Position numbers and translations under genes: made by a program. Below are positions 1 to 29,235 of a stretch of 29,235 bases of DNA, piece after piece; positions within the stretch are counted from its first letter, which is position 1, and every line of letters begins with the position of its first letter. The notes beneath the pieces are model-generated. The model saw nothing but the letters and a program-made list of their open reading frames with translations. It did no database searches and was not told where the DNA came from. This DNA is from an uncultured Hyphomicrobiales bacterium. GTDB lineage: Bacteria > Bacteroidota > Ignavibacteria > Kapaibacteriales > UBA2268. Where the stretch lies: NCBI GenBank assembly GCA_964386275.1, contig CAYLSY010000001.1, forward strand, positions 1 to 29,235. The letters run 5' to 3'.

Positions 1-159
1 TTAGTTAATCAAATTCCATGCCTTAACTATGTGTGCTCGTTTCAGGGACAGTTCACTTCGTTATTATCTAAAAATGGAACTCCGGTCTATGAAATTATGA
101 ATTTACTTGGTCACTCTAGTTTGACCACTACATTAATTTATTTACAGTTATTGCAATAA
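1..159 (+). pseudogene. C-terminal fragment of a tyrosine recombinase/integrase, probably degenerate; 5' end is outside the window
   Basis: Frame +1 reads ...SKNGTPVYEIMNLLGHSSLTTTLIYLQLLQ* (TAA at 157-159). LLGHxxxxTTxxY is the box II motif carrying the catalytic His and Tyr. The expected upstream HxxRH motif is not in frame (reads CSFQGQF). Not in the ORF track. Confidence 0.7.
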
Positions 160-162
160 TAA

Positions 163-183
163 AAACTGTAGCCAAACTGTAGC
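163..183. repeat. Direct repeat AAACTGTAGC x2 (163-172, 174-183); possible integrase arm-type sites
   Basis: Exact 10-bp duplication with 11-bp period, 3 bp after the integrase-like stop. The arm-site role is inference. Confidence 0.5.
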
Positions 184-189
184 GATTAA

Positions 190-233
190 AAATTAAAAAT
201 AAAAAGGCATTTACAAATCGCAGTAAATGCCTT
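190..233 (-). terminator. Intrinsic terminator downstream of tRNA-Asn
   Basis: Perfect 11-bp stem AAGGCATTTAC (204-214) / GTAAATGCCTT (223-233) with an 8-nt loop, followed by a U-rich tract on the minus strand. A weaker T-run on the plus side makes it possibly bidirectional. Confidence 0.85.
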
Positions 234-246
234 ATTTTATTTCTTG

Positions 247-320
247 CTCCTGAGCACAGACTTGAACTGTGGACCCCCTGATTAACAGTCAGGTGCTCTA
301 ACCAGCTGAGCTACTCAGGA
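247..320 (-). tRNA. trnN: tRNA-Asn (anticodon GTT), CCA not encoded
   Basis: Minus strand TCCTGAGTAGCTCAGCTGGTTAGAGCACCTGACTGTTAATCAGGGGGTCCACAGTTCAAGTCTGTGCTCAGGAG. Acceptor stem TCCTGAG/CTCAGGA, anticodon arm CCTGA-CTGTTAA-TCAGG, T-arm CACAG-TTCAAGT-CTGTG; followed by CAA rather than CCA. Confidence 0.97.
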
Positions 321-345
321 ATATGTTTCTCAAAAATTGAGAATT

Positions 346-376
346 CAAATTTAAGAACTTTTTTTGAATTATTAAA
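346..376 (-). promoter_or_regulatory. Possible Bacteroidota-type promoter for tRNA-Asn
   Basis: TAAATTTG at 353-346 matches the TAnnTTTG -7 consensus, 25 nt upstream of the tRNA. Only TTTA at the -33 position. AT-rich context, so a chance match is possible. Confidence 0.3.
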
Positions 377-424
377 AAGAATTTTTTAACTTTAATAAAT
401 TTTTTCCAAAAAAAATGAATTTTT

Positions 425-1624
425 ATGCAAGATTCGGATAAACAAGCATTAAGCGTAACAGAACTTAGCAACCAAATATCAAGAATACTTGAGCAGGAAA
501 TAGGTTTCGTCATTGTTCGAGGCGAAGTATCGAACTATAAACTGCACACTTCCGGTCATCGTTATTTCACATTAAAAGACTCTGGAGCGCAGATTTCATG
601 CACTGTTTGGCGGACCCGCCCTATTGCCTTCAACCCAACAGACGGTATGGAAGTTGTCGTCGAGGGCAATCTTACAGTATATCCACCCCGCGGGCAATAC
701 CAAATCGAATGCCTTACAATGCGTAAATACGGTATGGGCGACCTTTTCGCCAAGTTCGAGGAACTCAAGCAAAAGCTTATGAGCGAAGGTTTGTTTGATT
801 CAGCCAAAAAGCGCAAAATCCCTCAACTACCCTTGAGAATAGGTATTGCTACATCTGCAACTGGCGCAGCATATCACGATATGATTACTACGATTGCCCG
901 AAGAATGCCGCTGGCAACCGTTCTTTTCCGTCCGACGACTGTGCAGGGCGATGCAGCAGCAGCAGACATTGTGCAGGCAATCGCCGATTTGAATGAAAGC
1001 CCATGCGATGTAATAATAATCGGACGTGGAGGCGGCTCAATCGAAGATTTGTGGTGTTTTAACGAAGAAGCAGTCGCCAGAGCCATTTTCGCCTCTGAGA
1101 CGCCTATTGTTTCTGCAGTAGGGCACGAAACCGATTTCACCATCTCTGACTTTACTGCCGACGTAAGGGCAGCAACCCCAACAGCCGCCGCAGAACTTGT
1201 TACTCCGATTACGGCGCAGGAATTAGCGCTCAATATTACGAATTCCGCCGACTACATTACACGCGAGTTAACTGATTTAATATCAACGACTAAATCTGAG
1301 ATTGATTCGTTGGCTACATCTTACGGTTTCCGTCGACTAATGGATAAAATCATGATTTTTTCGCAAAACATTGACGATTTGGAAATCTCGCTCGAGCGCA
1401 GCATAGCAGCCAATTTAAAACAAATATCAAGCCAGATTGAGACCGCTTCGACGGCTTGCGCAATTCTGAACCCGCTTTCACCATTGAAAAAGGGTTTTGC
1501 TTTACTCGAATGTAAGGGCAAAATACTGAAAGCCACGGAAACACTAAATAAATACAAATCGGCACGAATTATCAGGCAAAATGAAAGCGCAATGGTTACA
1601 ATTAATAGCGTTTCATTTATGTAA
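425..1624 (+). CDS. xseA: Exodeoxyribonuclease VII large subunit
   Basis: Motifs LSVTELS, VRGEVSNYK..SGHRYFTLKD (OB-fold), IIIGRGGGSIEDLWCFNEE, SAVGHETDFTISDFTAD.RAATPTAAAE, LNPLSPLKKGFA. Confidence 0.97.
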   Translation: MQDSDKQALSVTELSNQISRILEQEIGFVIVRGEVSNYKLHTSGHRYFTLKDSGAQISCTVWRTRPIAFNPTDGMEVVVEGNLTVYPPRGQYQIECLTMRKYGMGDLFAKFEELKQKLMSEGLFDSAKKRKIPQLPLRIGIATSATGAAYHDMITTIARRMPLATVLFRPTTVQGDAAAADIVQAIADLNESPCDVIIIGRGGGSIEDLWCFNEEAVARAIFASETPIVSAVGHETDFTISDFTADVRAATPTAAAELVTPITAQELALNITNSADYITRELTDLISTTKSEIDSLATSYGFRRLMDKIMIFSQNIDDLEISLERSIAANLKQISSQIETASTACAILNPLSPLKKGFALLECKGKILKATETLNKYKSARIIRQNESAMVTINSVSFM

Positions 1625-1670
1625 AATCAGCAATAATCGCAAATTTCATCGTCTATATTAATTTTTGGCA

Positions 1671-2744
1671 ATGAAAATTAAATCAATACTTATTTGGTCG
1701 GCAATAATCATAGCATTGATAGGTGCGTTAGCTTATAAAATTCTTACTTCCGATGAAACCGCCGATAAGCAGCCAAGGAGCGGTTCAACTACCCCTCTTA
1801 AGGTTCGAGCTGTAGTTGTCAAACCCGAACAGTTTGATAACAAACTTAAAGTCATCGGCAGTTTGGTTGCCAACGAAACAGTAGAAATCAGAAGCGAAAT
1901 TTCAGGAAAAGTAACCTCAATAAATTTCAAGGAAGGCTCGAATATAGCTGCTGGAGCGCTTCTCGTAAAAATCAATGATTCTGAGTTGCAAGCGCAATTG
2001 AAAAAAGCCCAAACCCGCCGATCACTTGCTGTTGAACAAGAAAAACGTCAACGTCAATTGCTCGAAAGCAACGGCACAAGCCAGGAAAATTATGACAAAG
2101 CGCTGAATGAGCTTGAATCTGCCGATGCGGACATCGAACTACTCAAGGCGCAAATCGAAAAGACTGAAATCCGAGCGCCGTTCGCCGGCACAATCGGTTT
2201 TCGTTCAATCAGCCTCGGCAGCTATGTTTCCCCCAATCAACTGATAGCGAATATTTACAGCCTCTCGCCAATCAAACTCGACTTCAACGTCCCCCAAAAA
2301 TACTTTGCTTATATTAAACCCGGACAAGTAGTATCGTTTAGGCTTCCGAACAGCGATAAAGTCGATAAAGCCGAAATAATCGCCATCGAACCGGATATCG
2401 ACCTTTCGACAAGGACTCTTAAAGTTAGAGCGTTATACCCAAATAAAGGTAGAGAGTATATTTCCGGCGTTTTCGTCGAATGCGAATTGGAAGTCAATTT
2501 TGAAAAAGATTCTTACTTAATTCCATCGGAAGCATTGACTGCTGATATATTTTCCAGTAAAGTATATATATATCAAAACGGTAAAGCAGTAGAAAAGCAA
2601 GTTGAAACAGGTGAACGAACTGAAAATCAAGTCCAAATTCGCTCTGGGCTTACAACTGGCGATACCTTAATTACAAGCGGAATTATTCAGCTTAAACAAG
2701 GTCTGCCGGTAACTGTTGAAATCACTGAAAAATCGGAAAATTAG
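1671..2744 (+). CDS. RND efflux periplasmic adaptor (membrane fusion protein)
   Basis: N-terminal TM anchor, VEIRSEISGKV, alpha-hairpin, IRAPFAGTIG, and C-terminal GERTENQVQIRSGL..GD.LI..G. ATG at 1671 preferred over the TTG at 1665. Confidence 0.95.
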   Translation: MKIKSILIWSAIIIALIGALAYKILTSDETADKQPRSGSTTPLKVRAVVVKPEQFDNKLKVIGSLVANETVEIRSEISGKVTSINFKEGSNIAAGALLVKINDSELQAQLKKAQTRRSLAVEQEKRQRQLLESNGTSQENYDKALNELESADADIELLKAQIEKTEIRAPFAGTIGFRSISLGSYVSPNQLIANIYSLSPIKLDFNVPQKYFAYIKPGQVVSFRLPNSDKVDKAEIIAIEPDIDLSTRTLKVRALYPNKGREYISGVFVECELEVNFEKDSYLIPSEALTADIFSSKVYIYQNGKAVEKQVETGERTENQVQIRSGLTTGDTLITSGIIQLKQGLPVTVEITEKSEN

Positions 2745-2745
2745 G

Positions 2746-5700
2746 ATGAGTTTATCTTCTTTAAGCATACAAAGACCGGTTTTGGCAATCGTCATGTCTG
2801 TTACTATTGTCCTGTTCGGCATAATCGGATACACATTTCTCGGCGTACGAGAATATCCGAGCGTCGACCCGCCAATAATCACAGTTACAACAAACTACAC
2901 AGGCGCAAATTCGGACATAATCGAATCGCAAATCACCGAACCGCTCGAAGAATTAATCAACGGTATTGAAGGCATAAGAACTCTAACTTCGGTCAGCCGC
3001 GACGGACGCAGCACCATTACCGTTGAATTCGATGTCAGCTCGGATATGGAAGCCGCTTCGAACGATGTCCGTGATAAAGTATCTCAAGCCGTATCGAAAT
3101 TGCCAAACGATTGCGACCCGCCGATTGTGACAAAAGCCGACGCCGACGCAAGCCCCATCATTATGCTCTACGTCGGCAGTAAATCACGCAGTTTGTTGGA
3201 AATTACCGATATTGCGACGAATGTAATCAAAGAGCGCTTGCAGACATTGCCCGGAGTCAGTCAGGTTATGATTTGGGGCGAAAAGAAGTATTCAATGCGC
3301 CTGTGGTTCGACCCTGCGAAAATGTCTGCGATGAACGTTACACCAATCGATGTCCGAAATGCCCTTGCGAAGGAAAATGTAGAGCTGCCCTCAGGCAAAA
3401 TCGAAGGGCATTATACCGAGTTATCAATTCGCACACTCGGCAGATTGACTACGCCGGAGGAATTCAACAATCTAATTATAAGACAAGACGATATATCAAC
3501 CGTTAGAATGAAAGACATCGGATTTGCCGAGCTGTATCCGGAGAACGACCGCTATTTGTTCCGTCGAAACGACATCCCAATGGTCGGATGCGCCATTGTA
3601 CCGCTGCCCGGCTCAAATCATATCGAAATTTCGGACGGATATTACAAGCGTTTCGAAGAAATCAAGAAAGATATTCCCGAGGATATTAATCTTGAACTCG
3701 GCTTCGATACCACTCAATTCATCAGAAATTCTATTGATGAGGTCAAGGAAACAATTCTATTGGCTTTTGCTCTTGTTATACTGATAATATTCCTATTTTT
3801 AAGAGAATGGCGCACAACGCTAATTCCCATAATTGCCATCCCGATTTCGCTAATCGGAGCTTTTTTCATTATGTATTTGGCAAATTTCTCAATCAACGTC
3901 CTGACATTGCTGGGTGTTGTGCTTGCAATCGGAATAGTGGTCGATGATGCCATTGTTGTGCTTGAAAACATTTACGCCAAGGTCGAAACCGGAATGCCCG
4001 CGCTCCAAGCGGCAATAGCAGGCTCTAAAGAGATATTTTTTGCTATCATTTCCACAACAATTTCGCTTGCATCGGTTTTTCTGCCGGTTATTTTTATTCA
4101 AGGTTTCACCGGTAAGCTGTTTCGTGAATTTGGAATCGTAATCGCAGGCTCGGTAATGATTTCGGCTTTTGTTGCATTGACGTTGACTCCAATGATGAGC
4201 GCCAAGTTCTTAAGTAAAATTAAAGGACATGGAAAATTCTATCACGTGTCCGAGCCGTTTTTTAATTGGATGACATCGAAATACAAAAGCGCGCTCGAAG
4301 GATTTATGAGCCACAGATGGCTATCCTTCATCATAATAGCGGCGTCATCGGCGATACTTGTTTATTTAGGAGCTACTTTGCCGAGCGAGCTTGCGCCGCT
4401 CGAAGACCGTAGCATGCTCCGTCTATCAATGACTGGACCGGAGGGCGCATCGTTTACTTTCATGGATAGAAACGTTAGGCAGCTAACAAGGATGAATATT
4501 GATTCAATAACGGAAGCCAAATCAATATTATCGATGACTTCGCCGGTTTTCGGCGCTTCAAGCGCTGTAAACTCGGCAATGAGTAGAATAATTCTCTGTA
4601 ACCCTCAGGAACGAAAACGAACACAGCAAGACATATCCAAGGTTTTATCACGAAATGCTGCAAAATTCAACGATATCCGCACTTTTGTAATCCAAGAGCA
4701 AACAATTGGCACCAATCGCGGCGGTTTGCCGGTGCAATATGTATTAAATGCCTCGACTCTCGAAAAATTACGACAAGCTATACCTCAATTTCTTGATTCG
4801 GCAAGGAACGACAAGACTTTTCAAATGGTCGATGTCAATTTACGCTTCAATAAACCCGAAATCGATGTCGTAATTAATCGTGAAAAAGCGCGCCAAATCG
4901 GAGTATCAACCGACGACATTGCTCAAACACTCCAGCTTGCGCTCAGCGAACAGCGTTACGGTTATTTCACAATGGAAGGCAAGCAATACCAAGTTACTGG
5001 CACGCTTTTGAAACGCGACCGCGACAAGCCAGCGGATTTAAACACAATCAACGTCAGAGCAAAAGACGGCAGCCTTGTGCAACTGGCTAACCTAGTAACG
5101 ATGAGCGAAGTTGTTACTCCGCCGCAACTATATCATTTCAACAGGTATATATCAGCGACTGTATCGGCAAGTTTGGCTCCGGGCAAGACAATCGGCGACG
5201 GAATAGCTGCAATGGACAGAATCGCAACTAAAACATTGGATGACAACATCAGCACTGCACTTACAGGTCCTTCGCAAGATTTTCAAGAAAGCTCTTCGAG
5301 TTTGTATTTCTCTTTTTTGTTGGCTATTATTCTAATATATTTGACATTGGCAGCGCAATTCGAGAGTTTTCGCGACCCGCTTATAATCATGTTCACAGTA
5401 CCGTTGGCAATAGCCGGAGCGTTGCTATCGCTCTGGTATTTCAGCCAAACAATGAACATTTTCAGCCAAATCGGAATGATTATGTTAATCGGACTTGTAA
5501 CGAAAAACGGAATCTTGATTGTCGAATTTGCCAATCAGAGGAAACAAACAGGACTTGACCGTATGGAAGCAGTCATCGGCGCAGCTACGGCTCGTTTCCG
5601 TCCAATTTTAATGACGAGTTTATCGACAATACTCGGCACTTTACCGATTGCTTTGGCTTTGGGAGCCGGCTCGGGCAGCCGCGTTTCGATGGGAATCGCG

Positions 5701-5808
5701 GTTATCGGAGGATTGGTCTTTTCGACATTGCTTACTTTGTTCGTTATTCCGGCAATGTATTCCTATCTCTCATCAAAAAAGGCTAAAACAGAATATGAGA
5801 ATATTTAA
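2746..5808 (+). CDS. RND efflux permease (AcrB/AcrD/AcrF superfamily, HAE1-like)
   Basis: Starts MSLSSLSIQRPV at the ATG at 2746, 1 nt after the adaptor stop. Has VREYPSVDPP and INVLTLLG; proton-relay motifs GIVVDDAIVVLEN, TKNGILIVEF and RFRPILMT are intact; two blocks of TM helices. Confidence 0.97.
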   Translation: MSLSSLSIQRPVLAIVMSVTIVLFGIIGYTFLGVREYPSVDPPIITVTTNYTGANSDIIESQITEPLEELINGIEGIRTLTSVSRDGRSTITVEFDVSSDMEAASNDVRDKVSQAVSKLPNDCDPPIVTKADADASPIIMLYVGSKSRSLLEITDIATNVIKERLQTLPGVSQVMIWGEKKYSMRLWFDPAKMSAMNVTPIDVRNALAKENVELPSGKIEGHYTELSIRTLGRLTTPEEFNNLIIRQDDISTVRMKDIGFAELYPENDRYLFRRNDIPMVGCAIVPLPGSNHIEISDGYYKRFEEIKKDIPEDINLELGFDTTQFIRNSIDEVKETILLAFALVILIIFLFLREWRTTLIPIIAIPISLIGAFFIMYLANFSINVLTLLGVVLAIGIVVDDAIVVLENIYAKVETGMPALQAAIAGSKEIFFAIISTTISLASVFLPVIFIQGFTGKLFREFGIVIAGSVMISAFVALTLTPMMSAKFLSKIKGHGKFYHVSEPFFNWMTSKYKSALEGFMSHRWLSFIIIAASSAILVYLGATLPSELAPLEDRSMLRLSMTGPEGASFTFMDRNVRQLTRMNIDSITEAKSILSMTSPVFGASSAVNSAMSRIILCNPQERKRTQQDISKVLSRNAAKFNDIRTFVIQEQTIGTNRGGLPVQYVLNASTLEKLRQAIPQFLDSARNDKTFQMVDVNLRFNKPEIDVVINREKARQIGVSTDDIAQTLQLALSEQRYGYFTMEGKQYQVTGTLLKRDRDKPADLNTINVRAKDGSLVQLANLVTMSEVVTPPQLYHFNRYISATVSASLAPGKTIGDGIAAMDRIATKTLDDNISTALTGPSQDFQESSSSLYFSFLLAIILIYLTLAAQFESFRDPLIIMFTVPLAIAGALLSLWYFSQTMNIFSQIGMIMLIGLVTKNGILIVEFANQRKQTGLDRMEAVIGAATARFRPILMTSLSTILGTLPIALALGAGSGSRVSMGIAVIGGLVFSTLLTLFVIPAMYSYLSSKKAKTEYENI

Positions 5809-7138
5809 CAGATTTAATATATCGATTCAATTAATTTTTTTTGCGGCAATTTTGCTGTTTTTTTCGATAAAATGCGCTATTTCCCAAACACCTGAAAAAC
5901 TGTCCTACTCTCAAGCAGTTGAAATTGCTTTGAAAAACAATCTATCGATTTCGATTGCAACAAAATCACTGGATATTAGCGCCAACAACGCTTCTCTTGG
6001 CAACGCAGGATTCTTACCCAAACTGGACGGCACTGCTCAACAGAGCTTCGGCGTTTCGAACACTCACCAAGAATACTTAAACGGCAACGTTAACGACAAA
6101 ACCGGCGCCACATCCAATTCTTTCAGCGCAGGACTGAGCTTGAATTGGACTTTATTCGACGGCATGGGGATGTTCAACCAGCTCGACAAACTAAATGAAA
6201 GTAAAAATACTGCTGCAATTGAGCTTAAAATCAAAGCTGAATCAGTTATCTCGCAAGTTTTCGACTTGTATTACAGCATAGCCAAGCAAGCGGCAATCAT
6301 AGCCCTATGCAAATACTCTGTTGAAATCTCCACAGAACAGGACAGACTTGCTAAGCATAGATTGTCGCTCGGTGCAATTTCCAAGCAAACGGCTCTGCAA
6401 TCGACCGTTTATCTAAACACGGACATATCGACTTTACGCGAAGAAGAGCGTAAGATGAAAAACCTGCAAATTGCTTTGAAGCAGGTTCTGGGACTGAAAA
6501 CCGGTTCGCCTGATATGATAATATCCGATACTTTGCTAATTTCTTTGGCGCCGGCAATTGAAGAATTGCTCGAAACGGCGCTTCAGAACAACAGCTCTAT
6601 TATTTTAGCAAAAAACACTCAAAAGATTTCCGATTTGAATACAAAGATTGCTTCGTCGTCGTTTTATCCCGATATATCTCTTTTTGCCAACCTGAATTAC
6701 CAGAATTCGTCAACACAATCGGGTTTCGCAATAAAAAACGAGAACCTCGGGTTGACATACGGTATTAACCTGTCATATAACATCTTCAATGGGTTCACCA
6801 ACCAAACTGCATATGAGAACAGCATTATCCGGGAAAAGCTCAGCAGCCTCGAAATCGAAGATACCCGGCAAGCCGTCGAATCCGAGCTGCGTCAAGCATA
6901 TAACAACTACGAATTTAGTTTGGAAACATACAACATTGAATCAGCCAATAATGAGTTGGCGTTTGAAAATTTAAAAATTGCAGATGAGCAGTATCGATTG
7001 GGCGCTATATCGCTTGTAGAGATGAGACAGGCACAGTTAAGCGCAATTGATTCGCAAATTAGACTGGTCAACGCCAAATATAATATTATGTATGCAAATA
7101 AAGAGCTGCAGCGAATAGCTGGAATGCTGATACAATGA
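5795..7138 (+). CDS. TolC-family outer-membrane efflux channel
   Basis: Likely start ATG at 5795 (MRIFNRF..., 14-bp overlap with the permease stop). Signal peptide ends CAIS-Q; duplicated OEP halves (ALKNNLSI / ALQNNSSI; LSLNWTLFDG / INLSYNIFNG; YRLGAIS). Confidence 0.93.
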   Translation: MRIFNRFNISIQLIFFAAILLFFSIKCAISQTPEKLSYSQAVEIALKNNLSISIATKSLDISANNASLGNAGFLPKLDGTAQQSFGVSNTHQEYLNGNVNDKTGATSNSFSAGLSLNWTLFDGMGMFNQLDKLNESKNTAAIELKIKAESVISQVFDLYYSIAKQAAIIALCKYSVEISTEQDRLAKHRLSLGAISKQTALQSTVYLNTDISTLREEERKMKNLQIALKQVLGLKTGSPDMIISDTLLISLAPAIEELLETALQNNSSIILAKNTQKISDLNTKIASSSFYPDISLFANLNYQNSSTQSGFAIKNENLGLTYGINLSYNIFNGFTNQTAYENSIIREKLSSLEIEDTRQAVESELRQAYNNYEFSLETYNIESANNELAFENLKIADEQYRLGAISLVEMRQAQLSAIDSQIRLVNAKYNIMYANKELQRIAGMLIQ

Positions 7139-7140
7139 AA

Positions 7141-8436
7141 TTAGCGAACAAGTTGGACTTTTACGACAGCTCGAGATTCTTCGATATAATCCACGCTTAT
7201 AGGCTTGGCAATGAAGATTATTTCGTACAAACCCTGCTGCGCAAATTCTGATGCATGAAAAGTAACCTCCCATGGCACGTTATCCTTGTTTCGAGGAATA
7301 AATACATTTTCCAATAGCTTATCAACCAGTTTTCCATTCAAGTCATAGACATTGCAGTTCATAGTAACATCTTCTTCGACTTTATATTTAATCGTTGTTT
7401 CCGAAGAAAACGGGTTCTGGTCTGCAACAGCCTCGATAATAATGGTCGTAGGAATAGTTAAGCAAGCTGTATCAATGGGGATAATCTTGTTTTTCAGGTA
7501 ACTAAAATAGCATAATTCGTAGCAGTATTCATCTCCTCGACTTGATACTCTATCGTAATAATAAGCATAGTTTCTACCGGGGTTACGGGTTCCCAAACCG
7601 ATTAATTCTGAATTCTGCTTATAGTTTGCAATAGTATCCTTGAACTTGACTCGAGCGCCGGAAATATCGCTGAAAGCCTTTTTTCCTCGAACAAGATAAT
7701 AGCCTGCATTGTATGCTTCCTGAATACTTCGCCATTCTATAGCGACTCTTTTATCGCCTACATAATAAGCTGTGAAATCAACCACTTGGTTCAATGGTTC
7801 TTTGGGTGGTTCGACAGTGTATTTGACATAAGTCAAGCTGGAGTCGTCCATTTCGAGATTTTCGTTGGTAAAGGCATAAACAATTTGGTCTCGAATCAAG
7901 CTGTCTTTGCTTAACTTTGCGGCACAAGCCTGAAAGAAGAACCAAGGTTCGCGGAATGCCAGATTAATATCGACTCGCGATTGGTCTTTTGATGCCAAAA
8001 TGAAAGTTCCCAATTTCAATGATGAATCGGTCGGAATAGTTTTACAATTTTCATATAGTTCGGGACCGGAAAAGACAATCATTAAGCGTCCAGGACGAAC
8101 TTGAGGTATAATATGGTAACTCAAGGGGTCTGGCGCATTTCCGGTGATGGTACCGGGCTGCAATTCCGATGTATTGCTTTCGTATGATAAAGAGTATTTA
8201 TCTTTTGTAATGATTTGAGTTGTGTCGGCAAAAACAATTTCGAAAGTGGCGTTGGCAAACCTGTCCCATGCTTCGCTATTGCGTTGAATATGCAAATCGA
8301 ATTGAATGCTGTCAATATTTATATAATTTTGATTTTTAATGGTAACGGTGGCAAGCAGTTCACGAGCATCTCCCTGAGCAGTCAGATTCAGGAAAGAAGC
8401 AAAAAAAAACAATATTACTAACGAGGAATACTTCAT
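7141..8436 (-). CDS. Secreted 431-aa protein: putative cohesin-like/Ig N-terminal domain plus T9SS type-A-like C-terminal sorting domain
   Basis: Signal peptide ends NLTA-Q. IEWRSIQEAYNAGYYLVR resembles the 'W.T..E.NN.GF' Ig module of FCB secreted proteins. C-terminus QNPFSSETTIKY..NVYDLNGKLV..QGLY..KVQLVR resembles the CTD (PNPF..TTI.Y, YD..G, GxY, terminal K/R). The cohesin-like assignment is weak. Confidence 0.7.
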   Translation of the reverse strand: MKYSSLVILFFFASFLNLTAQGDARELLATVTIKNQNYINIDSIQFDLHIQRNSEAWDRFANATFEIVFADTTQIITKDKYSLSYESNTSELQPGTITGNAPDPLSYHIIPQVRPGRLMIVFSGPELYENCKTIPTDSSLKLGTFILASKDQSRVDINLAFREPWFFFQACAAKLSKDSLIRDQIVYAFTNENLEMDDSSLTYVKYTVEPPKEPLNQVVDFTAYYVGDKRVAIEWRSIQEAYNAGYYLVRGKKAFSDISGARVKFKDTIANYKQNSELIGLGTRNPGRNYAYYYDRVSSRGDEYCYELCYFSYLKNKIIPIDTACLTIPTTIIIEAVADQNPFSSETTIKYKVEEDVTMNCNVYDLNGKLVDKLLENVFIPRNKDNVPWEVTFHASEFAQQGLYEIIFIAKPISVDYIEESRAVVKVQLVR

Positions 8437-8448
8437 AATAGGGCGTAA

Positions 8449-10602
8449 TTATTTCTTTTTGGGAACATTAGTTGAGCGACCACGGTTATTCCAAGTATAA
8501 TTCCAATCGCGAGTATTAATATTTCCGGATAAAGTCAAATCGGCATTTAAATAGTCAAAATTATCTGCTGCAGTGTTGTTTGGGTCGCTAATCACATCCC
8601 AGACGCCGATATAATCATCATTGTTAATGATTCCGTCGCCGTTTATATCTCCGGCAATCATTCCGTAAAGAAGGCTGTTGTCTTGGAATTTATGTAATGG
8701 CTTTACTGCTGTCGCTTGTCCGAACAGTATTGCCGGATTGGTAAAATCGACTGAAGTCGGATAGGCGCTTGGATACATATGAATCGGGTCGCCAGTGATA
8801 ACAGCCAAATGGGAACGGTGATGGACAGCTATATAATAATCACCTGAATCAATATTGCCCAATGTCGAGTTTTTCAACCTCAAAGGAGAAACGCCGTCCA
8901 AATCAACGATAGCGCCGTTTTTGCTGAGAAAGCCAATGCGATAGCGGGATTCGCCGCCAAGCATTTGCGTGCGGAACTCAACCAGAATCCAATCTACAAC
9001 GGAATCTGGTATCGAAAGCACTGTATAGCTTGTTCGCTGTGGGTCCATGTTATAAGGATATATATCAGGTGGGGTTAACGGAATCAGGTTCTTTTCCTTT
9101 AAATCGGCTGCCATTGAGCCGTTGCGGTACGGACCTTCCAAATAAGCTCGAGCAGACAACAAAAGCAATCCAGCAGAAGGGAATCCAATTGCAAAATCGC
9201 CATATGGAGTAATTCCCTCGACGTTAGCAAACGCCCAGTCAGTCGAAACATCGAACTGCGGAACGCTTGAATTTGTAAACTCGTTCCATTTATTGTCAAG
9301 GTAGCGCATTAGTTTTAAACTCGATAAATCCAGCCCTTTAACTTCATCCGTCGTCGGTGTGGAAGGAGTATACCGCCAGCCATAACCGAATGTAATTGTA
9401 ACGCCGCTTTGAATCAAACGGTCGTCAGCGTCGCGGGCTTCGAGCGCAAAGTGGCGCATCACTTTGTTTATGCTGCCATCGGGTAACGGCGAGTATTTAT
9501 ATGGTTTTGTTCGGAAAATTAGCGAGCGGGTGCCGTTTTTCGCTGTTTCATCAGGGAAATAGGCATATGTATAAATGTTATTAAATAGCATTTTTTCGCC
9601 GACTTTTAATACATTTCGACGGACAGAACCGTCGATTTCGGCATTGCTTGTTGCAAAAACCGGCTCTTTTTCGCTGTTCAGCGTCAAAATATAGCGCCTT
9701 TCATCAGTAGGTTCAGTCTTGATATAAGAAGACAGGAACAATTCGTTATTGACGAACACATTCGTATCGAGAACCAAGCCGCCGACATTTTCTACCCTTA
9801 AATCGTGTAGCACACTCGTATCGAGCGGTATTTCGGGACCCTGTATCATCTCGCCGTTGCCGGCATAATGCACCGAAACATTCGCCCCGAACTGCGGCGC
9901 CACCTGAATCGAAGCGCCCGAATGTCGCTCAATCAAAACAGAATCCTCCAAAACGATTTTTTCCGGCGCTGCGGCATTGCGAAGCTGCCCACGCGAAAGC
10001 GTCAGCTTCTCTTCGATGGCAAAGCCGCCGCCATGGACATTGACACCGAAAGGATTATCAATGTTCAAACGAGAAAATCGCCCATTGCCGTGCAGGTCTT
10101 GAGCAGCAGTATCATTGTTCATGCGGACATCTTTCGGTCCCTTGTATTTGGCAGTGTTGACTACTGCGCCCTTGGCATGGACATCAGGGGAGTTTATTCC
10201 TATCCAGCCGGTAGTTAATACCGTCGAATCTTCGATTATCAACGAATCGAGAACAACCAAATTTCGAACTTTGTTATTGATATCCTTTTCGTCCCGGATG
10301 ATTTTTGTGGCTTTATTACCAATTACAAGTTGATTATAAATAATGTTCGGAACGGATTGTTGACCGGACAAAGTCGGAGCAAGGAATTCAACCCTGCCGC
10401 CGATTGAATCTGGCATTCCCTTTACTTCACCACGCTTGACTCTAATTACTCCGGTCTTTCCATTAAAAATTTGACCGCTATTATCAAGCACATTTTGAGC
10501 CGCTAAGGTTCCATAAGCAATTGTGAAAGAAAGGAAATAAAGTAATATCCGAAAAATGGGTGAATTTAAAGAAAAATCTATATGTAGGGTTGTAATCTTC
10601 AT
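8449..10602 (-). CDS. Secreted 717-aa protein: beta-solenoid plus connector domain plus C-terminal LEGPY/dockerin-like Ca-binding module
   Basis: Signal peptide ends TLAA-Q. N-terminal part aligns by eye with the 736-aa neighbour. C-terminal ~235 aa has YLEGPY, VVDWILVEFR, GDYYIAVHHRSHL, GDINGDGIINNDD and degenerate ADLTLSGNINTRD. Confidence 0.8.
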   Translation of the reverse strand: MKITTLHIDFSLNSPIFRILLYFLSFTIAYGTLAAQNVLDNSGQIFNGKTGVIRVKRGEVKGMPDSIGGRVEFLAPTLSGQQSVPNIIYNQLVIGNKATKIIRDEKDINNKVRNLVVLDSLIIEDSTVLTTGWIGINSPDVHAKGAVVNTAKYKGPKDVRMNNDTAAQDLHGNGRFSRLNIDNPFGVNVHGGGFAIEEKLTLSRGQLRNAAAPEKIVLEDSVLIERHSGASIQVAPQFGANVSVHYAGNGEMIQGPEIPLDTSVLHDLRVENVGGLVLDTNVFVNNELFLSSYIKTEPTDERRYILTLNSEKEPVFATSNAEIDGSVRRNVLKVGEKMLFNNIYTYAYFPDETAKNGTRSLIFRTKPYKYSPLPDGSINKVMRHFALEARDADDRLIQSGVTITFGYGWRYTPSTPTTDEVKGLDLSSLKLMRYLDNKWNEFTNSSVPQFDVSTDWAFANVEGITPYGDFAIGFPSAGLLLLSARAYLEGPYRNGSMAADLKEKNLIPLTPPDIYPYNMDPQRTSYTVLSIPDSVVDWILVEFRTQMLGGESRYRIGFLSKNGAIVDLDGVSPLRLKNSTLGNIDSGDYYIAVHHRSHLAVITGDPIHMYPSAYPTSVDFTNPAILFGQATAVKPLHKFQDNSLLYGMIAGDINGDGIINNDDYIGVWDVISDPNNTAADNFDYLNADLTLSGNINTRDWNYTWNNRGRSTNVPKKK

Positions 10603-10721
10603 TATATCTGAATGACTAACTTAATGGGATATTGTCAAGTTGATATTAAACTCAAGTTTCAAAATATTTACTTTTAAAAAGATTGAATCAAAACACTACT
10701 CATTTCAGGCTGTCAAACCTT

Positions 10722-10780
10722 TTAAAATTAAATAAATTAACTCGAATCCGGCGGAGCTGTTTTGCAACCGCCGGACGAGT
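10722..10780 (-). terminator. Intrinsic terminator after the 736-aa gene
   Basis: Stem TCCGGCGG (10747-10754) / CCGCCGGA (10768-10775), extended by ACTCG/CGAGT across a 2-nt bulge, followed on the minus strand by TAATTTATTTAATTTT; ~32 nt after the stop. Confidence 0.75.
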
Positions 10781-10812
10781 AATAAATATCATTTAACAAA
10801 GAGCTTCAGCTA

Positions 10813-13023
10813 TTATTGTCCAAGTATCAAGATACCTTCGTTGTTGAATGTACCTGCGTTTTGATAGTTTTGTGTGCCAAACTGAACAAGGTTTGAACCG
10901 GTTATGATGCTTGTAATCCACAAACCGTTCAAATCAGCTTGAGCTGTTGATTTGGGTAATGGAGTTGCGCCAATTGCAGCAACAGAAGCAGCATGGTTAT
11001 CGTTAATCAAAGTAAAGCCTGTTTCTTGCTTTGTCATAAGCACATTGTTACCGTTGTCTTCGTTGCCGATGATAAGAGCAGGATGATGATATCCATCGGT
11101 TTGGTCTGCAGGATTCGGGTCGTTCTGAATGGTAATCATATTAGCAATATAAATTTCTCCGCTTACAGGTGTATAGTGTGTTGCTTCAGGAGTAGTATTG
11201 CCTGATACTGGTGTTTCAAATGCGCCAGACGGAGCTGCAGTGATACCGGCATAAACAACGTGGCGAACGAATGCATTATCGTCTTCGGTCGGAACGGAGC
11301 CTTCATCCCAAGTATTCGGGTTTGTCCAACGACCGGCGGTCTTTGATATAAATTCGATGGGACCGGTGCGGAGCAAAATCTCGTGGCCGCTGGCAAAATT
11401 ACCATTTCCATTAGGAACATTCCCCGTAATTTCGCTTATACCTGACAATTCTGCATAAGCTAAAGTGTCGGCGGCAGCAGGCCCGCCATTAGTATAAGGA
11501 TTACCTGTACCCATTTTCTCAAGAGTACCTGCTTGGTCTTCATACATACGAACTCTTTGCCAAGTATGTAGAGCATCAGCAGGCCACCCATTATCTTCAT
11601 CATCGCGATAACCAACCGTTAAAGTAAGATTATCCGAAAAATCGCCGCCTGCGTTGCTAACATAAGAAAGGACAACTTTTCTTTTGACGTCGGTTGTCGA
11701 ATCAAAGCCAGTAGGAGGAAGGCCCGGTTGAACATTGAATGTCATTGAAGTAGGAACGTTAACGCCATCAGTAAAAGTCGCTTTTGTGTGCATGTTGTTA
11801 AACCGATAGCCCTCGGCGGGTTGACTTGCATATAAAATGTTGCGCTCGAAAGCGCCGACAACTTCTTCGACGTCGCCATAAGTAACAGCGCCGGCTGCGT
11901 TCAACATGTGCAGTGTATTTGTGCCCATCGCCAATGTATTAGCTACAGCTCCTGAGGTAGCAAAATTAAAGTCTTGGCAAATCCAAATATCACCCAATGC
12001 GACAGCGTCGCTGCCAATAAGATTCAAGCTACCGAATGGATTTGTAGTAACGGTAGCAACGATGTTTTGAGAAGCAGTGCCGTTATAAGTTAAAATTGAA
12101 GTACAATCAAAAGTCATGTTGGTAGCGGCGGCAAAAGCATTTGTAAATGCGCCGGTGATGATTAATTCAGCGGGAGTTCCTGTTCCATCACCCAAATGCA
12201 ATGTAGAACCGCCGGCTGCATCAGCTAAAGCAAGAGTGGCTCCGGCGCCGACCGTAACATCGCCCGAACCGTCGGGAATGTCTATATCACCAAGTGTTAC
12301 AGTAACATCGCCATTAAAGTCCGTTGTGCCAGCTCCGGCATGGATACCGGCATTTGCATTATCCAATGTTACAGTCCCGGTAAATGTAGAAGTTGCTGCG
12401 CCGAGTTGCAAATCACCAGTAACAGTAACATTTGCACTTGCTGTAACATTACTGACAACGGTAACTGTTTCTGCGTCGCGGATGGTTTTGACGCCACCGG
12501 AGAGGTCTAAGATGTTGTAATGTGTTCCACCGGTTGCTGTGCTTGTCGGGAAGATGTTTTGCGGATCGGTACCATCATAATAAATTGTTCCTGCATAAGT
12601 AACGTCTCCACCGGAAGTATAAAACGGCCAATTGTTCAAGTTATCATATCCTGTCAAGAAGGTTGCGCACTGAGTCCCAGTTATATGTACTCCGTCGGGA
12701 ACTGCTTTTGCAACTGTGCCAGTAAGTACAAGGTGTTCATAATAAGCGGCTTGAACCGGCTGCGAAGTGCCGCTTGTAGCTGCATATTCAACAGTGCCTT
12801 TAATAGAGTTACCGGCTGTACCCAATGGGGCAGAACCAGTAAATTTGTCGCTGGCGGCAGTGCTGCGGATGCGAATCACAGCGCCGCAAGATGCGTTATA
12901 AACGCCGAGCGAGTCAGTTCCATTGTTGTTGTTATGGAAGTTCTGCGCCAGCGCTTCGCCTGCGGTTAACCCTATAAACAAGAGCGCCACAAGGCATAAG
13001 TGAAGTAAATTGTTTCTTTTCAT
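10813..13023 (-). CDS. Secreted 736-aa beta-solenoid protein, single circularly permuted repeat unit; candidate major filament subunit
   Basis: Signal peptide ends EALA-Q. Contains solenoid rungs (GTIYYDGTDPQNI, ILTYNGTASQNI), a connector (EVVGAFERNI..FNN), a cap motif FISKTAGRWTNPNTW near aa 556, and ends FNNEGILILGQ. SD AAGGA 8 nt upstream; tandem stop TAA-TAG. Confidence 0.8.
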   Translation of the reverse strand: MKRNNLLHLCLVALLFIGLTAGEALAQNFHNNNNGTDSLGVYNASCGAVIRIRSTAASDKFTGSAPLGTAGNSIKGTVEYAATSGTSQPVQAAYYEHLVLTGTVAKAVPDGVHITGTQCATFLTGYDNLNNWPFYTSGGDVTYAGTIYYDGTDPQNIFPTSTATGGTHYNILDLSGGVKTIRDAETVTVVSNVTASANVTVTGDLQLGAATSTFTGTVTLDNANAGIHAGAGTTDFNGDVTVTLGDIDIPDGSGDVTVGAGATLALADAAGGSTLHLGDGTGTPAELIITGAFTNAFAAATNMTFDCTSILTYNGTASQNIVATVTTNPFGSLNLIGSDAVALGDIWICQDFNFATSGAVANTLAMGTNTLHMLNAAGAVTYGDVEEVVGAFERNILYASQPAEGYRFNNMHTKATFTDGVNVPTSMTFNVQPGLPPTGFDSTTDVKRKVVLSYVSNAGGDFSDNLTLTVGYRDDEDNGWPADALHTWQRVRMYEDQAGTLEKMGTGNPYTNGGPAAADTLAYAELSGISEITGNVPNGNGNFASGHEILLRTGPIEFISKTAGRWTNPNTWDEGSVPTEDDNAFVRHVVYAGITAAPSGAFETPVSGNTTPEATHYTPVSGEIYIANMITIQNDPNPADQTDGYHHPALIIGNEDNGNNVLMTKQETGFTLINDNHAASVAAIGATPLPKSTAQADLNGLWITSIITGSNLVQFGTQNYQNAGTFNNEGILILGQ

Positions 13024-13083
13024 TTAATTAATCCTTGAAATAATAAAACATATAATATGATTTTTTGACTTTATTTTACATTT

Positions 13084-13335
13084 TTATTTATTTTCAATAG
13101 TAACTCCATTGAACCAAATTTCGCTTTCGCTCAGGTCTAAATCCTCATTCCAAACAACACTGTGCTTATTAGGATGCGCCATATTGAACTGAGCTGGGTC
13201 TTTCAGCTGCGAAAACAATTCGCTTTCTATTAAATGTCCACAATTGTATGCCTTGCGCTCGCCGTTATCGAATTCGACATGCAAAGTGTAGTCAGGCAGA
13301 GCTTCTACGGATTTTATTGTCGGAATTTGCTTCAT
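13084..13335 (-). CDS. DUF2442-family protein (NE0471 N-terminal-like), orphan
   Basis: IKSVEALPDYTLHVEFDNGERKAYN...LFSQLKDP..F......VVWNEDLDL matches the DUF2442 pattern. ATG at 13335 (alternative GTG at 13338). Confidence 0.85.
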   Translation of the reverse strand: MKQIPTIKSVEALPDYTLHVEFDNGERKAYNCGHLIESELFSQLKDPAQFNMAHPNKHSVVWNEDLDLSESEIWFNGVTIENK

Positions 13336-13379
13336 CACTTATTTTAAAACCTTCATTTAAAGACCTACTATCTTAAAAG

Positions 13380-13410
13380 CAAAACTATTCAAAATATTAC
13401 TACTCAGCAA
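13380..13410 (-). promoter_or_regulatory. Possible internal Bacteroidota-type promoter for DUF2442 and the 736-aa gene
   Basis: Minus strand TTG (13410-13408), 20-nt spacer, then TAGTTTTG (13387-13380), matching TTG-N19-21-TAnnTTTG. AT-rich context. Confidence 0.35.
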
Positions 13411-13497
13411 TACGTATAATTACTGAATGAATTTATTTTAATTTTAGCGCTTGATTTATTTTTGATGAAATACAATAAAACTTAAATTCTATTTTAA

Positions 13498-16400
13498 TTA
13501 TTCACCCAGTTCAATAACTCCGTTATTATTTATTAATGCTGAATTTATGACATTTCCCCGAACCATAAGGGCATCTATTCCGTCAATAAAAACTGTTGCG
13601 CCGAGCGAATTTACAAAATTGCTTCTGACAAGCACTTTGCGTGTAACATTTTTTGTGCCAAAATTTGTTGTATATAATAAACCGTAGCCGTTTCCGGTAT
13701 CGGTTAAGTAGTTATAAAACAAATCAGGTACGATAGAAACATCCTGATTGTCGCCATAGAACTCGAAAATACTGGAAATCCCTATGTCATATACGCTATA
13801 ATTAGTAATGACATCAAACAAAGAGTTATTTGTCCCGCCTATCCTCATGGTTGCCCCATTAGCATTTGTCATGGTCCCGGCGCCGGTAATATTTTTTAAA
13901 GTGTATGACACAGCGTCCAACGTTCCGCTTAGGATACTTAAATTCGAGCTGATGTTAATATTTTTATCAATAATAACGGTATTATTTCCCGGCGCGCCGG
14001 AATTATTGATAATCAAAGAGTTTACTGTAGACGGCAAGCCGTTTCCAATGACTTGGTTAGCTGTTCCATTGTATTCGTAAATACCGTTTGTATTAAATTC
14101 TCTTGAAACGCTTGTTAAAATGTTGCCCGTTGTGCCTCCGAGCGCTGAAATGCCTTGCGTAGAGCCGATTCTGAGTGTCGATAGTTCACCAAAAGAGAAA
14201 TAGAGTCCGTTCAATGTGTTAGCGCCGCAATCAAGAGTGCCGGTATTAGCCGCTTCTGTGCCGAGAGCGACTCCGGCGCCGTCGCCAGCCCCGAACGGCG
14301 CATCGACATTAAGTGTAATAATATGGTTACCAACGCCATTAGCGCCGCCGCCGATAACGACGGAATCTTCCGGTTCGTTGGGCCACAATCCCGAACCGAA
14401 AATTTGGGGTCCAAGGTGGTCTTTTTTGTAAGTCCATGAATTCGGGTCATTCCATAACCCATCGCGCAAGCTGTAGAATATTCGCCTGAAAGCCTGTTCG
14501 CTGCCGGCAGTCCAATCTCCGTGCAGGTCTGAATATAGCGCATCGTCATAAGTTTGAAAATTCGGGCTGCCACCAAAATTGAACGAAAAACCATCTGCTA
14601 CGGTAAAAGTTTTCCATCTGCCGCCGTTAGTTTCTTTGATTGGACGCCAGCGGCCGGCTTTAACGAACTCCGTTCCAATAGTGTCTGTTAAATTGAAATT
14701 AAATGTAAGTTTTCCGTTTAATTTTGACGTCATTGTATCGACAACCCAATAACGTTGCAAATAGGATATTTCCGGTGTGGATGAAATCTTGAAATGCGCT
14801 CCCAAATTAGTCGGATGCGAACCCGGCGAAGTCCTGACTCCCATATACCCGCCGACAGCGCCGCTTTGAGCCAAGAAATCGGCTGGAGCATAGCTTTCGG
14901 TCGCTTCATAGAATGAGCCAACCGGGAAAGTATATGTCTTGGGTAATCCGGTTGCATTCATATTCCTTACCAAATATCCGCTTGTCTGGCTTGTCTTGAT
15001 ATATTTACCAGCGCCATAACCAACTATGCCATTTATATTGTCTGCATTTAGAATATAAATACTTGCGCTATCACCTAAGGTGATAAGGTTGTCGTTTGCA
15101 GTAAAATTCAATTGATTATTAACATAAAGATTAGCGTTGGCAGACGCATTTAAGCGATTAACCATCACATTACCACCGCTGTTCATATTCAGAATCAGAT
15201 TATGGAATGGAATCCCCGAGCTGTTGCCGATATTCACATTTTTCGTTCCGCTGCCGGCAAAGGTGATGTTGCTGGCATTGCCGGGATTAAACGTCGCGGC
15301 TCCCCAAGCAGAAATATTTCTATATAAGTTAATATTTCGATTACCGACACTTAAAACTCCGGAATTGCTTACCAAAGAATCACGTATTTTAAGTGTTTGT
15401 GCGCCGGGAAAATTTGAAATTGCTACAATTTGTATCGGATTATCGGCAATTAATGCCGAGATGCTGTCAGGCAAAGCCCTGCCAGTCGTTTGACCATAAT
15501 TAGGGTTGTTAGCATTAAAGATATATCGGCTGACACCGAACGAACGTATTTCCGTTTGAATACCACCGCCGGGCATTCCAACAGGCACAAGACCGTCGGC
15601 TCGCTGCATACCGAGCGTGCAGCTATCTTGCAGCTCGAATGTATTGCCGTAAATCACGTTCGAAACGCCGGTATTTGTCGTATCGAGAATATATAATTCA
15701 CCCGGCGGCAAATTTGCTGGATTTTCAACAATTACCGCCCTTACTTCAATTTGAGGATTCAAACCCGATGGGATATACACTTTTTTTCCATTGCCGATAT
15801 AGACTTTATCTGTCGTTACGAGCAATCCATTGTTAAAACCCGGATAACGGTTTGCCGGAGGAGTATTTTCAATTAAATAATCTGTTAAAGACCATGTATT
15901 AACGTCGTTCCAATATCCGTCGCGATAACTATAAAAACTTTGTCCTTCGGGTTCGGCAAGCAGAAAATCGCCGAAATGTTTGTTTCCAACTGATTTTACC
16001 GTAGAATCAGTTCTTGTTGTTGTATTGGTTATATACCATGCGGCTGGTATGGTATCCCAACCCGGCGTTCGGCGGAATTGCTCTAAGAATGGTAGCGTTA
16101 TATTTAATCCGATTGTGTCTCTCGGCAAAGTGTACTCTAAGGTTAAAGCAAACGAACGTGTCAAGGAATCCAAGACGAATCCGCCTTTATGGTTGATATT
16201 CCAATATCTTTGAATATTATTGTCGATTCTGCCCAAAGGATACAAATTGGTTATATCAGGATGCTGAACGTTATACGAGATTGCCCCGACAAGTCCGGCG
16301 GTGCCGCCGGTACCAGTAGTTTGGAAAATTACTGGACGGTAGCCGTATTCCAAAGTATCGTTACCAATCGGAAATAGCTTTGTAACCTGCCCTGTTTCTA

Positions 16401-19400
16401 TCCATCGATAAAGCCTGCCGTTAATATGTCCGGGACCATTTATAACAATTTCTGCGGCGCTTCCGCCGGAGGGACTGACTTCAACATATTTATTAAATGT
16501 TCTGGAATCGATTAAAGATTTATTTCCTAATGCAAATTCAAGATTATTGCGTACCACAATATTAGAATTGTCCGAAGCATCCAATCCGAGTTGAACCAAA
16601 CCGCTGTCGGGCTTGGCAATCTTCAAATTGTAAAACTCCAATGCTGCGCCAGTCGAATTGAACAGAGTTTGAGTATTACCCGAGCCGAAAAGTTCCAAAG
16701 TGCCTGCGCTCGAAGCAGATAATGTTCCATAGTTAATTAAATCGCCGCCTAAGGCAAGATTCCCTTGTATCTGCATTGTATGATTCACATCAATATAAGC
16801 GTCATTCAGTATTGTATCGAGGCTAATAAAGTGCGTTTGAGCAGCATTTCCGGGCGCGTTCGAAGCATGGAATCCGAAAATAGGCATCGTGCCTTTTAGT
16901 TTTATTGGAACGGCTCCTGCAGCAATGCTCGAATCGCCAGATTGAATAATGCCGCCGCGCATTTTCACTCCCGCAGCAGCATCGACATAATAATCCAAAC
17001 TCGCCTCGGCAGAGCCTTTGGCAACAATAATCCTGCCCCCGTCCATATTGAAAGTCGAACCGGCATTGCGAATGTCGAAGCCGATTCTATCGGCGCGGGT
17101 ATTGCCGATTCGCATAACCCGGGCAATACCGAATGTATCGATAGTAATATTAACTAAGGCTCCATCGGTCAAACGGGTAAAGCAGCCGGCTATATCTATA
17201 CTGCCGGAGAGTATATCAAATTTGCTGCCATCGGAATAAAAGAGACATTCATCCGCATTATTACCAACGATTAGGCTGCCACCATTTAAATAGGTTGTTG
17301 TGTTATAGCTTGCAACGATGTTAGTATCCGAACGCAAAGCGCCAGAGCGAATATCAAAACCGGAGCCGCTTATTATTGTCAAATTAGTATTGCCTTTTGC
17401 AATACACATCGTATCGGCAACCGTGTGACGAAATACGCCGCCGTTGGGATAGAACATGAAATTGGAAACAGTATCCGTTGCCAACGAAAATGTAGAGGAG
17501 GCGTTAATCAATGTATCGGTTAATCCGGTTTTCGTTAAAAAGACCTTAGGCAGTCTCCCCCACTTTCCGTTACCGGAAATTGTCGAGACACTGTCGCCGC
17601 CAAACTTGAGCGCAGTAAAGTTTGTGGCTGATTTATATAGGTTGATACCGTGTCCGGTCGATAGATTGATCAAATCCTGAGAAATTTTAAGAGTATCGTA
17701 ACGGTTTGCAATAGAAGAAGTATCGCCGATATAACCATTGTCTGCGTCGAGGAACAATGTGCGCATTTCGAGCGTTTTTATTGAAGGAGTATCACCAAAT
17801 AGCAGTCTGCCTGCGCCTGCTGCTGGGTTTGTGCCGCCGATTCGCAGCGAATCTATGCTGACATGTGCCGAATCCTTGAATACAATAATATGACCATCGA
17901 TGTTCACAGTATCGTTATTAAACAACATGCCGGGGTAATACGATGCGGCAGTGCCGGAATGCTTCAGTACCGCATCATTCGACCAATTGTATCGATTGTT
18001 CCAAACACCCGACTTAATGCTGTAAAACACGCGACCGTTGAAATAAACCAATGGATGCCCCGCCGTCCAATCGCCGTCGAGCCCAGGTTCTTGAACTACC
18101 GTAATCGGAGACGGCAGCGCAACAGGATTAGTACCCAAATTGATTTCCCAGCCGCCGGGAGTTTTGTGCCGACCGGGAATATACCAGTTGACATCGCCGT
18201 TGATGTCATAAACGCTGTAGCCGAATGTATATGTCGCCGGAAGCGTAGTATCTACAGTTATTCCAGTAGAGCTAACCCGCCAGTATTTGCTTAAAATGTT
18301 TTCGGTTAAGCGCGCAGGATGCTTTTCGGCTTTCAAAAGCAGCTTGATTGCTGCATTGCCGCTGTTTGTGCCTCGAAAATTAAATGATGCCGGATTATAA
18401 ATTGAATCTACTCCGACGGGAAAAGTAAAATTAAATGTTGTGCCTGAAAACTGCTTGGTTATTGTATCATTAAGTGAAATACCATCGACTTGGAACATTC
18501 TTTTACTGCTGAAAGAACCTGCATCAGGCGAAACGCTGCCCGTAGCGTTGAAAGTAAGGGTATTATTCGGATTCAAATATAAATTATTATCGGTGCTGAA
18601 CTTGAATACATTACCGACGGTAATATTATTCTCAAGATACACTTTTTCTGTCGTGGTCGGCTTGTTTATGGTGATTTTATTGAATGTTATGGGCTGAGAG
18701 CCGCGAATTGTGTCGCGCGAATCGCCCTTGAACAAGACTTCGCTGGTTTGGGCGTTGAAGCCGCCGATTGTATCATTGATAAAATCGCCCTTTATACCGA
18801 TTGTATAAGCGCCTGCATTCAAAATGCCGCTGATAATTTTCAACGAATCGGCACAAGTAACGTTTTTCGACAAAGTAACCTGTGGATTGACCGCGCCAGA
18901 GCGTGGCGATTGCACTATGAATGCGCCTACGTTTGCTGGCAAACCGTCGCCGGTGGTTTGTGCCGGCAGTGTATAGTTCGGATTAAAAATACGAATTGAA
19001 TAATCTTCAACTTCGCCGTAAGCAGGATTATCACATACATCTGAACCAGCAGAACTAGTGCTGCGGTACATTTTTACGCGCATTCTTGTCGTTCCGGGCA
19101 TATTACCTGAAGGTACTGTAAATGATCGAGACACAGCGCTTGACGAGGCTGTAGTTGCTGAAAATAATTGTTCGCCCGCATCGGTAAAATCACCATTCAT
19201 ATTGTAGTCTATCCAAGCTATCCAACGTTGATTTCTTGTGGTGCCGAAACCCGGCGTCATTGTTAATGTATAGCTTGAACCTGCATTTAAATTTGCCTGC
19301 TGGGATACATAGTATTCATAAGCCTGCGGGCTGACGCTAGCTCCTGAAGTATTGTCTATGCTGTGGTTTGCGTCAATGCCGGGCAGTTGAATGCGGGAAA

Positions 19401-22400
19401 TCCATTCGGATGAGTTATTGGCACCGGATGGAGTACAAATGCCTGAACCGCCTTCGGTATAAGGCGTAAACGGCGCAGTATATCCTTCGGCAGTATAAAT
19501 GAAGCGATTATCAAGAGTTTGGTCATAATAAGTGTAAGTAATAGGCCAAAGATTGCCTCTAAATGTTCCAATTCCCCTCAAACCATCTAAAGAGCCAACT
19601 TCCAAGGCGCCATTGTTTTCAATGTTGACTCCGAAGCAATAAATAAAATTAGTTCCGGTTGCCAGAGTACCGTTGTTTTCAATATTTAATGTTCTTAAAG
19701 CAGAATAATCGCGTCTATCCGAGCCATTTGTGCGGTTTCCGCTCCCAATGGATTTGTCGAGTACGACCCGCCGTCCGTTTCCAATATATGCAATATCAAA
19801 AAACTGAGTAGGCACGCGGCTTGCTGGCGGACCATCATAATCAACTTCAGACCATGTATTGACATCGAACCAATCGCCGTCTTGGCGCGACCAAAATGTA
19901 GTCGTTCCGGTTTCCAATGCCCTACCGGTTATAAAATCAGCCCAAAGTGTATCAGTATCAATTAGCGTTGAACCGTATGAACTTGCCGGCGCAGCATATA
20001 ACTTCACATTGACATCGCTTCCGGTATAAGTATATGTTCCGGTCGGGCGGTCTGCGCAAATATTAGTTCCGAAATTTGATTGTGTCGTCGTTTTATTAAA
20101 AATATTCCAATCATTATTTGCCCATGAATCAATATCAAAACAGCCCGGTACGGCTCCAAAGCGCAAATCCTGCGGATTTAAGAAAGTTAAATTAATATCC
20201 GTTGTCCTTGTTCCGAGCCTGAAAGTTGAGCCTTGAGGTTTAGTGGTGCGCCAAAATCGTTGTACCAGCCAAGCTGCATCAATTCCTCCGGCAGGCATTG
20301 AACCGAAATTCGGATGTTCACCGTCAACCATCGTTACAGCTAGATAACCCGCTGCTGGCGAACCTCCTGTGCCATTAAATGTTATTGTAATCGGACGATA
20401 GCCAATTAATGAATCCGTTCCAACGTGCCATGTAACGTTCGTTGGGTTTGCCGTGCCAACCCAGCGACGAAGCTGACCGTAAACATGACCCGAATCAGAC
20501 CTTGTCAGAGTTGCGCCGTTGTTGATTTGGATATAATTCGCAAAAGTCGGCGAAACCAATACGCCTTTGTTGCCGCTGCGGAATTGCAACAGGTTCGTTA
20601 TTGTAACCGGATTATCCCGAATAACAAGATTGCCTGCGGTTTTCTGCAAACGCAACTGGTAAAACGTTTGGGCTGCGCTCGATTTAATAGTATCTGCAGT
20701 CGCTCCGTTGAAATCGACGATATAATTATTTGGAGTAAATGCGCCATAATTAATCCAGTTGCCATTCACTGTCAAATTCGAACCGGCAGACAATGTGCCG
20801 CTTTGAATATAAAGGCTGTCGACAACGACAAGATTCGCTTTGTTGAACGTTACGGTATTCGACGCTTTGTTCACTTGCAAAGTGGCTACGGAATCCGGAA
20901 CGGCTTCGTTTGCTTGAGTTTGAGCATTAGTTCCGGTATAAATGAAATGCCCGCGAAAATGGCTGCCGTAATTATAATTGCGCGTCGAAAGCTGAATATT
21001 TCCGCTTCCGGCATTGGTTATGCCCGAAGCATGACCGATACCTAAAGCTCCGTTGCGCTTCAAACGAAATTCGCCTGTGCCGCTGATAACGTTGCTGCCG
21101 CAATATAGCGCTCCAGTTGAGTCTATTGTAACAATACCGGGATATGTTTCGGATAAATTTACATCAAGTGTTATGCTTTTATTGTTACCAATAAAAATAA
21201 GCGGATTACCCTGCGCCAACGGGTCGCTCGGAGCAAAAGCCGCCGGAGGACCGTCGTAGCCTTGTGTTGACCAATTCGCCGCTGTGGATAGATTTCCGCT
21301 ATTAATACTGTAAAAACTATATTGTCCGGGTTCGCCAACTGCTATAGTGCCGAGCGAATCGAGTCTGCGATATTGAACGGTAGAATCAGTAAGTGTTCCA
21401 ATCAACGGTTTAGATAAATACTGCGGTAAAATCCAATTGCCGTTCAAATCAAGCAAGCGAGGTTCGAAAAGTGTCCAGTTTGCACCGCCACGAAGGTCGC
21501 TTGTAGGGACATATTGTATCGTTGCATCATAAGTTCTGGAAAATGCTAAATTAAATGAGCTGCCGGCTGGCTTTGTGATAGACCATTGACGGGCAACGTG
21601 CTTTGAAGAACTCAATGCGCTACCAATGGGCTGAATAACTGTATTTGTTGTATTATCCCACGACAAAGGCGTGCTTCCAACCTGAATAGTATCACTCAAC
21701 ACATTCAAATAACCTGTCGTACCGCCGGTTCCGGTGGTTGTCATCGTCAGCGGAGTGTAGTTATGATTATGCCCGACTTCGAAAACAACGGTCTGAACGC
21801 CGGTTTTGAAAATCTTGCGTAATGAGCCGTCTATATGCCCCGGATTAGCCCCCGGCCTAGTAATTGTAGCTGTCGAATCGAGCTGCAGGTAACGTCCCCG
21901 TGTTCGCAAATTACCTTTGAGAAGCGAGATATTGCCGTTTGCATTAATAAAAATACCGTTATCGGCTGAAGAATAGCCGACGTATGAAGCGCAAACACTA
22001 TCGGGACCGTTTATTATCATGTTATAAAAATACTCGTTTCCTGAAGTGCGAGTCATTGTTTGCTTGCCGGTTCCTTCAAACGAAACGGTAGAATTTCCTG
22101 GCAAGAATGTTCCGCCTTGATTGAGCCAATTGCCCTTTAGCGCTAATAGAGTTGCATTTGGAGCGGTTCTCATCGAAAATTTCGTTAAAGTATCAATAAC
22201 GAAATTGCCGCGAATGCGCATCATGTCATTTGGACGTATATAACCTTCGCCAACAACTTCAACGTGATAAAACGGATTCGCAGAAGTGTCGCGAGACGTA
22301 ATCAAATTCGGTATCAATGGGTCGTTAGAGCTTGTTCGGAAGCGAACGGTATTAGTTCCTGGATTGAAAGAACCACTTATATTTACCCAGTGGCGCTGCA

Positions 22401-25400
22401 CTTCGAGGTTAAAACCATTTGATTCGAACGAAGCGTTATTGTTAATTGTCAAATCGTTCAAAATTATGACGGGAGTCGTTCCCGAACCAAGCAAACGCTT
22501 GGTTCCAGCGCTATCCAGCTTCAAATTAAAATATGACAGATTGAATACAGTATCAGCAGGAGCAAGCGGACGACAAGGAATGTCTTGGGTGGAACCGTTT
22601 TTATTGAAAACAACAGTCGAACCGTTTGTTTGGAAGCGCTGGCTGACGGGACCGGTAAATGTCAAATCTGATATATCCAAACTATTGCCGATACGTATTT
22701 CGCCTTGCGATTGAAGCGTTACAACACCAGAGACCGAACCGCTAATTTTCAAGTCGTAATAACGATTAACTGCAGGGGTAAGCGCAGAACTGGGTATAAG
22801 CGGATTGGCAATTCCGTGGAATGTTACCCTTCCGGCATTAAAAGTAGGTGCAGCATAATTCGCCGGAAAGCCGGTTCGCAGCAAAAGTTCACCGCCGGTC
22901 ATTTTAAGCGTTCGATTAGAGCTGCCGCCATCCATTGAGTAGCTGCCGACATCAAGGCAGCCTTGATTAATGACAATCGAATCATTGATTATGATAGCCT
23001 TGCTTAACTTTACGGTGTCAGTAAGCGCTCCGCCTTGAATTTTCACTACATTCACCGGCGATGGCAAGGCGTCTCCGGTTGTTTGAAGCGCCGCAGTCGA
23101 ATCGATAAACCGATAAGTCCCTCGTTGAGTAAAGCTACGCACAATCGTTTGAACAGCGCCGCTGTCCTGCTTTGTCGTTGCAAGCACGATTCCTTGCGGA
23201 TGGGCAATATCAAGTTCGCCGCCGTCATTGGCTAAAATAGTTGAACCTACTCTGAGAGTATCGCCGTGCATAAAGTTGCTGCCGAGGATACGAAGCCTGC
23301 CGGTTTTTGTAACGGTATTGACGACGCCTTTATCGACTATTACTGCATTGAAAGGCGCTGTGGCAGCCGAAACCGTAACGGTGTCACGAATGAAAACACG
23401 GTCGCTGCGTTTATTAGGCGCAGTGTTCGACGGATTGCCCGTGTATTCGAAACCGAGTTTAGACCACGTCGATGGATCGTTGTAGTCGCCGTTTTTTATG
23501 CTGTAATAATATGCTCTGCCTATGTTTTCTTCGCCAGCTACCCAATCACCGTTTAAAGAATCAGCCATTTGGGAATAAAAAAATCGAGCGCCCCAATTGA
23601 CTATATTGTTTGTCCTGCCGGGACCGACCTGCCAATATCCCAAAGGGTCGGGATATGATGGATGGAAATTCCAAACAAGATAATCAGCATCGGAGCCACG
23701 CACTTCTGTTTCGTGATAATAAAAAAACGCATCTAAAGAACGTATGGGTTTGAAAGTTAAATTCTCAGTCTTCATAACCCAATATTTTGTCAAAGAAGTA
23801 TTATTGGTTTCAACTGCAGGATGCTCCATAGGAATAGCCTTACATGAAACTGAAGCGTTCGGATAATACATAACGCTGTCCGGATGAAAATATACTGTTG
23901 ATGGCGTAAATACTTTGATAATGGCGGTATCTGAACCGGTTATTTGTCTTCCATAAGTTCCTATAGGGAAAAACAGATTTATAGGCGGTATCGGAGGAGT
24001 TATGTCTGGAGTAATCAATTTTTTAATTCTGCCGCAATCGGCAGTCCAACTCGGATTGAAAATCATCTTTTTGTTGTTAAAAGAAGTATCTGTTGTGGCA
24101 GCAGTAGAATAAATATCTCCGTTTGTGCCTATTGTCAAAGAATCAAGGTTAATATTAAATAATGTATTTGATACAAGACGCAAATTGCCGTTTACCGTAA
24201 CCGATGTGTCGAGAACGACTTGGTTTGTTGTATCGGAGCCGGCAATTTGTTTATTAATAGTCAAATTATTAAATGCGGTAGTAACAGCGCCTTGAATTCG
24301 TTGCTCAGGCAGTCCATTCATTGTAACGGTAGCAGCTCCGGCAGTGAAAGCCAACAAATCCGTTGTTGAGTTATTTATCCAATTGCCTCCGAGCGTAATA
24401 TTTCTATTGTTAGCGTCAAATCTGCCAGCGCCTGTTCCAGCTATTGTAATATTGCTTACAACGCTTAAATCATTGTTTATAATCCGAGCGATAGGGCTGT
24501 TCGTGCCAGTCATCAGCAAATTTCCGATTGCATGAGTTGTATTCAATCGATAAGTTTCAGCGTTATTACGGGCGTCGATTTTTACCGTACCGCCGGTTAC
24601 GTTCGAAGCTCCTGCAACTGAGTAGAACTCACCGTTTGCAAATGCGGAGGCTTGGCTCTTCAATACAATTTCGCCTGCTGAAGTATAAAAGGATGAGCCA
24701 GCCGAACCTAAATCGAACAAAGCGCGAGTTGCGCTTGTGTTTTGCGAGCCGTAACCAAGATTGATTGTTCCGCCGCTTTGAGTAAAACGCAGCGAATCGC
24801 TGTCGCTAGCATTACGCGAAAGGCGCGCATTAACGTTTAGCGTACCGCCTTCGACGGTTAATTGCGCCGCCGAAGAACCCGATTCATATAGTAAATTATT
24901 TTCGTTTGCGCCTGCACCAATGTTGATTGTTCCGTTCGTTAATCGAAGCAAGCCCTGAAGAAGCAAACTGGCATTTTGACCGGTGAAAATCACGTTTTCG
25001 TTATCGAGCCACAGCCCGGAATTGCTGTTTATTGTGTAATTTAATATCGAAAAGAAATTGTTTGTGAATGAAAATGTGCCGCCGATATGAAAAATACCCC
25101 TCTCAAGCGATAAAAACGGATTATTTGCCGAAAAAGCCGTCGAAAGCACATCCAATCTGTCATTTGCTGATGTTTTATTTAAAATAATATCGTAAAATTC
25201 GGTTGTCGTTCCAGTTCCGGAAATTTGTGCATTGCCGCTACCAATAAAAGAAACAGTCCCTTGAAGCGAAAATTGGTCACCATTATTAGTCCAGTTGCCG
25301 ATTATCGTAACATCGCCGTTTATATGGAAAATGCCGTTGTTCGTTAGCGAGCCGTTAATTTTAACTATTGCATCAGGACGTATTGAAACAACCGCATTAG

Positions 25401-25491
25401 GGCGGATATTGACTAAGCTCTGCCCAAATACTGCATTGAGTGCCAAGAATAGTAAAAATAGGATATATATATGTAATCTATTGAATGTCAT
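13498..25491 (-). CDS. Giant 3997-aa secreted repetitive beta-solenoid protein with six cap/solenoid/connector units and a GEVED domain
   Basis: Signal peptide ends AVFG-Q. Six cap motifs of type FYS...G.W....TW (codons near 23514, 21321, 19902, 18033, 15942, 14484), recurrent W.N.G.F...TV.F.G...Q rungs, and six connectors with F.VG/Y.P/HP/R.W motifs. Ends INNNGVIELGE with no recognisable CTD or beta-barrel. Confidence 0.9.
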   Translation of the reverse strand: MTFNRLHIYILFLLFLALNAVFGQSLVNIRPNAVVSIRPDAIVKINGSLTNNGIFHINGDVTIIGNWTNNGDQFSLQGTVSFIGSGNAQISGTGTTTEFYDIILNKTSANDRLDVLSTAFSANNPFLSLERGIFHIGGTFSFTNNFFSILNYTINSNSGLWLDNENVIFTGQNASLLLQGLLRLTNGTINIGAGANENNLLYESGSSAAQLTVEGGTLNVNARLSRNASDSDSLRFTQSGGTINLGYGSQNTSATRALFDLGSAGSSFYTSAGEIVLKSQASAFANGEFYSVAGASNVTGGTVKIDARNNAETYRLNTTHAIGNLLMTGTNSPIARIINNDLSVVSNITIAGTGAGRFDANNRNITLGGNWINNSTTDLLAFTAGAATVTMNGLPEQRIQGAVTTAFNNLTINKQIAGSDTTNQVVLDTSVTVNGNLRLVSNTLFNINLDSLTIGTNGDIYSTAATTDTSFNNKKMIFNPSWTADCGRIKKLITPDITPPIPPINLFFPIGTYGRQITGSDTAIIKVFTPSTVYFHPDSVMYYPNASVSCKAIPMEHPAVETNNTSLTKYWVMKTENLTFKPIRSLDAFFYYHETEVRGSDADYLVWNFHPSYPDPLGYWQVGPGRTNNIVNWGARFFYSQMADSLNGDWVAGEENIGRAYYYSIKNGDYNDPSTWSKLGFEYTGNPSNTAPNKRSDRVFIRDTVTVSAATAPFNAVIVDKGVVNTVTKTGRLRILGSNFMHGDTLRVGSTILANDGGELDIAHPQGIVLATTKQDSGAVQTIVRSFTQRGTYRFIDSTAALQTTGDALPSPVNVVKIQGGALTDTVKLSKAIIINDSIVINQGCLDVGSYSMDGGSSNRTLKMTGGELLLRTGFPANYAAPTFNAGRVTFHGIANPLIPSSALTPAVNRYYDLKISGSVSGVVTLQSQGEIRIGNSLDISDLTFTGPVSQRFQTNGSTVVFNKNGSTQDIPCRPLAPADTVFNLSYFNLKLDSAGTKRLLGSGTTPVIILNDLTINNNASFESNGFNLEVQRHWVNISGSFNPGTNTVRFRTSSNDPLIPNLITSRDTSANPFYHVEVVGEGYIRPNDMMRIRGNFVIDTLTKFSMRTAPNATLLALKGNWLNQGGTFLPGNSTVSFEGTGKQTMTRTSGNEYFYNMIINGPDSVCASYVGYSSADNGIFINANGNISLLKGNLRTRGRYLQLDSTATITRPGANPGHIDGSLRKIFKTGVQTVVFEVGHNHNYTPLTMTTTGTGGTTGYLNVLSDTIQVGSTPLSWDNTTNTVIQPIGSALSSSKHVARQWSITKPAGSSFNLAFSRTYDATIQYVPTSDLRGGANWTLFEPRLLDLNGNWILPQYLSKPLIGTLTDSTVQYRRLDSLGTIAVGEPGQYSFYSINSGNLSTAANWSTQGYDGPPAAFAPSDPLAQGNPLIFIGNNKSITLDVNLSETYPGIVTIDSTGALYCGSNVISGTGEFRLKRNGALGIGHASGITNAGSGNIQLSTRNYNYGSHFRGHFIYTGTNAQTQANEAVPDSVATLQVNKASNTVTFNKANLVVVDSLYIQSGTLSAGSNLTVNGNWINYGAFTPNNYIVDFNGATADTIKSSAAQTFYQLRLQKTAGNLVIRDNPVTITNLLQFRSGNKGVLVSPTFANYIQINNGATLTRSDSGHVYGQLRRWVGTANPTNVTWHVGTDSLIGYRPITITFNGTGGSPAAGYLAVTMVDGEHPNFGSMPAGGIDAAWLVQRFWRTTKPQGSTFRLGTRTTDINLTFLNPQDLRFGAVPGCFDIDSWANNDWNIFNKTTTQSNFGTNICADRPTGTYTYTGSDVNVKLYAAPASSYGSTLIDTDTLWADFITGRALETGTTTFWSRQDGDWFDVNTWSEVDYDGPPASRVPTQFFDIAYIGNGRRVVLDKSIGSGNRTNGSDRRDYSALRTLNIENNGTLATGTNFIYCFGVNIENNGALEVGSLDGLRGIGTFRGNLWPITYTYYDQTLDNRFIYTAEGYTAPFTPYTEGGSGICTPSGANNSSEWISRIQLPGIDANHSIDNTSGASVSPQAYEYYVSQQANLNAGSSYTLTMTPGFGTTRNQRWIAWIDYNMNGDFTDAGEQLFSATTASSSAVSRSFTVPSGNMPGTTRMRVKMYRSTSSAGSDVCDNPAYGEVEDYSIRIFNPNYTLPAQTTGDGLPANVGAFIVQSPRSGAVNPQVTLSKNVTCADSLKIISGILNAGAYTIGIKGDFINDTIGGFNAQTSEVLFKGDSRDTIRGSQPITFNKITINKPTTTEKVYLENNITVGNVFKFSTDNNLYLNPNNTLTFNATGSVSPDAGSFSSKRMFQVDGISLNDTITKQFSGTTFNFTFPVGVDSIYNPASFNFRGTNSGNAAIKLLLKAEKHPARLTENILSKYWRVSSTGITVDTTLPATYTFGYSVYDINGDVNWYIPGRHKTPGGWEINLGTNPVALPSPITVVQEPGLDGDWTAGHPLVYFNGRVFYSIKSGVWNNRYNWSNDAVLKHSGTAASYYPGMLFNNDTVNIDGHIIVFKDSAHVSIDSLRIGGTNPAAGAGRLLFGDTPSIKTLEMRTLFLDADNGYIGDTSSIANRYDTLKISQDLINLSTGHGINLYKSATNFTALKFGGDSVSTISGNGKWGRLPKVFLTKTGLTDTLINASSTFSLATDTVSNFMFYPNGGVFRHTVADTMCIAKGNTNLTIISGSGFDIRSGALRSDTNIVASYNTTTYLNGGSLIVGNNADECLFYSDGSKFDILSGSIDIAGCFTRLTDGALVNITIDTFGIARVMRIGNTRADRIGFDIRNAGSTFNMDGGRIIVAKGSAEASLDYYVDAAAGVKMRGGIIQSGDSSIAAGAVPIKLKGTMPIFGFHASNAPGNAAQTHFISLDTILNDAYIDVNHTMQIQGNLALGGDLINYGTLSASSAGTLELFGSGNTQTLFNSTGAALEFYNLKIAKPDSGLVQLGLDASDNSNIVVRNNLEFALGNKSLIDSRTFNKYVEVSPSGGSAAEIVINGPGHINGRLYRWIETGQVTKLFPIGNDTLEYGYRPVIFQTTGTGGTAGLVGAISYNVQHPDITNLYPLGRIDNNIQRYWNINHKGGFVLDSLTRSFALTLEYTLPRDTIGLNITLPFLEQFRRTPGWDTIPAAWYITNTTTRTDSTVKSVGNKHFGDFLLAEPEGQSFYSYRDGYWNDVNTWSLTDYLIENTPPANRYPGFNNGLLVTTDKVYIGNGKKVYIPSGLNPQIEVRAVIVENPANLPPGELYILDTTNTGVSNVIYGNTFELQDSCTLGMQRADGLVPVGMPGGGIQTEIRSFGVSRYIFNANNPNYGQTTGRALPDSISALIADNPIQIVAISNFPGAQTLKIRDSLVSNSGVLSVGNRNINLYRNISAWGAATFNPGNASNITFAGSGTKNVNIGNSSGIPFHNLILNMNSGGNVMVNRLNASANANLYVNNQLNFTANDNLITLGDSASIYILNADNINGIVGYGAGKYIKTSQTSGYLVRNMNATGLPKTYTFPVGSFYEATESYAPADFLAQSGAVGGYMGVRTSPGSHPTNLGAHFKISSTPEISYLQRYWVVDTMTSKLNGKLTFNFNLTDTIGTEFVKAGRWRPIKETNGGRWKTFTVADGFSFNFGGSPNFQTYDDALYSDLHGDWTAGSEQAFRRIFYSLRDGLWNDPNSWTYKKDHLGPQIFGSGLWPNEPEDSVVIGGGANGVGNHIITLNVDAPFGAGDGAGVALGTEAANTGTLDCGANTLNGLYFSFGELSTLRIGSTQGISALGGTTGNILTSVSREFNTNGIYEYNGTANQVIGNGLPSTVNSLIINNSGAPGNNTVIIDKNINISSNLSILSGTLDAVSYTLKNITGAGTMTNANGATMRIGGTNNSLFDVITNYSVYDIGISSIFEFYGDNQDVSIVPDLFYNYLTDTGNGYGLLYTTNFGTKNVTRKVLVRSNFVNSLGATVFIDGIDALMVRGNVINSALINNNGVIELGE
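18985..19440 (-). other. GEVED domain inside the 3997-aa protein
   Basis: CTPSGANNSSEWISRI...AWIDYNMNGDFTDAGE...FTVP...TTRMRV...YGEVEDY; the namesake motif is encoded at 19000-19017. Confidence 0.92.
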
Positions 25492-25506
25492 TAAATTATA
25501 TCGTCA

Positions 25507-28500
25507 TTAACTTAGTTTGTGTATTGAGACGTATGTTTTAGCTTTACCTGTAACAAGACTCTGAACAGAAGTCCATAAATGAAATACTCTTACTTCCAAC
25601 CATTCACCTGCATTTAAATAAATAATATCTGAAATAACCGGAGCATTATTTGTAGGAATCAATGGGGTTTGTGAAGAACCTGATTCATTTAAAGCAAGGT
25701 TATTTCCATATGAGTAATAAGTTTCTGTATTATCAGAATTAGAATATATTGCTATAGAACAAAACCTATTCGCTGATGCAGTACCTGAGCCACTTAAATT
25801 AAATTCAACTCTTGAATTAACTTGGTAATATCCCGCTTGCTTTGCAGTAAACCTACTAGTAGTAATATCGAACTCTTCCTGTTCATCGAAATTCTCAACA
25901 TTAAAATTCACTTTAGTCCATGTATTTATAGGTATTGATTGTTCTGTATTTAAATACGCCCTTACTCTGCTTTGATGTTTCAAATCCACAATACCTTCAC
26001 TGCCTTCTTCGGCATGAATAATAACTTGCTCTTCGCCTTTTATTTTGAATACAAGCGGATTTGTGTTAGTCGGCTCCGATGAACCCAAAAAGTCGCTTTC
26101 AGTGATTTCATTCCCTCCGAGCAACCACGCTGAACCGCCGCCGCCGCTGTTCGCTTCTGTAGTGATTGTTTCCCAGTCGTCGTTTCCACGTATTTTCATT
26201 CTTCTTTCAGTCGAGCTGTAGTAAATCATACCGGGAACCGGGTCGGCAGGTTCATTCTCCAAGGGTACCATAAAGATAGCAATTGGGTCTATTGTTCCGG
26301 TAACAATCAAATCGCCGTTGATGCGTACATCACCGAGCATTTCTACGTTAATAGAATCGTCATCAAAAGTTGTAACTCCAAGTCCAACCCTGCCCTCGAC
26401 AAATAAGCCGTCATCAGGCGCGGTTACAGAGCCTGCATAACCCGAACCAATAACAACCCCGCCGGCAACATCAAGCAAGTTCACAGGAGATGTTTCTCCG
26501 ATTCCTATATTAGTTCCATCATTTATCAATAAATCTGACGCCACCCAGCCTGTGCCGTCATGTCTTAAAGTTTGCTCTTCTGCGCCGCTCGGTAAAGCAA
26601 CGTCAACCCAGCTTAGAAAGCCGGACAAGCCAGATGTGGAAAGCACTTGGCCGGAATCGCCTTGAGTAATTGGCAATGTATATGTATATGTATCAGCCAT
26701 GCTTGGGTCTGATAAAAACGATACACCACCAGTTGCATTTTCATTATATACCGATAGATTACCTAATACCATAAAGGAATTTGAAGCATTCTCCCAAATC
26801 AGATTCGGACTGCCAGTAATTTGGTGGTTCGAAGACCAAAATGTAACTTGATTCATTACCGGTGCGCCGCTTGTGTCCGCTTTTTCATTAAATAAATTCC
26901 AGTCATCGCTCGAAAGATAACCTGCGCTTGCGTTTCCAGCTTGCGCCACTTCTATAGTAACGCCTGTTCCGATTACTGAACCTTCGCCGCCGGTTATTGT
27001 AAGAACACTCGAATTGGTTTCTTCCAAATTGCCAGTAGTTAATGCATCAAGTTTATTATTAAAAGTGTTCCAGTCATCGCTCGAAAGCGCTCCCGTTGTG
27101 GTTGCAGAAGCCAAACCAAGTGATAATTCCTGAACATCAAGGCTCAATCCGTTAGCTGTTCCAAGTGTAACGGCAGGATGAGATTCCAATTCCAGAGCAT
27201 CTACTGAGCCTTGCAATTTTCCAAAGGCATCTAAAATATTATCAGTAGCCGTAATATCGCCAGTTGATGTAATAAAACCGGTTAAAATTTTGCCTATTAC
27301 TGCGCTATTGCTCAAAGTAACAACTCCTGCATTCGAAATTGTCGCTTCGCCGCTCATCGAAACCGAAGCGGCTAAATTAGATGCGTCGCCAACCAAAATA
27401 TTTCCGCTGTTCAACGCAGAACCAACAGGCGACACTCCAGTAATAGTCGTATTTCCAGCCGCTGTCAAGCGTCCCTGCTCATCGACGGTAAAAGTCGCCA
27501 CTTCCGTTGCGCTGCCATAGCTGCCGGCAGAAACAGCGGTATTGGCAAGATTCAATGTAGCCGAAAAACCGTCGCCTAAGGCATCTGCGGCTATGCCGCC
27601 GCTTAAACCTGTCCCGGCAGTTATTGTCGCTGTCTGATTGCCTTCAACAGCAGAGCCTGAGGATGTTCCGTAAGCCACATCCCAAGTCGTTGCTGCAGAA
27701 CCGTCATAGTTTGAGCCGGTTAGCCCTGTGCCTCGAGTTAAAAGCGCATGTGTATGGTCGCTACGTGAGGCTGTATTTGCCGCGCCGCTCCCGGCGAAAT
27801 CGACATCAATAGTCAAATTGCCGTCGTCGGACCCTGCATCAGTAAAACTAATGCCGTTTCCTTCGACTAAAACTCGATTGTTTGATAGATTAGCAGCAGT
27901 TGAAAAAGTAATGAGCGGCGATGAAGATATATTCGAAGCGTTTTGGTCAACATAATCTTTCGTTGTCAAAGTAGTCGGTCCGTCGCCTACGCCTGTCGAA
28001 GCGCTTGTAGCCTTGTTTATTATATTTAGCGAGGAAAAAGTCGGCGAAGAAGTTGCGGCAATATCTTGCGGAGTTGATAGCGTGATTGAACCTGCGGCGT
28101 TAGCCACATTAACCTGATTTGCAGTACCAGTCAGTGTCGCTAATGTATAATTAGTACCATTGCCAATTAATAATTGACCATTCGTGGGAGTAGTCGATAA
28201 ATTTGTGCCGCCGTTAGCAACAGGCAGAACTCCGCTGACTTCCGCCGTAGCCAAATCAACTGCATCGCTAGCGCTGCCGGAACCGACAAAGCGATTAGCT
28301 TGGATGTAGCCAGCACCGGTCGGTGCTAATGAACCTTGAACCAATAAGTTTGCAGTATTTGTGCCATCAGTAATTTGGCTAAATGGCACAGTAACATTCG
28401 TTAGTGAATTTGTCCATGATAATACACCGGAGCCATTGTTCATCAAAAGCGAGTTTGCGGCTCCTTGAGCGATTGGCAGCGTCCAGTCGATGTATGCTGA

Positions 28501-29172
28501 TTGAGCGCCGGCAGAAATATTGGTAGTAAATGTTCCTGCCGGGTTTTGAAATTGCAGTTGCCGAGCAATTCCGGCATTGCTTAATATAGATAAATTACCG
28601 CTAATTGAAGAATTACCCGTAACCGATGCACCTCCGGCGATAACGTTCAATCCACCTGCTGTTACGCTGACACCGCCGGAAGTTACGCTGACACCGCCAG
28701 CCGCTACTGTAAGCTTATTTGCAAGGTTGAGTCCGCCGTTAGGAAGAAAGTCAGTCCCAGCATCGCCAATATTAAAAACAAGGTGATTAGCCATATCAAT
28801 ATTACCGGTCATTGTTCCGCCAGATAAAGGCAGGAACAAACCATCGTCGCTTGCCGCAATTTTAAACCACGAGCCACCGATTCGAAAGTAGAAACCGGCT
28901 GTGTAGCTGCCTGATGCATCTGTTTGATACACGAGCAGCCCTTCAGCAGGCGAAACGATTGCAATGCGTTGGGCATAGGTCATTCTTGGGGCAAGAAATC
29001 CCATTGTTGTCGACTCAAGATGTAAAATTGCTGATTGGTCAGGGGTTAATGTGCCTATTCCAACATTGTCGGTCTGGGAAATCATAGGCAGAGCCGATAG
29101 AATGAATAACAGGCTAACCCATATTTCTAAATTAAATTTTTTTCTATTTATTATTGAGTTGGCTACTGTCAT
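25507..29172 (-). CDS. Secreted ~1220-aa trimeric tail-fibre-like adhesin with C-terminal C1q-like head
   Basis: ATG at 29172 with GGAG 6 nt upstream is preferred over TTG 29184. Signal peptide ends PMIS-Q. N-terminus NVGIGT..P..SAILHLEST..GFLAPRMT..QR.AI.SPAEGLLVYQTD is followed by many fibre-type motifs and a C-terminal jelly-roll motif set. Confidence 0.85.
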   Translation of the reverse strand: MTVANSIINRKKFNLEIWVSLLFILSALPMISQTDNVGIGTLTPDQSAILHLESTTMGFLAPRMTYAQRIAIVSPAEGLLVYQTDASGSYTAGFYFRIGGSWFKIAASDDGLFLPLSGGTMTGNIDMANHLVFNIGDAGTDFLPNGGLNLANKLTVAAGGVSVTSGGVSVTAGGLNVIAGGASVTGNSSISGNLSILSNAGIARQLQFQNPAGTFTTNISAGAQSAYIDWTLPIAQGAANSLLMNNGSGVLSWTNSLTNVTVPFSQITDGTNTANLLVQGSLAPTGAGYIQANRFVGSGSASDAVDLATAEVSGVLPVANGGTNLSTTPTNGQLLIGNGTNYTLATLTGTANQVNVANAAGSITLSTPQDIAATSSPTFSSLNIINKATSASTGVGDGPTTLTTKDYVDQNASNISSSPLITFSTAANLSNNRVLVEGNGISFTDAGSDDGNLTIDVDFAGSGAANTASRSDHTHALLTRGTGLTGSNYDGSAATTWDVAYGTSSGSAVEGNQTATITAGTGLSGGIAADALGDGFSATLNLANTAVSAGSYGSATEVATFTVDEQGRLTAAGNTTITGVSPVGSALNSGNILVGDASNLAASVSMSGEATISNAGVVTLSNSAVIGKILTGFITSTGDITATDNILDAFGKLQGSVDALELESHPAVTLGTANGLSLDVQELSLGLASATTTGALSSDDWNTFNNKLDALTTGNLEETNSSVLTITGGEGSVIGTGVTIEVAQAGNASAGYLSSDDWNLFNEKADTSGAPVMNQVTFWSSNHQITGSPNLIWENASNSFMVLGNLSVYNENATGGVSFLSDPSMADTYTYTLPITQGDSGQVLSTSGLSGFLSWVDVALPSGAEEQTLRHDGTGWVASDLLINDGTNIGIGETSPVNLLDVAGGVVIGSGYAGSVTAPDDGLFVEGRVGLGVTTFDDDSINVEMLGDVRINGDLIVTGTIDPIAIFMVPLENEPADPVPGMIYYSSTERRMKIRGNDDWETITTEANSGGGGSAWLLGGNEITESDFLGSSEPTNTNPLVFKIKGEEQVIIHAEEGSEGIVDLKHQSRVRAYLNTEQSIPINTWTKVNFNVENFDEQEEFDITTSRFTAKQAGYYQVNSRVEFNLSGSGTASANRFCSIAIYSNSDNTETYYSYGNNLALNESGSSQTPLIPTNNAPVISDIIYLNAGEWLEVRVFHLWTSVQSLVTGKAKTYVSIHKLS
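25510..25980 (-). other. C1q/TNF-like globular head domain of the fibre protein
   Basis: SRVRAY...SIP.NTWTKVNF.VENFD.Q.EFD.TTSRFTAKQAGYYQV...V is typical of gC1q/BclA-like domains. Confidence 0.8.
26897..27087. repeat. Exact 20-bp direct repeat TTCCAGTCATCGCTCGAAAG (26897-26916, 27068-27087) encoding LSSDDWN twice
   Basis: Read directly; copies are 171 bp (57 codons) apart, in frame. Confidence 0.9.
28661..28698. repeat. 21-bp-period tandem repeat (GTTACGCTGACACCGCC x2) encoding GGVSVT heptads
   Basis: Exact 17-mers at 28661-28677 and 28682-28698. The protein reads AAGGVSVTSGGVSVTAGGLNVIAGGASVT. Confidence 0.9.
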
Positions 29173-29235
29173 TACAAGCTCCAATTTTTTTTATTATATT
29201 AATATTACCTTAAATATTATCTTAGCAAGATTGCA

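Follow-up and report, generated by a model that had tools for sequence, protein, structure and literature searches.

A conserved five-gene locus of Candidatus Kapabacteria proposed to encode a segmented β-helical surface fibre

We describe a locus that probably, though far from certainly, encodes a finite, segmented fibre of the cell surface, built from separate secreted β-helix proteins held together non-covalently, end to end. Among the proposed contacts, the docking of the 736-aa protein onto the 717-aa protein through their solenoid ends is supported by conserved termini, complex prediction and natural fusions. The chain would run from a variable fibre protein, whose place is putative, through a head protein, the 736-aa link and the 717-aa base to the 431-aa anchor. 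At each joint, the last rung of one protein, with the strictly C-terminal motif N-x-G-x-I-x-N-x-G-x-I-E-V-G-x, would pack on the N-terminal residues of the mature protein that comes next. This acceptor would be an Asn/Gly-rich segment right past the signal-peptide cleavage site, disordered when alone, and docking would yield one continuous solenoid resembling the covalent repeats of the giant head protein. At the base of the fibre, a cohesin-like domain of the 431-aa protein would grip the X-module-dockerin-like end of its 717-aa neighbour, and the type IX secretion system (T9SS) C-terminal domain (CTD) of the 431-aa protein would serve export and attachment to the outer membrane.

Five secreted proteins in a conserved gene order

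The window (the whole stretch of 29,235 nucleotides that was analysed) comes from an uncultured Kapabacteria bacterium represented in anaerobic digester metagenomes. It contains five co-oriented minus-strand ORFs encoding proteins of 1221, 3997, 736, 717 and 431 aa (Table 1). An earlier note on this DNA had described five such genes with signal peptides; the ORFs were found where it had placed them, and Sec signal peptides are present on all five proteins. As read from the translations, the leaders are basic and hydrophobic and end in A/G/S-Q, and none of the five has a lipobox Cys at the cleavage site. Curated families in Pfam and NCBIfam match almost nothing in these proteins. The evidence given here is computational throughout, and no RNA run was found to contain this DNA.

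Table 1. Features of the locus, with positions in the window
Feature	Position	Strand	Basis or remark
Fibre protein, 1221 aa from ATG	25507..29172	-	ORF; upstream TTG at 29184 possible
C1q/TNF-like head of fibre protein, P0001 residues ~1052-1225	25510..26031	-	Pfam, Atlas
Giant head protein, 3997 aa	13498..25491	-	Motif positions, unit alignment
GEVED domain in unit 3 of giant, residues 2090-2166	18994..19224	-	Pfam PF20009, E 2e-19
Putative C-terminal docking motif of giant, last 14 residues, N-x-G-x-I-E-L-G-E	13501..13542	-	Conservation
736-aa link protein	10813..13023	-	AF2 model, fold matches, family search
Mature N-terminal segment of 736-aa protein, residues ~27-60	12844..12945	-	Conserved past A-Q cleavage site
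Predicted C-terminal docking rung of 736-aa protein, residues 718-736	10816..10872	-	Predicted interface, logo
717-aa base protein	8449..10602	-	AF2 model, structure alignments
Predicted N-terminal docking segment of mature 717-aa protein, residues 36-60	10423..10497	-	Predicted complex, fusions
X-module and dockerin-like domain of 717-aa protein, residues 479-717	8452..9168	-	Structure alignments
431-aa anchor protein	7141..8436	-	Start 12 nt past 717-aa stop
N-terminal β domain of anchor, residues 22-215, cohesin-like lead	7792..8373	-	Atlas
Predicted T9SS type A CTD of anchor, residues 341-431	7144..7416	-	PF18962, TIGR04183, Atlas

In about 30 of 41 related genomes, the 736, 717 and 431 genes are neighbours with unchanged order and orientation, and in many of these the giant and fibre genes lie directly upstream. 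This order is kept across the order Candidatus Kapabacteria (Bacteroidota), so that synteny, which the earlier note had set as a refutation test, turned out strongly positive. All three genes are absent from four complete genomes, and in G020 the 736-717-431 trio and the pair of fibre and giant genes are divergent.

After its signal peptide, the fibre protein has a conserved N-terminal domain, followed by repeated fibre modules and a variable head, and an identical protein is already present in a database record with a precomputed PF26696 (PTL_trimer) match. Directly upstream of the giant or small head gene, relatives encode homologues of 500-1300 aa that differ in their C-terminal heads. The head in this locus resembles C1q: it matches Pfam C1q (PF00386) with an E-value of 0.08 and 13.6 bits, below the cut-off of 23.7, its Atlas feature matches are C1q-bearing clusters (score 0.93), and it is 49% identical to the head of a homologue in G007. 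The G+C content is lower over this region. From synteny and tight gene coupling, the C1q-headed protein may sit on the giant. One could instead take the locus for a remnant or domesticated phage tail-fibre or tailspike module that forms no cellular appendage, since the Atlas look-alikes of the head are phage C1q-type proteins, a weak PDB sequence match leads to a tail collar fibre, and the β-helices match tailspike folds at Z 9-11. We consider this very improbable, given the five Sec signal peptides, the lack of any PHROG match, the housekeeping genes at its flanks (with RND efflux, XseA, a response regulator and an OmpA/PD40 protein as neighbours), its conservation across the order and the predicted T9SS CTD on one of its proteins.

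In the segmented fibre that we favour, the head segment would be the six-unit giant in this genome and a 130-aa or ~1100-aa protein in relatives. The giant consists of an N-terminal solenoid, six repeat units and a 326-aa terminal solenoid, each unit being made of a solenoid, a β-sandwich connector and an F-Y-S..G.W..W-S motif. In relatives its orthologues occupy the same position; they have 6-7 units and are 3800-4850 aa long. In G018, G028, G033 and G035 this position is taken by proteins of 127-142 aa, which resemble the giant at the N-terminus and end in the same motif, and heads of ~1100 aa are found in G014, G015, G027, G031 and G037, so that three size classes (about 130, about 1100 and 3800-4850 aa) share one gene position.

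The solenoid joint

The 736-aa protein is arranged as a signal peptide, a β-helix, a β-sandwich connector, a G-R-W..P.T-W motif and a short β-helix, and its AF2 model has a pLDDT of 81.9 and a pTM of 0.80. Its family comprises 226 cluster representatives at E<=1e-30. The 717-aa protein (pLDDT 85.5) has a signal peptide, a β-helix (residues 41-343), a β-sandwich (residues ~300-477) and an X-module-dockerin-like end; all of its full-length homologues belong to the order, and none was found outside it. Direct BLASTP and phmmer comparisons between the five proteins gave marginal matches only. Profiles agree with the earlier claim that the giant, the 736-aa and the 717-aa proteins have modules in common: the 736-aa and 717-aa families align by hhalign at 98.8% (E 7e-17, residues 269-535 against 209-470), and the six connector-plus-motif units of the giant align with the 736-aa family at 90.4% (E 1.4e-6). 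The connector and the F-Y-S..G.W....W-S motif each occur six times in the giant and once in the 736-aa protein; of the two, the 717-aa protein has just the connector.

The ends of these proteins are complementary, as had been proposed. The giant and the 736-aa protein share the C-terminal motif N-x-G-x-[IV]-x-N-x-G-x-[IL]-E-[VI]-G, followed by about one residue. Its logo is conserved in 107 of the 115 complete representatives of the 736-aa family, with N, G, N, G, E and G each present in 65-99 of these 107 and a single trailing residue in 86, and every giant and small head protein examined ends in it. Among the 2099 genomic ORFs of 150 aa or more, only the giant and the 736-aa protein carry the motif strictly at the C-terminus. 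At the other end, the N-terminal ~100 aa of the 736-aa and 717-aa families are related (iE 1e-6), and a conserved segment rich in Asn and Gly opens both mature proteins. The monomer models show this segment as disordered (pLDDT below 50 for residues 32-43 of the 736-aa protein and 33-49 of the 717-aa protein).

Complex prediction, one of the checks named in the earlier note, docks the two proteins at these very termini, with ipSAE values of 0.85, 0.84 and 0.86 compared with 0.00 in three unrelated-protein controls. The prediction ran on our own alignments, and the calibration of these scores is approximate; with unrelated proteins rather than other β-helix ends as controls, the scores may reflect generic stickiness of solenoid edges. 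The predicted interface pairs residues 718-736 of the 736-aa protein with residues 36-58 and 60 of the 717-aa protein, and thus falls on segments that have low confidence (pLDDT below 50) in the monomer models. Nature has made the same connection covalently in six proteins, namely five 50%-identity cluster representatives of 1451-1509 aa and a 1549-aa ORF of the reference genome G031. In these fusions, a 736-type C-terminus is followed by a linker of 2-3 residues and a mature 717-type N-terminus that has lost its signal peptide. End-to-end stacking, the central proposal of the earlier note, is supported for the 736-717 pair by three independent lines (the termini, the prediction and the fusions), and extends to the giant and the 736-aa protein by motif homology, which suggests a second joint of the same kind. 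Residues ~27-60 of the 736-aa protein presumably form the acceptor for the C-terminus of the giant. The docking motif also recurs within the giant, 93-247 aa past four of the repeat motifs. When the concatenated 736 C-end and 717 N-end were compared with the giant units by profile, the short repeat motif alone was matched.

The direct evidence from prediction and fusions is restricted to the 736-717 joint, which raises the question of whether only these two proteins associate, as halves of a split single-chain adhesin, in which case the remaining three (giant, fibre protein and 431-aa protein) would be independent surface or secreted proteins under common regulation and no continuous fibre would form. 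The N-terminal domain of the fibre protein is also found on paralogues encoded elsewhere in the same genome (C166 and C245), and in G031 the cluster is dispersed, with the fused 736+717 gene unlinked from the anchor gene, both of which fit such an arrangement. However, the giants and small heads share the C-terminal motif of the 736-aa protein and are always encoded just upstream of it, the N-terminus of the 736-aa protein is homologous to the docking N-terminus of the 717-aa protein, and the 717 and 431 genes are tightly coupled: the 431-type gene adjoins the 717-type gene in all 20 loci examined, their stop and start codons often overlap, the genes overlap or abut in about half of the loci, and in both metagenomic contigs examined the 431-type gene overlaps and follows a fused 736+717 gene. 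We therefore regard the split adhesin as unlikely and retain the longer, segmented fibre.

How many copies of the 736-aa protein this fibre would contain is a related matter. Since both termini of the protein are docking ends of one general type, it might be an abundant subunit that polymerises head to tail, with n copies between the giant and a 717-aa terminator, to give an open-ended, pilus-like filament, and its gene is flanked by intergenic regions of its own (474 and 210 nt), with a G+C-rich hairpin located 3' of the stop codon. We find this improbable. The six fusions join the 736-type C-terminus to the 717-type part and leave no free end; with this C-terminus occupied in cis in the fusion lineages, one copy per chain is enough. 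The 736 gene is single-copy in every genome searched, with no tandem or duplicated copies seen. Moreover, in genomes with giants the N-terminus of the 736-aa protein is of the Q-N-F-x-N-N-T-G-G-T-Y type, unlike that of the 717-aa protein, and the Cys residues at the two ends show no co-variation. The role of an open-ended polymerising subunit, which the earlier note gave to the 736-aa protein, is thus not upheld.

Base, anchor and export

The proposed dockerin-like end of the 717-aa protein holds at the level of the fold. The model of residues 479-716 aligns with the type II X-dockerins 4u3s_B, 4wi0_B and 2b59_B at Z 8.0-8.1, over 143-145 of 156 residues and with a Foldseek probability of 0.97, although the dockerin loops are modelled with low confidence, with a pLDDT below 50 at residues 676-703 and in the second loop region. 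Pfam Dockerin_1 (PF00404) does not match the 717-aa protein of this locus and matches two of its 41 homologues (best E 7e-4), one homologue is named a dockerin type I repeat protein by NCBI, and the family consensus contains two conserved Ca-loop-like motifs of the D-x-N-x-D-G type, D-x-N-G-D-G-x-I-D and D-x-N-L-x-G-I-I-T-T-R-D. On the side of the anchor, 84 of the 100 named Atlas feature matches of the N-terminal domain lie in cohesin-bearing sets (score 0.84), and its structure gives a TM of 0.57 to cohesin/dockerin clusters; Pfam Cohesin (PF00963) matched none of 21 anchor homologues, and no PDB sequence match was obtained for the 431-aa protein. Taken as leads, these resemblances suggest that the two proteins may pair as dockerin and cohesin.

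Such a pairing is also known from enzyme complexes, and the locus might encode, rather than a structural fibre, a cellulosome-like, T9SS-anchored complex in which the β-helices are polysaccharide lyases or hydrolases displayed through the dockerin-cohesin pair. Fold matches of the β-helices at Z 9-11 include pectate and alginate lyases, tailspike depolymerases and a chitinase. In Bacteroidota, many giant ORFs and secreted enzymes likewise terminate in this X-dockerin-like domain, including, in other members of the phylum, proteases, amylases and lipases, and anaerobic digesters are the source of the DNA. Yet the top fold matches of the 736-aa model are β-helix adhesins, namely EtpA (Z 12.7), TibA, HMW1, Ag43 and tapirin, no catalytic family of Pfam or NCBIfam matches any of the five proteins, and the series of heads from 130 to 4800 aa, together with the terminal motifs, favours a structural, length-setting role. 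An enzyme complex therefore has little probability in our view, and an adhesive function appears the likelier one for the fibre that we propose.

The earlier claim that only the last gene carries a T9SS-type CTD is supported at the level of look-alikes, which for the C-terminal region of the anchor are 99% Por_Secre_tail in Atlas (score 0.95). The family scores lie below the cut-offs (14.5 bits against 27 in Pfam and 14.7 against 23 in NCBIfam, E 0.02-0.04), and a CTD match at E<0.05 is found in eight of 21 anchor homologues. No CTD match at E<=0.1 was obtained in Pfam or NCBIfam for the other four proteins, which end in the docking motif (giant and 736-aa protein), the X-dockerin-like domain (717-aa protein) or the C1q-like head (fibre protein). 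The genome encodes T9SS machinery, with SprA_N (a 2306-aa ORF on C50) and PorV (on C12) both above cut-off. The anchor, through its predicted CTD, would place the assembly at the surface, yet the other four proteins have neither a CTD nor a lipobox, and we know of no route across the Bacteroidota outer membrane for such proteins.

Relation to known systems and implications

The phage T4 long tail fibre is composed of distinct elongated proteins (gp34-gp35-gp36-gp37) joined non-covalently end to end, with their genes in assembly order. The proposed fibre resembles it in being a finite multi-protein fibre with a variable distal tip and a gene order equal to the assembly order. In contrast to the trimeric, chaperone-dependent T4 fibre on a virion, it would consist of single-chain β-helices with signal peptides, encoded on a bacterial chromosome and held by a T9SS-sorted anchor. 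The joint itself recalls bactofilins, whose right-handed β-helix subunits join by their terminal rungs into a continuous solenoid (bioRxiv 10.1101/617639; PMC4372379). Bactofilins are small, non-polar, cytoplasmic homopolymers, whereas the joint here would be polar, linking the C-terminal rung of one secreted protein to the N-terminal segment of a different one, and Pfam Bactofilin (DUF583) does not match the proteins of the locus.

The ~240-aa end of the 717-aa protein has the fold of the cellulosomal type II X-module-dockerin (PDB 2b59, 4u3s), and its neighbour, in which a cohesin-like domain is a lead and a signal for anchoring to the cell envelope is predicted, extends the likeness to cellulosome anchoring. 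In cellulosomes the anchor is an SLH domain or a sortase signal and the cargo is enzymes; here the anchor would be a T9SS CTD in a diderm, and the cargo is proposed to be a β-helix fibre. Single-chain adhesins (the TpsA proteins EtpA, HMW1 and HxuA; the autotransporters Ag43 and TibA; SprB-type T9SS adhesins) have in common with the locus a long β-helix shaft (Z 11-12.7), giant size and a likely adhesive role. Each of those adhesins is one polypeptide with its own export signal (a TPS domain with TpsB, a β-barrel or a T9SS CTD), whereas the shaft here is split among genes and the shaft proteins lack such signals; no TPS domain or C-terminal β-barrel was matched in the five proteins by Pfam or NCBIfam, and the neighbouring genes named above include no TpsB partner.

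Type V pilins (FimA/Mfa1) are made as lipoprotein precursors; proteolysis activates them, and their pilin-fold domains then connect by strand exchange. Like type V pili, the proposed structure would be a Bacteroidota surface filament of separate subunits joined by their termini, with tip, shaft and anchor encoded in one operon. The earlier note had set the locus apart from type V pili by their lipoprotein nature and protease-activated strand exchange. Here the leaders lack a lipobox Cys, the models show a right-handed β-helix and β-sandwich rather than a pilin fold, and the assembly is probably finite.

To our knowledge, a fibre assembly of this kind has not been described for bacterial cell surfaces, and we know of solenoid-completing joints only from cytoplasmic bactofilins and, loosely, phage tail fibres. 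It is thus possible, although we hold it with less than even confidence, that the locus represents an undescribed class of appendage, a T9SS-tethered β-helical fibre of programmable length, in which a portable solenoid joint connects the segments, the segments without a CTD reach the surface only as an assembly, and insertion of repeat units lengthens the head from 130 to 4800 aa. If the segmented fibre is real, bacteria would make long surface fibres from separately encoded β-helix proteins that complete each other's solenoid. For the T9SS, this would pose the question of how proteins without a CTD reach the surface, either by riding on the CTD-bearing anchor or by another route. The joint, which is short and defined in sequence, has natural fusions behind it and might find use as a connector in protein engineering. 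The locus also marks three large unnamed families and a widespread X-dockerin-like domain, without a match in the Pfam copy searched, and provides a first candidate surface structure for the little-studied Kapabacteria.

Gene cluster and its conservation in Kapabacteriales

The window makes up the whole of contig C1 in a genome of 409 contigs (2.57 Mb, 86% complete), and its DNA is contained in anaerobic digester metagenomes, with no RNA run found to contain it; for one homologue, NCBI names Candidatus Kapabacteria as the source. The five genes of the cluster encode the fibre protein, the giant, and the trio of 736-, 717-, and 431-aa proteins, which we refer to by their proposed roles as link, base, and anchor. 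Successive genes, from the fibre gene to the 431-aa gene, are separated by 15, 474, 210, and 12 nt, and the leaders of all five products are basic and hydrophobic, end in A/G/S-Q, and have no lipobox cysteine. On a longer public contig that carries these five genes as well, the fibre gene is immediately preceded on its own strand by a response regulator of the GerE type and an OmpA/PD40 protein of 541 aa (L031:7206-9519), with housekeeping genes beyond them, indicating that the cluster begins with the fibre gene.

Features of the window and of related loci (window positions unless a locus or protein is named)
Feature	Location	Strand	Remarks
xseA and RND efflux operon (membrane fusion protein, AcrB-like pump, TolC-like channel)	425-7138	plus	convergent with the five-gene cluster
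431-aa protein gene	7141-8436	minus	
717-aa protein gene	8449-10602	minus	
X-module-dockerin-like domain, ~240 aa	8452-9171 (P0004:478-717)	minus	homologues P0265-P0287
736-aa protein gene	10813-13023	minus	
Giant gene, 3997 aa	13498-25491	minus	
Fibre protein gene	25507-29172	minus	
Small head proteins, giant-like N-terminus	L034:106-531, L035:385-819, L036:406-828, L038:635-1114	minus	four relatives without a giant
Fusion proteins, 736-type then 717-type	P0103, P0123, P0139, P0151, P0152, P0169		

Among 41 genomes from this family and order, about 30 have the trio adjacent with order and orientation kept; it is wholly absent from four complete genomes. In many genomes, a giant of 3800-4850 aa with 6-7 units lies immediately upstream of the trio, and the fibre gene, often overlapping, immediately upstream of the giant. 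Two exceptions to this order were found: in G020 the fibre and giant genes diverge from the trio, and in G031 the 431-type gene is unlinked on another contig (L045:3376-4782, minus strand). Searches of 300 genomes from the phylum and 200 from the class found full-length 717- and 736-type proteins only inside the order, with a few partial relatives in sister families. In one sister family, two tandem proteins of 670-814 aa (G113:C4:239157-243709 and G217:C4:243276-247299) match the 736-type profile only up to the repeat motif, and could represent a related system beyond the order. A prophage reading was rejected on account of the signal peptides, the housekeeping surroundings, and the order-wide conservation; a PHROGs search found nothing.

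Just 3' of the tandem stops of the 736-aa gene, a 7-bp all-G+C hairpin (CCGGCGG...CCGCCGG; 10750-10776, minus strand) is followed by an A/T-rich run. It is absent from the output of a simple scan, and may act as a terminator or attenuator inside the cluster.

Shared modules and predicted folds

Curated libraries gave almost no matches to the five proteins, except for a GEVED domain (E 2e-19) within the giant, a C1q match below threshold (E 0.08) in the tail of the fibre protein, and a sub-threshold T9SS sorting-domain match discussed below. Family profiles were needed because BLASTP and phmmer among the five proteins gave marginal matches only. A word-indexed search with the 736 profile was saturated by low-complexity words (5 proteins) and was replaced by an exhaustive one, which yielded 226 cluster representatives at E<=1e-30. 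In hhalign comparisons of profiles, the 736- and 717-aa families matched across the solenoid end and the beta-sandwich connector (98.8% probability, E 7e-17), and a further relation covers their first ~100 residues (iE 1e-6). Six connector motifs occur in the giant, and ~90 residues after each comes an F-Y-S..G.W....W-S motif; such a pair occurs once in the 736-aa protein, and the 717-aa protein has only the connector. The six giant units matched the 736-aa family (90.4%, E 1.4e-6); hhalign of these units against the 717-aa family was empty, and the relation between the giant and the 717-aa protein rests on the 736-aa family as an intermediate.

The AlphaFold models of the 736-aa protein (pLDDT 81.9, pTM 0.80) and the 717-aa protein (pLDDT 85.5) confidently predict a right-handed beta-helix followed by a beta-sandwich. 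The top matches among solved structures are beta-helix adhesins and tailspikes, namely EtpA (Z 12.7), TibA, HMW1, Ag43, tapirins, and CBA120 TSP2. Sequence searches of the PDB using the 717 and 431 profiles returned nothing useful. At the end of the 717-aa protein, residues 479-716 align with the X-module-dockerin chain of type II cohesin-dockerin complexes (Z 8.1, 143 of 156 residues), in agreement with a dockerin-like terminus described in the earlier note. The modules which that note saw in the giant and the 736- and 717-aa proteins are likewise confirmed by the family profiles, and with the predicted folds and the X-module-dockerin alignment its observation holds as a whole.

Conserved termini and the predicted 736-717 joint

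All giants and 736-type proteins examined share one C-terminal motif. Its consensus, among the 107 of 115 complete family representatives that were alignable on it, is N-x-G-x-[IV]-x-N-x-G-x-[IL]-E-[VI]-G, with each key residue (N, G, N, G, E, and G) found in 65-99 of the 107 and exactly one residue beyond the motif in 86. In this genome only the giant and the 736-aa protein end in it, out of 2099 ORFs with 150 aa or more. At the other end, the mature N-termini of 736- and 717-type proteins carry, directly after the A-Q site, a conserved Asn/Gly-rich segment of the type Q-N-L-x-N-x-x-G-x-I-x-N-x-G-x-I, where the monomer models have their lowest confidence (pLDDT <50 at residues 32-43 in the 736-aa model and 33-49 in the 717-aa model). 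Further copies of the C-terminal motif lie within the giant, 93-247 residues past four of the repeat motifs, so that the giant holds covalent equivalents of the proposed joint.

The earlier note had proposed that the C-terminal end of the 736-aa protein docks on the N-terminal end of the 717-aa protein. Complex prediction with residues 385-736 of the former and 35-478 of the latter favoured this docking, with scores of 0.85, 0.84, and 0.86 in three runs versus 0.00 in three controls, which were unrelated proteins rather than other solenoid ends. In calibration, the mark for this score was reached by 58 of 80 solved complexes and 2 of 110 mismatched pairs, counts that are only approximate with user-made alignments such as those used here. 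The predicted interface comprises residues 718-736 of the 736-aa protein with a few neighbours, and residues 36-58 and 60 of the 717-aa protein, that is, the two conserved termini.

Fusions of a 736-type part to a following 717-type part (1451-1581 aa) make up six of the best 150 of the 226 representatives, as expected if both ends adjoin each other in the assembly. Five have a clean junction, in which 2-3 residues separate the 736-type terminal motif from the mature 717-type N-segment, and the signal peptide is gone. In the sixth, P0169 (1581 aa), the parts are separated by a longer stretch and the junction is not clean. An overlapping 431-type gene follows the fusion gene in two metagenomic contigs. 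A further fusion, a 1549-aa ORF in reference genome G031 (L044:6660-11309, minus strand), stands alone. The 736-717 joint is supported by three independent computational lines. Hybrids of ~790-910 aa also occur (L029:1620-4004, minus strand, in G033; P0159 and P0168), in which the 736-type N-part through the connector is fused straight to the X-dockerin-like domain.

The 736-aa protein had also been put forward as an open-ended polymerising subunit. This is not supported, because the fusion lineages leave no free C-terminus and the gene is single-copy everywhere searched, although it may still apply to unfused lineages; cysteines at the two ends of the family, considered as a sign of homopolymer contact, showed no association (9/17 versus 38/98). 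The idea that the 736 C-end and the 717 N-end together correspond to one giant unit rests on motif positions, unit sizes, and the fusions; in a profile test only the short repeat motif aligned.

Head, base, and a proposed segmented surface fibre

In G018, G028, G033, and G035, the gene directly upstream of the 736-type gene encodes a signal-peptide protein of only 127-142 aa with the same terminal motif. A profile of these four small heads matched the giants best at the extreme C-terminus (iE 4e-7 to 1e-3) and also at the N-terminus (iE 1.5e-4 to 0.05), and heads of ~1100 aa in five other genomes match the last 600 residues of the giant. Accordingly, the giant resembles a small head enlarged by insertion of units, and the size series fits a structural role in setting length. 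Identical motifs and gene position suggest that the head joins the 736-aa protein in the same way. G033 also carries a 3571-aa protein of fibre-type repeats (L034:518-11233, minus strand).

Synteny and gene coupling suggest that a C1q-headed fibre may sit on the head protein. The N-terminal domain of the fibre protein is conserved and its C-terminal heads differ between relatives; together with a G+C content of 0.39 over 24001-26000 (fibre head and giant start) versus 0.47 over 26001-29000 (fibre shaft), this fits head swapping. Two unlinked ORFs of 487 and 339 aa elsewhere in this genome (G000:C166:3476-3733, minus strand; C245:1773-2027, plus strand) carry the fibre N-terminal domain (48% identity).

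At the base, the X-dockerin-like domain had no match in the Pfam copy searched, and Dockerin_1 matches 2 of 41 of its homologues. It ends many giant ORFs in relatives (1400-6200 aa) and, in Bacteroidota, M4 and C1 peptidases, a subtilase, an alpha-amylase, GDSL lipases, and other secreted proteins. Because it ends so many diverse secreted proteins, it looks like a widespread, unnamed module for surface attachment. In about half of the loci the 431-type and 717-type genes abut or overlap, and the N-terminal domain of the 431-aa protein resembles, at the level of a lead, cohesin-bearing clusters; attachment of the base to the anchor is moderately supported. The 431-aa C-terminus resembles T9SS type A sorting domains (E 0.02-0.04), in line with the T9SS-like CTD noted earlier on the last gene, and the genome encodes SprA and PorV. 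The other four components, which would also have to cross the outer membrane, have no CTD and are not lipoproteins.

The best reading of the cluster is a finite segmented beta-helical fibre, in which a small or giant head, the 736-aa link, the 717-aa base, and the 431-aa T9SS-sorted anchor would be connected by terminal-rung docking, with the base held by an X-dockerin/cohesin-like pair. Literature searches on Kapabacteria and T9SS, dockerin or cohesin with T9SS, beta-helix head-to-tail filaments, and PTL_trimer found no such system described. As proposed, the fibre would share its finite end-to-end build and genes in assembly order with phage T4 long tail fibres, rung-to-rung solenoid contacts with bactofilins, and base attachment with cellulosomal X-dockerin/cohesin anchoring, but the locus does not match any of these in defining features, and the same holds for type V pili and single-chain beta-helix adhesins. 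Such a way of assembly is undescribed for a cell surface, and there is a substantial chance that the locus represents a new class of appendage.

What the first reader, a model, noticed from the sequence alone, without database searches (positions are those of the whole stretch)
7141..9165. Dockerin-like and cohesin-like adjacent pair as a possible non-cellulosomal anchoring joint
Seen: in the 717-aa protein the connector ends YGDFAIG, like the giant's connectors (NGDWVAG, FGDFLLA, HGDWTAG). The cap that normally follows is replaced by an LEGPY domain with two Ca-loop-like motifs (GDINGDGIINNDD ~8614-8652; degenerate DLTLSGNINTRD ~8505-8540). The next gene, 12 bp away, has an all-beta N-terminal domain and the only CTD. 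Established: dockerins use duplicated DxNxDGxxNxxD loops to bind cohesins, and type-A CTD cargo is surface-attached by the T9SS. Inference: the 431-aa protein is the surface-anchored receptor for the 717-aa chain terminator.
Basis: partly seen in the sequence, partly recalled or inferred. Interest (0 to 1): 0.75.

Follow-up and report, generated by a model that had tools for sequence, protein, structure and literature searches.

The report
Dockerin-cohesin joint anchoring a surface fibre
Two neighbouring genes of an uncultured Bacteroidota bacterium encode a calcium-loop "plug" (dockerin) at the end of a beta-helix fibre protein and a very diverged "socket" (cohesin-like fold) on a type IX secretion cargo protein, so the plug-and-socket device known from cellulosomes probably fastens a non-enzymatic surface fibre here; binding has not been measured.

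Summary
No binding has been measured.

- **The 717-aa protein** is a beta-helix, a beta-sandwich joint, a ~170-aa "LEGPY" beta domain and a two-loop dockerin.
- **The 431-aa protein,** 12 bp downstream, is a signal peptide, a cohesin-fold domain, an FN3 domain and a diverged T9SS type A CTD. The cohesin-fold domain matches only cohesins in the PDB (Z about 10) but is invisible to Pfam.
- **Predicted binding.** A complex prediction puts both dockerin helices on the strands that form the canonical cohesin binding face. The score is 0.91 against 0.34 for the best control. This mark was reached by 58 of 80 solved complexes and 2 of 110 mismatched pairs.
- **Conserved pairing.** The two genes are adjacent and co-oriented in 29 sampled genomes of the order. 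The same pairing recurs in 4 of 7 distant loci with different cargo.
- **Dedicated subtype.** The dockerin next to this cohesin is a distinct asymmetric subtype, present once per genome. Other LEGPY-dockerin modules in the same genomes are a different, symmetric subtype.

Untested: binding itself, calcium dependence, surface attachment, and how the CTD-less fibre proteins cross the outer membrane.

The principle is not new. Non-cellulosomal cohesin-dockerin pairs and T9SS-CTD scaffoldins have already been predicted in the literature. This scan has also reported T9SS-anchored cohesin-dockerin systems on other DNA before.

The parts
8449..10602 (-). Gene of the 717-aa protein (P0002): signal peptide, beta-helix, beta-sandwich joint, LEGPY domain, dockerin
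   Evidence: ORF. AF2 model with mean pLDDT 81. About 40 full-length homologues of 660-760 aa.
9643..10494 (-). Right-handed beta-helix, residues ~37-320
   Evidence: VIA matches to tailspikes, pectate lyases and autotransporter or TPS passengers, Z 10-13.
9184..9642 (-). Beta-sandwich 'joint', residues ~321-473, ending in YGDFAIG
   Evidence: BLASTP to the 736-aa paralogue: residues 322-409 against 387-480, E 8e-4. Motif position. pLDDT above 90.
8653..9177 (-). LEGPY beta domain, residues ~476-650. An undescribed support module that precedes the dockerin.
   Evidence: No Pfam or NCBIfam hit. pLDDT 75-90. Found with the dockerin at the C-terminus of many unrelated secreted proteins. In the complex model, residues 493-494, 500 and 630-644 touch the cohesin-like domain.
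8461..8652 (-). Dockerin-like module, residues 651-714: loop 1 (8614-8652), helix 1, linker, loop 2 (8506-8541), helix 3 with the WNNRGR tail
   Evidence: - Dockerin_1 reaches 14.2 bits, E 0.05, spanning both loops.
- 8 of 31 family members reach Dockerin_1 at E<=0.01.
- 12 of 15 weak PDB profile hits are dockerins.
- The module is disordered in the monomer model. The partner chain as a whole has pLDDT 93 in the complex.
8437..8448 (.). 12-bp intergenic spacer between the two genes
   Evidence: ORF coordinates.
7141..8436 (-). Gene of the 431-aa protein (P0001): signal peptide, cohesin-like domain, FN3, T9SS CTD
   Evidence: ORF. AF2 model with pLDDT 82. The family has 147 representatives at 50% identity, nearly all 410-470 aa.
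7795..8364 (-). Cohesin-like N-terminal beta-sandwich, residues 25-214
   Evidence: - VIA-align matches: 5nrk_A Z 10.3, 4uyp_A 10.2, 2vn5_A 10.2, 6kgc_A 9.9, 3kcp, 3ul4, 2xdh, 1ohz, 4ums.
- Atlas structure rows carry Cohesin or Dockerin Pfam families.
- No Pfam cohesin hit.
7447..7794 (-). FN3-like spacer domain, residues 215-330
   Evidence: VIA matches to single FN3 domains, Z 9-10.
7144..7446 (-). Diverged T9SS type A C-terminal domain, residues 331-431
   Evidence: - Por_Secre_tail reaches 14.5-17.8 bits, below the cut-off.
- PorU CTD (6za2_B) matches at Z 10.1.
- The family sub-profile hits 15 other ORF C-termini in the genome, and 14 of them are TIGR04183-positive.
- Distant family members carry a CTD that passes Pfam's threshold.

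Best explanation
The two genes encode a dedicated, non-cellulosomal dockerin-cohesin pair.

**Proposed mechanism**
1. Both proteins are exported by Sec. Each signal peptide ends in A|Q.
2. The 431-aa protein (cohesin-like domain, FN3 spacer, type A CTD) is carried across the outer membrane by the T9SS and is presumably left on the cell surface.
3. The 717-aa protein ends in a LEGPY support domain plus a two-loop, Ca-binding dockerin.
4. The two dockerin helices dock on strands 3, 5, 6 and 8 of the cohesin-like sandwich, with side contacts from the LEGPY domain. This arrangement resembles the X-module-dockerin dyads that fasten cellulosomes to cells.
5. The joint would tether the beta-helix unit of the 717-aa protein, and through it the paralogous 736-aa and 3997-aa beta-helix proteins of the operon, to the cell.

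**Shown here:** the folds, the motifs, homology to dockerins and to T9SS CTDs, strict gene pairing, and a predicted interface.

**Inferred:** actual binding, Ca dependence, surface retention and fibre assembly.
For: **Dockerin**
- The two 12-residue loops are conserved across 31 homologues.
- Dockerin_1 matches across both loops.
- 8 of 31 family members reach E<=0.01.
- 12 of 15 PDB profile hits are dockerins.

**Cohesin-like fold**
- All PDB matches confined to residues 25-214 are cohesins, Z 9.1-10.3.
- Atlas structural neighbours carry Cohesin or Dockerin Pfam families.

**Predicted complex**
- The score is 0.91 over three runs (0.89, 0.92, 0.91) against 0.34 for the best control. The mark was reached by 58 of 80 solved complexes and 2 of 110 mismatched pairs.
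- Cohesin-side contacts are 61-66, 108-123 and 167-172, which are strands 3, 5, 6 and 8 by the DSSP.
- Dockerin-side contacts fall at loop and helix positions 10, 11, 17 and 18 of repeat 2 (T697, R698, W704, N705) and 10, 17 and 18 of repeat 1 (N661, W668, D669).
- T697, N701, W668 and N705 are invariant or nearly so.

**Pairing across genomes**
- In the phylum sample, the full-length 431-aa family and one LEGPY-dockerin copy occur in exactly the same 16 of 23 genomes of the order. They are always adjacent and on the same strand.
- A second order sample adds 13 more adjacent pairs.
- In 4 of 7 distant relatives with Pfam-passing CTDs, the gene directly upstream again ends in LEGPY-dockerin. 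One of these is a 402-aa protein too short to hold the ~280-aa beta-helix.

**Specificity**
- The cohesin-adjacent dockerin is an asymmetric subtype with the tail T(R/K)D.N..WNNRGR.
- Other LEGPY-dockerins in the same genomes are a symmetric 'NAxDRVxxRN...QVP' subtype.
- The genome holds one such dockerin and one such cohesin-like domain.

**T9SS**
- PorU, SprA and PorV are present, along with about 80 CTD proteins over the cut-off.
Against: - **No experiment.** The complex predictor may score high from memory of solved cohesin-dockerin complexes, and no non-cognate cohesin or dockerin control could be run.
- **The cohesin assignment rests on fold only.** There is no Pfam cohesin hit in any of 15 family members or in 7 distant ones. 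Profile-profile comparison with 20 Pfam-positive cohesins of the phylum is inconclusive (P 0.011, probability 3.7%).
- **Predicted interface residues are not significantly more conserved than the rest** (p 0.08 on the cohesin side, 0.7 on the dockerin side).
- **Co-occurrence within the order could reflect gain and loss of the whole operon.**
- **This copy's second loop has T and S at Ca positions 3 and 5,** where the family consensus has N at position 3.
- **The dockerin is below Pfam's cut-off** (14.2 against 22.9 bits) **and so is the CTD** (at most 17.8 against 27 bits).
- **The genome has about 9 other ORFs with weak Pfam cohesin matches,** several of them CTD proteins. These are possible alternative partners.
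- **The export route of the CTD-less 717-aa protein is unknown.**
Confidence: 0.65

Rival explanations
1. The two proteins belong to one operon but do not bind each other. The LEGPY-dockerin is a generic C-terminal module that binds another cohesin, a glycan or the envelope in a Ca-dependent way. The 431-aa protein is an independent T9SS cargo with a cohesin-shaped sandwich used for something else.
For: - The module sits on many unrelated enzymes and giant proteins whose genomes lack a 431-aa homologue.
- Pfam cohesins are common in the phylum, in 101 of 401 genomes.
- About 9 other ORFs of this genome give weak Pfam cohesin matches, several of them CTD proteins.
- Interface conservation is not significant.
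- There is no sequence-level cohesin membership.
Against: - The dockerin next to the cohesin-like gene is a distinct subtype, present once per genome and always adjacent.
- Adjacency recurs in distant loci with different cargo.
- The complex prediction scores 0.91 against 0.34 for the best control (58 of 80 solved complexes and 2 of 110 mismatched pairs reached the mark) and shows canonical geometry.
Confidence: 0.17
2. The pair binds, but the 431-aa protein is not a static anchor. It is released after CTD cleavage and serves as a cap, adaptor or distal piece of the fibre, or the complex is shed.
For: - Type A CTD cargo is released rather than anchored in several Bacteroidota (my knowledge, not tested here).
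- Nothing in the sequence shows attachment.
- In related loci an OmpA-family gene follows the pair and could be the real envelope anchor.
Against: - Anchoring scaffoldins with a single cohesin are the usual partners of X-dockerin dyads (established knowledge).
- The FN3 spacer plus CTD layout resembles surface-displayed T9SS cargo.
- The OmpA gene is not next to the pair in this window.
Confidence: 0.1
3. The resemblance is fortuitous. The N-domain is a generic beta-sandwich, the C-terminal loops are ordinary EF-hand-like Ca sites that stabilise the LEGPY domain, and the high complex score is an artefact.
For: - Z about 10 is only moderately above the 7-8 typical of models with no clear match (note).
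- Pfam scores are below the cut-offs.
- The dockerin is disordered in the monomer model.
Against: - Ten different cohesin entries, and no other fold, match the N-domain alone.
- Dockerins dominate the PDB profile hits.
- Enzyme-linked relatives of the module show the near-identical internal duplication typical of dockerins, and some pass Pfam PF00404.
- The unrelated-protein controls scored 0.00, 0.34 and 0.00.
Confidence: 0.05

Closest known systems
Type II/III X-module-dockerin : cohesin anchoring pairs of cellulosomes (C. thermocellum CipA XDocII-SdbA; A. cellulolyticus ScaA XDoc-ScaB Coh3, PDB 4u3s/4wi0; R. flavefaciens CttA XDoc-ScaE)
   Same: - A beta-sandwich support module sits directly in front of a two-repeat dockerin at the C-terminus of a structural protein.
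- The partner is a single cohesin on a cell-surface anchoring protein.
- In the model both dockerin helices and the support module touch the cohesin.
- The only dockerin-containing PDB chains that Foldseek finds for the 717-aa model are XDoc chains, but the matches are not significant (E 0.46-0.73).
   Different: - The support module (LEGPY) has no detectable sequence or significant structural relation to X modules.
- The anchor is a T9SS CTD of a diderm cell, not SLH repeats or a sortase signal.
- The cargo is a beta-helix fibre protein, not a scaffoldin loaded with enzymes.
- The cohesin is not recognised by Pfam PF00963.
Type I cohesin-dockerin complexes (for example C. thermocellum 1OHZ, C. 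cellulolyticum 2VN5, A. cellulolyticus 4UYP/5NRK)
   Same: - These are the best structural matches of the N-domain (Z 9.3-10.3, about 130 residues aligned).
- Both have two Ca loops of the D-x-N-x-D-G-x-x-x-x-x-D type.
- The predicted contacts use strands 3, 5, 6 and 8 and dockerin positions 10, 11, 17 and 18. That these are the canonical binding face and recognition positions is from my knowledge.
   Different: - Sequence identity is 10-13%.
- The dockerin repeats here are asymmetric, so a dual binding mode is unlikely.
- There is no enzyme cargo and no multi-cohesin scaffoldin in the operon.
Predicted scaffoldin-like protein with tandem cohesins and a T9SS CTD in Candidatus Stygibacter (Cloacimonadota), PMC8542988
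   Same: A cohesin-bearing protein is proposed to be fixed to a diderm cell surface through a T9SS CTD and to hold dockerin-tagged secreted proteins. That proposal is also in silico only.
   Different: - That system has Pfam-recognisable cohesins in tandem with CBMs, and enzyme cargo (a cellulosome-like complex).
- Here there is a single hidden cohesin, a dedicated 1:1 gene pair, and fibre cargo.
Cag_2037 (N-terminal cohesin) / Cag_2038 (C-terminal dockerin) neighbouring genes of Chlorobium chlorochromatii, bioRxiv 10.64898/2026.03.19.712371
   Same: Adjacent genes in a related lineage encode filamentous non-cellulosomal surface proteins that are predicted to join through a C-terminal dockerin and an N-terminal cohesin (AlphaFold 3 in that work).
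   Different: - Those are BIg-repeat and RTX proteins exported by a T1SS, with domains that InterPro detects.
- They have no LEGPY module and no T9SS CTD on the cohesin protein.

Membership tests
Dockerin (Pfam PF00404, type I dockerin repeat pair) | Two tandem ~22-residue repeats, each a 12-residue EF-hand-like Ca loop followed by a helix | tested here: met
   Loop 1 is 652-663 (D, N, D and D at positions 1, 3, 5 and 12). Loop 2 is 688-699 (D, T, S and D). Each loop is followed by a W-containing helix. Both loops are conserved in 31 homologues.
Dockerin (Pfam PF00404, type I dockerin repeat pair) | Score over the Pfam gathering threshold (22.9 bits) | tested here: not met
   - This copy reaches 14.2 bits (E 0.05) on the fragment and nothing on the whole protein.
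- At family level, 8 of 31 members reach E<=0.01, the best at 6.5e-6.
- Several homologues carry a precomputed PF00404.
- 12 of 15 PDB profile hits are dockerins.
Dockerin (Pfam PF00404, type I dockerin repeat pair) | Ca-dependent binding to a cohesin | not testable with these tools
   Only a prediction is available: 0.91 against 0.34 for the best control, a mark reached by 58 of 80 solved complexes and 2 of 110 mismatched pairs.
Cohesin (Pfam PF00963) | Nine-stranded flattened beta-sandwich (jelly-roll) of about 140 residues | tested here: met
   Ten cohesin entries match residues 25-214 at Z 9.1-10.3, with 128-141 residues aligned. No other fold matches this domain alone. Atlas structure rows carry Cohesin or Dockerin Pfam families.
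Cohesin (Pfam PF00963) | Sequence-profile membership | tested here: not met
   - There is no PF00963 hit, even at E<=10, on residues 1-215.
- None of 15 family members hits it, and none of 7 distant relatives does.
- The window is absent from the genome's PF00963 scan.
- hhalign against 20 Pfam-positive cohesins of the phylum gives P 0.011 and probability 3.7% over 78 collinear columns. Control domains give P 0.037-0.67.
Cohesin (Pfam PF00963) | Dockerin bound on the 8-3-6-5 sheet | tested here: inconclusive
   The predicted contacts (61-66, 108-123, 167-172) fall on the strands I number 3, 5, 6 and 8 from the DSSP string. This is a model only, and no coordinates were inspected.
T9SS type A C-terminal domain (TIGR04183 / PF18962) | Score over the curated cut-offs (23 / 27 bits) | tested here: not met
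   The scores are 14.7 bits for TIGR04183 and 14.5-17.8 bits for PF18962, covering only the first half of the profile. None of 15 family members reaches E<=0.01.
T9SS type A C-terminal domain (TIGR04183 / PF18962) | Homology to, and fold of, known CTDs at the extreme C-terminus | tested here: met
   - The sub-profile of residues 331-431 hits 15 other ORFs of the genome, each with its main match at the extreme C-terminus. 14 of them are TIGR04183-positive.
- The PorU CTD matches at Z 10.1 with 18% identity.
- Distant N-domain relatives carry PF18962 at 29-46 bits.
T9SS type A C-terminal domain (TIGR04183 / PF18962) | T9SS machinery present in the genome | tested here: met
   PorU sortase scores 857 bits, SprA 771 bits, and PorV 257 bits when summed. 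88 CTD matches were found, about 80 of them over the cut-off.
T9SS type A C-terminal domain (TIGR04183 / PF18962) | CTD cleavage by PorU and attachment to the surface | not testable with these tools
   This needs proteomics or a T9SS mutant.
X-module-dockerin dyad (type II/III) | The support module next to the dockerin is homologous to X modules and contacts the cohesin | tested here: inconclusive
   Contacts are predicted for LEGPY residues 493-494, 500 and 630-644. Foldseek hits to XDoc chains 4u3s_B and 4wi0_B are not significant (E 0.46 and 0.73). There is no sequence relation. This is an analogy, not membership.

The most novel reading that the evidence does not exclude
The cohesin-CTD protein may be a carrier as well as an anchor. 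The four large operon proteins have Sec signals but no CTD or other recognisable outer-membrane export signal. The dockerin-cohesin complex could therefore form in the periplasm, and the CTD-less fibre protein(s) could hitch-hike through the T9SS translocon on the one CTD-bearing partner. If so, the many LEGPY-dockerin tags on CTD-less enzymes and giant proteins in related lineages would amount to a second, indirect T9SS targeting signal.
Probability: 0.1. Interest if true: 0.85.

Novelty: new variant of a known kind. Interest (0 to 1): 0.55.

Why it matters
**A reuse of the cellulosome joint.** If the pair binds, the cohesin-dockerin joint has been adapted in diderm Bacteroidota to fasten a structural beta-helix fibre to a T9SS cargo protein. 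That would identify the base of an otherwise uncharacterised five-gene surface-fibre operon.

**Two building blocks that annotation misses.**
- A cohesin-fold family that Pfam does not see. It has 147 clusters at 50% identity, and almost all members have an FN3 plus CTD layout.
- The LEGPY-dockerin dyad, which ends many secreted enzymes and giant proteins of up to 6,239 aa in related lineages.

Recognising both would let "orphan" dockerins in these phyla be matched to sockets.

**An experimental handle on an export puzzle.** It would also help address how CTD-less giant proteins are displayed or exported.

**A compact Ca-dependent tag pair.** The dyad and its socket could serve as a tag pair for surface display in T9SS organisms.

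The principle itself is not new, so the gain is in scope and parts rather than in concept.

Tried and rejected
- **Whole-protein Pfam and NCBIfam scans** gave nothing usable for either protein.
- **Foldseek with the whole 431-aa model** (PDB and AFDB Swiss-Prot) returned only multi-domain FN3/Ig arrays with TM below 0.3. It said nothing about the N-domain. Only the exhaustive VIA search resolved the domains.
- **VIA and Foldseek with the 717-aa model** were dominated by the beta-helix.
- **A sequence bridge to true cohesins failed.**
  - The A1 profile against PDB sequences found only a weak hit to the C. perfringens NagJ cohesin-FN3 construct, at the FN3 junction (E 0.21).
  - hhalign against 20 Pfam-positive cohesins was inconclusive.
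  - The exhaustive profile search found no Pfam-cohesin protein. Two of its tail hits (P0215, F-box repeats; P0226, an FN3 array) are false positives.
- **Enrichment of conserved residues in the predicted interface** was not significant.
- **Co-occurrence of LEGPY-dockerin with Pfam cohesins across the phylum** was 17 of 50 against 84 of 351 genomes. This is no clear signal, and it is confounded by phylogeny.
- **An apparent covariation** (the L040 pair has both a deviant dockerin tail and a deviant cohesin strand-3 motif) is anecdotal, because that pair is the most diverged overall.
- **Rejected idea:** that one 431-type cohesin serves all LEGPY-dockerins of a genome. The other modules are a different dockerin subtype.

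Full report
**Observation.** The window carries a minus-strand operon of five genes: 1225 aa, 3997 aa, 736 aa, 717 aa and 431 aa. It converges on an efflux operon.
- The 717-aa ORF (8449-10602) and the 431-aa ORF (7141-8436) are 12 bp apart.
- The strict Ca-loop pattern occurs once in 1.27 million ORF residues of the 2.57-Mb draft genome, in this protein.
- Both loops are conserved in 31 full-length homologues.
- One correction: the loops are not in the LEGPY domain. They form a separate dockerin-sized module after it.

**Anatomy of the 717-aa protein.** The AF2 model has pLDDT 81.
- Residues 37-320 form a right-handed beta-helix. It matches tailspikes, pectate lyases and autotransporter or TPS passengers at Z 10-13.
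- Residues 321-473 form a beta-sandwich joint. It is homologous to part of the 736-aa paralogue (E 8e-4).
- Residues ~476-650 form a beta-rich LEGPY domain, and the last ~65 residues are disordered in the monomer.
- That tail reads as a dockerin:
  - Dockerin_1 aligns over profile positions 1-48, spanning both loops, at 14.2 bits. This is below the 22.9-bit cut-off.
  - 8 of 31 family members reach E<=0.01.
  - 12 of the 15 weak hits of the family profile against all PDB sequences are dockerins.
  - Atlas neighbours carry PF00404.

**Anatomy of the 431-aa protein.** The AF2 model has pLDDT 82 and shows three beta domains. In an exhaustive alignment against 48,161 PDB chains:
- Residues 25-214 match ten cohesin entries (5nrk, 4uyp, 2vn5, 6kgc, 3kcp, 3ul4, 2xdh, 1ohz, 4ums and others) at Z 9.1-10.3. 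About 130 of 140 residues align, and no other fold matches this domain alone.
- Residues 215-330 are an FN3 domain.
- Residues 331-431 match, among others, the CTD of PorU (Z 10.1).

ESM Atlas structural neighbours of residues 22-215 include clusters with Cohesin, Dockerin and Por_Secre_tail Pfam families.

At the sequence level the cohesin assignment fails.
- No PF00963 hit appears in the protein, in its 15 relatives, or in 7 distant relatives.
- Profile-profile comparison with 20 Pfam-positive cohesins of the same phylum is only marginally better than control domains (P 0.011 against 0.037-0.67).
- I therefore call the domain cohesin-like by fold, not a demonstrated member of the cohesin family.

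The C-terminal domain is below the curated CTD cut-offs. Other evidence identifies it as a diverged type A CTD.
- A sub-profile of it finds 15 other ORFs of the genome, each with its main match at the extreme C-terminus. 14 of them are TIGR04183-positive.
- Distant relatives of the N-domain carry Pfam-passing CTDs.

The genome encodes PorU, SprA and PorV.

**Predicted binding.** I submitted residues 22-215 of the 431-aa protein, two Ca ions and residues 476-717 of the 717-aa protein, each protein with its family alignment.
- The three runs scored 0.89, 0.92 and 0.91. The controls scored 0.00, 0.34 and 0.00.
- The tool's verdict is that the model supports binding. The mark was reached by 58 of 80 solved complexes and 2 of 110 mismatched pairs.
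- The partner chain, whose dockerin tail is disordered in the monomer model, has pLDDT 93 in the complex.
- On the dockerin side the contacts are N661, 664-665, W668, D669 and 671-672 (helix 1), and 692-705 (loop 2 and helix 3, including T697, R698, W704 and N705).
- These are the positions 10, 11, 17 and 18 that carry specificity in known dockerins (my knowledge).
- On the cohesin side the contacts (61-66, 108-123, 167-172) are the strands I number 3, 5, 6 and 8 from the DSSP string. This is the canonical binding sheet.
- LEGPY residues 493-494, 500 and 630-644 also touch the cohesin-like domain, as X modules do in type II/III complexes (my knowledge).
- Caveats: the predictor may be recalling solved cohesin-dockerin complexes. 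No non-cognate control was possible. Conservation is not significantly enriched in the interface.

**Comparative genomics.** This is the strongest independent evidence.
- *Phylum sample (401 genomes).* The full-length 431-aa family occurs in 16 genomes, all within the window's order. One LEGPY-dockerin copy occurs in exactly those 16 and in none of the other 7 genomes of the order. In all 16 the dockerin gene ends just upstream of the cohesin-like gene on the same strand.
- *Second sample of the order.* This adds 13 more adjacent pairs, and every N-domain hit lies directly downstream of the best LEGPY-dockerin hit. Three LEGPY-positive genomes (G405, G417, G418) remained unresolved with the single-sequence query.
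- *Public contigs.* The order giant, ~710 aa, ~685 aa, ~430 aa is conserved in one contig. Two shorter contigs show the promoter-distal part of the same order.
- *The whole-operon objection.* This pattern alone could be whole-operon inheritance, but two further results argue for a specific coupling of the two modules.
  1. An exhaustive profile search found 147 clusters of the N-domain family. I examined seven distant members with canonical CTDs, and in four the gene directly upstream again ends in LEGPY-dockerin. One of these is a 402-aa protein too short to hold the ~280-aa beta-helix.
  2. The dockerin next to the cohesin-like gene is an asymmetric subtype with the tail T(R/K)D.N..WNNRGR. 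The LEGPY-dockerins that end enzymes and giant ORFs, including up to 11 others in the same genome, have near-identical internal repeats of a different 'NAxDRVxxRN...QVP' type.

The result is one dedicated plug and one dedicated socket per genome.

**The LEGPY-dockerin dyad is a mobile module.**
- It terminates SGNH esterases, amylases, peptidases, discoidin and FG-GAP proteins, and ORFs of up to 6,239 aa. The sources name some of these contigs as Ignavibacteria, Kapabacteria and other Bacteroidota MAGs.
- It is sometimes fused behind Pfam cohesins, as in an adaptor scaffoldin (P0065; G189 contig C12).
- Its fold could not be assigned.

**Mechanism.** My best reading, at about 0.65, has four steps.
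1. Both proteins are exported by Sec.
2. The T9SS exports the 431-aa protein, and its CTD is processed.
3. Its cohesin-like head, held out on an FN3 spacer, captures the Ca-loaded dockerin of the 717-aa protein, with the LEGPY domain bracing the joint.
4. The beta-helix of the 717-aa protein then connects to the paralogous beta-helix proteins of the operon. Earlier notes of this scan propose end-to-end docking; I did not test this.

Folds, motifs, pairing and a predicted interface are shown here. Binding, Ca dependence, surface retention and fibre assembly are inferred. Rivals are listed separately. The main open problem is how the CTD-less proteins cross the outer membrane, which leaves room for a hitch-hiking reading.

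**Relation to what is known.**
- Non-cellulosomal cohesins and dockerins are long known (Peer et al. 2009, as cited in PMC8542988).
- A cohesin scaffoldin with a T9SS CTD was predicted in Cloacimonadota (PMC8542988).
- A neighbouring cohesin/dockerin gene pair joining filamentous surface proteins was modelled in Chlorobium chlorochromatii (bioRxiv 10.64898/2026.03.19.712371).
- Pfam cohesins occur in 101 of 401 sampled genomes of this phylum.
- This scan has reported T9SS-anchored cohesin-dockerin systems on other DNA. One of them is a dockerin plus support-domain tail likened to XDoc.

The finding is therefore a new variant of a known kind. What is new:
- a Pfam-invisible cohesin-fold family fused to FN3 and a CTD;
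- an undescribed LEGPY support module;
- a dedicated 1:1 pair at the base of a beta-helix fibre operon.

I found no paper describing the LEGPY module or this operon.

Noticed in passing
G000 contigs C4 (7461-8111), C3 (8454-9155; 14401-15021), C6 (5034-6989), C81, C267, C171: Several other T9SS cargo ORFs of the same genome have weak to passing Pfam cohesin matches just upstream of their CTDs. One 2107-aa ORF on C6 holds a Pfam dockerin, a cohesin-like segment and a CTD together. These are possible alternative sockets, or a self-binding arrangement.
   Followed up: partly
L039:527-2704 (protein P0225): A 725-aa metagenomic protein has three tandem copies of the cohesin-like N-domain followed by a Pfam-passing T9SS CTD. 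This is a scaffoldin-like layout built from the hidden cohesin family. No dockerin gene is visible on its short contig.
   Followed up: partly
G189:C12:226-2295; protein P0065: Single ORFs carry Pfam cohesin domain(s) followed by a LEGPY(-dockerin) module, which is the layout of an adaptor scaffoldin.
   Followed up: no
L046-L058 (G401, G407, G408, G413, G418): Up to 12 LEGPY-dockerin modules per genome end giant ORFs of 1,000-6,239 aa. They share a symmetric 'NAxDRVxxRN...(T/S)QVP' dockerin subtype whose partner is unknown.
   Followed up: partly
L001:11345-17277; L003:7344-11612: In related genomes the pair is followed by an OmpA-family gene, a response regulator and a CHASE-domain histidine kinase. 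L001 also has a WD40 beta-propeller gene. In this window the pair instead abuts a convergent TolC gene.
   Followed up: no
L004:4781-5002: A 73-aa HicB-like antitoxin ORF sits between the dockerin gene and the cohesin-like gene in one relative. The pair therefore tolerates an insertion.
   Followed up: no
window 8374-8436, 10495-10602, 12946-13023: The signal peptides of the 431, 717 and 736-aa proteins all end in A-Q. This fits the Bacteroidota rule of a glutamine at the mature N-terminus of signal peptidase I substrates (my knowledge).
   Followed up: no
window 7900-7960 (residues ~160-190 of the 431-aa protein): The stretch between strands 8 and 9 of the cohesin-like domain has pLDDT below 60 in the monomer model, yet it provides many predicted contacts in the complex. 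It may be a flap that orders on binding.
   Followed up: no

Follow-up and report, generated by a model that had tools for sequence, protein, structure and literature searches.

The 3997-aa protein and the 736-aa protein encoded in the window (the whole stretch of DNA analysed here, 29,235 nt from an uncultured Kapabacteria/Ignavibacteria-type bacterium) end in a common C-terminal-only structural motif, composed of two short strands linked by Asn-x-Gly turns, that is retained in 39/39 homologues of the former (the ‘giant’) and in 30/31 homologues of the latter (the ‘mid’). A sequence-only reading of the window had remarked on the likeness of the two ends, which proves stronger than was noted there. 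The chances are about even that this tail, rather than being a classical export signal, supplies the C-terminal side of a head-to-tail joint, in which it would meet the conserved mature N-termini of the following subunits to build a surface fibre; the physical docking, subunit order and export in this reading we infer from sequence. The ORFs and translations of the four large proteins (1225, 3997, 736 and 717 aa) agree with the earlier description, and the features of the locus are as follows.

25507..29184, minus strand, fibre protein, 1225 aa from TTG or ∼1221 aa from the ATG at 29172
13498..25491, minus strand, giant, 3997 aa, a beta-rich repeat protein with a signal peptide and without a CTD
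18994..19224, minus strand, GEVED domain within the giant, residues 2090–2166 (PF20009, E 2e-19)
13501..13557, minus strand, giant tail GNVINSALINNNGVIELGE, residues 3979–3997, the C-terminal-only motif
10813..13023, minus strand, mid, 736 aa, composed of signal peptide, head, solenoid, connector, cap, short stub and tail
12868..12945, minus strand, mid head QNFHNNNNGTDSLGVYNASCGAVIRI, mature N-terminus, residues 27–52
10816..10869, minus strand, mid tail NYQNAGTFNNEGILILGQ, residues 719–736
10735..10775, minus strand, GC-rich hairpin, TCCGGCGG, a 12-nt loop and CCGCCGGA, 3′ of the mid stop codon
8449..10602, minus strand, d2, 717 aa, N-terminal half a paralogue of the mid, without a tail
10429..10497, minus strand, d2 head QNVLDNSGQIFNGKTGVIRVKRG, mature N-terminus, residues 36–58
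8452..8655, minus strand, C-terminal dockerin-like Ca-loop region of d2, ending in ...NTRDWNYTWNNR...
7141..8436, minus strand, d3, 431 aa, with a signal peptide
7144..7416, minus strand, predicted diverged T9SS type A CTD of d3, residues 341–431

In all five proteins, direct reading reveals an N-terminal basic/hydrophobic signal-like segment followed by A/S/G-Q, and the giant, mid, 717-aa and 1225-aa proteins are clearly extracytoplasmic. These four gave no match to T9SS CTDs of types A, B or C (Pfam and NCBIfam, E ≤ 1), nor to an autotransporter barrel or TPS domain (Pfam, E ≤ 1), and no lipobox was read in any of the five, all of which lack Cys at +1. The type B (TIGR04131) and type C (NF033708) models likewise had no match in the five proteins at E ≤ 1, and no CTD model matched the 39 giant C-terminal regions or the 31 mid homologues at E ≤ 0.1. 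Thus, the earlier claim that the four proteins are devoid of a CTD, lipobox or autotransporter barrel is borne out by HMMs and direct reading alike, and the canonical CTDs named there as grounds for refutation did not appear. Genes for TpsB and PorP/SprF are absent from the window, as had also been stated; its remaining genes are xseA and an RND/TolC efflux operon.

The last residues of the giant are ...INNNGVIELGE and those of the mid ...FNNEGILILGQ, and across both families the tail follows the pattern h-x-N-x-[AG]-x-h-x-N-x-G-h-h-E-h-G plus 1–4 residues, of which the portion from N-x-G onwards is the ending counted in giants and mids alike. The ending NNxGx(I/L)xLG(E/Q) proposed earlier is a real pattern, but its final position is not limited to E/Q in relatives, where N, Q, E, D, K or the extensions NCP, TEP and ICQ are found. 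The C-terminus is always free, with at most four residues beyond the final G of the tail. An HMM built from mid tails matches 38/39 giant C-termini and one built from giant tails matches 22/31 mid C-termini, in each case at the exact end; the motif is absent from Pfam and NCBIfam. It recurs in 80/145 best representatives of the wider solenoid superfamily, including unrelated architectures of 600–1700 aa, and across about 80 related protein clusters it lies solely at the extreme C-terminus. The full motif has no internal occurrence among homologues. The median score of real tails is 24 bits, whereas all internal segments in ∼278,000 residues of homologues, CTD-bearing homologues and the giant's own internal solenoid units included, remain <10 bits. 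The proposal that the motif may be an ordinary internal rung thus fails, as its position is strictly terminal.

That the two ends are alike by chance, or through recent gene conversion between neighbouring repeat genes, is exceedingly unlikely. Both genes do consist of similar Asn/Gly-rich rungs, and a looser pattern (N-x-G-h-x-h-G type) occurs 27 times in the genome; however, only in the giant and mid does it fall at the end of an ORF, and the strict NNxGx[IL]xLG[EQ] occurs exactly twice, at the C-termini of these two proteins, in 1.05 million residues of six-frame ORFs (≥100 aa). The ends are kept in both families across about 30 genomes at 30–50% overall identity. At the DNA level, giant and mid tails of the same genome show no trace of gene conversion: identical residues use the same codon in only about 40–50% of cases, and nucleotide identity is 20.4/36 within a genome as against 19.6/36 between genomes. 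Two-family conservation, codon and nucleotide identity, C-terminal restriction and the strict-pattern count together effectively refute this explanation.

A more serious alternative, which we nevertheless consider somewhat improbable, is that the tail is a mere C-terminal cap or folding nucleus of the terminal beta-solenoid, the heads being N-terminal caps, with no role in docking or secretion; such a cap would be needed by superfamily proteins that end in a solenoid and not by those that continue into further domains or a CTD. The AF2 models of giant and mid are beta-rich with short regular strands, and the tail is confidently packed in the monomers: the last 520 aa of the giant are modelled at pLDDT 93 with strands at 504–506 and 509–518 of 520, and in the mid the tail attains 84–90 as compared with a low value of about 58–60 for the head, a difference that speaks for the joint. 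The confident folding of the giant tail onto its own solenoid counts against a joint, and a simple cap would fold in the same way. A cap would also agree with the mutual exclusion of tail and further C-terminal domains, with an Asn-Gly hairpin composition that fits a visor-type cap, and with the presence of the tail in stand-alone proteins such as family P0088, which has no mid-like neighbour at the loci examined. Weak tail-like rungs (at most 8.6 bits) occur internally in the distant subfamily P0096/P0101 and suggest an origin of the tail from an ordinary rung. On the other hand, the giant contains six internal solenoid units that lack the motif at their ends, so that solenoid termination does not require it.

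As a rule, caps belong to the less conserved portions of a protein, but three different proteins here have termini that rank with their most conserved windows: giant tail, mid head, d2 head and d2 C-terminal end each fall within the five most conserved windows of their family (the dockerin-like region of d2 ranks first and the d2 head fourth), and the mid tail lies in the top 13% of its family's windows. The d2 head family follows the consensus Q..(S)LDNTGGKINNLGTIRV(K/R), and an HMM of this head finds its best matches within giants at the giant tails; heads and tails are of one motif type.

The main support for the joint is that tails and heads gain cysteines together in several lineages. Cys in the mid tail is found in 12 genomes (6 changes on the tree), and in every case the mid head region has a Cys that would otherwise lack a partner; this head Cys sits near residue 50 if the tail Cys is at G+2 and at residues 21–27 if the tail Cys replaces the G. 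At the equivalent position of the d2 head (residue 42), Cys is present only in lineages with a mid-tail Cys (nine genomes), and d2 of L016, L017 and L025 has no other Cys. In five of these genomes the giant tail has a Cys as well, for which the giant offers no consistent internal partner. Against the joint, well-supported branches provide only three independent contrasts (sign test p 0.25), with six on the best tree, and the head and tail Cys of the mid could be bonded intramolecularly if the protein folds back. Rare tail substitutions are likewise common to the giant and mid of one genome, namely Q/Q plus C/C in L008, I/I in L034, N/N in L045 and D/D in L044; in L045, both heads moreover have N at the R position. 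The joint gains of tail and head Cys, the lone Cys42 of d2 and the shared rare substitutions are left unexplained by a cap.

In the joint reading, the last solenoid in the giant and in the mid would be closed off by two strands with Asn-x-Gly turns, and the tail would be the donor half that packs on the mature N-terminal head of the next subunit, the accepting element being Q...N-x-G-x-I-[R/K]-h-[K/R] together with the first solenoid rung. The giant tail would pair with the mid head, and the mid tail with the head of another mid or of the 717-aa protein, the joint being disulfide-locked in some lineages. Contact between tail and head is deduced here because the sequences covary, which is its only basis. 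Of the options raised in the sequence-only reading, a docking strand thus gains from synteny, terminal hot spots, the likeness of head and tail motifs and the joint Cys gains, with docking itself still conjectural.

Several observations point against a joint. Charge complementarity between tail E and head R is not general: in L033 a tail with E coexists with T/I in the heads, and R/K takes the place of E in some distant tails. No natural tail-then-head fusion was found, and family P0088, as above, lacks a mid-like neighbour.

The operon order, fibre, giant, mid, dockerin-like protein and CTD protein, is kept, and that of giant, mid, d2 and d3 is found in about 30 genomes; giant-then-mid synteny holds even in distant lineages, in two of which the tail-bearing P0101 and P0184 again precede a mid-like gene whose product has a QNFTN or NxGxIKIKG head. 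In relatives, the operons continue with a WD40-CTD protein, for which at least one CTD match is recorded (L008) with CTD-like ends in the others, and then an OmpA-type protein. In the fibre protein, a signal peptide is present and the mature N-terminal domain (Q-T-[DE]-N-V-G-I-G-T...) is conserved, and its shaft and C-terminal end (a weak C1q-like match) differ among relatives; its homologues lie directly upstream of the giant in L004–L008 and have a precomputed match to PF26696 (PTL_trimer).

Within the superfamily, the C-terminus is either the tail (80/145) or, in 21 of the other 65, a T9SS CTD (20 type A and 1 type C), and tail and CTD are thus alternative endings. Such a ‘choice of anchor’ is typical of sorting signals. 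The tail may accordingly be read as a new short C-terminal sorting or anchoring signal, recognized in place of a CTD by an outer-membrane or T9SS-associated receptor, with each tail-bearing protein exported or surface-attached separately. This option, also raised earlier, is decidedly unlikely, although the alternation itself stands in its favour. The need for a free C-terminus is in keeping with it, as is the T9SS inventory of the host (SprA, PorU and at least 80 CTD cargo, with secretin and TpsB not found), and rare substitutions common to two tails in one genome would suit a common receptor. However, the 1225-aa and 717-aa proteins of the operon have no tail, so that their export would remain a puzzle; no dedicated receptor candidate emerged at the loci examined, where the only co-distributed partner is the mid-like protein. 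In the models, moreover, the tail appears as an integral folded strand pair, unlike separable CTD domains, and covariation with N-terminal heads would not be expected of a signal.

The host has a T9SS, as judged from SprA (771 bits), PorU (857 bits) and 88 TIGR04183 matches, 80 of them above cut-off. The MAG, 86% complete, yielded no type B CTD above cut-off, no PorP/SprF match, no TpsB (ShlB) and no secretin (PF00263), which for the secretin leaves its absence unproven; GldM was not found either and may be divergent or unassembled. The 431-aa d3 probably bears a diverged type A CTD: its C-terminal pattern G-L-Y-x-h-h-F...K-h-Q-L-h-[RK], read directly, is typical of this type, and the family matches TIGR04183 in 7/24 members (best 1.4e-5) and PF18962 in 11/24, with the window copy below cut-off for both (E 0.023, 14.7 bits against a cut-off of 23, and E 0.043, respectively). 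In the d2 family, Dockerin_1 (PF00404) matches 4/26 members (best E 2.2e-5) and the window copy has no Pfam match. To our knowledge, T9SS export is thought to require a C-terminal domain on every cargo, and yet this conserved operon of T9SS-bearing bacteria encodes very large extracytoplasmic proteins without a CTD. Export of the four by piggy-backing on a CTD partner, the third option of the sequence-only reading, is possible, and the dockerin-like end of d2 and the putative CTD of d3 agree with such hitch-hiking. Under the joint reading, the 717-aa protein would bind the 431-aa protein via its dockerin-like end, the latter would alone among the subunits carry a known signal for outer-membrane export and anchoring, and gene order would mirror fibre order from tip to base.

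A fuller scheme, which we offer tentatively and regard as unlikely, is a novel type of bacterial surface appendage, built of Sec-exported beta-solenoid subunits of up to 4000 aa. These would be joined head-to-tail in the periplasm by the terminal Asn-Gly hairpins (disulfide-locked in some lineages) in the order tip fibre, giant, (mid)n, dockerin-like adaptor and CTD protein, and the single CTD-bearing base subunit would pull the whole rod through the T9SS translocon. If true, it would provide a first example of piggy-back (hitch-hiker) export by the T9SS.

Among the closest known systems are beta-solenoid polymers that stack end to end, i.e. curli CsgA/CsgB, bactofilins and engineered uncapped beta-solenoids (PMC10192328, PMC4372379, PMC7034853). 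Solenoid subunits would in both cases join via terminal rungs, with a specialized terminal element setting whether ends are capped or sticky. Relative to these polymers, the subunits of the operon reach 4000 aa, are of at least three kinds encoded in order, bear connector and cap domains, and would be joined at their very ends by paired Asn-Gly hairpins, with cysteines particular to certain lineages; a CsgG-type channel and amyloid-type repeats as in curli are absent, and polymerisation is here predicted from sequence. T9SS CTD cargo (TIGR04183, TIGR04131, NF033708) has the host phylum and machinery (SprA, PorU, many cargo) in common with the operon, and homologous solenoid proteins of relatives bear type A CTDs, as the diverged d3 appears to; the four large proteins are, in contrast, without any described CTD type, and the tail is of about 16–20 residues rather than a 70–100-aa Ig-like domain. 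As in chaperone-usher and Bacteroidota type V (FimA/Mfa) pili, a terminal strand would complete the next subunit's fold or extend it, and tip, shaft and anchor would be ordered, with subunits encoded in operon order. Unlike those systems, the operon has no lipoprotein precursor, usher, chaperone or pilin fold, and the joint would lie between solenoid ends rather than with a strand inserted in an Ig-like groove.

The 717-aa family resembles cellulosomal dockerins in ending with a dockerin-like Ca-loop pair, and its gene adjoins that of a presumed surface-anchored partner, whereas the 431-aa family gave no cohesin match and the window copy of the 717-aa protein is below Pfam thresholds. Long beta-helical, passenger-like rods are common to autotransporter/TpsA adhesins and the operon, and Foldseek returned weak matches to the Hbp, EspP and EspC passengers that are not significant (E ≥ 0.25), but no beta-barrel or TPS domain was found in the four proteins and no TpsB in the genome.

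If the tail is a subunit joint, it would represent a new way of building long heteromeric fibres from beta-solenoids and a concrete, testable candidate for piggy-back T9SS export; as a signal, it would be a new sorting signal. Either way, an HMM of the motif could flag such proteins in Bacteroidota-group genomes, and the tail–head pair might serve as a module for joining proteins. Finally, a T-rich stretch, read directly, follows the hairpin 3′ of the mid, which the consensus scan missed as the loop exceeds its limit, and the two together are a possible attenuating terminator.

The five genes under study are closely packed on the minus strand of the window, where they run as follows.

25507-29184, minus strand: P0001, the fibre protein, 1225 aa (ORF call)
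13498-25491, minus strand: P0002, the giant, 3997 aa (ORF call)
10813-13023, minus strand: P0003, mid, 736 aa (ORF call)
8449-10602, minus strand: P0004, d2, 717 aa (ORF call)
7141-8436, minus strand: P0005, d3, 431 aa (ORF call)
425-7138, plus strand: xseA and an RND efflux operon (HlyD, AcrB, TolC), convergent with the five-gene operon and unrelated to it

Read directly from the sequence, each of P0001-P0005 starts in a signal-peptide-like stretch with A/S/G-Q after it, and a lipobox Cys is absent from all five. Pfam and NCBIfam models at E≤1 match the five proteins only as GEVED (giant), weak C1q-like (P0001) and a sub-threshold type A C-terminal sorting domain (CTD) of the T9SS (d3); P0001-P0004 match neither a CTD of type A, B or C nor a barrel or TPS domain, in agreement with the sequence-only reading that these four large proteins lack a CTD, lipobox and barrel. 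That reading had also proposed an HMM check of the C-termini, and CTD models run at E≤0.1 against the whole families find a canonical CTD in 0/39 giant C-terminal regions and 0/31 mids, which rules out one masked by divergence in either protein. The d3 protein probably carries a diverged type A CTD, since members of its family match TIGR04183 (7/24) and PF18962 (11/24); Dockerin_1 is matched by 4/26 of the d2 family. The genome itself, an 86%-complete MAG, holds SprA, PorU and 88 TIGR04183 matches (80 above cut-off); searches of it for a type B CTD above cut-off, PorP/SprF, a secretin and ShlB were negative. The T9SS appears to be the sole recognised export route of the genome, and the d3 signal the sole recognised one in the window's operon. 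As a separate observation, Gln is the first residue past the predicted signal-peptidase site in all operon proteins and their homologues (window 7141-29184; L009-L046 among the loci of relatives). The A/S/G-Q pattern is the 'Bacteroidetes Q-rule', which, according to the abstract of PMC5837995, is not valid for the FCB group as a whole; it is seen here in Kapabacteria/Ignavibacteria-type genomes.

The translations bear out the ends INNNGVIELGE (giant) and FNNEGILILGQ (mid) reported earlier, and these account for both occurrences of the strict pattern NNxGx[IL]xLG[EQ] in the six-frame ORFs of the genome (1.05 million residues); a tail HMM likewise matches only the giant and mid ORFs. All 38 giant homologues, from Kapabacteria, Ignavibacteria and Chloroherpeton-type MAGs and with 36-49% identity across the matched C-terminal region, end in V-I-N-x-A-x-I-x-N-E-G-V-I-E-I-G plus 1-4 residues, and 30/31 mids end in h-x-N-x-G-x-h-x-N-x-[GS]-h-h-E-h-G plus 1-4 residues. 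Since each family HMM scores the ends of sequences that also went into building it, cross-family searches and an internal scan of other superfamily representatives provide less circular checks: at the exact end, the mid HMM matches 38/39 giant C-termini and the giant HMM 22/31 mid C-termini. With the tail HMMs, genuine tails score a median of 24 bits, and the survey of the genome and its relatives suggested in the sequence-only reading establishes positional conservation, with no internal match of at least 10 bits in ~278,000 residues of homologues. Internal segments of the window giant reach at most 9.4 bits, so that an ordinary internal rung of the predicted beta-solenoid is ruled out, and none of the giant's six internal solenoids ends in the motif. 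The composition of the tail is rung-like, with weak internal relatives (≤8.6 bits) in one distant subfamily, and a short cross-family tail HMM gives an internal match of up to 15 bits in unit 1 of the giant. Internal N-x-G-h-x-h-G matches at giant residues 842, 1959, 2736 and 3376 belong to a distinct early-solenoid motif, h-x-I-x-x-G-x-L-D-h-G-x-Y. As a whole, the tail motif is confined to a free C-terminus.

Such exclusivity is explained by the main rival, a plain solenoid end cap, and an end cap also explains tail carriers that stand alone, as does the distant tail-bearing protein P0088. In two other distant carriers, P0101 and P0184, a mid-like gene comes next, with the head QNFTN or N-x-G-x-I-K-I-K-G. 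AF2 models place the tail in the last strands of the giant's final 520 aa (39-sequence alignment; pLDDT 93), and the C-terminal end of mid (31 sequences; pLDDT 86) forms short regular strands at pLDDT 84-90, its head being poorly defined (58-60). A fold search of the giant C-terminal model against the PDB had no significant match (the best, at E 0.018, being a ZU5-like connector), and the matches among AFDB clusters were only partial, to other solenoid proteins of which one has a T9SS CTD; overall, fold searches yield partial matches to predicted solenoid proteins, some with T9SS CTDs. The idea that a mid stub and the next head together restore a giant unit was rejected on length (~170 aa stub and ~360 aa head solenoid versus 330-400 aa per internal unit).

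A second rival is a new sorting signal, to which the alternation of tail and CTD at superfamily C-termini lends support. Searched with a profile of the final 520 aa of the giant, 1.84 billion representatives yield 2963 relatives; of the best 145 of these, 80 have the tail as their end, other architectures (600-1700 aa) among them, and the other 65 comprise 20 with a type A CTD end, one with a type C CTD, and fragments or other ends. A sorting signal on giant and mid leaves P0001 and d2 unexplained.

The mature N-termini, or heads, of mid (Q-[ND]-F-T-N-N-T-G-G-T-Y...G-x-I-R-M-[KR]) and d2 (Q..L-D-N-T-G-G-K-I-N-N-L-G-T-I-R-V-[KR]) lie at constant spacing from the signal-peptidase site and share with the tails an N-x-G-x-I-x-h frame; the best matches of a d2-head HMM in the giants are the giant tails. 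Both heads belong to the best-conserved windows in their families; the giant tail is in the top five of its own and the mid tail in the top 13%. At the position where R/K prevails in the heads, tails mostly have E, with exceptions; a general E/R salt-bridge covariation is only suggestive, as the four-way Asn of L045 fits and L033, L032, L038 and the window mid tail do not. A natural fusion of tail then head (Rosetta stone) was sought and none found.

Tails of giant and mid were compared in pairs drawn from 38 genome loci and 6 contig loci, the relatives all being uncultured and the window genome an incomplete MAG. Rare substitutions are common to both tails of one genome (Q/Q and C/C in L008, I/I in L034, N/N in L045, D/D in L044), as is the type of C-terminal extension (giant G-x-[EC]-P with mid G-I-C-[QP]). 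Codon identity is not raised, and recent gene conversion between the 3' ends was rejected accordingly. Extension length also covaries (11/11 against 2/19; 5 changes on the tree) and is not significant as support, with just 2 contrasts on well-supported branches. The cysteines are the strongest covariation signal. A mid tail Cys occurs in 12 genomes (6 changes on the tree), and in all 12 the disulfide pair normal for the mid head (residues ~16-20 and ~86-93) has been lost and a single unpaired head Cys acquired. This lies near residue 50 where G+2 bears the tail Cys, and at residues 21-27 where the tail Cys takes the place of G; such a head Cys occurs without a tail Cys in one genome only. At the equivalent head position (residue 42), d2 has a Cys in 9 genomes, only in tail-Cys lineages and sometimes as its sole Cys. 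The giant tail also bears a Cys in five of these genomes, and this has no consistent partner within the giant. The four odd cysteines of L025 and L016 match up exactly, that of the giant tail with that of the mid head, and that of the mid tail with that of the d2 head. The phylogenetically independent Cys contrasts are unanimous, both the 6 on the best tree and the 3 on well-supported branches, those on supported branches alone being too few for formal significance.

Taken with the shared frame and the conserved termini, this covariation argues for spatial proximity of tails and heads; an end cap leaves both the covariation and the conservation of the termini unexplained. We propose a head-to-tail chain that would start at a fibre tip, continue with the giant, one or more mids and d2, and end at d3 as its CTD anchor, and that would account for all the odd cysteines and the gene order. 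A hairpin terminator-like element lies 3' of mid and, with the strong ribosome site described in the sequence-only reading, would fit mid as an abundant, possibly polymerising subunit. The most conserved window of the d2 family is its extreme C-terminus (window 8452-8655; ...T-R-D-[FW]-N-x-[ST]-W-N-N-R), another conserved hot spot at a terminus, which may be the contact to the next subunit.

Across relatives the order LuxR-type response regulator, fibre, giant, mid, d2, d3 and WD40 propeller is kept, followed by an OmpA-type outer-membrane protein, a response regulator and a CHASE kinase. The propeller has a T9SS CTD-like end, with a recorded PF18962 match in L008 only. In the window genome the convergent TolC gene comes next after d3, where relatives carry on with operon genes, and the OmpA/response-regulator/CHASE trio is on a separate 3-kb contig (G000:C103; L047:130-3092), either because of an assembly break or through rearrangement. 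In the OmpA-type protein of this trio, an OMP_b-brl_2 barrel is joined to an OmpA domain. The fibre proteins of relatives have a conserved N-terminal domain (precomputed PF26696). Those of the window (25507-29184) and of the upstream genes in L004-L008, 494-1279 aa long, have in common only a few shaft modules and the first ~95 aa of the mature protein (Q-T-E-N-V-G-I-G-T...G-L-L-I-Y-N-T-D), and differ in their C-terminal ends, like phage tail fibres with exchangeable tips.

Individual loci depart from this layout. A 383-aa gene with an N-terminal sequence unlike those of operon proteins lies between mid and d2 at L040:14752-15900, which suggests that the operon tolerates interruption there. 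The mid-like gene 3' of P0184 is in three ORFs (L056:13491-16146; 154, 531 and 130 aa), from either frameshifts or assembly errors, and its final piece keeps the tail (...NAGTITVQ). At L005:23082-26762 the giant is followed not by mid, d2 and d3 but by a 782-aa protein that lacks a tail and whose N-terminus shows no evident signal peptide, and by a 437-aa protein matching Alginate_exp (AlgE-like barrel); the operon is either replaced or at its boundary. Finally, the operon is carried by many MAGs whose records are titled 'uncultured Hyphomicrobiales bacterium' (L010, L016, L020, L023, L026, L028, L032, L033, L039, L044 and L045); their sequences group with the Kapabacteria/Ignavibacteria giants, and the titles are probably mislabelled.

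Follow-up and report, generated by a model that had tools for sequence, protein, structure and literature searches.

The 736-aa protein P0001 is a one-protomer paralogue of P0002, the giant protein encoded beside it, built in the same register as the giant, and P0002, P0001 and the adjacent P0004 would probably form a split rod whose separate polypeptides are joined by docking of terminal beta-helix rungs. As we picture it, P0001 would be exported by the Sec pathway as a single protomer of a beta-helix family, whose protomer starts with N-terminal rungs and continues through a right-handed beta-helix, an Ig-like connector, and a Trp-rich cap to a stub of ~175 aa that ends in a conserved terminal rung. 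The C-terminal rung, being open, would stack on the equally open N-terminal rung of a neighbouring molecule, with the beta-helix continuing across the junction. Three consecutive genes would in this way yield one non-covalent rod in the gene order giant, P0001, P0004, and P0004, with a dockerin-like tail and no donor rung, would be last in the chain. P0001 could homopolymerise in such an arrangement, but the data do not demand it.

The window analysed here is an entire 29-kb contig, and its source genome is 86% complete and derives from anaerobic-digester metagenomes. The minus strand carries five co-oriented genes in the order P0003, P0002, P0001, P0004, and P0008 (Table 1), and the plus strand carries xseA and an RND efflux operon. 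Searches against Pfam and NCBIfam gave no match above cut-off for P0001, P0004, or P0008, the comparison of P0008 with Por_Secre_tail (Pfam) lying below the cut-off at an E-value of 0.043, and the sole domain found in the giant was GEVED (aa 2090-2166). Scans for sigma-70 promoters and for terminators returned counts near those of shuffled sequence. The giants are annotated in their sources as hypothetical or as GEVED-containing only, with no described function, and nothing about this gene cluster was found in the literature on Ignavibacteria and GEVED. An exhaustive search for the P0001 family yielded 191 cluster representatives, mostly of 700-850 aa, which correspond to about 190 clusters at 50% identity. 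Members occur in 20 of the 201 genomes sampled from the phylum, mostly in the same order and class. The family sits in conserved clusters of Ignavibacteria/Kapabacteria-type genomes and is uncharacterised.

Table 1. Minus-strand genes of the window and parts of P0001 and the giant P0002, with nucleotide positions in the window.
Feature	Position (strand)	Extent	Description or basis
P0003	(-)	1225 aa	fibre with weak C1q/BclA_C-like head
P0002, giant	13498..25491 (-)	3997 aa	about six P0001-like protomers in tandem
P0001 gene	10813..13023 (-), including stop codon	736 aa	ORF list and translation
P0004 gene	8449..10602 (-)	717 aa	P0001-type N-terminus, solenoid and connector; dockerin-like tail replaces cap and stub
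P0008 gene	7141..8436 (-)	431 aa	partner gene conserved downstream; weak signal for a T9SS C-terminal domain
P0001, putative signal peptide	12946..13023 (-)	aa 1-26	cleavage after A-L-A before Q27; read from sequence
P0001, N-terminal rungs of mature protein, predicted acceptor face	12862..12945 (-)	aa 27-54	complex-model interface
P0001, right-handed beta-helix body	11797..12861 (-)	aa 55-409	AF2 pLDDT mostly >90
P0001, connector, single Ig-like beta-sandwich	11359..11796 (-)	aa 410-555	DSSP strands; homologous to the giant's connectors
P0001, cap	11245..11358 (-)	aa 556-593	F-I-S-x3-G-R-W-x5-W-D-E-G-x2-P ... D-x3-V-R-H-x-V
P0001, stub body	10873..11244 (-)	aa 594-717	short solenoid, length constant across family
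P0001, C-terminal rung, predicted donor face	10816..10872 (-)	aa 718-736	ends N-N-E-G-I-L-I-L-G-Q
Giant, first protomer, collinear with whole P0001	22936..25491 (-)	aa 1-852	HHalign local and global
Giant, internal rung, proposed protomer 1/2 boundary	22936..22980 (-)	aa 838-852	resembles C-terminal motif
Giant, C-terminal motif	13501..13542 (-)	aa 3984-3997	HHalign with P0001 end

The AF2 model of P0001, built from an alignment of 108 sequences, has a pLDDT of 90.3 and a pTM of 0.87; a model from a four-sequence alignment reached a pLDDT of 50.6 and was left unused. Sequence and model together bear out the module order that the first-pass annotation had given for the 736-aa protein, namely solenoid, connector, cap, and short stub, and the cap falls where it had been placed (nt 11245-11358). 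The signal peptide is modelled as a helix over residues 4-25, and its A-Q junction is conserved in the family consensus. From the mature N-terminus onward, the right-handed beta-helix comprises ~14 rungs at about aa 27-409. The connector (model residues 410-555) gives weak matches to Ig domains (Z about 2). The cap is the most conserved segment of the family, at 2.64 bits against a mean of 1.54, and includes the invariant residues G564, R565, W566, W572, P578, and G593. The stub body is made up of short strands with a pLDDT of 69-95 and is the least conserved part of the family, at 1.10 bits. In a VIA-align comparison of residues ~27-415, the passenger of Vag8, tailspikes, Ag43, and an antifreeze beta-helix matched with Z scores of 10-13, with TpsA domains also among the beta-helix matches, and a Foldseek search against the PDB returned nothing significant.

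Homology between P0001 and the giant emerges at the level of profiles. By BLASTP the two proteins match at an E-value of about 0.03 or weaker, and a HMMER profile of the P0001 family recovers fragments of the giant only (best domain E 9e-9). When HHalign is used to compare a profile of the P0001 family (108 sequences) with one built from 27 aligned orthologues of the giant, the family matches all six units of the giant in solenoid-connector-cap order (E 7e-14 to 6e-6), and the P0001 cap matches all six giant caps. Judged from these profiles, the homology is clearly well beyond chance, as the first-pass annotation had supposed for the modules of the 736-aa protein and the units of the giant. 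The local alignment pairs P0001 residues 1-590 with residues 1-705 of the giant (E 3.9e-13, Prob 97.9, 473 columns), and the global alignment pairs residues 1-736 with residues 1-850 over 588 columns. At the other end, the final 18 residues of the two proteins align with each other (E 2e-4). When residues 545-736 are compared with the post-cap segments of the giant, the cap and these last 18 aa are the only parts to align, and the stub body alone (594-717) gives no alignment to the giant.

The shared C-terminal end is described by the motif N-x-[GA]-x-I-x-N-x-G-x-I-E-[IV]-G followed by 1-3 residues, which is present in all 108 family members and all 27 giants. In a scan of 2020 stop-to-stop frames of the genome, each 150 aa or longer, P0001 and the giant are the only two that carry it, and it is absent from P0004. 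A general sorting tag was considered as an explanation of the motif and rejected, since a genome-wide scan finds it in these two frames only.

These alignments bear on the central proposal of the first-pass annotation, that P0001 is a circular permutation of the giant's repeat unit. They do not support such a rearrangement: the N-terminus aligns with the N-terminus, the C-terminus with the C-terminus, and the global alignment is collinear, so that P0001 is not a circular permutant in the strict sense (termini of the query lying inside the homologue, and those of the homologue inside the query). The permutation is apparent because the unit of the giant had been taken to start at the cap, and a rotated P0001 fits this cap-first unit because a tandem repeat can be read in any phase. 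As the giant also starts with solenoid, connector, and cap and ends in the same motif, P0001 is, on the sequence comparisons, a paralogue that corresponds to one protomer and shares the giant's register. Its place in the protomer family is given by collinear solenoid-connector-cap homology together with the terminal motif.

The giant starts with a signal peptide, solenoid, and connector and reaches its first cap only at aa 662, with the remaining five caps at aa 1393, 1866, 2489, 3186, and 3672 (cap-to-cap spacing 473-731 aa). BLASTP shows that its units are mutually related (E-values down to 2e-17), and its C-terminal end consists of a cap, a stub, and the terminal motif found in P0001. The rung at residues 838-852 is kept in all 27 orthologues as D-S-L-V-I-N-x-G-x-L-D-L-[GS] and lies 180 aa from cap 1, the distance from cap to terminal rung in P0001 being 170 aa. 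The 27 orthologues span 3814-4819 aa at 32-45% identity, and where the cap motif was detected the caps stand at conserved positions, four to seven per protein. The giants are an old, fixed architecture. With regard to the 'GEVED domain-containing' giants of Ignavibacteria/Kapabacteria as a known class, they are true homologues of P0001 that share its protomer architecture, cap, and C-terminal motif and adjoin P0001-like genes; they differ from it in having six or seven protomers and a GEVED insertion in unit 3. The seventh unit of the 4819-aa giant P0170 was considered as a candidate giant-P0001 fusion and set aside, the unit not being specifically P0001-like. The earlier description of the giant as a pre-fused six-mer holds in so far as the giant consists of about six P0001-like protomers that match P0001 in register, but these units have diverged and are individually conserved, and are not copies of one identical subunit.

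Docking of the two ends of P0001 is suggested by a complex model. A fragment of residues 27-330 modelled with a fragment of residues 540-736, using the family alignment, gave ipSAE values of 0.90, 0.90, and 0.91. The best among three controls reached 0.00, these controls being unrelated proteins with no beta-helix ends, so that generic end-on stacking is also compatible with the result. Of 80 solved complexes, 58 attained the ipSAE mark of the P0001 complex, as did 2 of 110 mismatched pairs. The predicted interface involves residues 27-33, 37-45, 47-54, 60, 75-76, and 123-124 of the N-terminal fragment and residues 634, 670-685, 703-712, and 718-736 of the C-terminal fragment; it therefore sits at the natural termini of P0001, away from the artificial cut at residue 330. 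We infer that the modelled contact of the C-terminal rung with the N-terminal rungs would lie between molecules, because the single Ig-like connector appears too short to return the stub ~90 A to its own N-terminus and because the donor rung in natural fusions meets a different protomer. Several matches in the ESM Atlas, to long beta-helix proteins, extend over the helix and into the stub without a change of order, which would fit a stub lying along the axis of the helix. The complex model, the fusions, and the giant's rung 838-852 support in substance, if indirectly, that the C-terminal and N-terminal rungs belong together, and to this extent the head-to-tail joining put forward in the first-pass annotation is supported; this does not extend to the homopolymerisation of P0001 that it also entailed.

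The natural fusions come from six cluster representatives in other metagenomes (P0098, P0104, P0105, P0114, P0123, and P0141), each of 1451-1581 aa. In these proteins a complete P0001-like protomer with its terminal motif comes first, and a P0004-like protomer follows 3 residues later. In P0123, for example, positions 23-748 of the family HMM fall on residues 11-767, and the whole mature P0004 (residues 28-709) matches residues 746-1447 by BLASTP at an E-value of 2e-42. P0004 itself is related to P0001 (family HMM E 1.4e-16), the mature N-termini of P0004-like proteins and of giants resemble that of P0001, and the P0004 tail gives weak EF-hand and dockerin hits. The order of protomers in the fusions is the gene order of P0001 and P0004 in the window. 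In its contig, one fusion gene has a P0008 orthologue immediately downstream, and P0008 orthologues come after a P0004-like or fusion gene at three loci (L002, L003, and L007). Two other genomes keep the gene order giant, P0001-like, P0004-like, P0008-like. Fusion and fission pairs of this Rosetta-stone type are a classical sign that two proteins act together physically. P0001 and P0004 fit this pattern, with two neighbouring genes in the window and one ORF in other genomes; unlike the usual case, the fusion point here is a structural repeat boundary, rung to rung, and the fusion thus also suggests the geometry of the contact.

The composition of the fusions bears on whether P0001 could be the major subunit of an open-ended head-to-tail homopolymer, with the giant as a pre-fused six-mer of that filament, which we consider unlikely. 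The modelled complex is homotypic, has the natural termini at its interface, and separates from its controls (0.90 vs 0.00), and P0001 aligns with the first protomer of the giant, whose rung 838-852 is motif-like at a matching distance from the cap, all of which a homopolymer would accommodate. There is also a precedent in curli: CsgA solenoids stack head to tail, R5 docking on R1 by sheet augmentation so that the solenoid is continuous, and 4 to 62 repeats occur in natural CsgA homologues, subunit length varying by repeat fusion (PMC10192328). Yet the fusions join P0001 to P0004 and not P0001 to P0001, and no two-protomer P0001-P0001 form was found among the best 150 of the 191 representatives, where no protein of that length has the donor motif at its end. 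In a fused P0001-P0004 the acceptor end is present and the donor end is missing, and in those genomes exactly one P0001 module would thus be added. The six units of the giant differ in the length between caps and are each conserved in the 27 orthologues, and the likeness of the P0001 and P0004 N-termini means that the homotypic model may reflect cross-compatibility. The heterotypic fusions favour the split rod of giant, P0001, and P0004 over an obligate homopolymer of P0001.

It is also improbable, in our estimation, that no assembly takes place and that P0001, P0004, and the giant act independently as surface adhesins related by paralogy, in which similar ends are inherited rungs for folding or capping, or a signal for export or anchoring, and the modelled interface is an artefact of bringing together two open beta-helix ends. 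Paralogy by itself accounts for shared termini, and the controls of the complex model were not beta-helices. The N-terminus, as the predicted acceptor, is of only average conservation (1.61 vs 1.54 bits). The four large proteins have no recognisable outer-membrane export signal, so a terminal signal would be needed somewhere. Alignment across the junction gives this reading further room. A P0001 profile rotated to place the C-terminus before the N-terminus crosses the junction in one alignment with residues 657-1407 of the giant (E 3e-17), but profiles in which the columns of the stub, the N-terminus, or both were reversed score 141.8-153.1, compared with 150.1 for the unreversed profile. Because the reversed segments keep nearly the full score, the alignment is not sequence-specific; it reflects matching lengths only and was rejected as evidence for a specific junction. 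A junction-only profile matches the giant in unit 1 only (score 25.6, E 0.006). Against independent adhesins, the complex model picked the natural termini over the raw cut at residue 330, the fusions retain the motif inside the chain, where C-terminal signalling is impossible, and both the conserved gene order and the gene fusion point to physical cooperation.

A more far-reaching form of the split rod is tentative and, on balance, we would not yet expect it to hold in full. Here the three genes would supply a surface shaft of ~5,450 aa, with products that come together again outside the cell as their open solenoid ends dock rung on rung. Evolution would toggle between fused and split states with one, two, six, or seven protomers per polypeptide, and rod length could be set by the addition of more than one copy of P0001.

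Of known surface systems, curli offers the nearest principle, the docking of open terminal rungs, which on the P0001 side is model-based. The contact that corresponds to head-to-tail stacking in CsgA is that of the C-terminal with the N-terminal rung in the fragment model, and would be intermolecular on geometric grounds. P0001 differs from CsgA in that its right-handed beta-helix is large and three-sided and shares a protomer of ~700 aa with an Ig-like connector and a cap; it has no Pfam match to curlin repeats (PF07012), and no CsgB- or CsgG-type genes lie near it. The autotransporter and TpsA adhesins (Vag8, Ag43, UpaB, pertactin, HMW1, and EtpA) are likewise secreted, elongated right-handed beta-helices and supply the best structural matches to residues ~27-415 (Z 10-13). 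Unlike them, P0001 has neither a C-terminal beta-barrel nor a TPS domain, and at 9-13% identity the resemblance is at fold level only. The type Va translocator PF03797 is absent from P0001, whose C-terminus is modelled as short solenoid strands, and the TPS domain PF05860 was not found in P0001, nor a TpsB-like gene among the window ORFs scanned. As modelled, the likeness to the HMW1 and EtpA secretion domains is that of generic beta-helix. A T9SS sorting domain (PF18962/TIGR04183 or type B) was likewise not found in P0001, including residues 540-736 at E-values up to 10.

If docking occurs, a conserved, unannotated cluster of anaerobic-digester bacteria of the Ignavibacteria type would represent a new way to build a long extracellular fibre, in which large beta-helix protomers with a lateral Ig domain join by complementary terminal rungs and fused and split forms mark the joints. 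The solenoid-stacking principle of curli would then extend from small amyloid repeats to adhesin-sized modules, defined docking ends would become available for protein engineering, and a family of about 190 clusters with no Pfam model would gain its first functional handle. If docking does not occur, the recognition that the permutation is a phase artefact and that P0001 is the one-unit paralogue of the giant would still be useful. The cap may resemble the start of the G8 domain, for which P0001 itself has no match (PF10162). Two distant homologues of the giant carry precomputed PF10162 hits.

P0008, a 431-residue protein encoded in the same orientation as the rest of the cluster, is a possible anchor for the system. 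In all contexts seen, the gene for P0008 follows either a P0004-like gene (P0004 being the 717-residue neighbour with a dockerin-like tail) or a gene fusing P0001-like and P0004-like protomers in a single reading frame. The sole domain signal in P0008 is a weak one. The T-R-D-x-N-x2-W-N-N-R tail of P0004 is common to P0004-like proteins and to the fusion proteins (6/6). An array of P0001-like genes, related to the 736-residue one-protomer beta-helix protein, was found in one genome of the same class, and copy number and fusion state therefore vary widely. The hairpin that follows P0001 was not picked up by the terminator scan because of its loop length; it could act as a terminator separating P0001 from P0004, and the sequence downstream of it is A/T-rich.

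The GEVED domain of the giant (P0002, 3997 residues) is an insertion within unit 3, and the terminal-rung motif has an internal copy shortly ahead of it, near residue 1959. Giant orthologues P0170 (4819 residues) and P0182 and P0183 (about 4580 residues) are longer by about 600-800 residues. P0170 has a seventh cap, its extra unit showing no specific likeness to P0001, and P0182 and P0183 carry precomputed G8 (PF10162) matches.

At its C-terminus, the fibre-like P0003 gave sub-threshold matches to the BclA_C, C1q and T4 gp5 trimerisation domains. Its counterpart at locus L002, from another genome, is ~51% identical across a 111-residue stretch and has a precomputed PTL_trimer match. The cluster extends in related genomes into genes for a WD40 beta-propeller protein and an OmpA-family beta-barrel protein, in place of which an RND efflux operon adjoins the cluster in the window; here a WD40 homologue is encoded on a different contig.

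Coordinates of features in the window and in other genomes
Feature	Location	Strand	Remark
P0008, 431 aa	window 7141-8436	minus	only a weak match to a T9SS C-terminal domain (E 0.043)
P0008 counterparts	L002 26900-28201; L003 18982-20268; L007 9935-11230		
P0004 end	window 8500-8660	minus	dockerin/EF-hand-like loop, T-R-D-x-N-x2-W-N-N-R tail
Hairpin	window 10748-10774	minus	GC-rich; 7-bp stem, 13-nt loop; ~40 nt past P0001 stop codon
GEVED domain (PF20009), giant aa 2090-2166	window 18994-19224	minus	E 2e-19
P0003, 1225 aa	window 25507-29184	minus	C-terminal trimerisation-type matches below threshold
Tandem P0001-like array	G181:C4:240676-251240		at least 5 ORFs, 534-1497 aa
WD40 protein with T9SS C-terminal domain, and OmpA-family protein	L002 28201-31514; L003 20276-23557		
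WD40 homologue	G000:C79:1678-3483		separate contig from window

Follow-up and report, generated by a model that had tools for sequence, protein, structure and literature searches.

We wondered what kind of protein is encoded by P0001, a giant gene on the minus strand of a 29,235-nucleotide stretch of DNA (the window), and what that protein could do for its host. The host is an uncultured Bacteroidota of the Ignavibacteria/Kapabacteria type from anaerobic-digester metagenomes; the P0001 sequence is present in DNA runs only, and its source is a digester biofilm/granule community. Giant beta-helical surface proteins are already known, and a first-pass annotation of the window had read P0001 as a jointed rod of capped solenoid units of varying length that could set the distance between a cell and an adhesin.

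P0001 (13498..25491, minus strand) is a single uninterrupted ORF of 3,997 codons plus a stop, and its orthologues are 3,800-4,800 aa long and 33-45% identical to it. The product is rich in Gly, Thr, Asn and Ser and low in Cys. When translation is begun at the ATG at 25491, 15 codons upstream of the start in the public gene call, the protein gains a proper signal peptide: by eye, a basic n-region and a hydrophobic core are followed by AVFG and then QS, so that the predicted Sec signal peptide occupies aa 1-23 (25423..25491, minus strand) and Gln is the first mature residue. The orthologues also have signal-peptide-like N-termini, followed by strands of the Q/E-x-LVN type. At the other end, P0001 finishes in a helix strand, N-x-G-x-I-E-[IL]-G-x, that is conserved to the last residues and kept in 53 orthologues.

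The caps that led to the jointed-rod reading are real. Each of the six strings was located in the protein, at aa 662, 1393, 1866, 2489, 3186 and 3672, with the spacings originally given (731, 473, 623, 697 and 486 aa), and they share the 16-aa consensus F-Y-S-x-x-x-G-x-W-x-D-P-x-T-W-S. A loose version of this pattern matched P0001 six times, compared with a mean of 0.047 and a maximum of 2 in 2,000 shuffled versions of it. An uncapped segment of 661 aa precedes the first cap, and the last cap opens a connector-free tail of 326 aa, within two residues of the earlier figures (659 and about 328).

We then asked if the segments between the caps are related to one another. Whole-length self-BLASTP of P0001 returned the identity match only, and unit-versus-unit BLASTP required that the protein first be cut at its caps. 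The units so obtained aligned with each other at 24-31% identity, with E values that included 2e-18 (the lowest), 3e-18 and 6e-12. Profile HMMs built from the orthologues detected the cap at six of six sites and the connector ahead of five of them; the connector of the N-terminal segment gave a weak HMM match, yet it could be aligned with the other connectors. At the DNA level, direct repeats in the gene reach 45 nt at most; the longest falls on the cap codons, with 62-76% identity, and no tandem DNA repeats were found in the gene. The first-pass annotation had noted no long DNA identity between units and had proposed old duplications; both points hold. The best match of each P0001 unit in seven orthologues is the unit of the same index. 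Judged by these alignments, the units are true paralogues.

To see what the units look like as folded chains, we turned to two AlphaFold2 models, both of them all-beta. One (mde249af2fb3c, pLDDT 85.4) holds the unit 1 connector, as model residues 1-213, together with unit 2, and the other (m500e46010b1a, pLDDT 89.5) holds units 4 and 5; at pTM values of 0.57-0.68, the way in which their domains are oriented to one another is uncertain. Each modelled unit begins with the cap, continues as a right-handed parallel beta-helix and ends in a beta-sandwich of ~200 aa, after which three residues lead to the next cap, a gap of the same size in both models. The helices of P0001 have from ~7 to ~17 turns. 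As modelled, then, the units are beta-helical rods parted by compact beta-sandwiches, which bears out the earlier picture of solenoid units with connectors.

On the minus strand, the segments follow one another from the N-terminus as follows. Unit 0 (23509..25422, aa 24-661), traced by HMM and alignment, is an uncapped beta-helix, in which aa 42-113 and 340-475 match the rungs of the helix HMM, together with the first connector (aa ~470-661); in orthologues this unit is 328 to 776 aa long. Unit 1 (21316..23508, aa 662-1392) consists of a cap at 662-677, a long helix recognised by HMM and a connector at 1185-1391 that is contained in one of the models. Unit 2 (19897..21315, aa 1393-1865) has, in its model, a cap, a ~20-strand helix and a connector at 1641-1864. 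In unit 3 (18028..19896, aa 1866-2488), the HMM match to the helix that follows the cap comes in two pieces, aa 1866-2002 and 2177-2300, split at 2002/2177 by an insert, and the connector lies at ~2342-2488. Unit 4 (15937..18027, aa 2489-3185) is modelled as a cap, a ~50-strand helix (aa ~2489-3010) and a connector (~2981-3182), and unit 5 (14479..15936, aa 3186-3671), from HMM and model, as a cap, a ~20-strand helix and a connector at ~3500-3671. The tail, unit 6 (13501..14478, aa 3672-3997), is a cap and a helix (HMM match at aa 3672-3902) without a connector, closed by the conserved terminal strand.

The differences in unit length had been ascribed to the number of solenoid rungs. This is so for unit 4, with ~50 strands compared with ~20 in units 2 and 5 (DSSP on the AlphaFold2 models), and HMM matches point to many rungs in unit 1 as well. 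It is not so for unit 3, whose excess length is an inserted segment of ~175 aa that bears a GEVED domain (PF20009; 18994..19224, minus strand, aa 2090-2166). The Pfam match to this domain covers profile positions 2-77 of 78, with an E value of 2e-19 and a score (70.6 bits) that exceeds the cut-off of 24.4. Among orthologues, the same site in unit 3 carries zero, one or two GEVED copies.

Structural superposition on solved members places the helices in the right-handed parallel beta-helix (pectate-lyase-like) fold. The unit 4 helix (model residues 1-450) superposes on the passenger of Vag8 with a Z of 18.0 over 352 residues (rmsd 4.2 Å), on UpaB with a Z of 16.1, on TSP3 with a Z of ~16, and on pertactin, TibA, tailspikes and AlgE4 with Z values of 14-16; in all, 85 chains match it at a Z of 8 or more. 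Beta-helix matches to the unit 2 helix have Z values of 9-9.6, and the unit 5 helix matches pectin methylesterases at a Z of ~10. The left-handed helices of LpxA and LpxD superpose on the P0001 helix at an rmsd of ~12 Å only. In Swiss-Prot, autotransporter adhesins (rOmpB, rOmpA, YpjA and TibA among them) head the fold matches, and T9SS cargo of Bacteroidota, which is secreted or placed on the surface, supplies the closest shapes in the ESM Atlas and AFDB. An ESM Atlas feature search returned only Bacteroidota clusters without names, Foldseek with a multi-domain model found nothing in the PDB at an E value of 1e-3 or better, and PDB sequence searches with whole P0001, the connector profile and the cap profile gave no useful match.

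The connector resembles, if weakly, the ZU5 and GAIN domains. Two independently modelled connectors both returned ZU5, GAIN and MYDGF: the connector aligns with 121 of the 149 residues of ZU5-ANK (rmsd 3.2 Å, Z 8.2), that of unit 4 matches ankyrin-B ZU5 at a Z of 8.8, and matches to the GAIN domains of BAI3 and CD97 have Z values of 7.2-7.8. Foldseek assigned probabilities of 0.9-0.99 to adhesion-GPCR GAIN domains and MYDGF, with E values that are not significant. The sandwiches of ZU5, UPA, GAIN and MYDGF bear a weak likeness to the P0001 connector in fold, with no sequence similarity.

The order of parts in a P0001 unit recalls the "TMEM2H" arrangement of TMEM2, CEMIP and fibrocystin, in which a G8 domain, a PbH1 helix and a beta-sandwich domain X follow one another. 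The six cap regions of P0001 gave no match to Pfam G8 (PF10162) even at an E value of 10. Among cap-led segments of orthologues, 5 of 74 match Pfam G8 (best E 4.6e-8), with 23.2 bits for unit 3 of P0068 and 26.7 bits for P0016 against a gathering score of 22.9, and the matches begin ~45 residues past the first residue of the cap, as expected of a helix start. These matches hint, weakly, that the cap may open a divergent G8-like helix start. The module order agrees with the TMEM2 type, but TMEM2 and CEMIP are absent among the listed top matches in the PDB and in the Swiss-Prot part of AFDB, in searches whose multi-domain models weaken single-module matches; the one G8 protein listed, from Dictyostelium, ranks 16th (E 0.12). 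Membership of P0001 in the TMEM2 module family is therefore unsupported by the fold ranking. Modules of the TMEM2H type take in accessory sandwich or lectin domains without a break in the helix, and fibrocystin has two modules in tandem (PMC10206443; bioRxiv 10.64898/2026.10.19.758525). P0001 differs from these proteins in that it is bacterial, has six modules and lacks a membrane helix, and its sandwich looks like ZU5/GAIN, in contrast to domain X, which has been described as having no counterpart among known folds.

If the number of units set the reach of the protein, this number would be expected to vary among orthologues. We found ~50 orthologue clusters, from metagenome genomes of Ignavibacteria and Kapabacteria. 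Nearly all of the ~50 full-length orthologues counted have six caps, with their spacing conserved (a few have five or seven caps), and 30 have identical lengths unit by unit. Within the family to which the host belongs, a full-length copy is present in 4 of the 6 other genomes searched. With six caps nearly always kept and each unit orthologous to the unit of the same number, the plan is fixed rather than tunable, and unit number does not vary in such a way as to adjust a distance. The cap-helix-sandwich module itself reaches much further: it occurs in 3,491 protein clusters, the longest protein having 7,481 aa, and many of these clusters are giant proteins with T9SS-type tails.

We next examined the genes around P0001. 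In six loci, the giant is kept together with a tail-fibre-like trimer protein, three exported proteins and an OmpA-family protein; the last, a peptidoglycan-binding protein, is present in all six. The trimer protein of the window, P0002 (25507..29184, minus strand; 1,225 aa), lies upstream of the giant, 15 nt from its start, and is an exported, tail-fibre-like protein with a weakly C1q-like C-terminus. Precomputed hits to Pfam PF26696 (PTL_trimer) are found for its copy in a longer assembly and for its counterparts in five orthologous loci, and it is homologous to those in L001 and L002 with E values of 1e-11 to 2e-32. On the other side of the giant, a small DUF2442 gene (13084..13338, minus strand; PF10387, E 8.6e-10) separates it from the next cluster gene; this small gene is found in this organism only, and is missing at the corresponding site in L001-L005. 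The three exported proteins are then encoded in succession, all on the minus strand. P0042 (10813..13023; 736 aa) shares its C-terminal ending with the giant, carries one cap-like motif around aa 558 and gives a weak match to the connector HMM (iE 0.0015). P0043 (8449..10602; 717 aa) has a Ca-loop/dockerin-like motif near its C-terminus and orthologues in L001 and L002 at 33-41% identity. P0044 (7141..8436; 431 aa), with orthologues at 34-37% identity, has a weak T9SS type-A C-terminal signal (TIGR04183, E 0.023; PF18962, E 0.043; both below the cut-off). Because the module HMMs of the giant barely detect the neighbouring proteins, we do not claim that these are built from the same units. Literature searches that covered GEVED, Ignavibacteria, Kapabacteria and PTL_trimer turned up nothing on P0001 or its cluster.

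How might such a protein reach the cell surface? T9SS cargo carries a C-terminal sorting domain of ~70-100 aa, of type A or type B; Pfam and NCBIfam searches at E 0.1 found neither (PF18962/TIGR04183, PF13585/TIGR04131) in P0001. T9SS cargo does exist in relatives, for instance a WD40 neighbour in L001 (E 5e-9). Type V secretion is recognised by a C-terminal 12-strand barrel or, in its two-partner form, by a TPS domain at the N-terminus and a gene for the partner TpsB. Searches of Pfam and NCBIfam found no autotransporter barrel and no Haemagg_act/TPS family in P0001, and none of the six loci has a TpsB-like gene. The same two databases gave no RTX family match and no lipobox. The giant adhesins of the RTX/T1SS class have C-terminal nonapeptide calcium-binding repeats, an uncleaved T1SS signal, no Sec peptide and adjoining ABC/MFP/TolC genes; P0001, with a Sec-type signal peptide and no RTX match, does not belong among them, and the HlyD/AcrB/OEP genes that adjoin it run on the opposite strand, make up an RND efflux set and are not kept beside the orthologues. 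Since the searches brought up neither a signal for export across the outer membrane nor an anchor, we infer the surface location of P0001 from its relatives only.

Two groups of known proteins can be compared with P0001. The best structural matches of P0001 are the passengers of autotransporter and two-partner systems (Vag8, UpaB, pertactin, TibA, Ag43, rOmpB, EtpA and HMW1), right-handed parallel beta-helix surface adhesins or spacers with which it has no detectable sequence similarity. Such passengers are one continuous helix with a C-terminal barrel or an N-terminal TPS domain, whereas P0001 alternates seven helices with sandwiches and has neither domain. Giant adhesins such as MpIBP, the LapA-type RTX proteins, SprB and other Bacteroidota T9SS giants resemble P0001 in that they run to thousands of residues, are exported and all-beta and have a proposed extender role, and the RIV beta-helix of MpIBP is a good fold match (Z 13). 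However, the extenders of giant adhesins are many near-identical tandem Ig-like repeats in variable copy number, in contrast to the six old, non-interchangeable units of P0001 in their fixed number, and P0001 lacks the RTX repeats, T1SS signal and T9SS C-terminal domain of the RTX and T9SS giants.

Taken with the predicted Sec signal, these comparisons make it plausible that P0001 is a Sec-exported, all-beta structural protein. It may well act as the shaft of a surface fibre or adhesin, the likeliest of the roles considered, at or beyond the outer membrane, together with the products of its conserved neighbours. The protein would form a long segmented shaft, which we estimate very roughly at 60-80 nm if extended, from which the GEVED sandwich would be held out sideways at unit 3, and which could work together with the tail-fibre-like trimer protein, the three exported proteins and the OmpA-family protein. 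A more specific proposal, which we offer tentatively and regard as improbable as it stands, is that the cluster encodes an envelope-anchored heteromeric fibre of Ignavibacteria and Kapabacteria, exported by a route that does without the outer-membrane sorting signals known so far. The giant would then be its shaft, with the uncapped end of the N-terminal helix and the conserved C-terminal strand N-x-G-x-I-E-I-G as stacking or recognition surfaces for the neighbouring proteins.

Alternatively, P0001 could be released as a scaffold of the extracellular matrix or of an envelope layer, such as a biofilm matrix or an S-layer-like sheet, rather than forming a cell-anchored fibre; we consider this unlikely. 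The exported segmented rod would in that case bind polymers or other cells with no attachment at one end, which is consistent with the lack of an anchor signal of known type, with the fit of the GEVED domain and the beta-helices to glycan or matrix binding, and with a source in a biofilm/granule community. Weak long-range fold matches to the S-layer protein RsaA (Z 7.2-7.5) point the same way, but they are poor in quality, with an rmsd of 24 Å, and the constant presence of the OmpA-family peptidoglycan-binding protein and the other exported partners in the cluster suggests an envelope-attached assembly instead.

The beta-helix fold is nearly equally common to polysaccharide lyases, hydrolases and epimerases, so the fold alone cannot separate a structural role from an enzymatic one. 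P0001 could accordingly be a multi-catalytic polysaccharide enzyme, with its helices as lyase, hydrolase or epimerase modules, its sandwiches as spacers and GEVED as a carbohydrate-binding module. The fold scores for AlgE4 (Z 15.9), AlgG (15.0), tailspike depolymerases (16.2) and GH110, PL6 and polygalacturonases (13) would agree with this, as would the conservation of each unit individually across orthologues, as if each had its own job. Moreover, TMEM2 and CEMIP, eukaryotic G8-led helices, have been linked to hyaluronan breakdown, although TMEM2 had no detectable activity in vitro (PMC10206443). Against an enzyme, Pfam and NCBIfam recognise no family of glycoside hydrolases, lyases or esterases anywhere along P0001, PDB sequence searches, profiles included, gave no match, and the invariant helix columns are mostly Gly, Trp, Pro, Leu and Phe, with Asp isolated. 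We think it quite unlikely that P0001 is such an enzyme.

That P0001 is a self-processing polyprotein, in which, in the manner of FIIND, PIDD or GAIN, the sandwich would promote cleavage directly ahead of the cap's nearly invariant Ser/Thr, and the six helix modules would be released or nicked and held together non-covalently, is highly improbable: the two independently modelled connectors do best match ZU5 and GAIN, sandwiches with relatives that cleave themselves at the C-terminal end, and the sandwich is always followed by aromatic-aromatic-Ser/Thr, with Ser invariant in caps 3-6 (alignments of 19 and 28 sequences), but self-cleavage also calls for a C-terminal H-F-S (ZU5) or H-L-S/T (GAIN GPS), and we set it aside because the junction consensus, G-D-F-x-x-G-E-P-x(3-4)-[FY]-[FYW]-[ST], has no His and places Phe or Tyr two residues before the Ser, the turn in the place of the GAIN cleavage site has G-D-[FW] after it and so no nucleophile, cap 1 has Ala at the Ser position in one orthologue, the fold scores (Z 7-8.8) are middling by the tool's own scale, and a structural role of the cap strand can account for the conserved Ser.

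What sets P0001 apart from the giants already known is that seven separately started helices are strung through ZU5/GAIN-like sandwiches, that the six-cap plan is fixed, with unit-by-unit orthology across the whole lineage, and that it bears no signal for export or anchoring that can be recognised. A weak link, by way of G8, leads from it to TMEM2, CEMIP and fibrocystin, whose G8-led helices are poorly understood. Because the cap-helix-sandwich module has no Pfam family and yet is found in ~3,500 clusters, defining it would annotate many "hypothetical" surface proteins of Bacteroidota. If the conserved cluster builds one appendage, this would be a new surface organelle in abundant uncultured digester and sediment bacteria.

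P0001, the giant protein of this contig (3,997 aa), is encoded by an unbroken ORF on the minus strand that runs from 25491 to 13498. The window is an entire 29,235-bp contig of a MAG of 2.57 Mb in 409 contigs that is 86% complete, within which no second copy of P0001 was found, and its sequence is present in the reads of anaerobic-digester metagenomes. The public gene call (3,982 aa) omits the first 15 codons, counted from the ATG at 25491 (window 25447-25491, minus strand). We consider the ATG at 25491 the preferable start because the public one would cut off most of the signal peptide. G+C content falls to 0.35 at window 25001-26000 and to 0.34 at 13001-14000, against 0.43-0.47 for the rest of the cluster. 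The first dip spans the start of the giant together with the C-terminal, C1q-like stretch of the fibre gene upstream of it; the second spans the AT-rich gap beyond the giant.

The first-pass annotation had described six units in this gene, each opening with a conserved cap. All six of the cap strings it quoted were found in P0001, at aa 662, 1393, 1866, 2489, 3186 and 3672, and the cap-to-cap distances (731, 473, 623, 697 and 486 aa) are as it gave them. The first cap is preceded by 661 aa and, counted from the last cap, 326 aa remain. A cap pattern kept loose on purpose matched P0001 six times, against a mean of 0.047 matches per shuffle over 2,000 shuffles, and 338 caps from 57 proteins yielded the consensus F-Y-S-[RI]-x-[SDN]-G-[ND]-W-x-D-P-x-T-W-S. 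When the protein was cut at its caps, the units did align with one another in pairwise BLASTP, with E down to 2e-18 and identities of 24-31%. At the DNA level, the longest direct repeat in the giant is only 45 nt, lies over three caps and is 62-76% identical, and a search for tandem repeats found none. The unit duplications are therefore old, as had been proposed. A further motif, G-x-I-Q-T-x-x-R-x-[FY] followed by aromatics and then Q-x-x-G-x-x-L-P, was seen at aa ~1500-1530 and at the equivalent places of units 1, 5 and 6. Most units retain this motif although their overall identity is ~25%, and in unit 3 a GEVED insert sits between its two halves. The motif may serve for binding or as a structural arm.

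HMMs based on aligned orthologues split each unit into the cap, a helix core of ~250 aa and a connector of ~210 aa. The connectors of units 1 to 5 lie at aa 1185-1391, 1641-1864, ~2342-2488, ~2981-3182 and ~3500-3671, and the N-terminal segment has its own at aa ~470-661. When aligned, these six connectors share the motifs G-x-I-x-G-x-L-R, F-x-V-G, G-x-G-G-T-x-G, H-P, R-x-W and P-x-G-S-x-F, as well as G-D-F-x-x-G-E-P immediately ahead of the cap. Two AlphaFold2 models built from orthologue alignments, mde249af2fb3c (aa 1180-1965, pLDDT 85.4, pTM 0.68) and m500e46010b1a (aa 2489-3686, pLDDT 89.5, pTM 0.57), are confident and all-beta. Their superposition on known structures identifies the region from the cap onward as a right-handed parallel beta-helix. 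For the unit 4 helix, Z was 18.0 against the Vag8 passenger (352 residues aligned), 16 against UpaB, the CBA120 tailspike TSP3 and AlgE4, and 14 against pertactin and TibA; the helices of units 2 and 5 reached Z 9-10. Because the superpositions start at the first cap residue, the cap is part of the helix domain. For the connector, the models show a beta-sandwich, and two copies modelled independently gave the same relatives, namely ankyrin ZU5 (Z 7.0-8.8; 121/149 residues aligned with ZU5-ANK at an rmsd of 3.2 A) and the GAIN domains of BAI3 and CD97 (Z 7.2-7.8). Foldseek assigned MYDGF and adhesion-GPCR GAIN domains probabilities of 0.9-0.99 with non-significant E-values. Since the connector scores are middling by the fold-comparison tool's own guidance, we call the modelled fold "ZU5/GAIN-like" and claim no membership. 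In both models, the last connector strand is followed after just three residues by the F-Y-S strand that opens the next cap.

Unit length had been attributed to the number of helix rungs, which accounts for units 1 and 4 and fails for unit 3. By DSSP, about 20 strands lie between cap and connector in each of units 2 and 5 and about 50 in unit 4, whose length (697 aa) is thus due to a long helix. For unit 1, additional rung-type HMM matches at aa 1008-1161 point the same way. In unit 3, the HMM helix match is broken at aa 2002/2177 by an insert of ~175 aa containing a GEVED domain (PF20009, aa 2090-2166, 70.6 bits). Among orthologues, this unit is 487 aa long where GEVED is absent, about 630 aa where it occurs once and about 780 aa where it occurs twice.

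Pfam and NCBIfam matched nothing in P0001 besides GEVED, and its own cap regions do not match Pfam G8 even at E 10. Among the orthologues, 5 of 74 cap-led segments gave a G8 match that begins about 45 residues past the cap, the best at E 4.6e-8; the score was 23.2 bits (cut-off 22.9) for unit 3 of the orthologous protein P0068 and 26.7 bits for P0016, another such protein. In the crystal structure of TMEM2, a continuous right-handed beta-helix begins with G8 and has sandwich and lectin domains inserted into it; after the helix comes a large sandwich, "domain X" (PMC10206443). Fibrocystin has been modelled with two TMEM2-type modules in tandem (bioRxiv 10.64898/2026.10.19.758525). In a P0001 unit the parts follow one another as they do in TMEM2, but TMEM2 and CEMIP are not among the fold matches listed for our models. 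We regard the TMEM2-type module as the closest analogue, with a possible distant relationship rather than membership.

A word-indexed search returned about 25 full-length orthologues (3,800-4,800 aa, 33-45% identity), of which those bearing names are called "GEVED domain-containing protein" in Ignavibacteria or Kapabacteria MAGs. An exhaustive profile search reached 3,491 protein clusters at E <= 1e-3, 1,668 at 1e-10 and 190 at 1e-30; the longest members have 7,481 aa, and as many as 34 stretches of one protein match. Six is the cap count of nearly all full-length orthologues (five or seven in a few), and their unit lengths are near-constant at about 710, 500, 630 or 780, 700 and 467 aa, with a tail of about 320 aa; the sole length-variable part is the uncapped N-terminal segment (328-776 aa). 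This constancy leaves unsupported the earlier idea that unit number tunes a distance. In almost all of seven orthologues, the best match of each P0001 unit was the same-numbered unit (130-830 bits, versus 40-100 bits for other units), the exceptions being the tails of two short-tailed orthologues. It follows that the six-unit plan is older than the divergence of these lineages and that each unit is under separate constraint. Extender-type adhesins, in contrast, have near-identical repeats in variable copy number. Across 300 genomes sampled phylum-wide, full-length copies are confined to the window's own family, where 4 of the 6 other genomes searched have one. In another family, f28, 26 of 49 genomes encode single-cap proteins of ~1,215-1,250 aa, whose ORFs match the cap and helix start at E about 1e-30 to 1e-37 (e.g. 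G108:C1:1818547-1819107). This ~1,220-aa protein may be a one-unit relative, and is worth characterising because some f28 genomes are complete.

The giant starts 15 nt past the stop of P0002, a 1,225-aa exported protein that has tail-fibre-like motifs and a C-terminus weakly like C1q. The giant is followed on its own strand by a small DUF2442 gene and then by genes for exported proteins of 736, 717 and 431 aa, in which Pfam found no family. The other strand (window 425-7138, plus) has xseA together with an RND efflux operon for a HlyD-type adaptor, an AcrB-type pump and an outer-membrane factor, both reading towards the cluster and neither kept beside the orthologues. Six loci, that of the window's organism on a 367-kb contig and five orthologous ones, have a core gene order in common: NAD synthase; a LuxR-type response regulator; a PTL_trimer protein of 182-1,225 aa; the giant; proteins of ~720-850, ~680-760 and ~431-442 aa; usually a WD40 protein whose T9SS tail is genuine (E 5e-9); an OmpA-family protein; and a response regulator with a CHASE kinase. 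The window's organism differs in having the OmpA-family gene upstream, and the product of this gene also has a weak PD40 match. The neighbours are true orthologues between loci (E 1e-11 to 5e-155), and they bear a marginal resemblance to the giant's modules. The DUF2442 gene (13084-13338, minus) between the giant and the 736-aa gene occurs in the window's organism only, and in one orthologous locus the fibre gene is separated from the giant by a DUF2281 and PIN pair (L004:9390-9985); small toxin-antitoxin-like genes appear to have been inserted into the cluster's intergenic gaps.

The giant ends in N-x-G-x-I-E-[IL]-G-x, an ending that is conserved across 53 orthologues and turns up again at the C-terminus of the 736-aa protein's family; the giant (13501-13545, minus) and the 736-aa neighbour (10813-13023, minus) share the end motif N-x-G-x-I-[EL]-[IL]-G-[QE]. 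The same motif was seen at the C-terminus of many module-bearing library proteins of 600-1,300 aa (P0094, P0097, P0108, P0117, P0159 and others); many distant module-bearing proteins end instead in T9SS-type tails. Near its C-terminus, the 717-aa protein has a Ca-loop or dockerin-like motif, D-I-N-G-D-G-I-I-N-N-D-D (8449-8700, minus), and in an ESM Atlas shape neighbour of the giant's module 27% of cluster members have Dockerin_1. The 431-aa protein (7141-8436, minus) has a sub-threshold T9SS type-A tail (E 0.02-0.04), and its last strand, A-V-V-K-x-Q-L-[IV]-R, is strongly conserved among orthologues. Gln apparently comes first after the predicted signal peptide in all five cluster proteins (25423-25491, 29080-29184, 12940-13023, 10500-10602 and 8370-8436, all minus), which fits the Bacteroidetes "Q-rule", a rule stated not to hold across the whole FCB group (PMC5837995).

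The analyses establish the architecture of P0001 and its conservation; its function is inferred. The best reading of P0001, to which we give about an even chance, is the shaft of a segmented surface fibre or adhesin. It draws on the presence of a Sec signal peptide, on helix matches of adhesin type, on the closest structural clusters, which are Bacteroidota T9SS cargo, and on the conserved envelope-related neighbours; Pfam and NCBIfam found no T9SS, type V or T1SS features in P0001 itself. A beta-helix rises about 4.8 A per turn, and from this, the strand counts and about 3-4 nm per sandwich we estimate that P0001 would be roughly 60-80 nm long if extended. The jointed rod of the first-pass annotation is thus structurally reasonable, shorn of distance tuning by unit number and of rungs as the source of all length differences. 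That P0001 is released as a matrix or layer scaffold seems unlikely to us. Somewhat less probable again is a multi-enzyme acting on polysaccharides, with which the helix fold is compatible but for which neither a catalytic family nor a conserved charged cluster speaks. Self-cleavage at the ZU5/GAIN-like junctions is highly improbable, as the cleavage-motif test failed there. On the shaft reading, the sequence comparisons and models point to P0001 as probably a giant beta-helical surface protein, of a known kind, made of a widespread, undescribed module within a conserved gene cluster.
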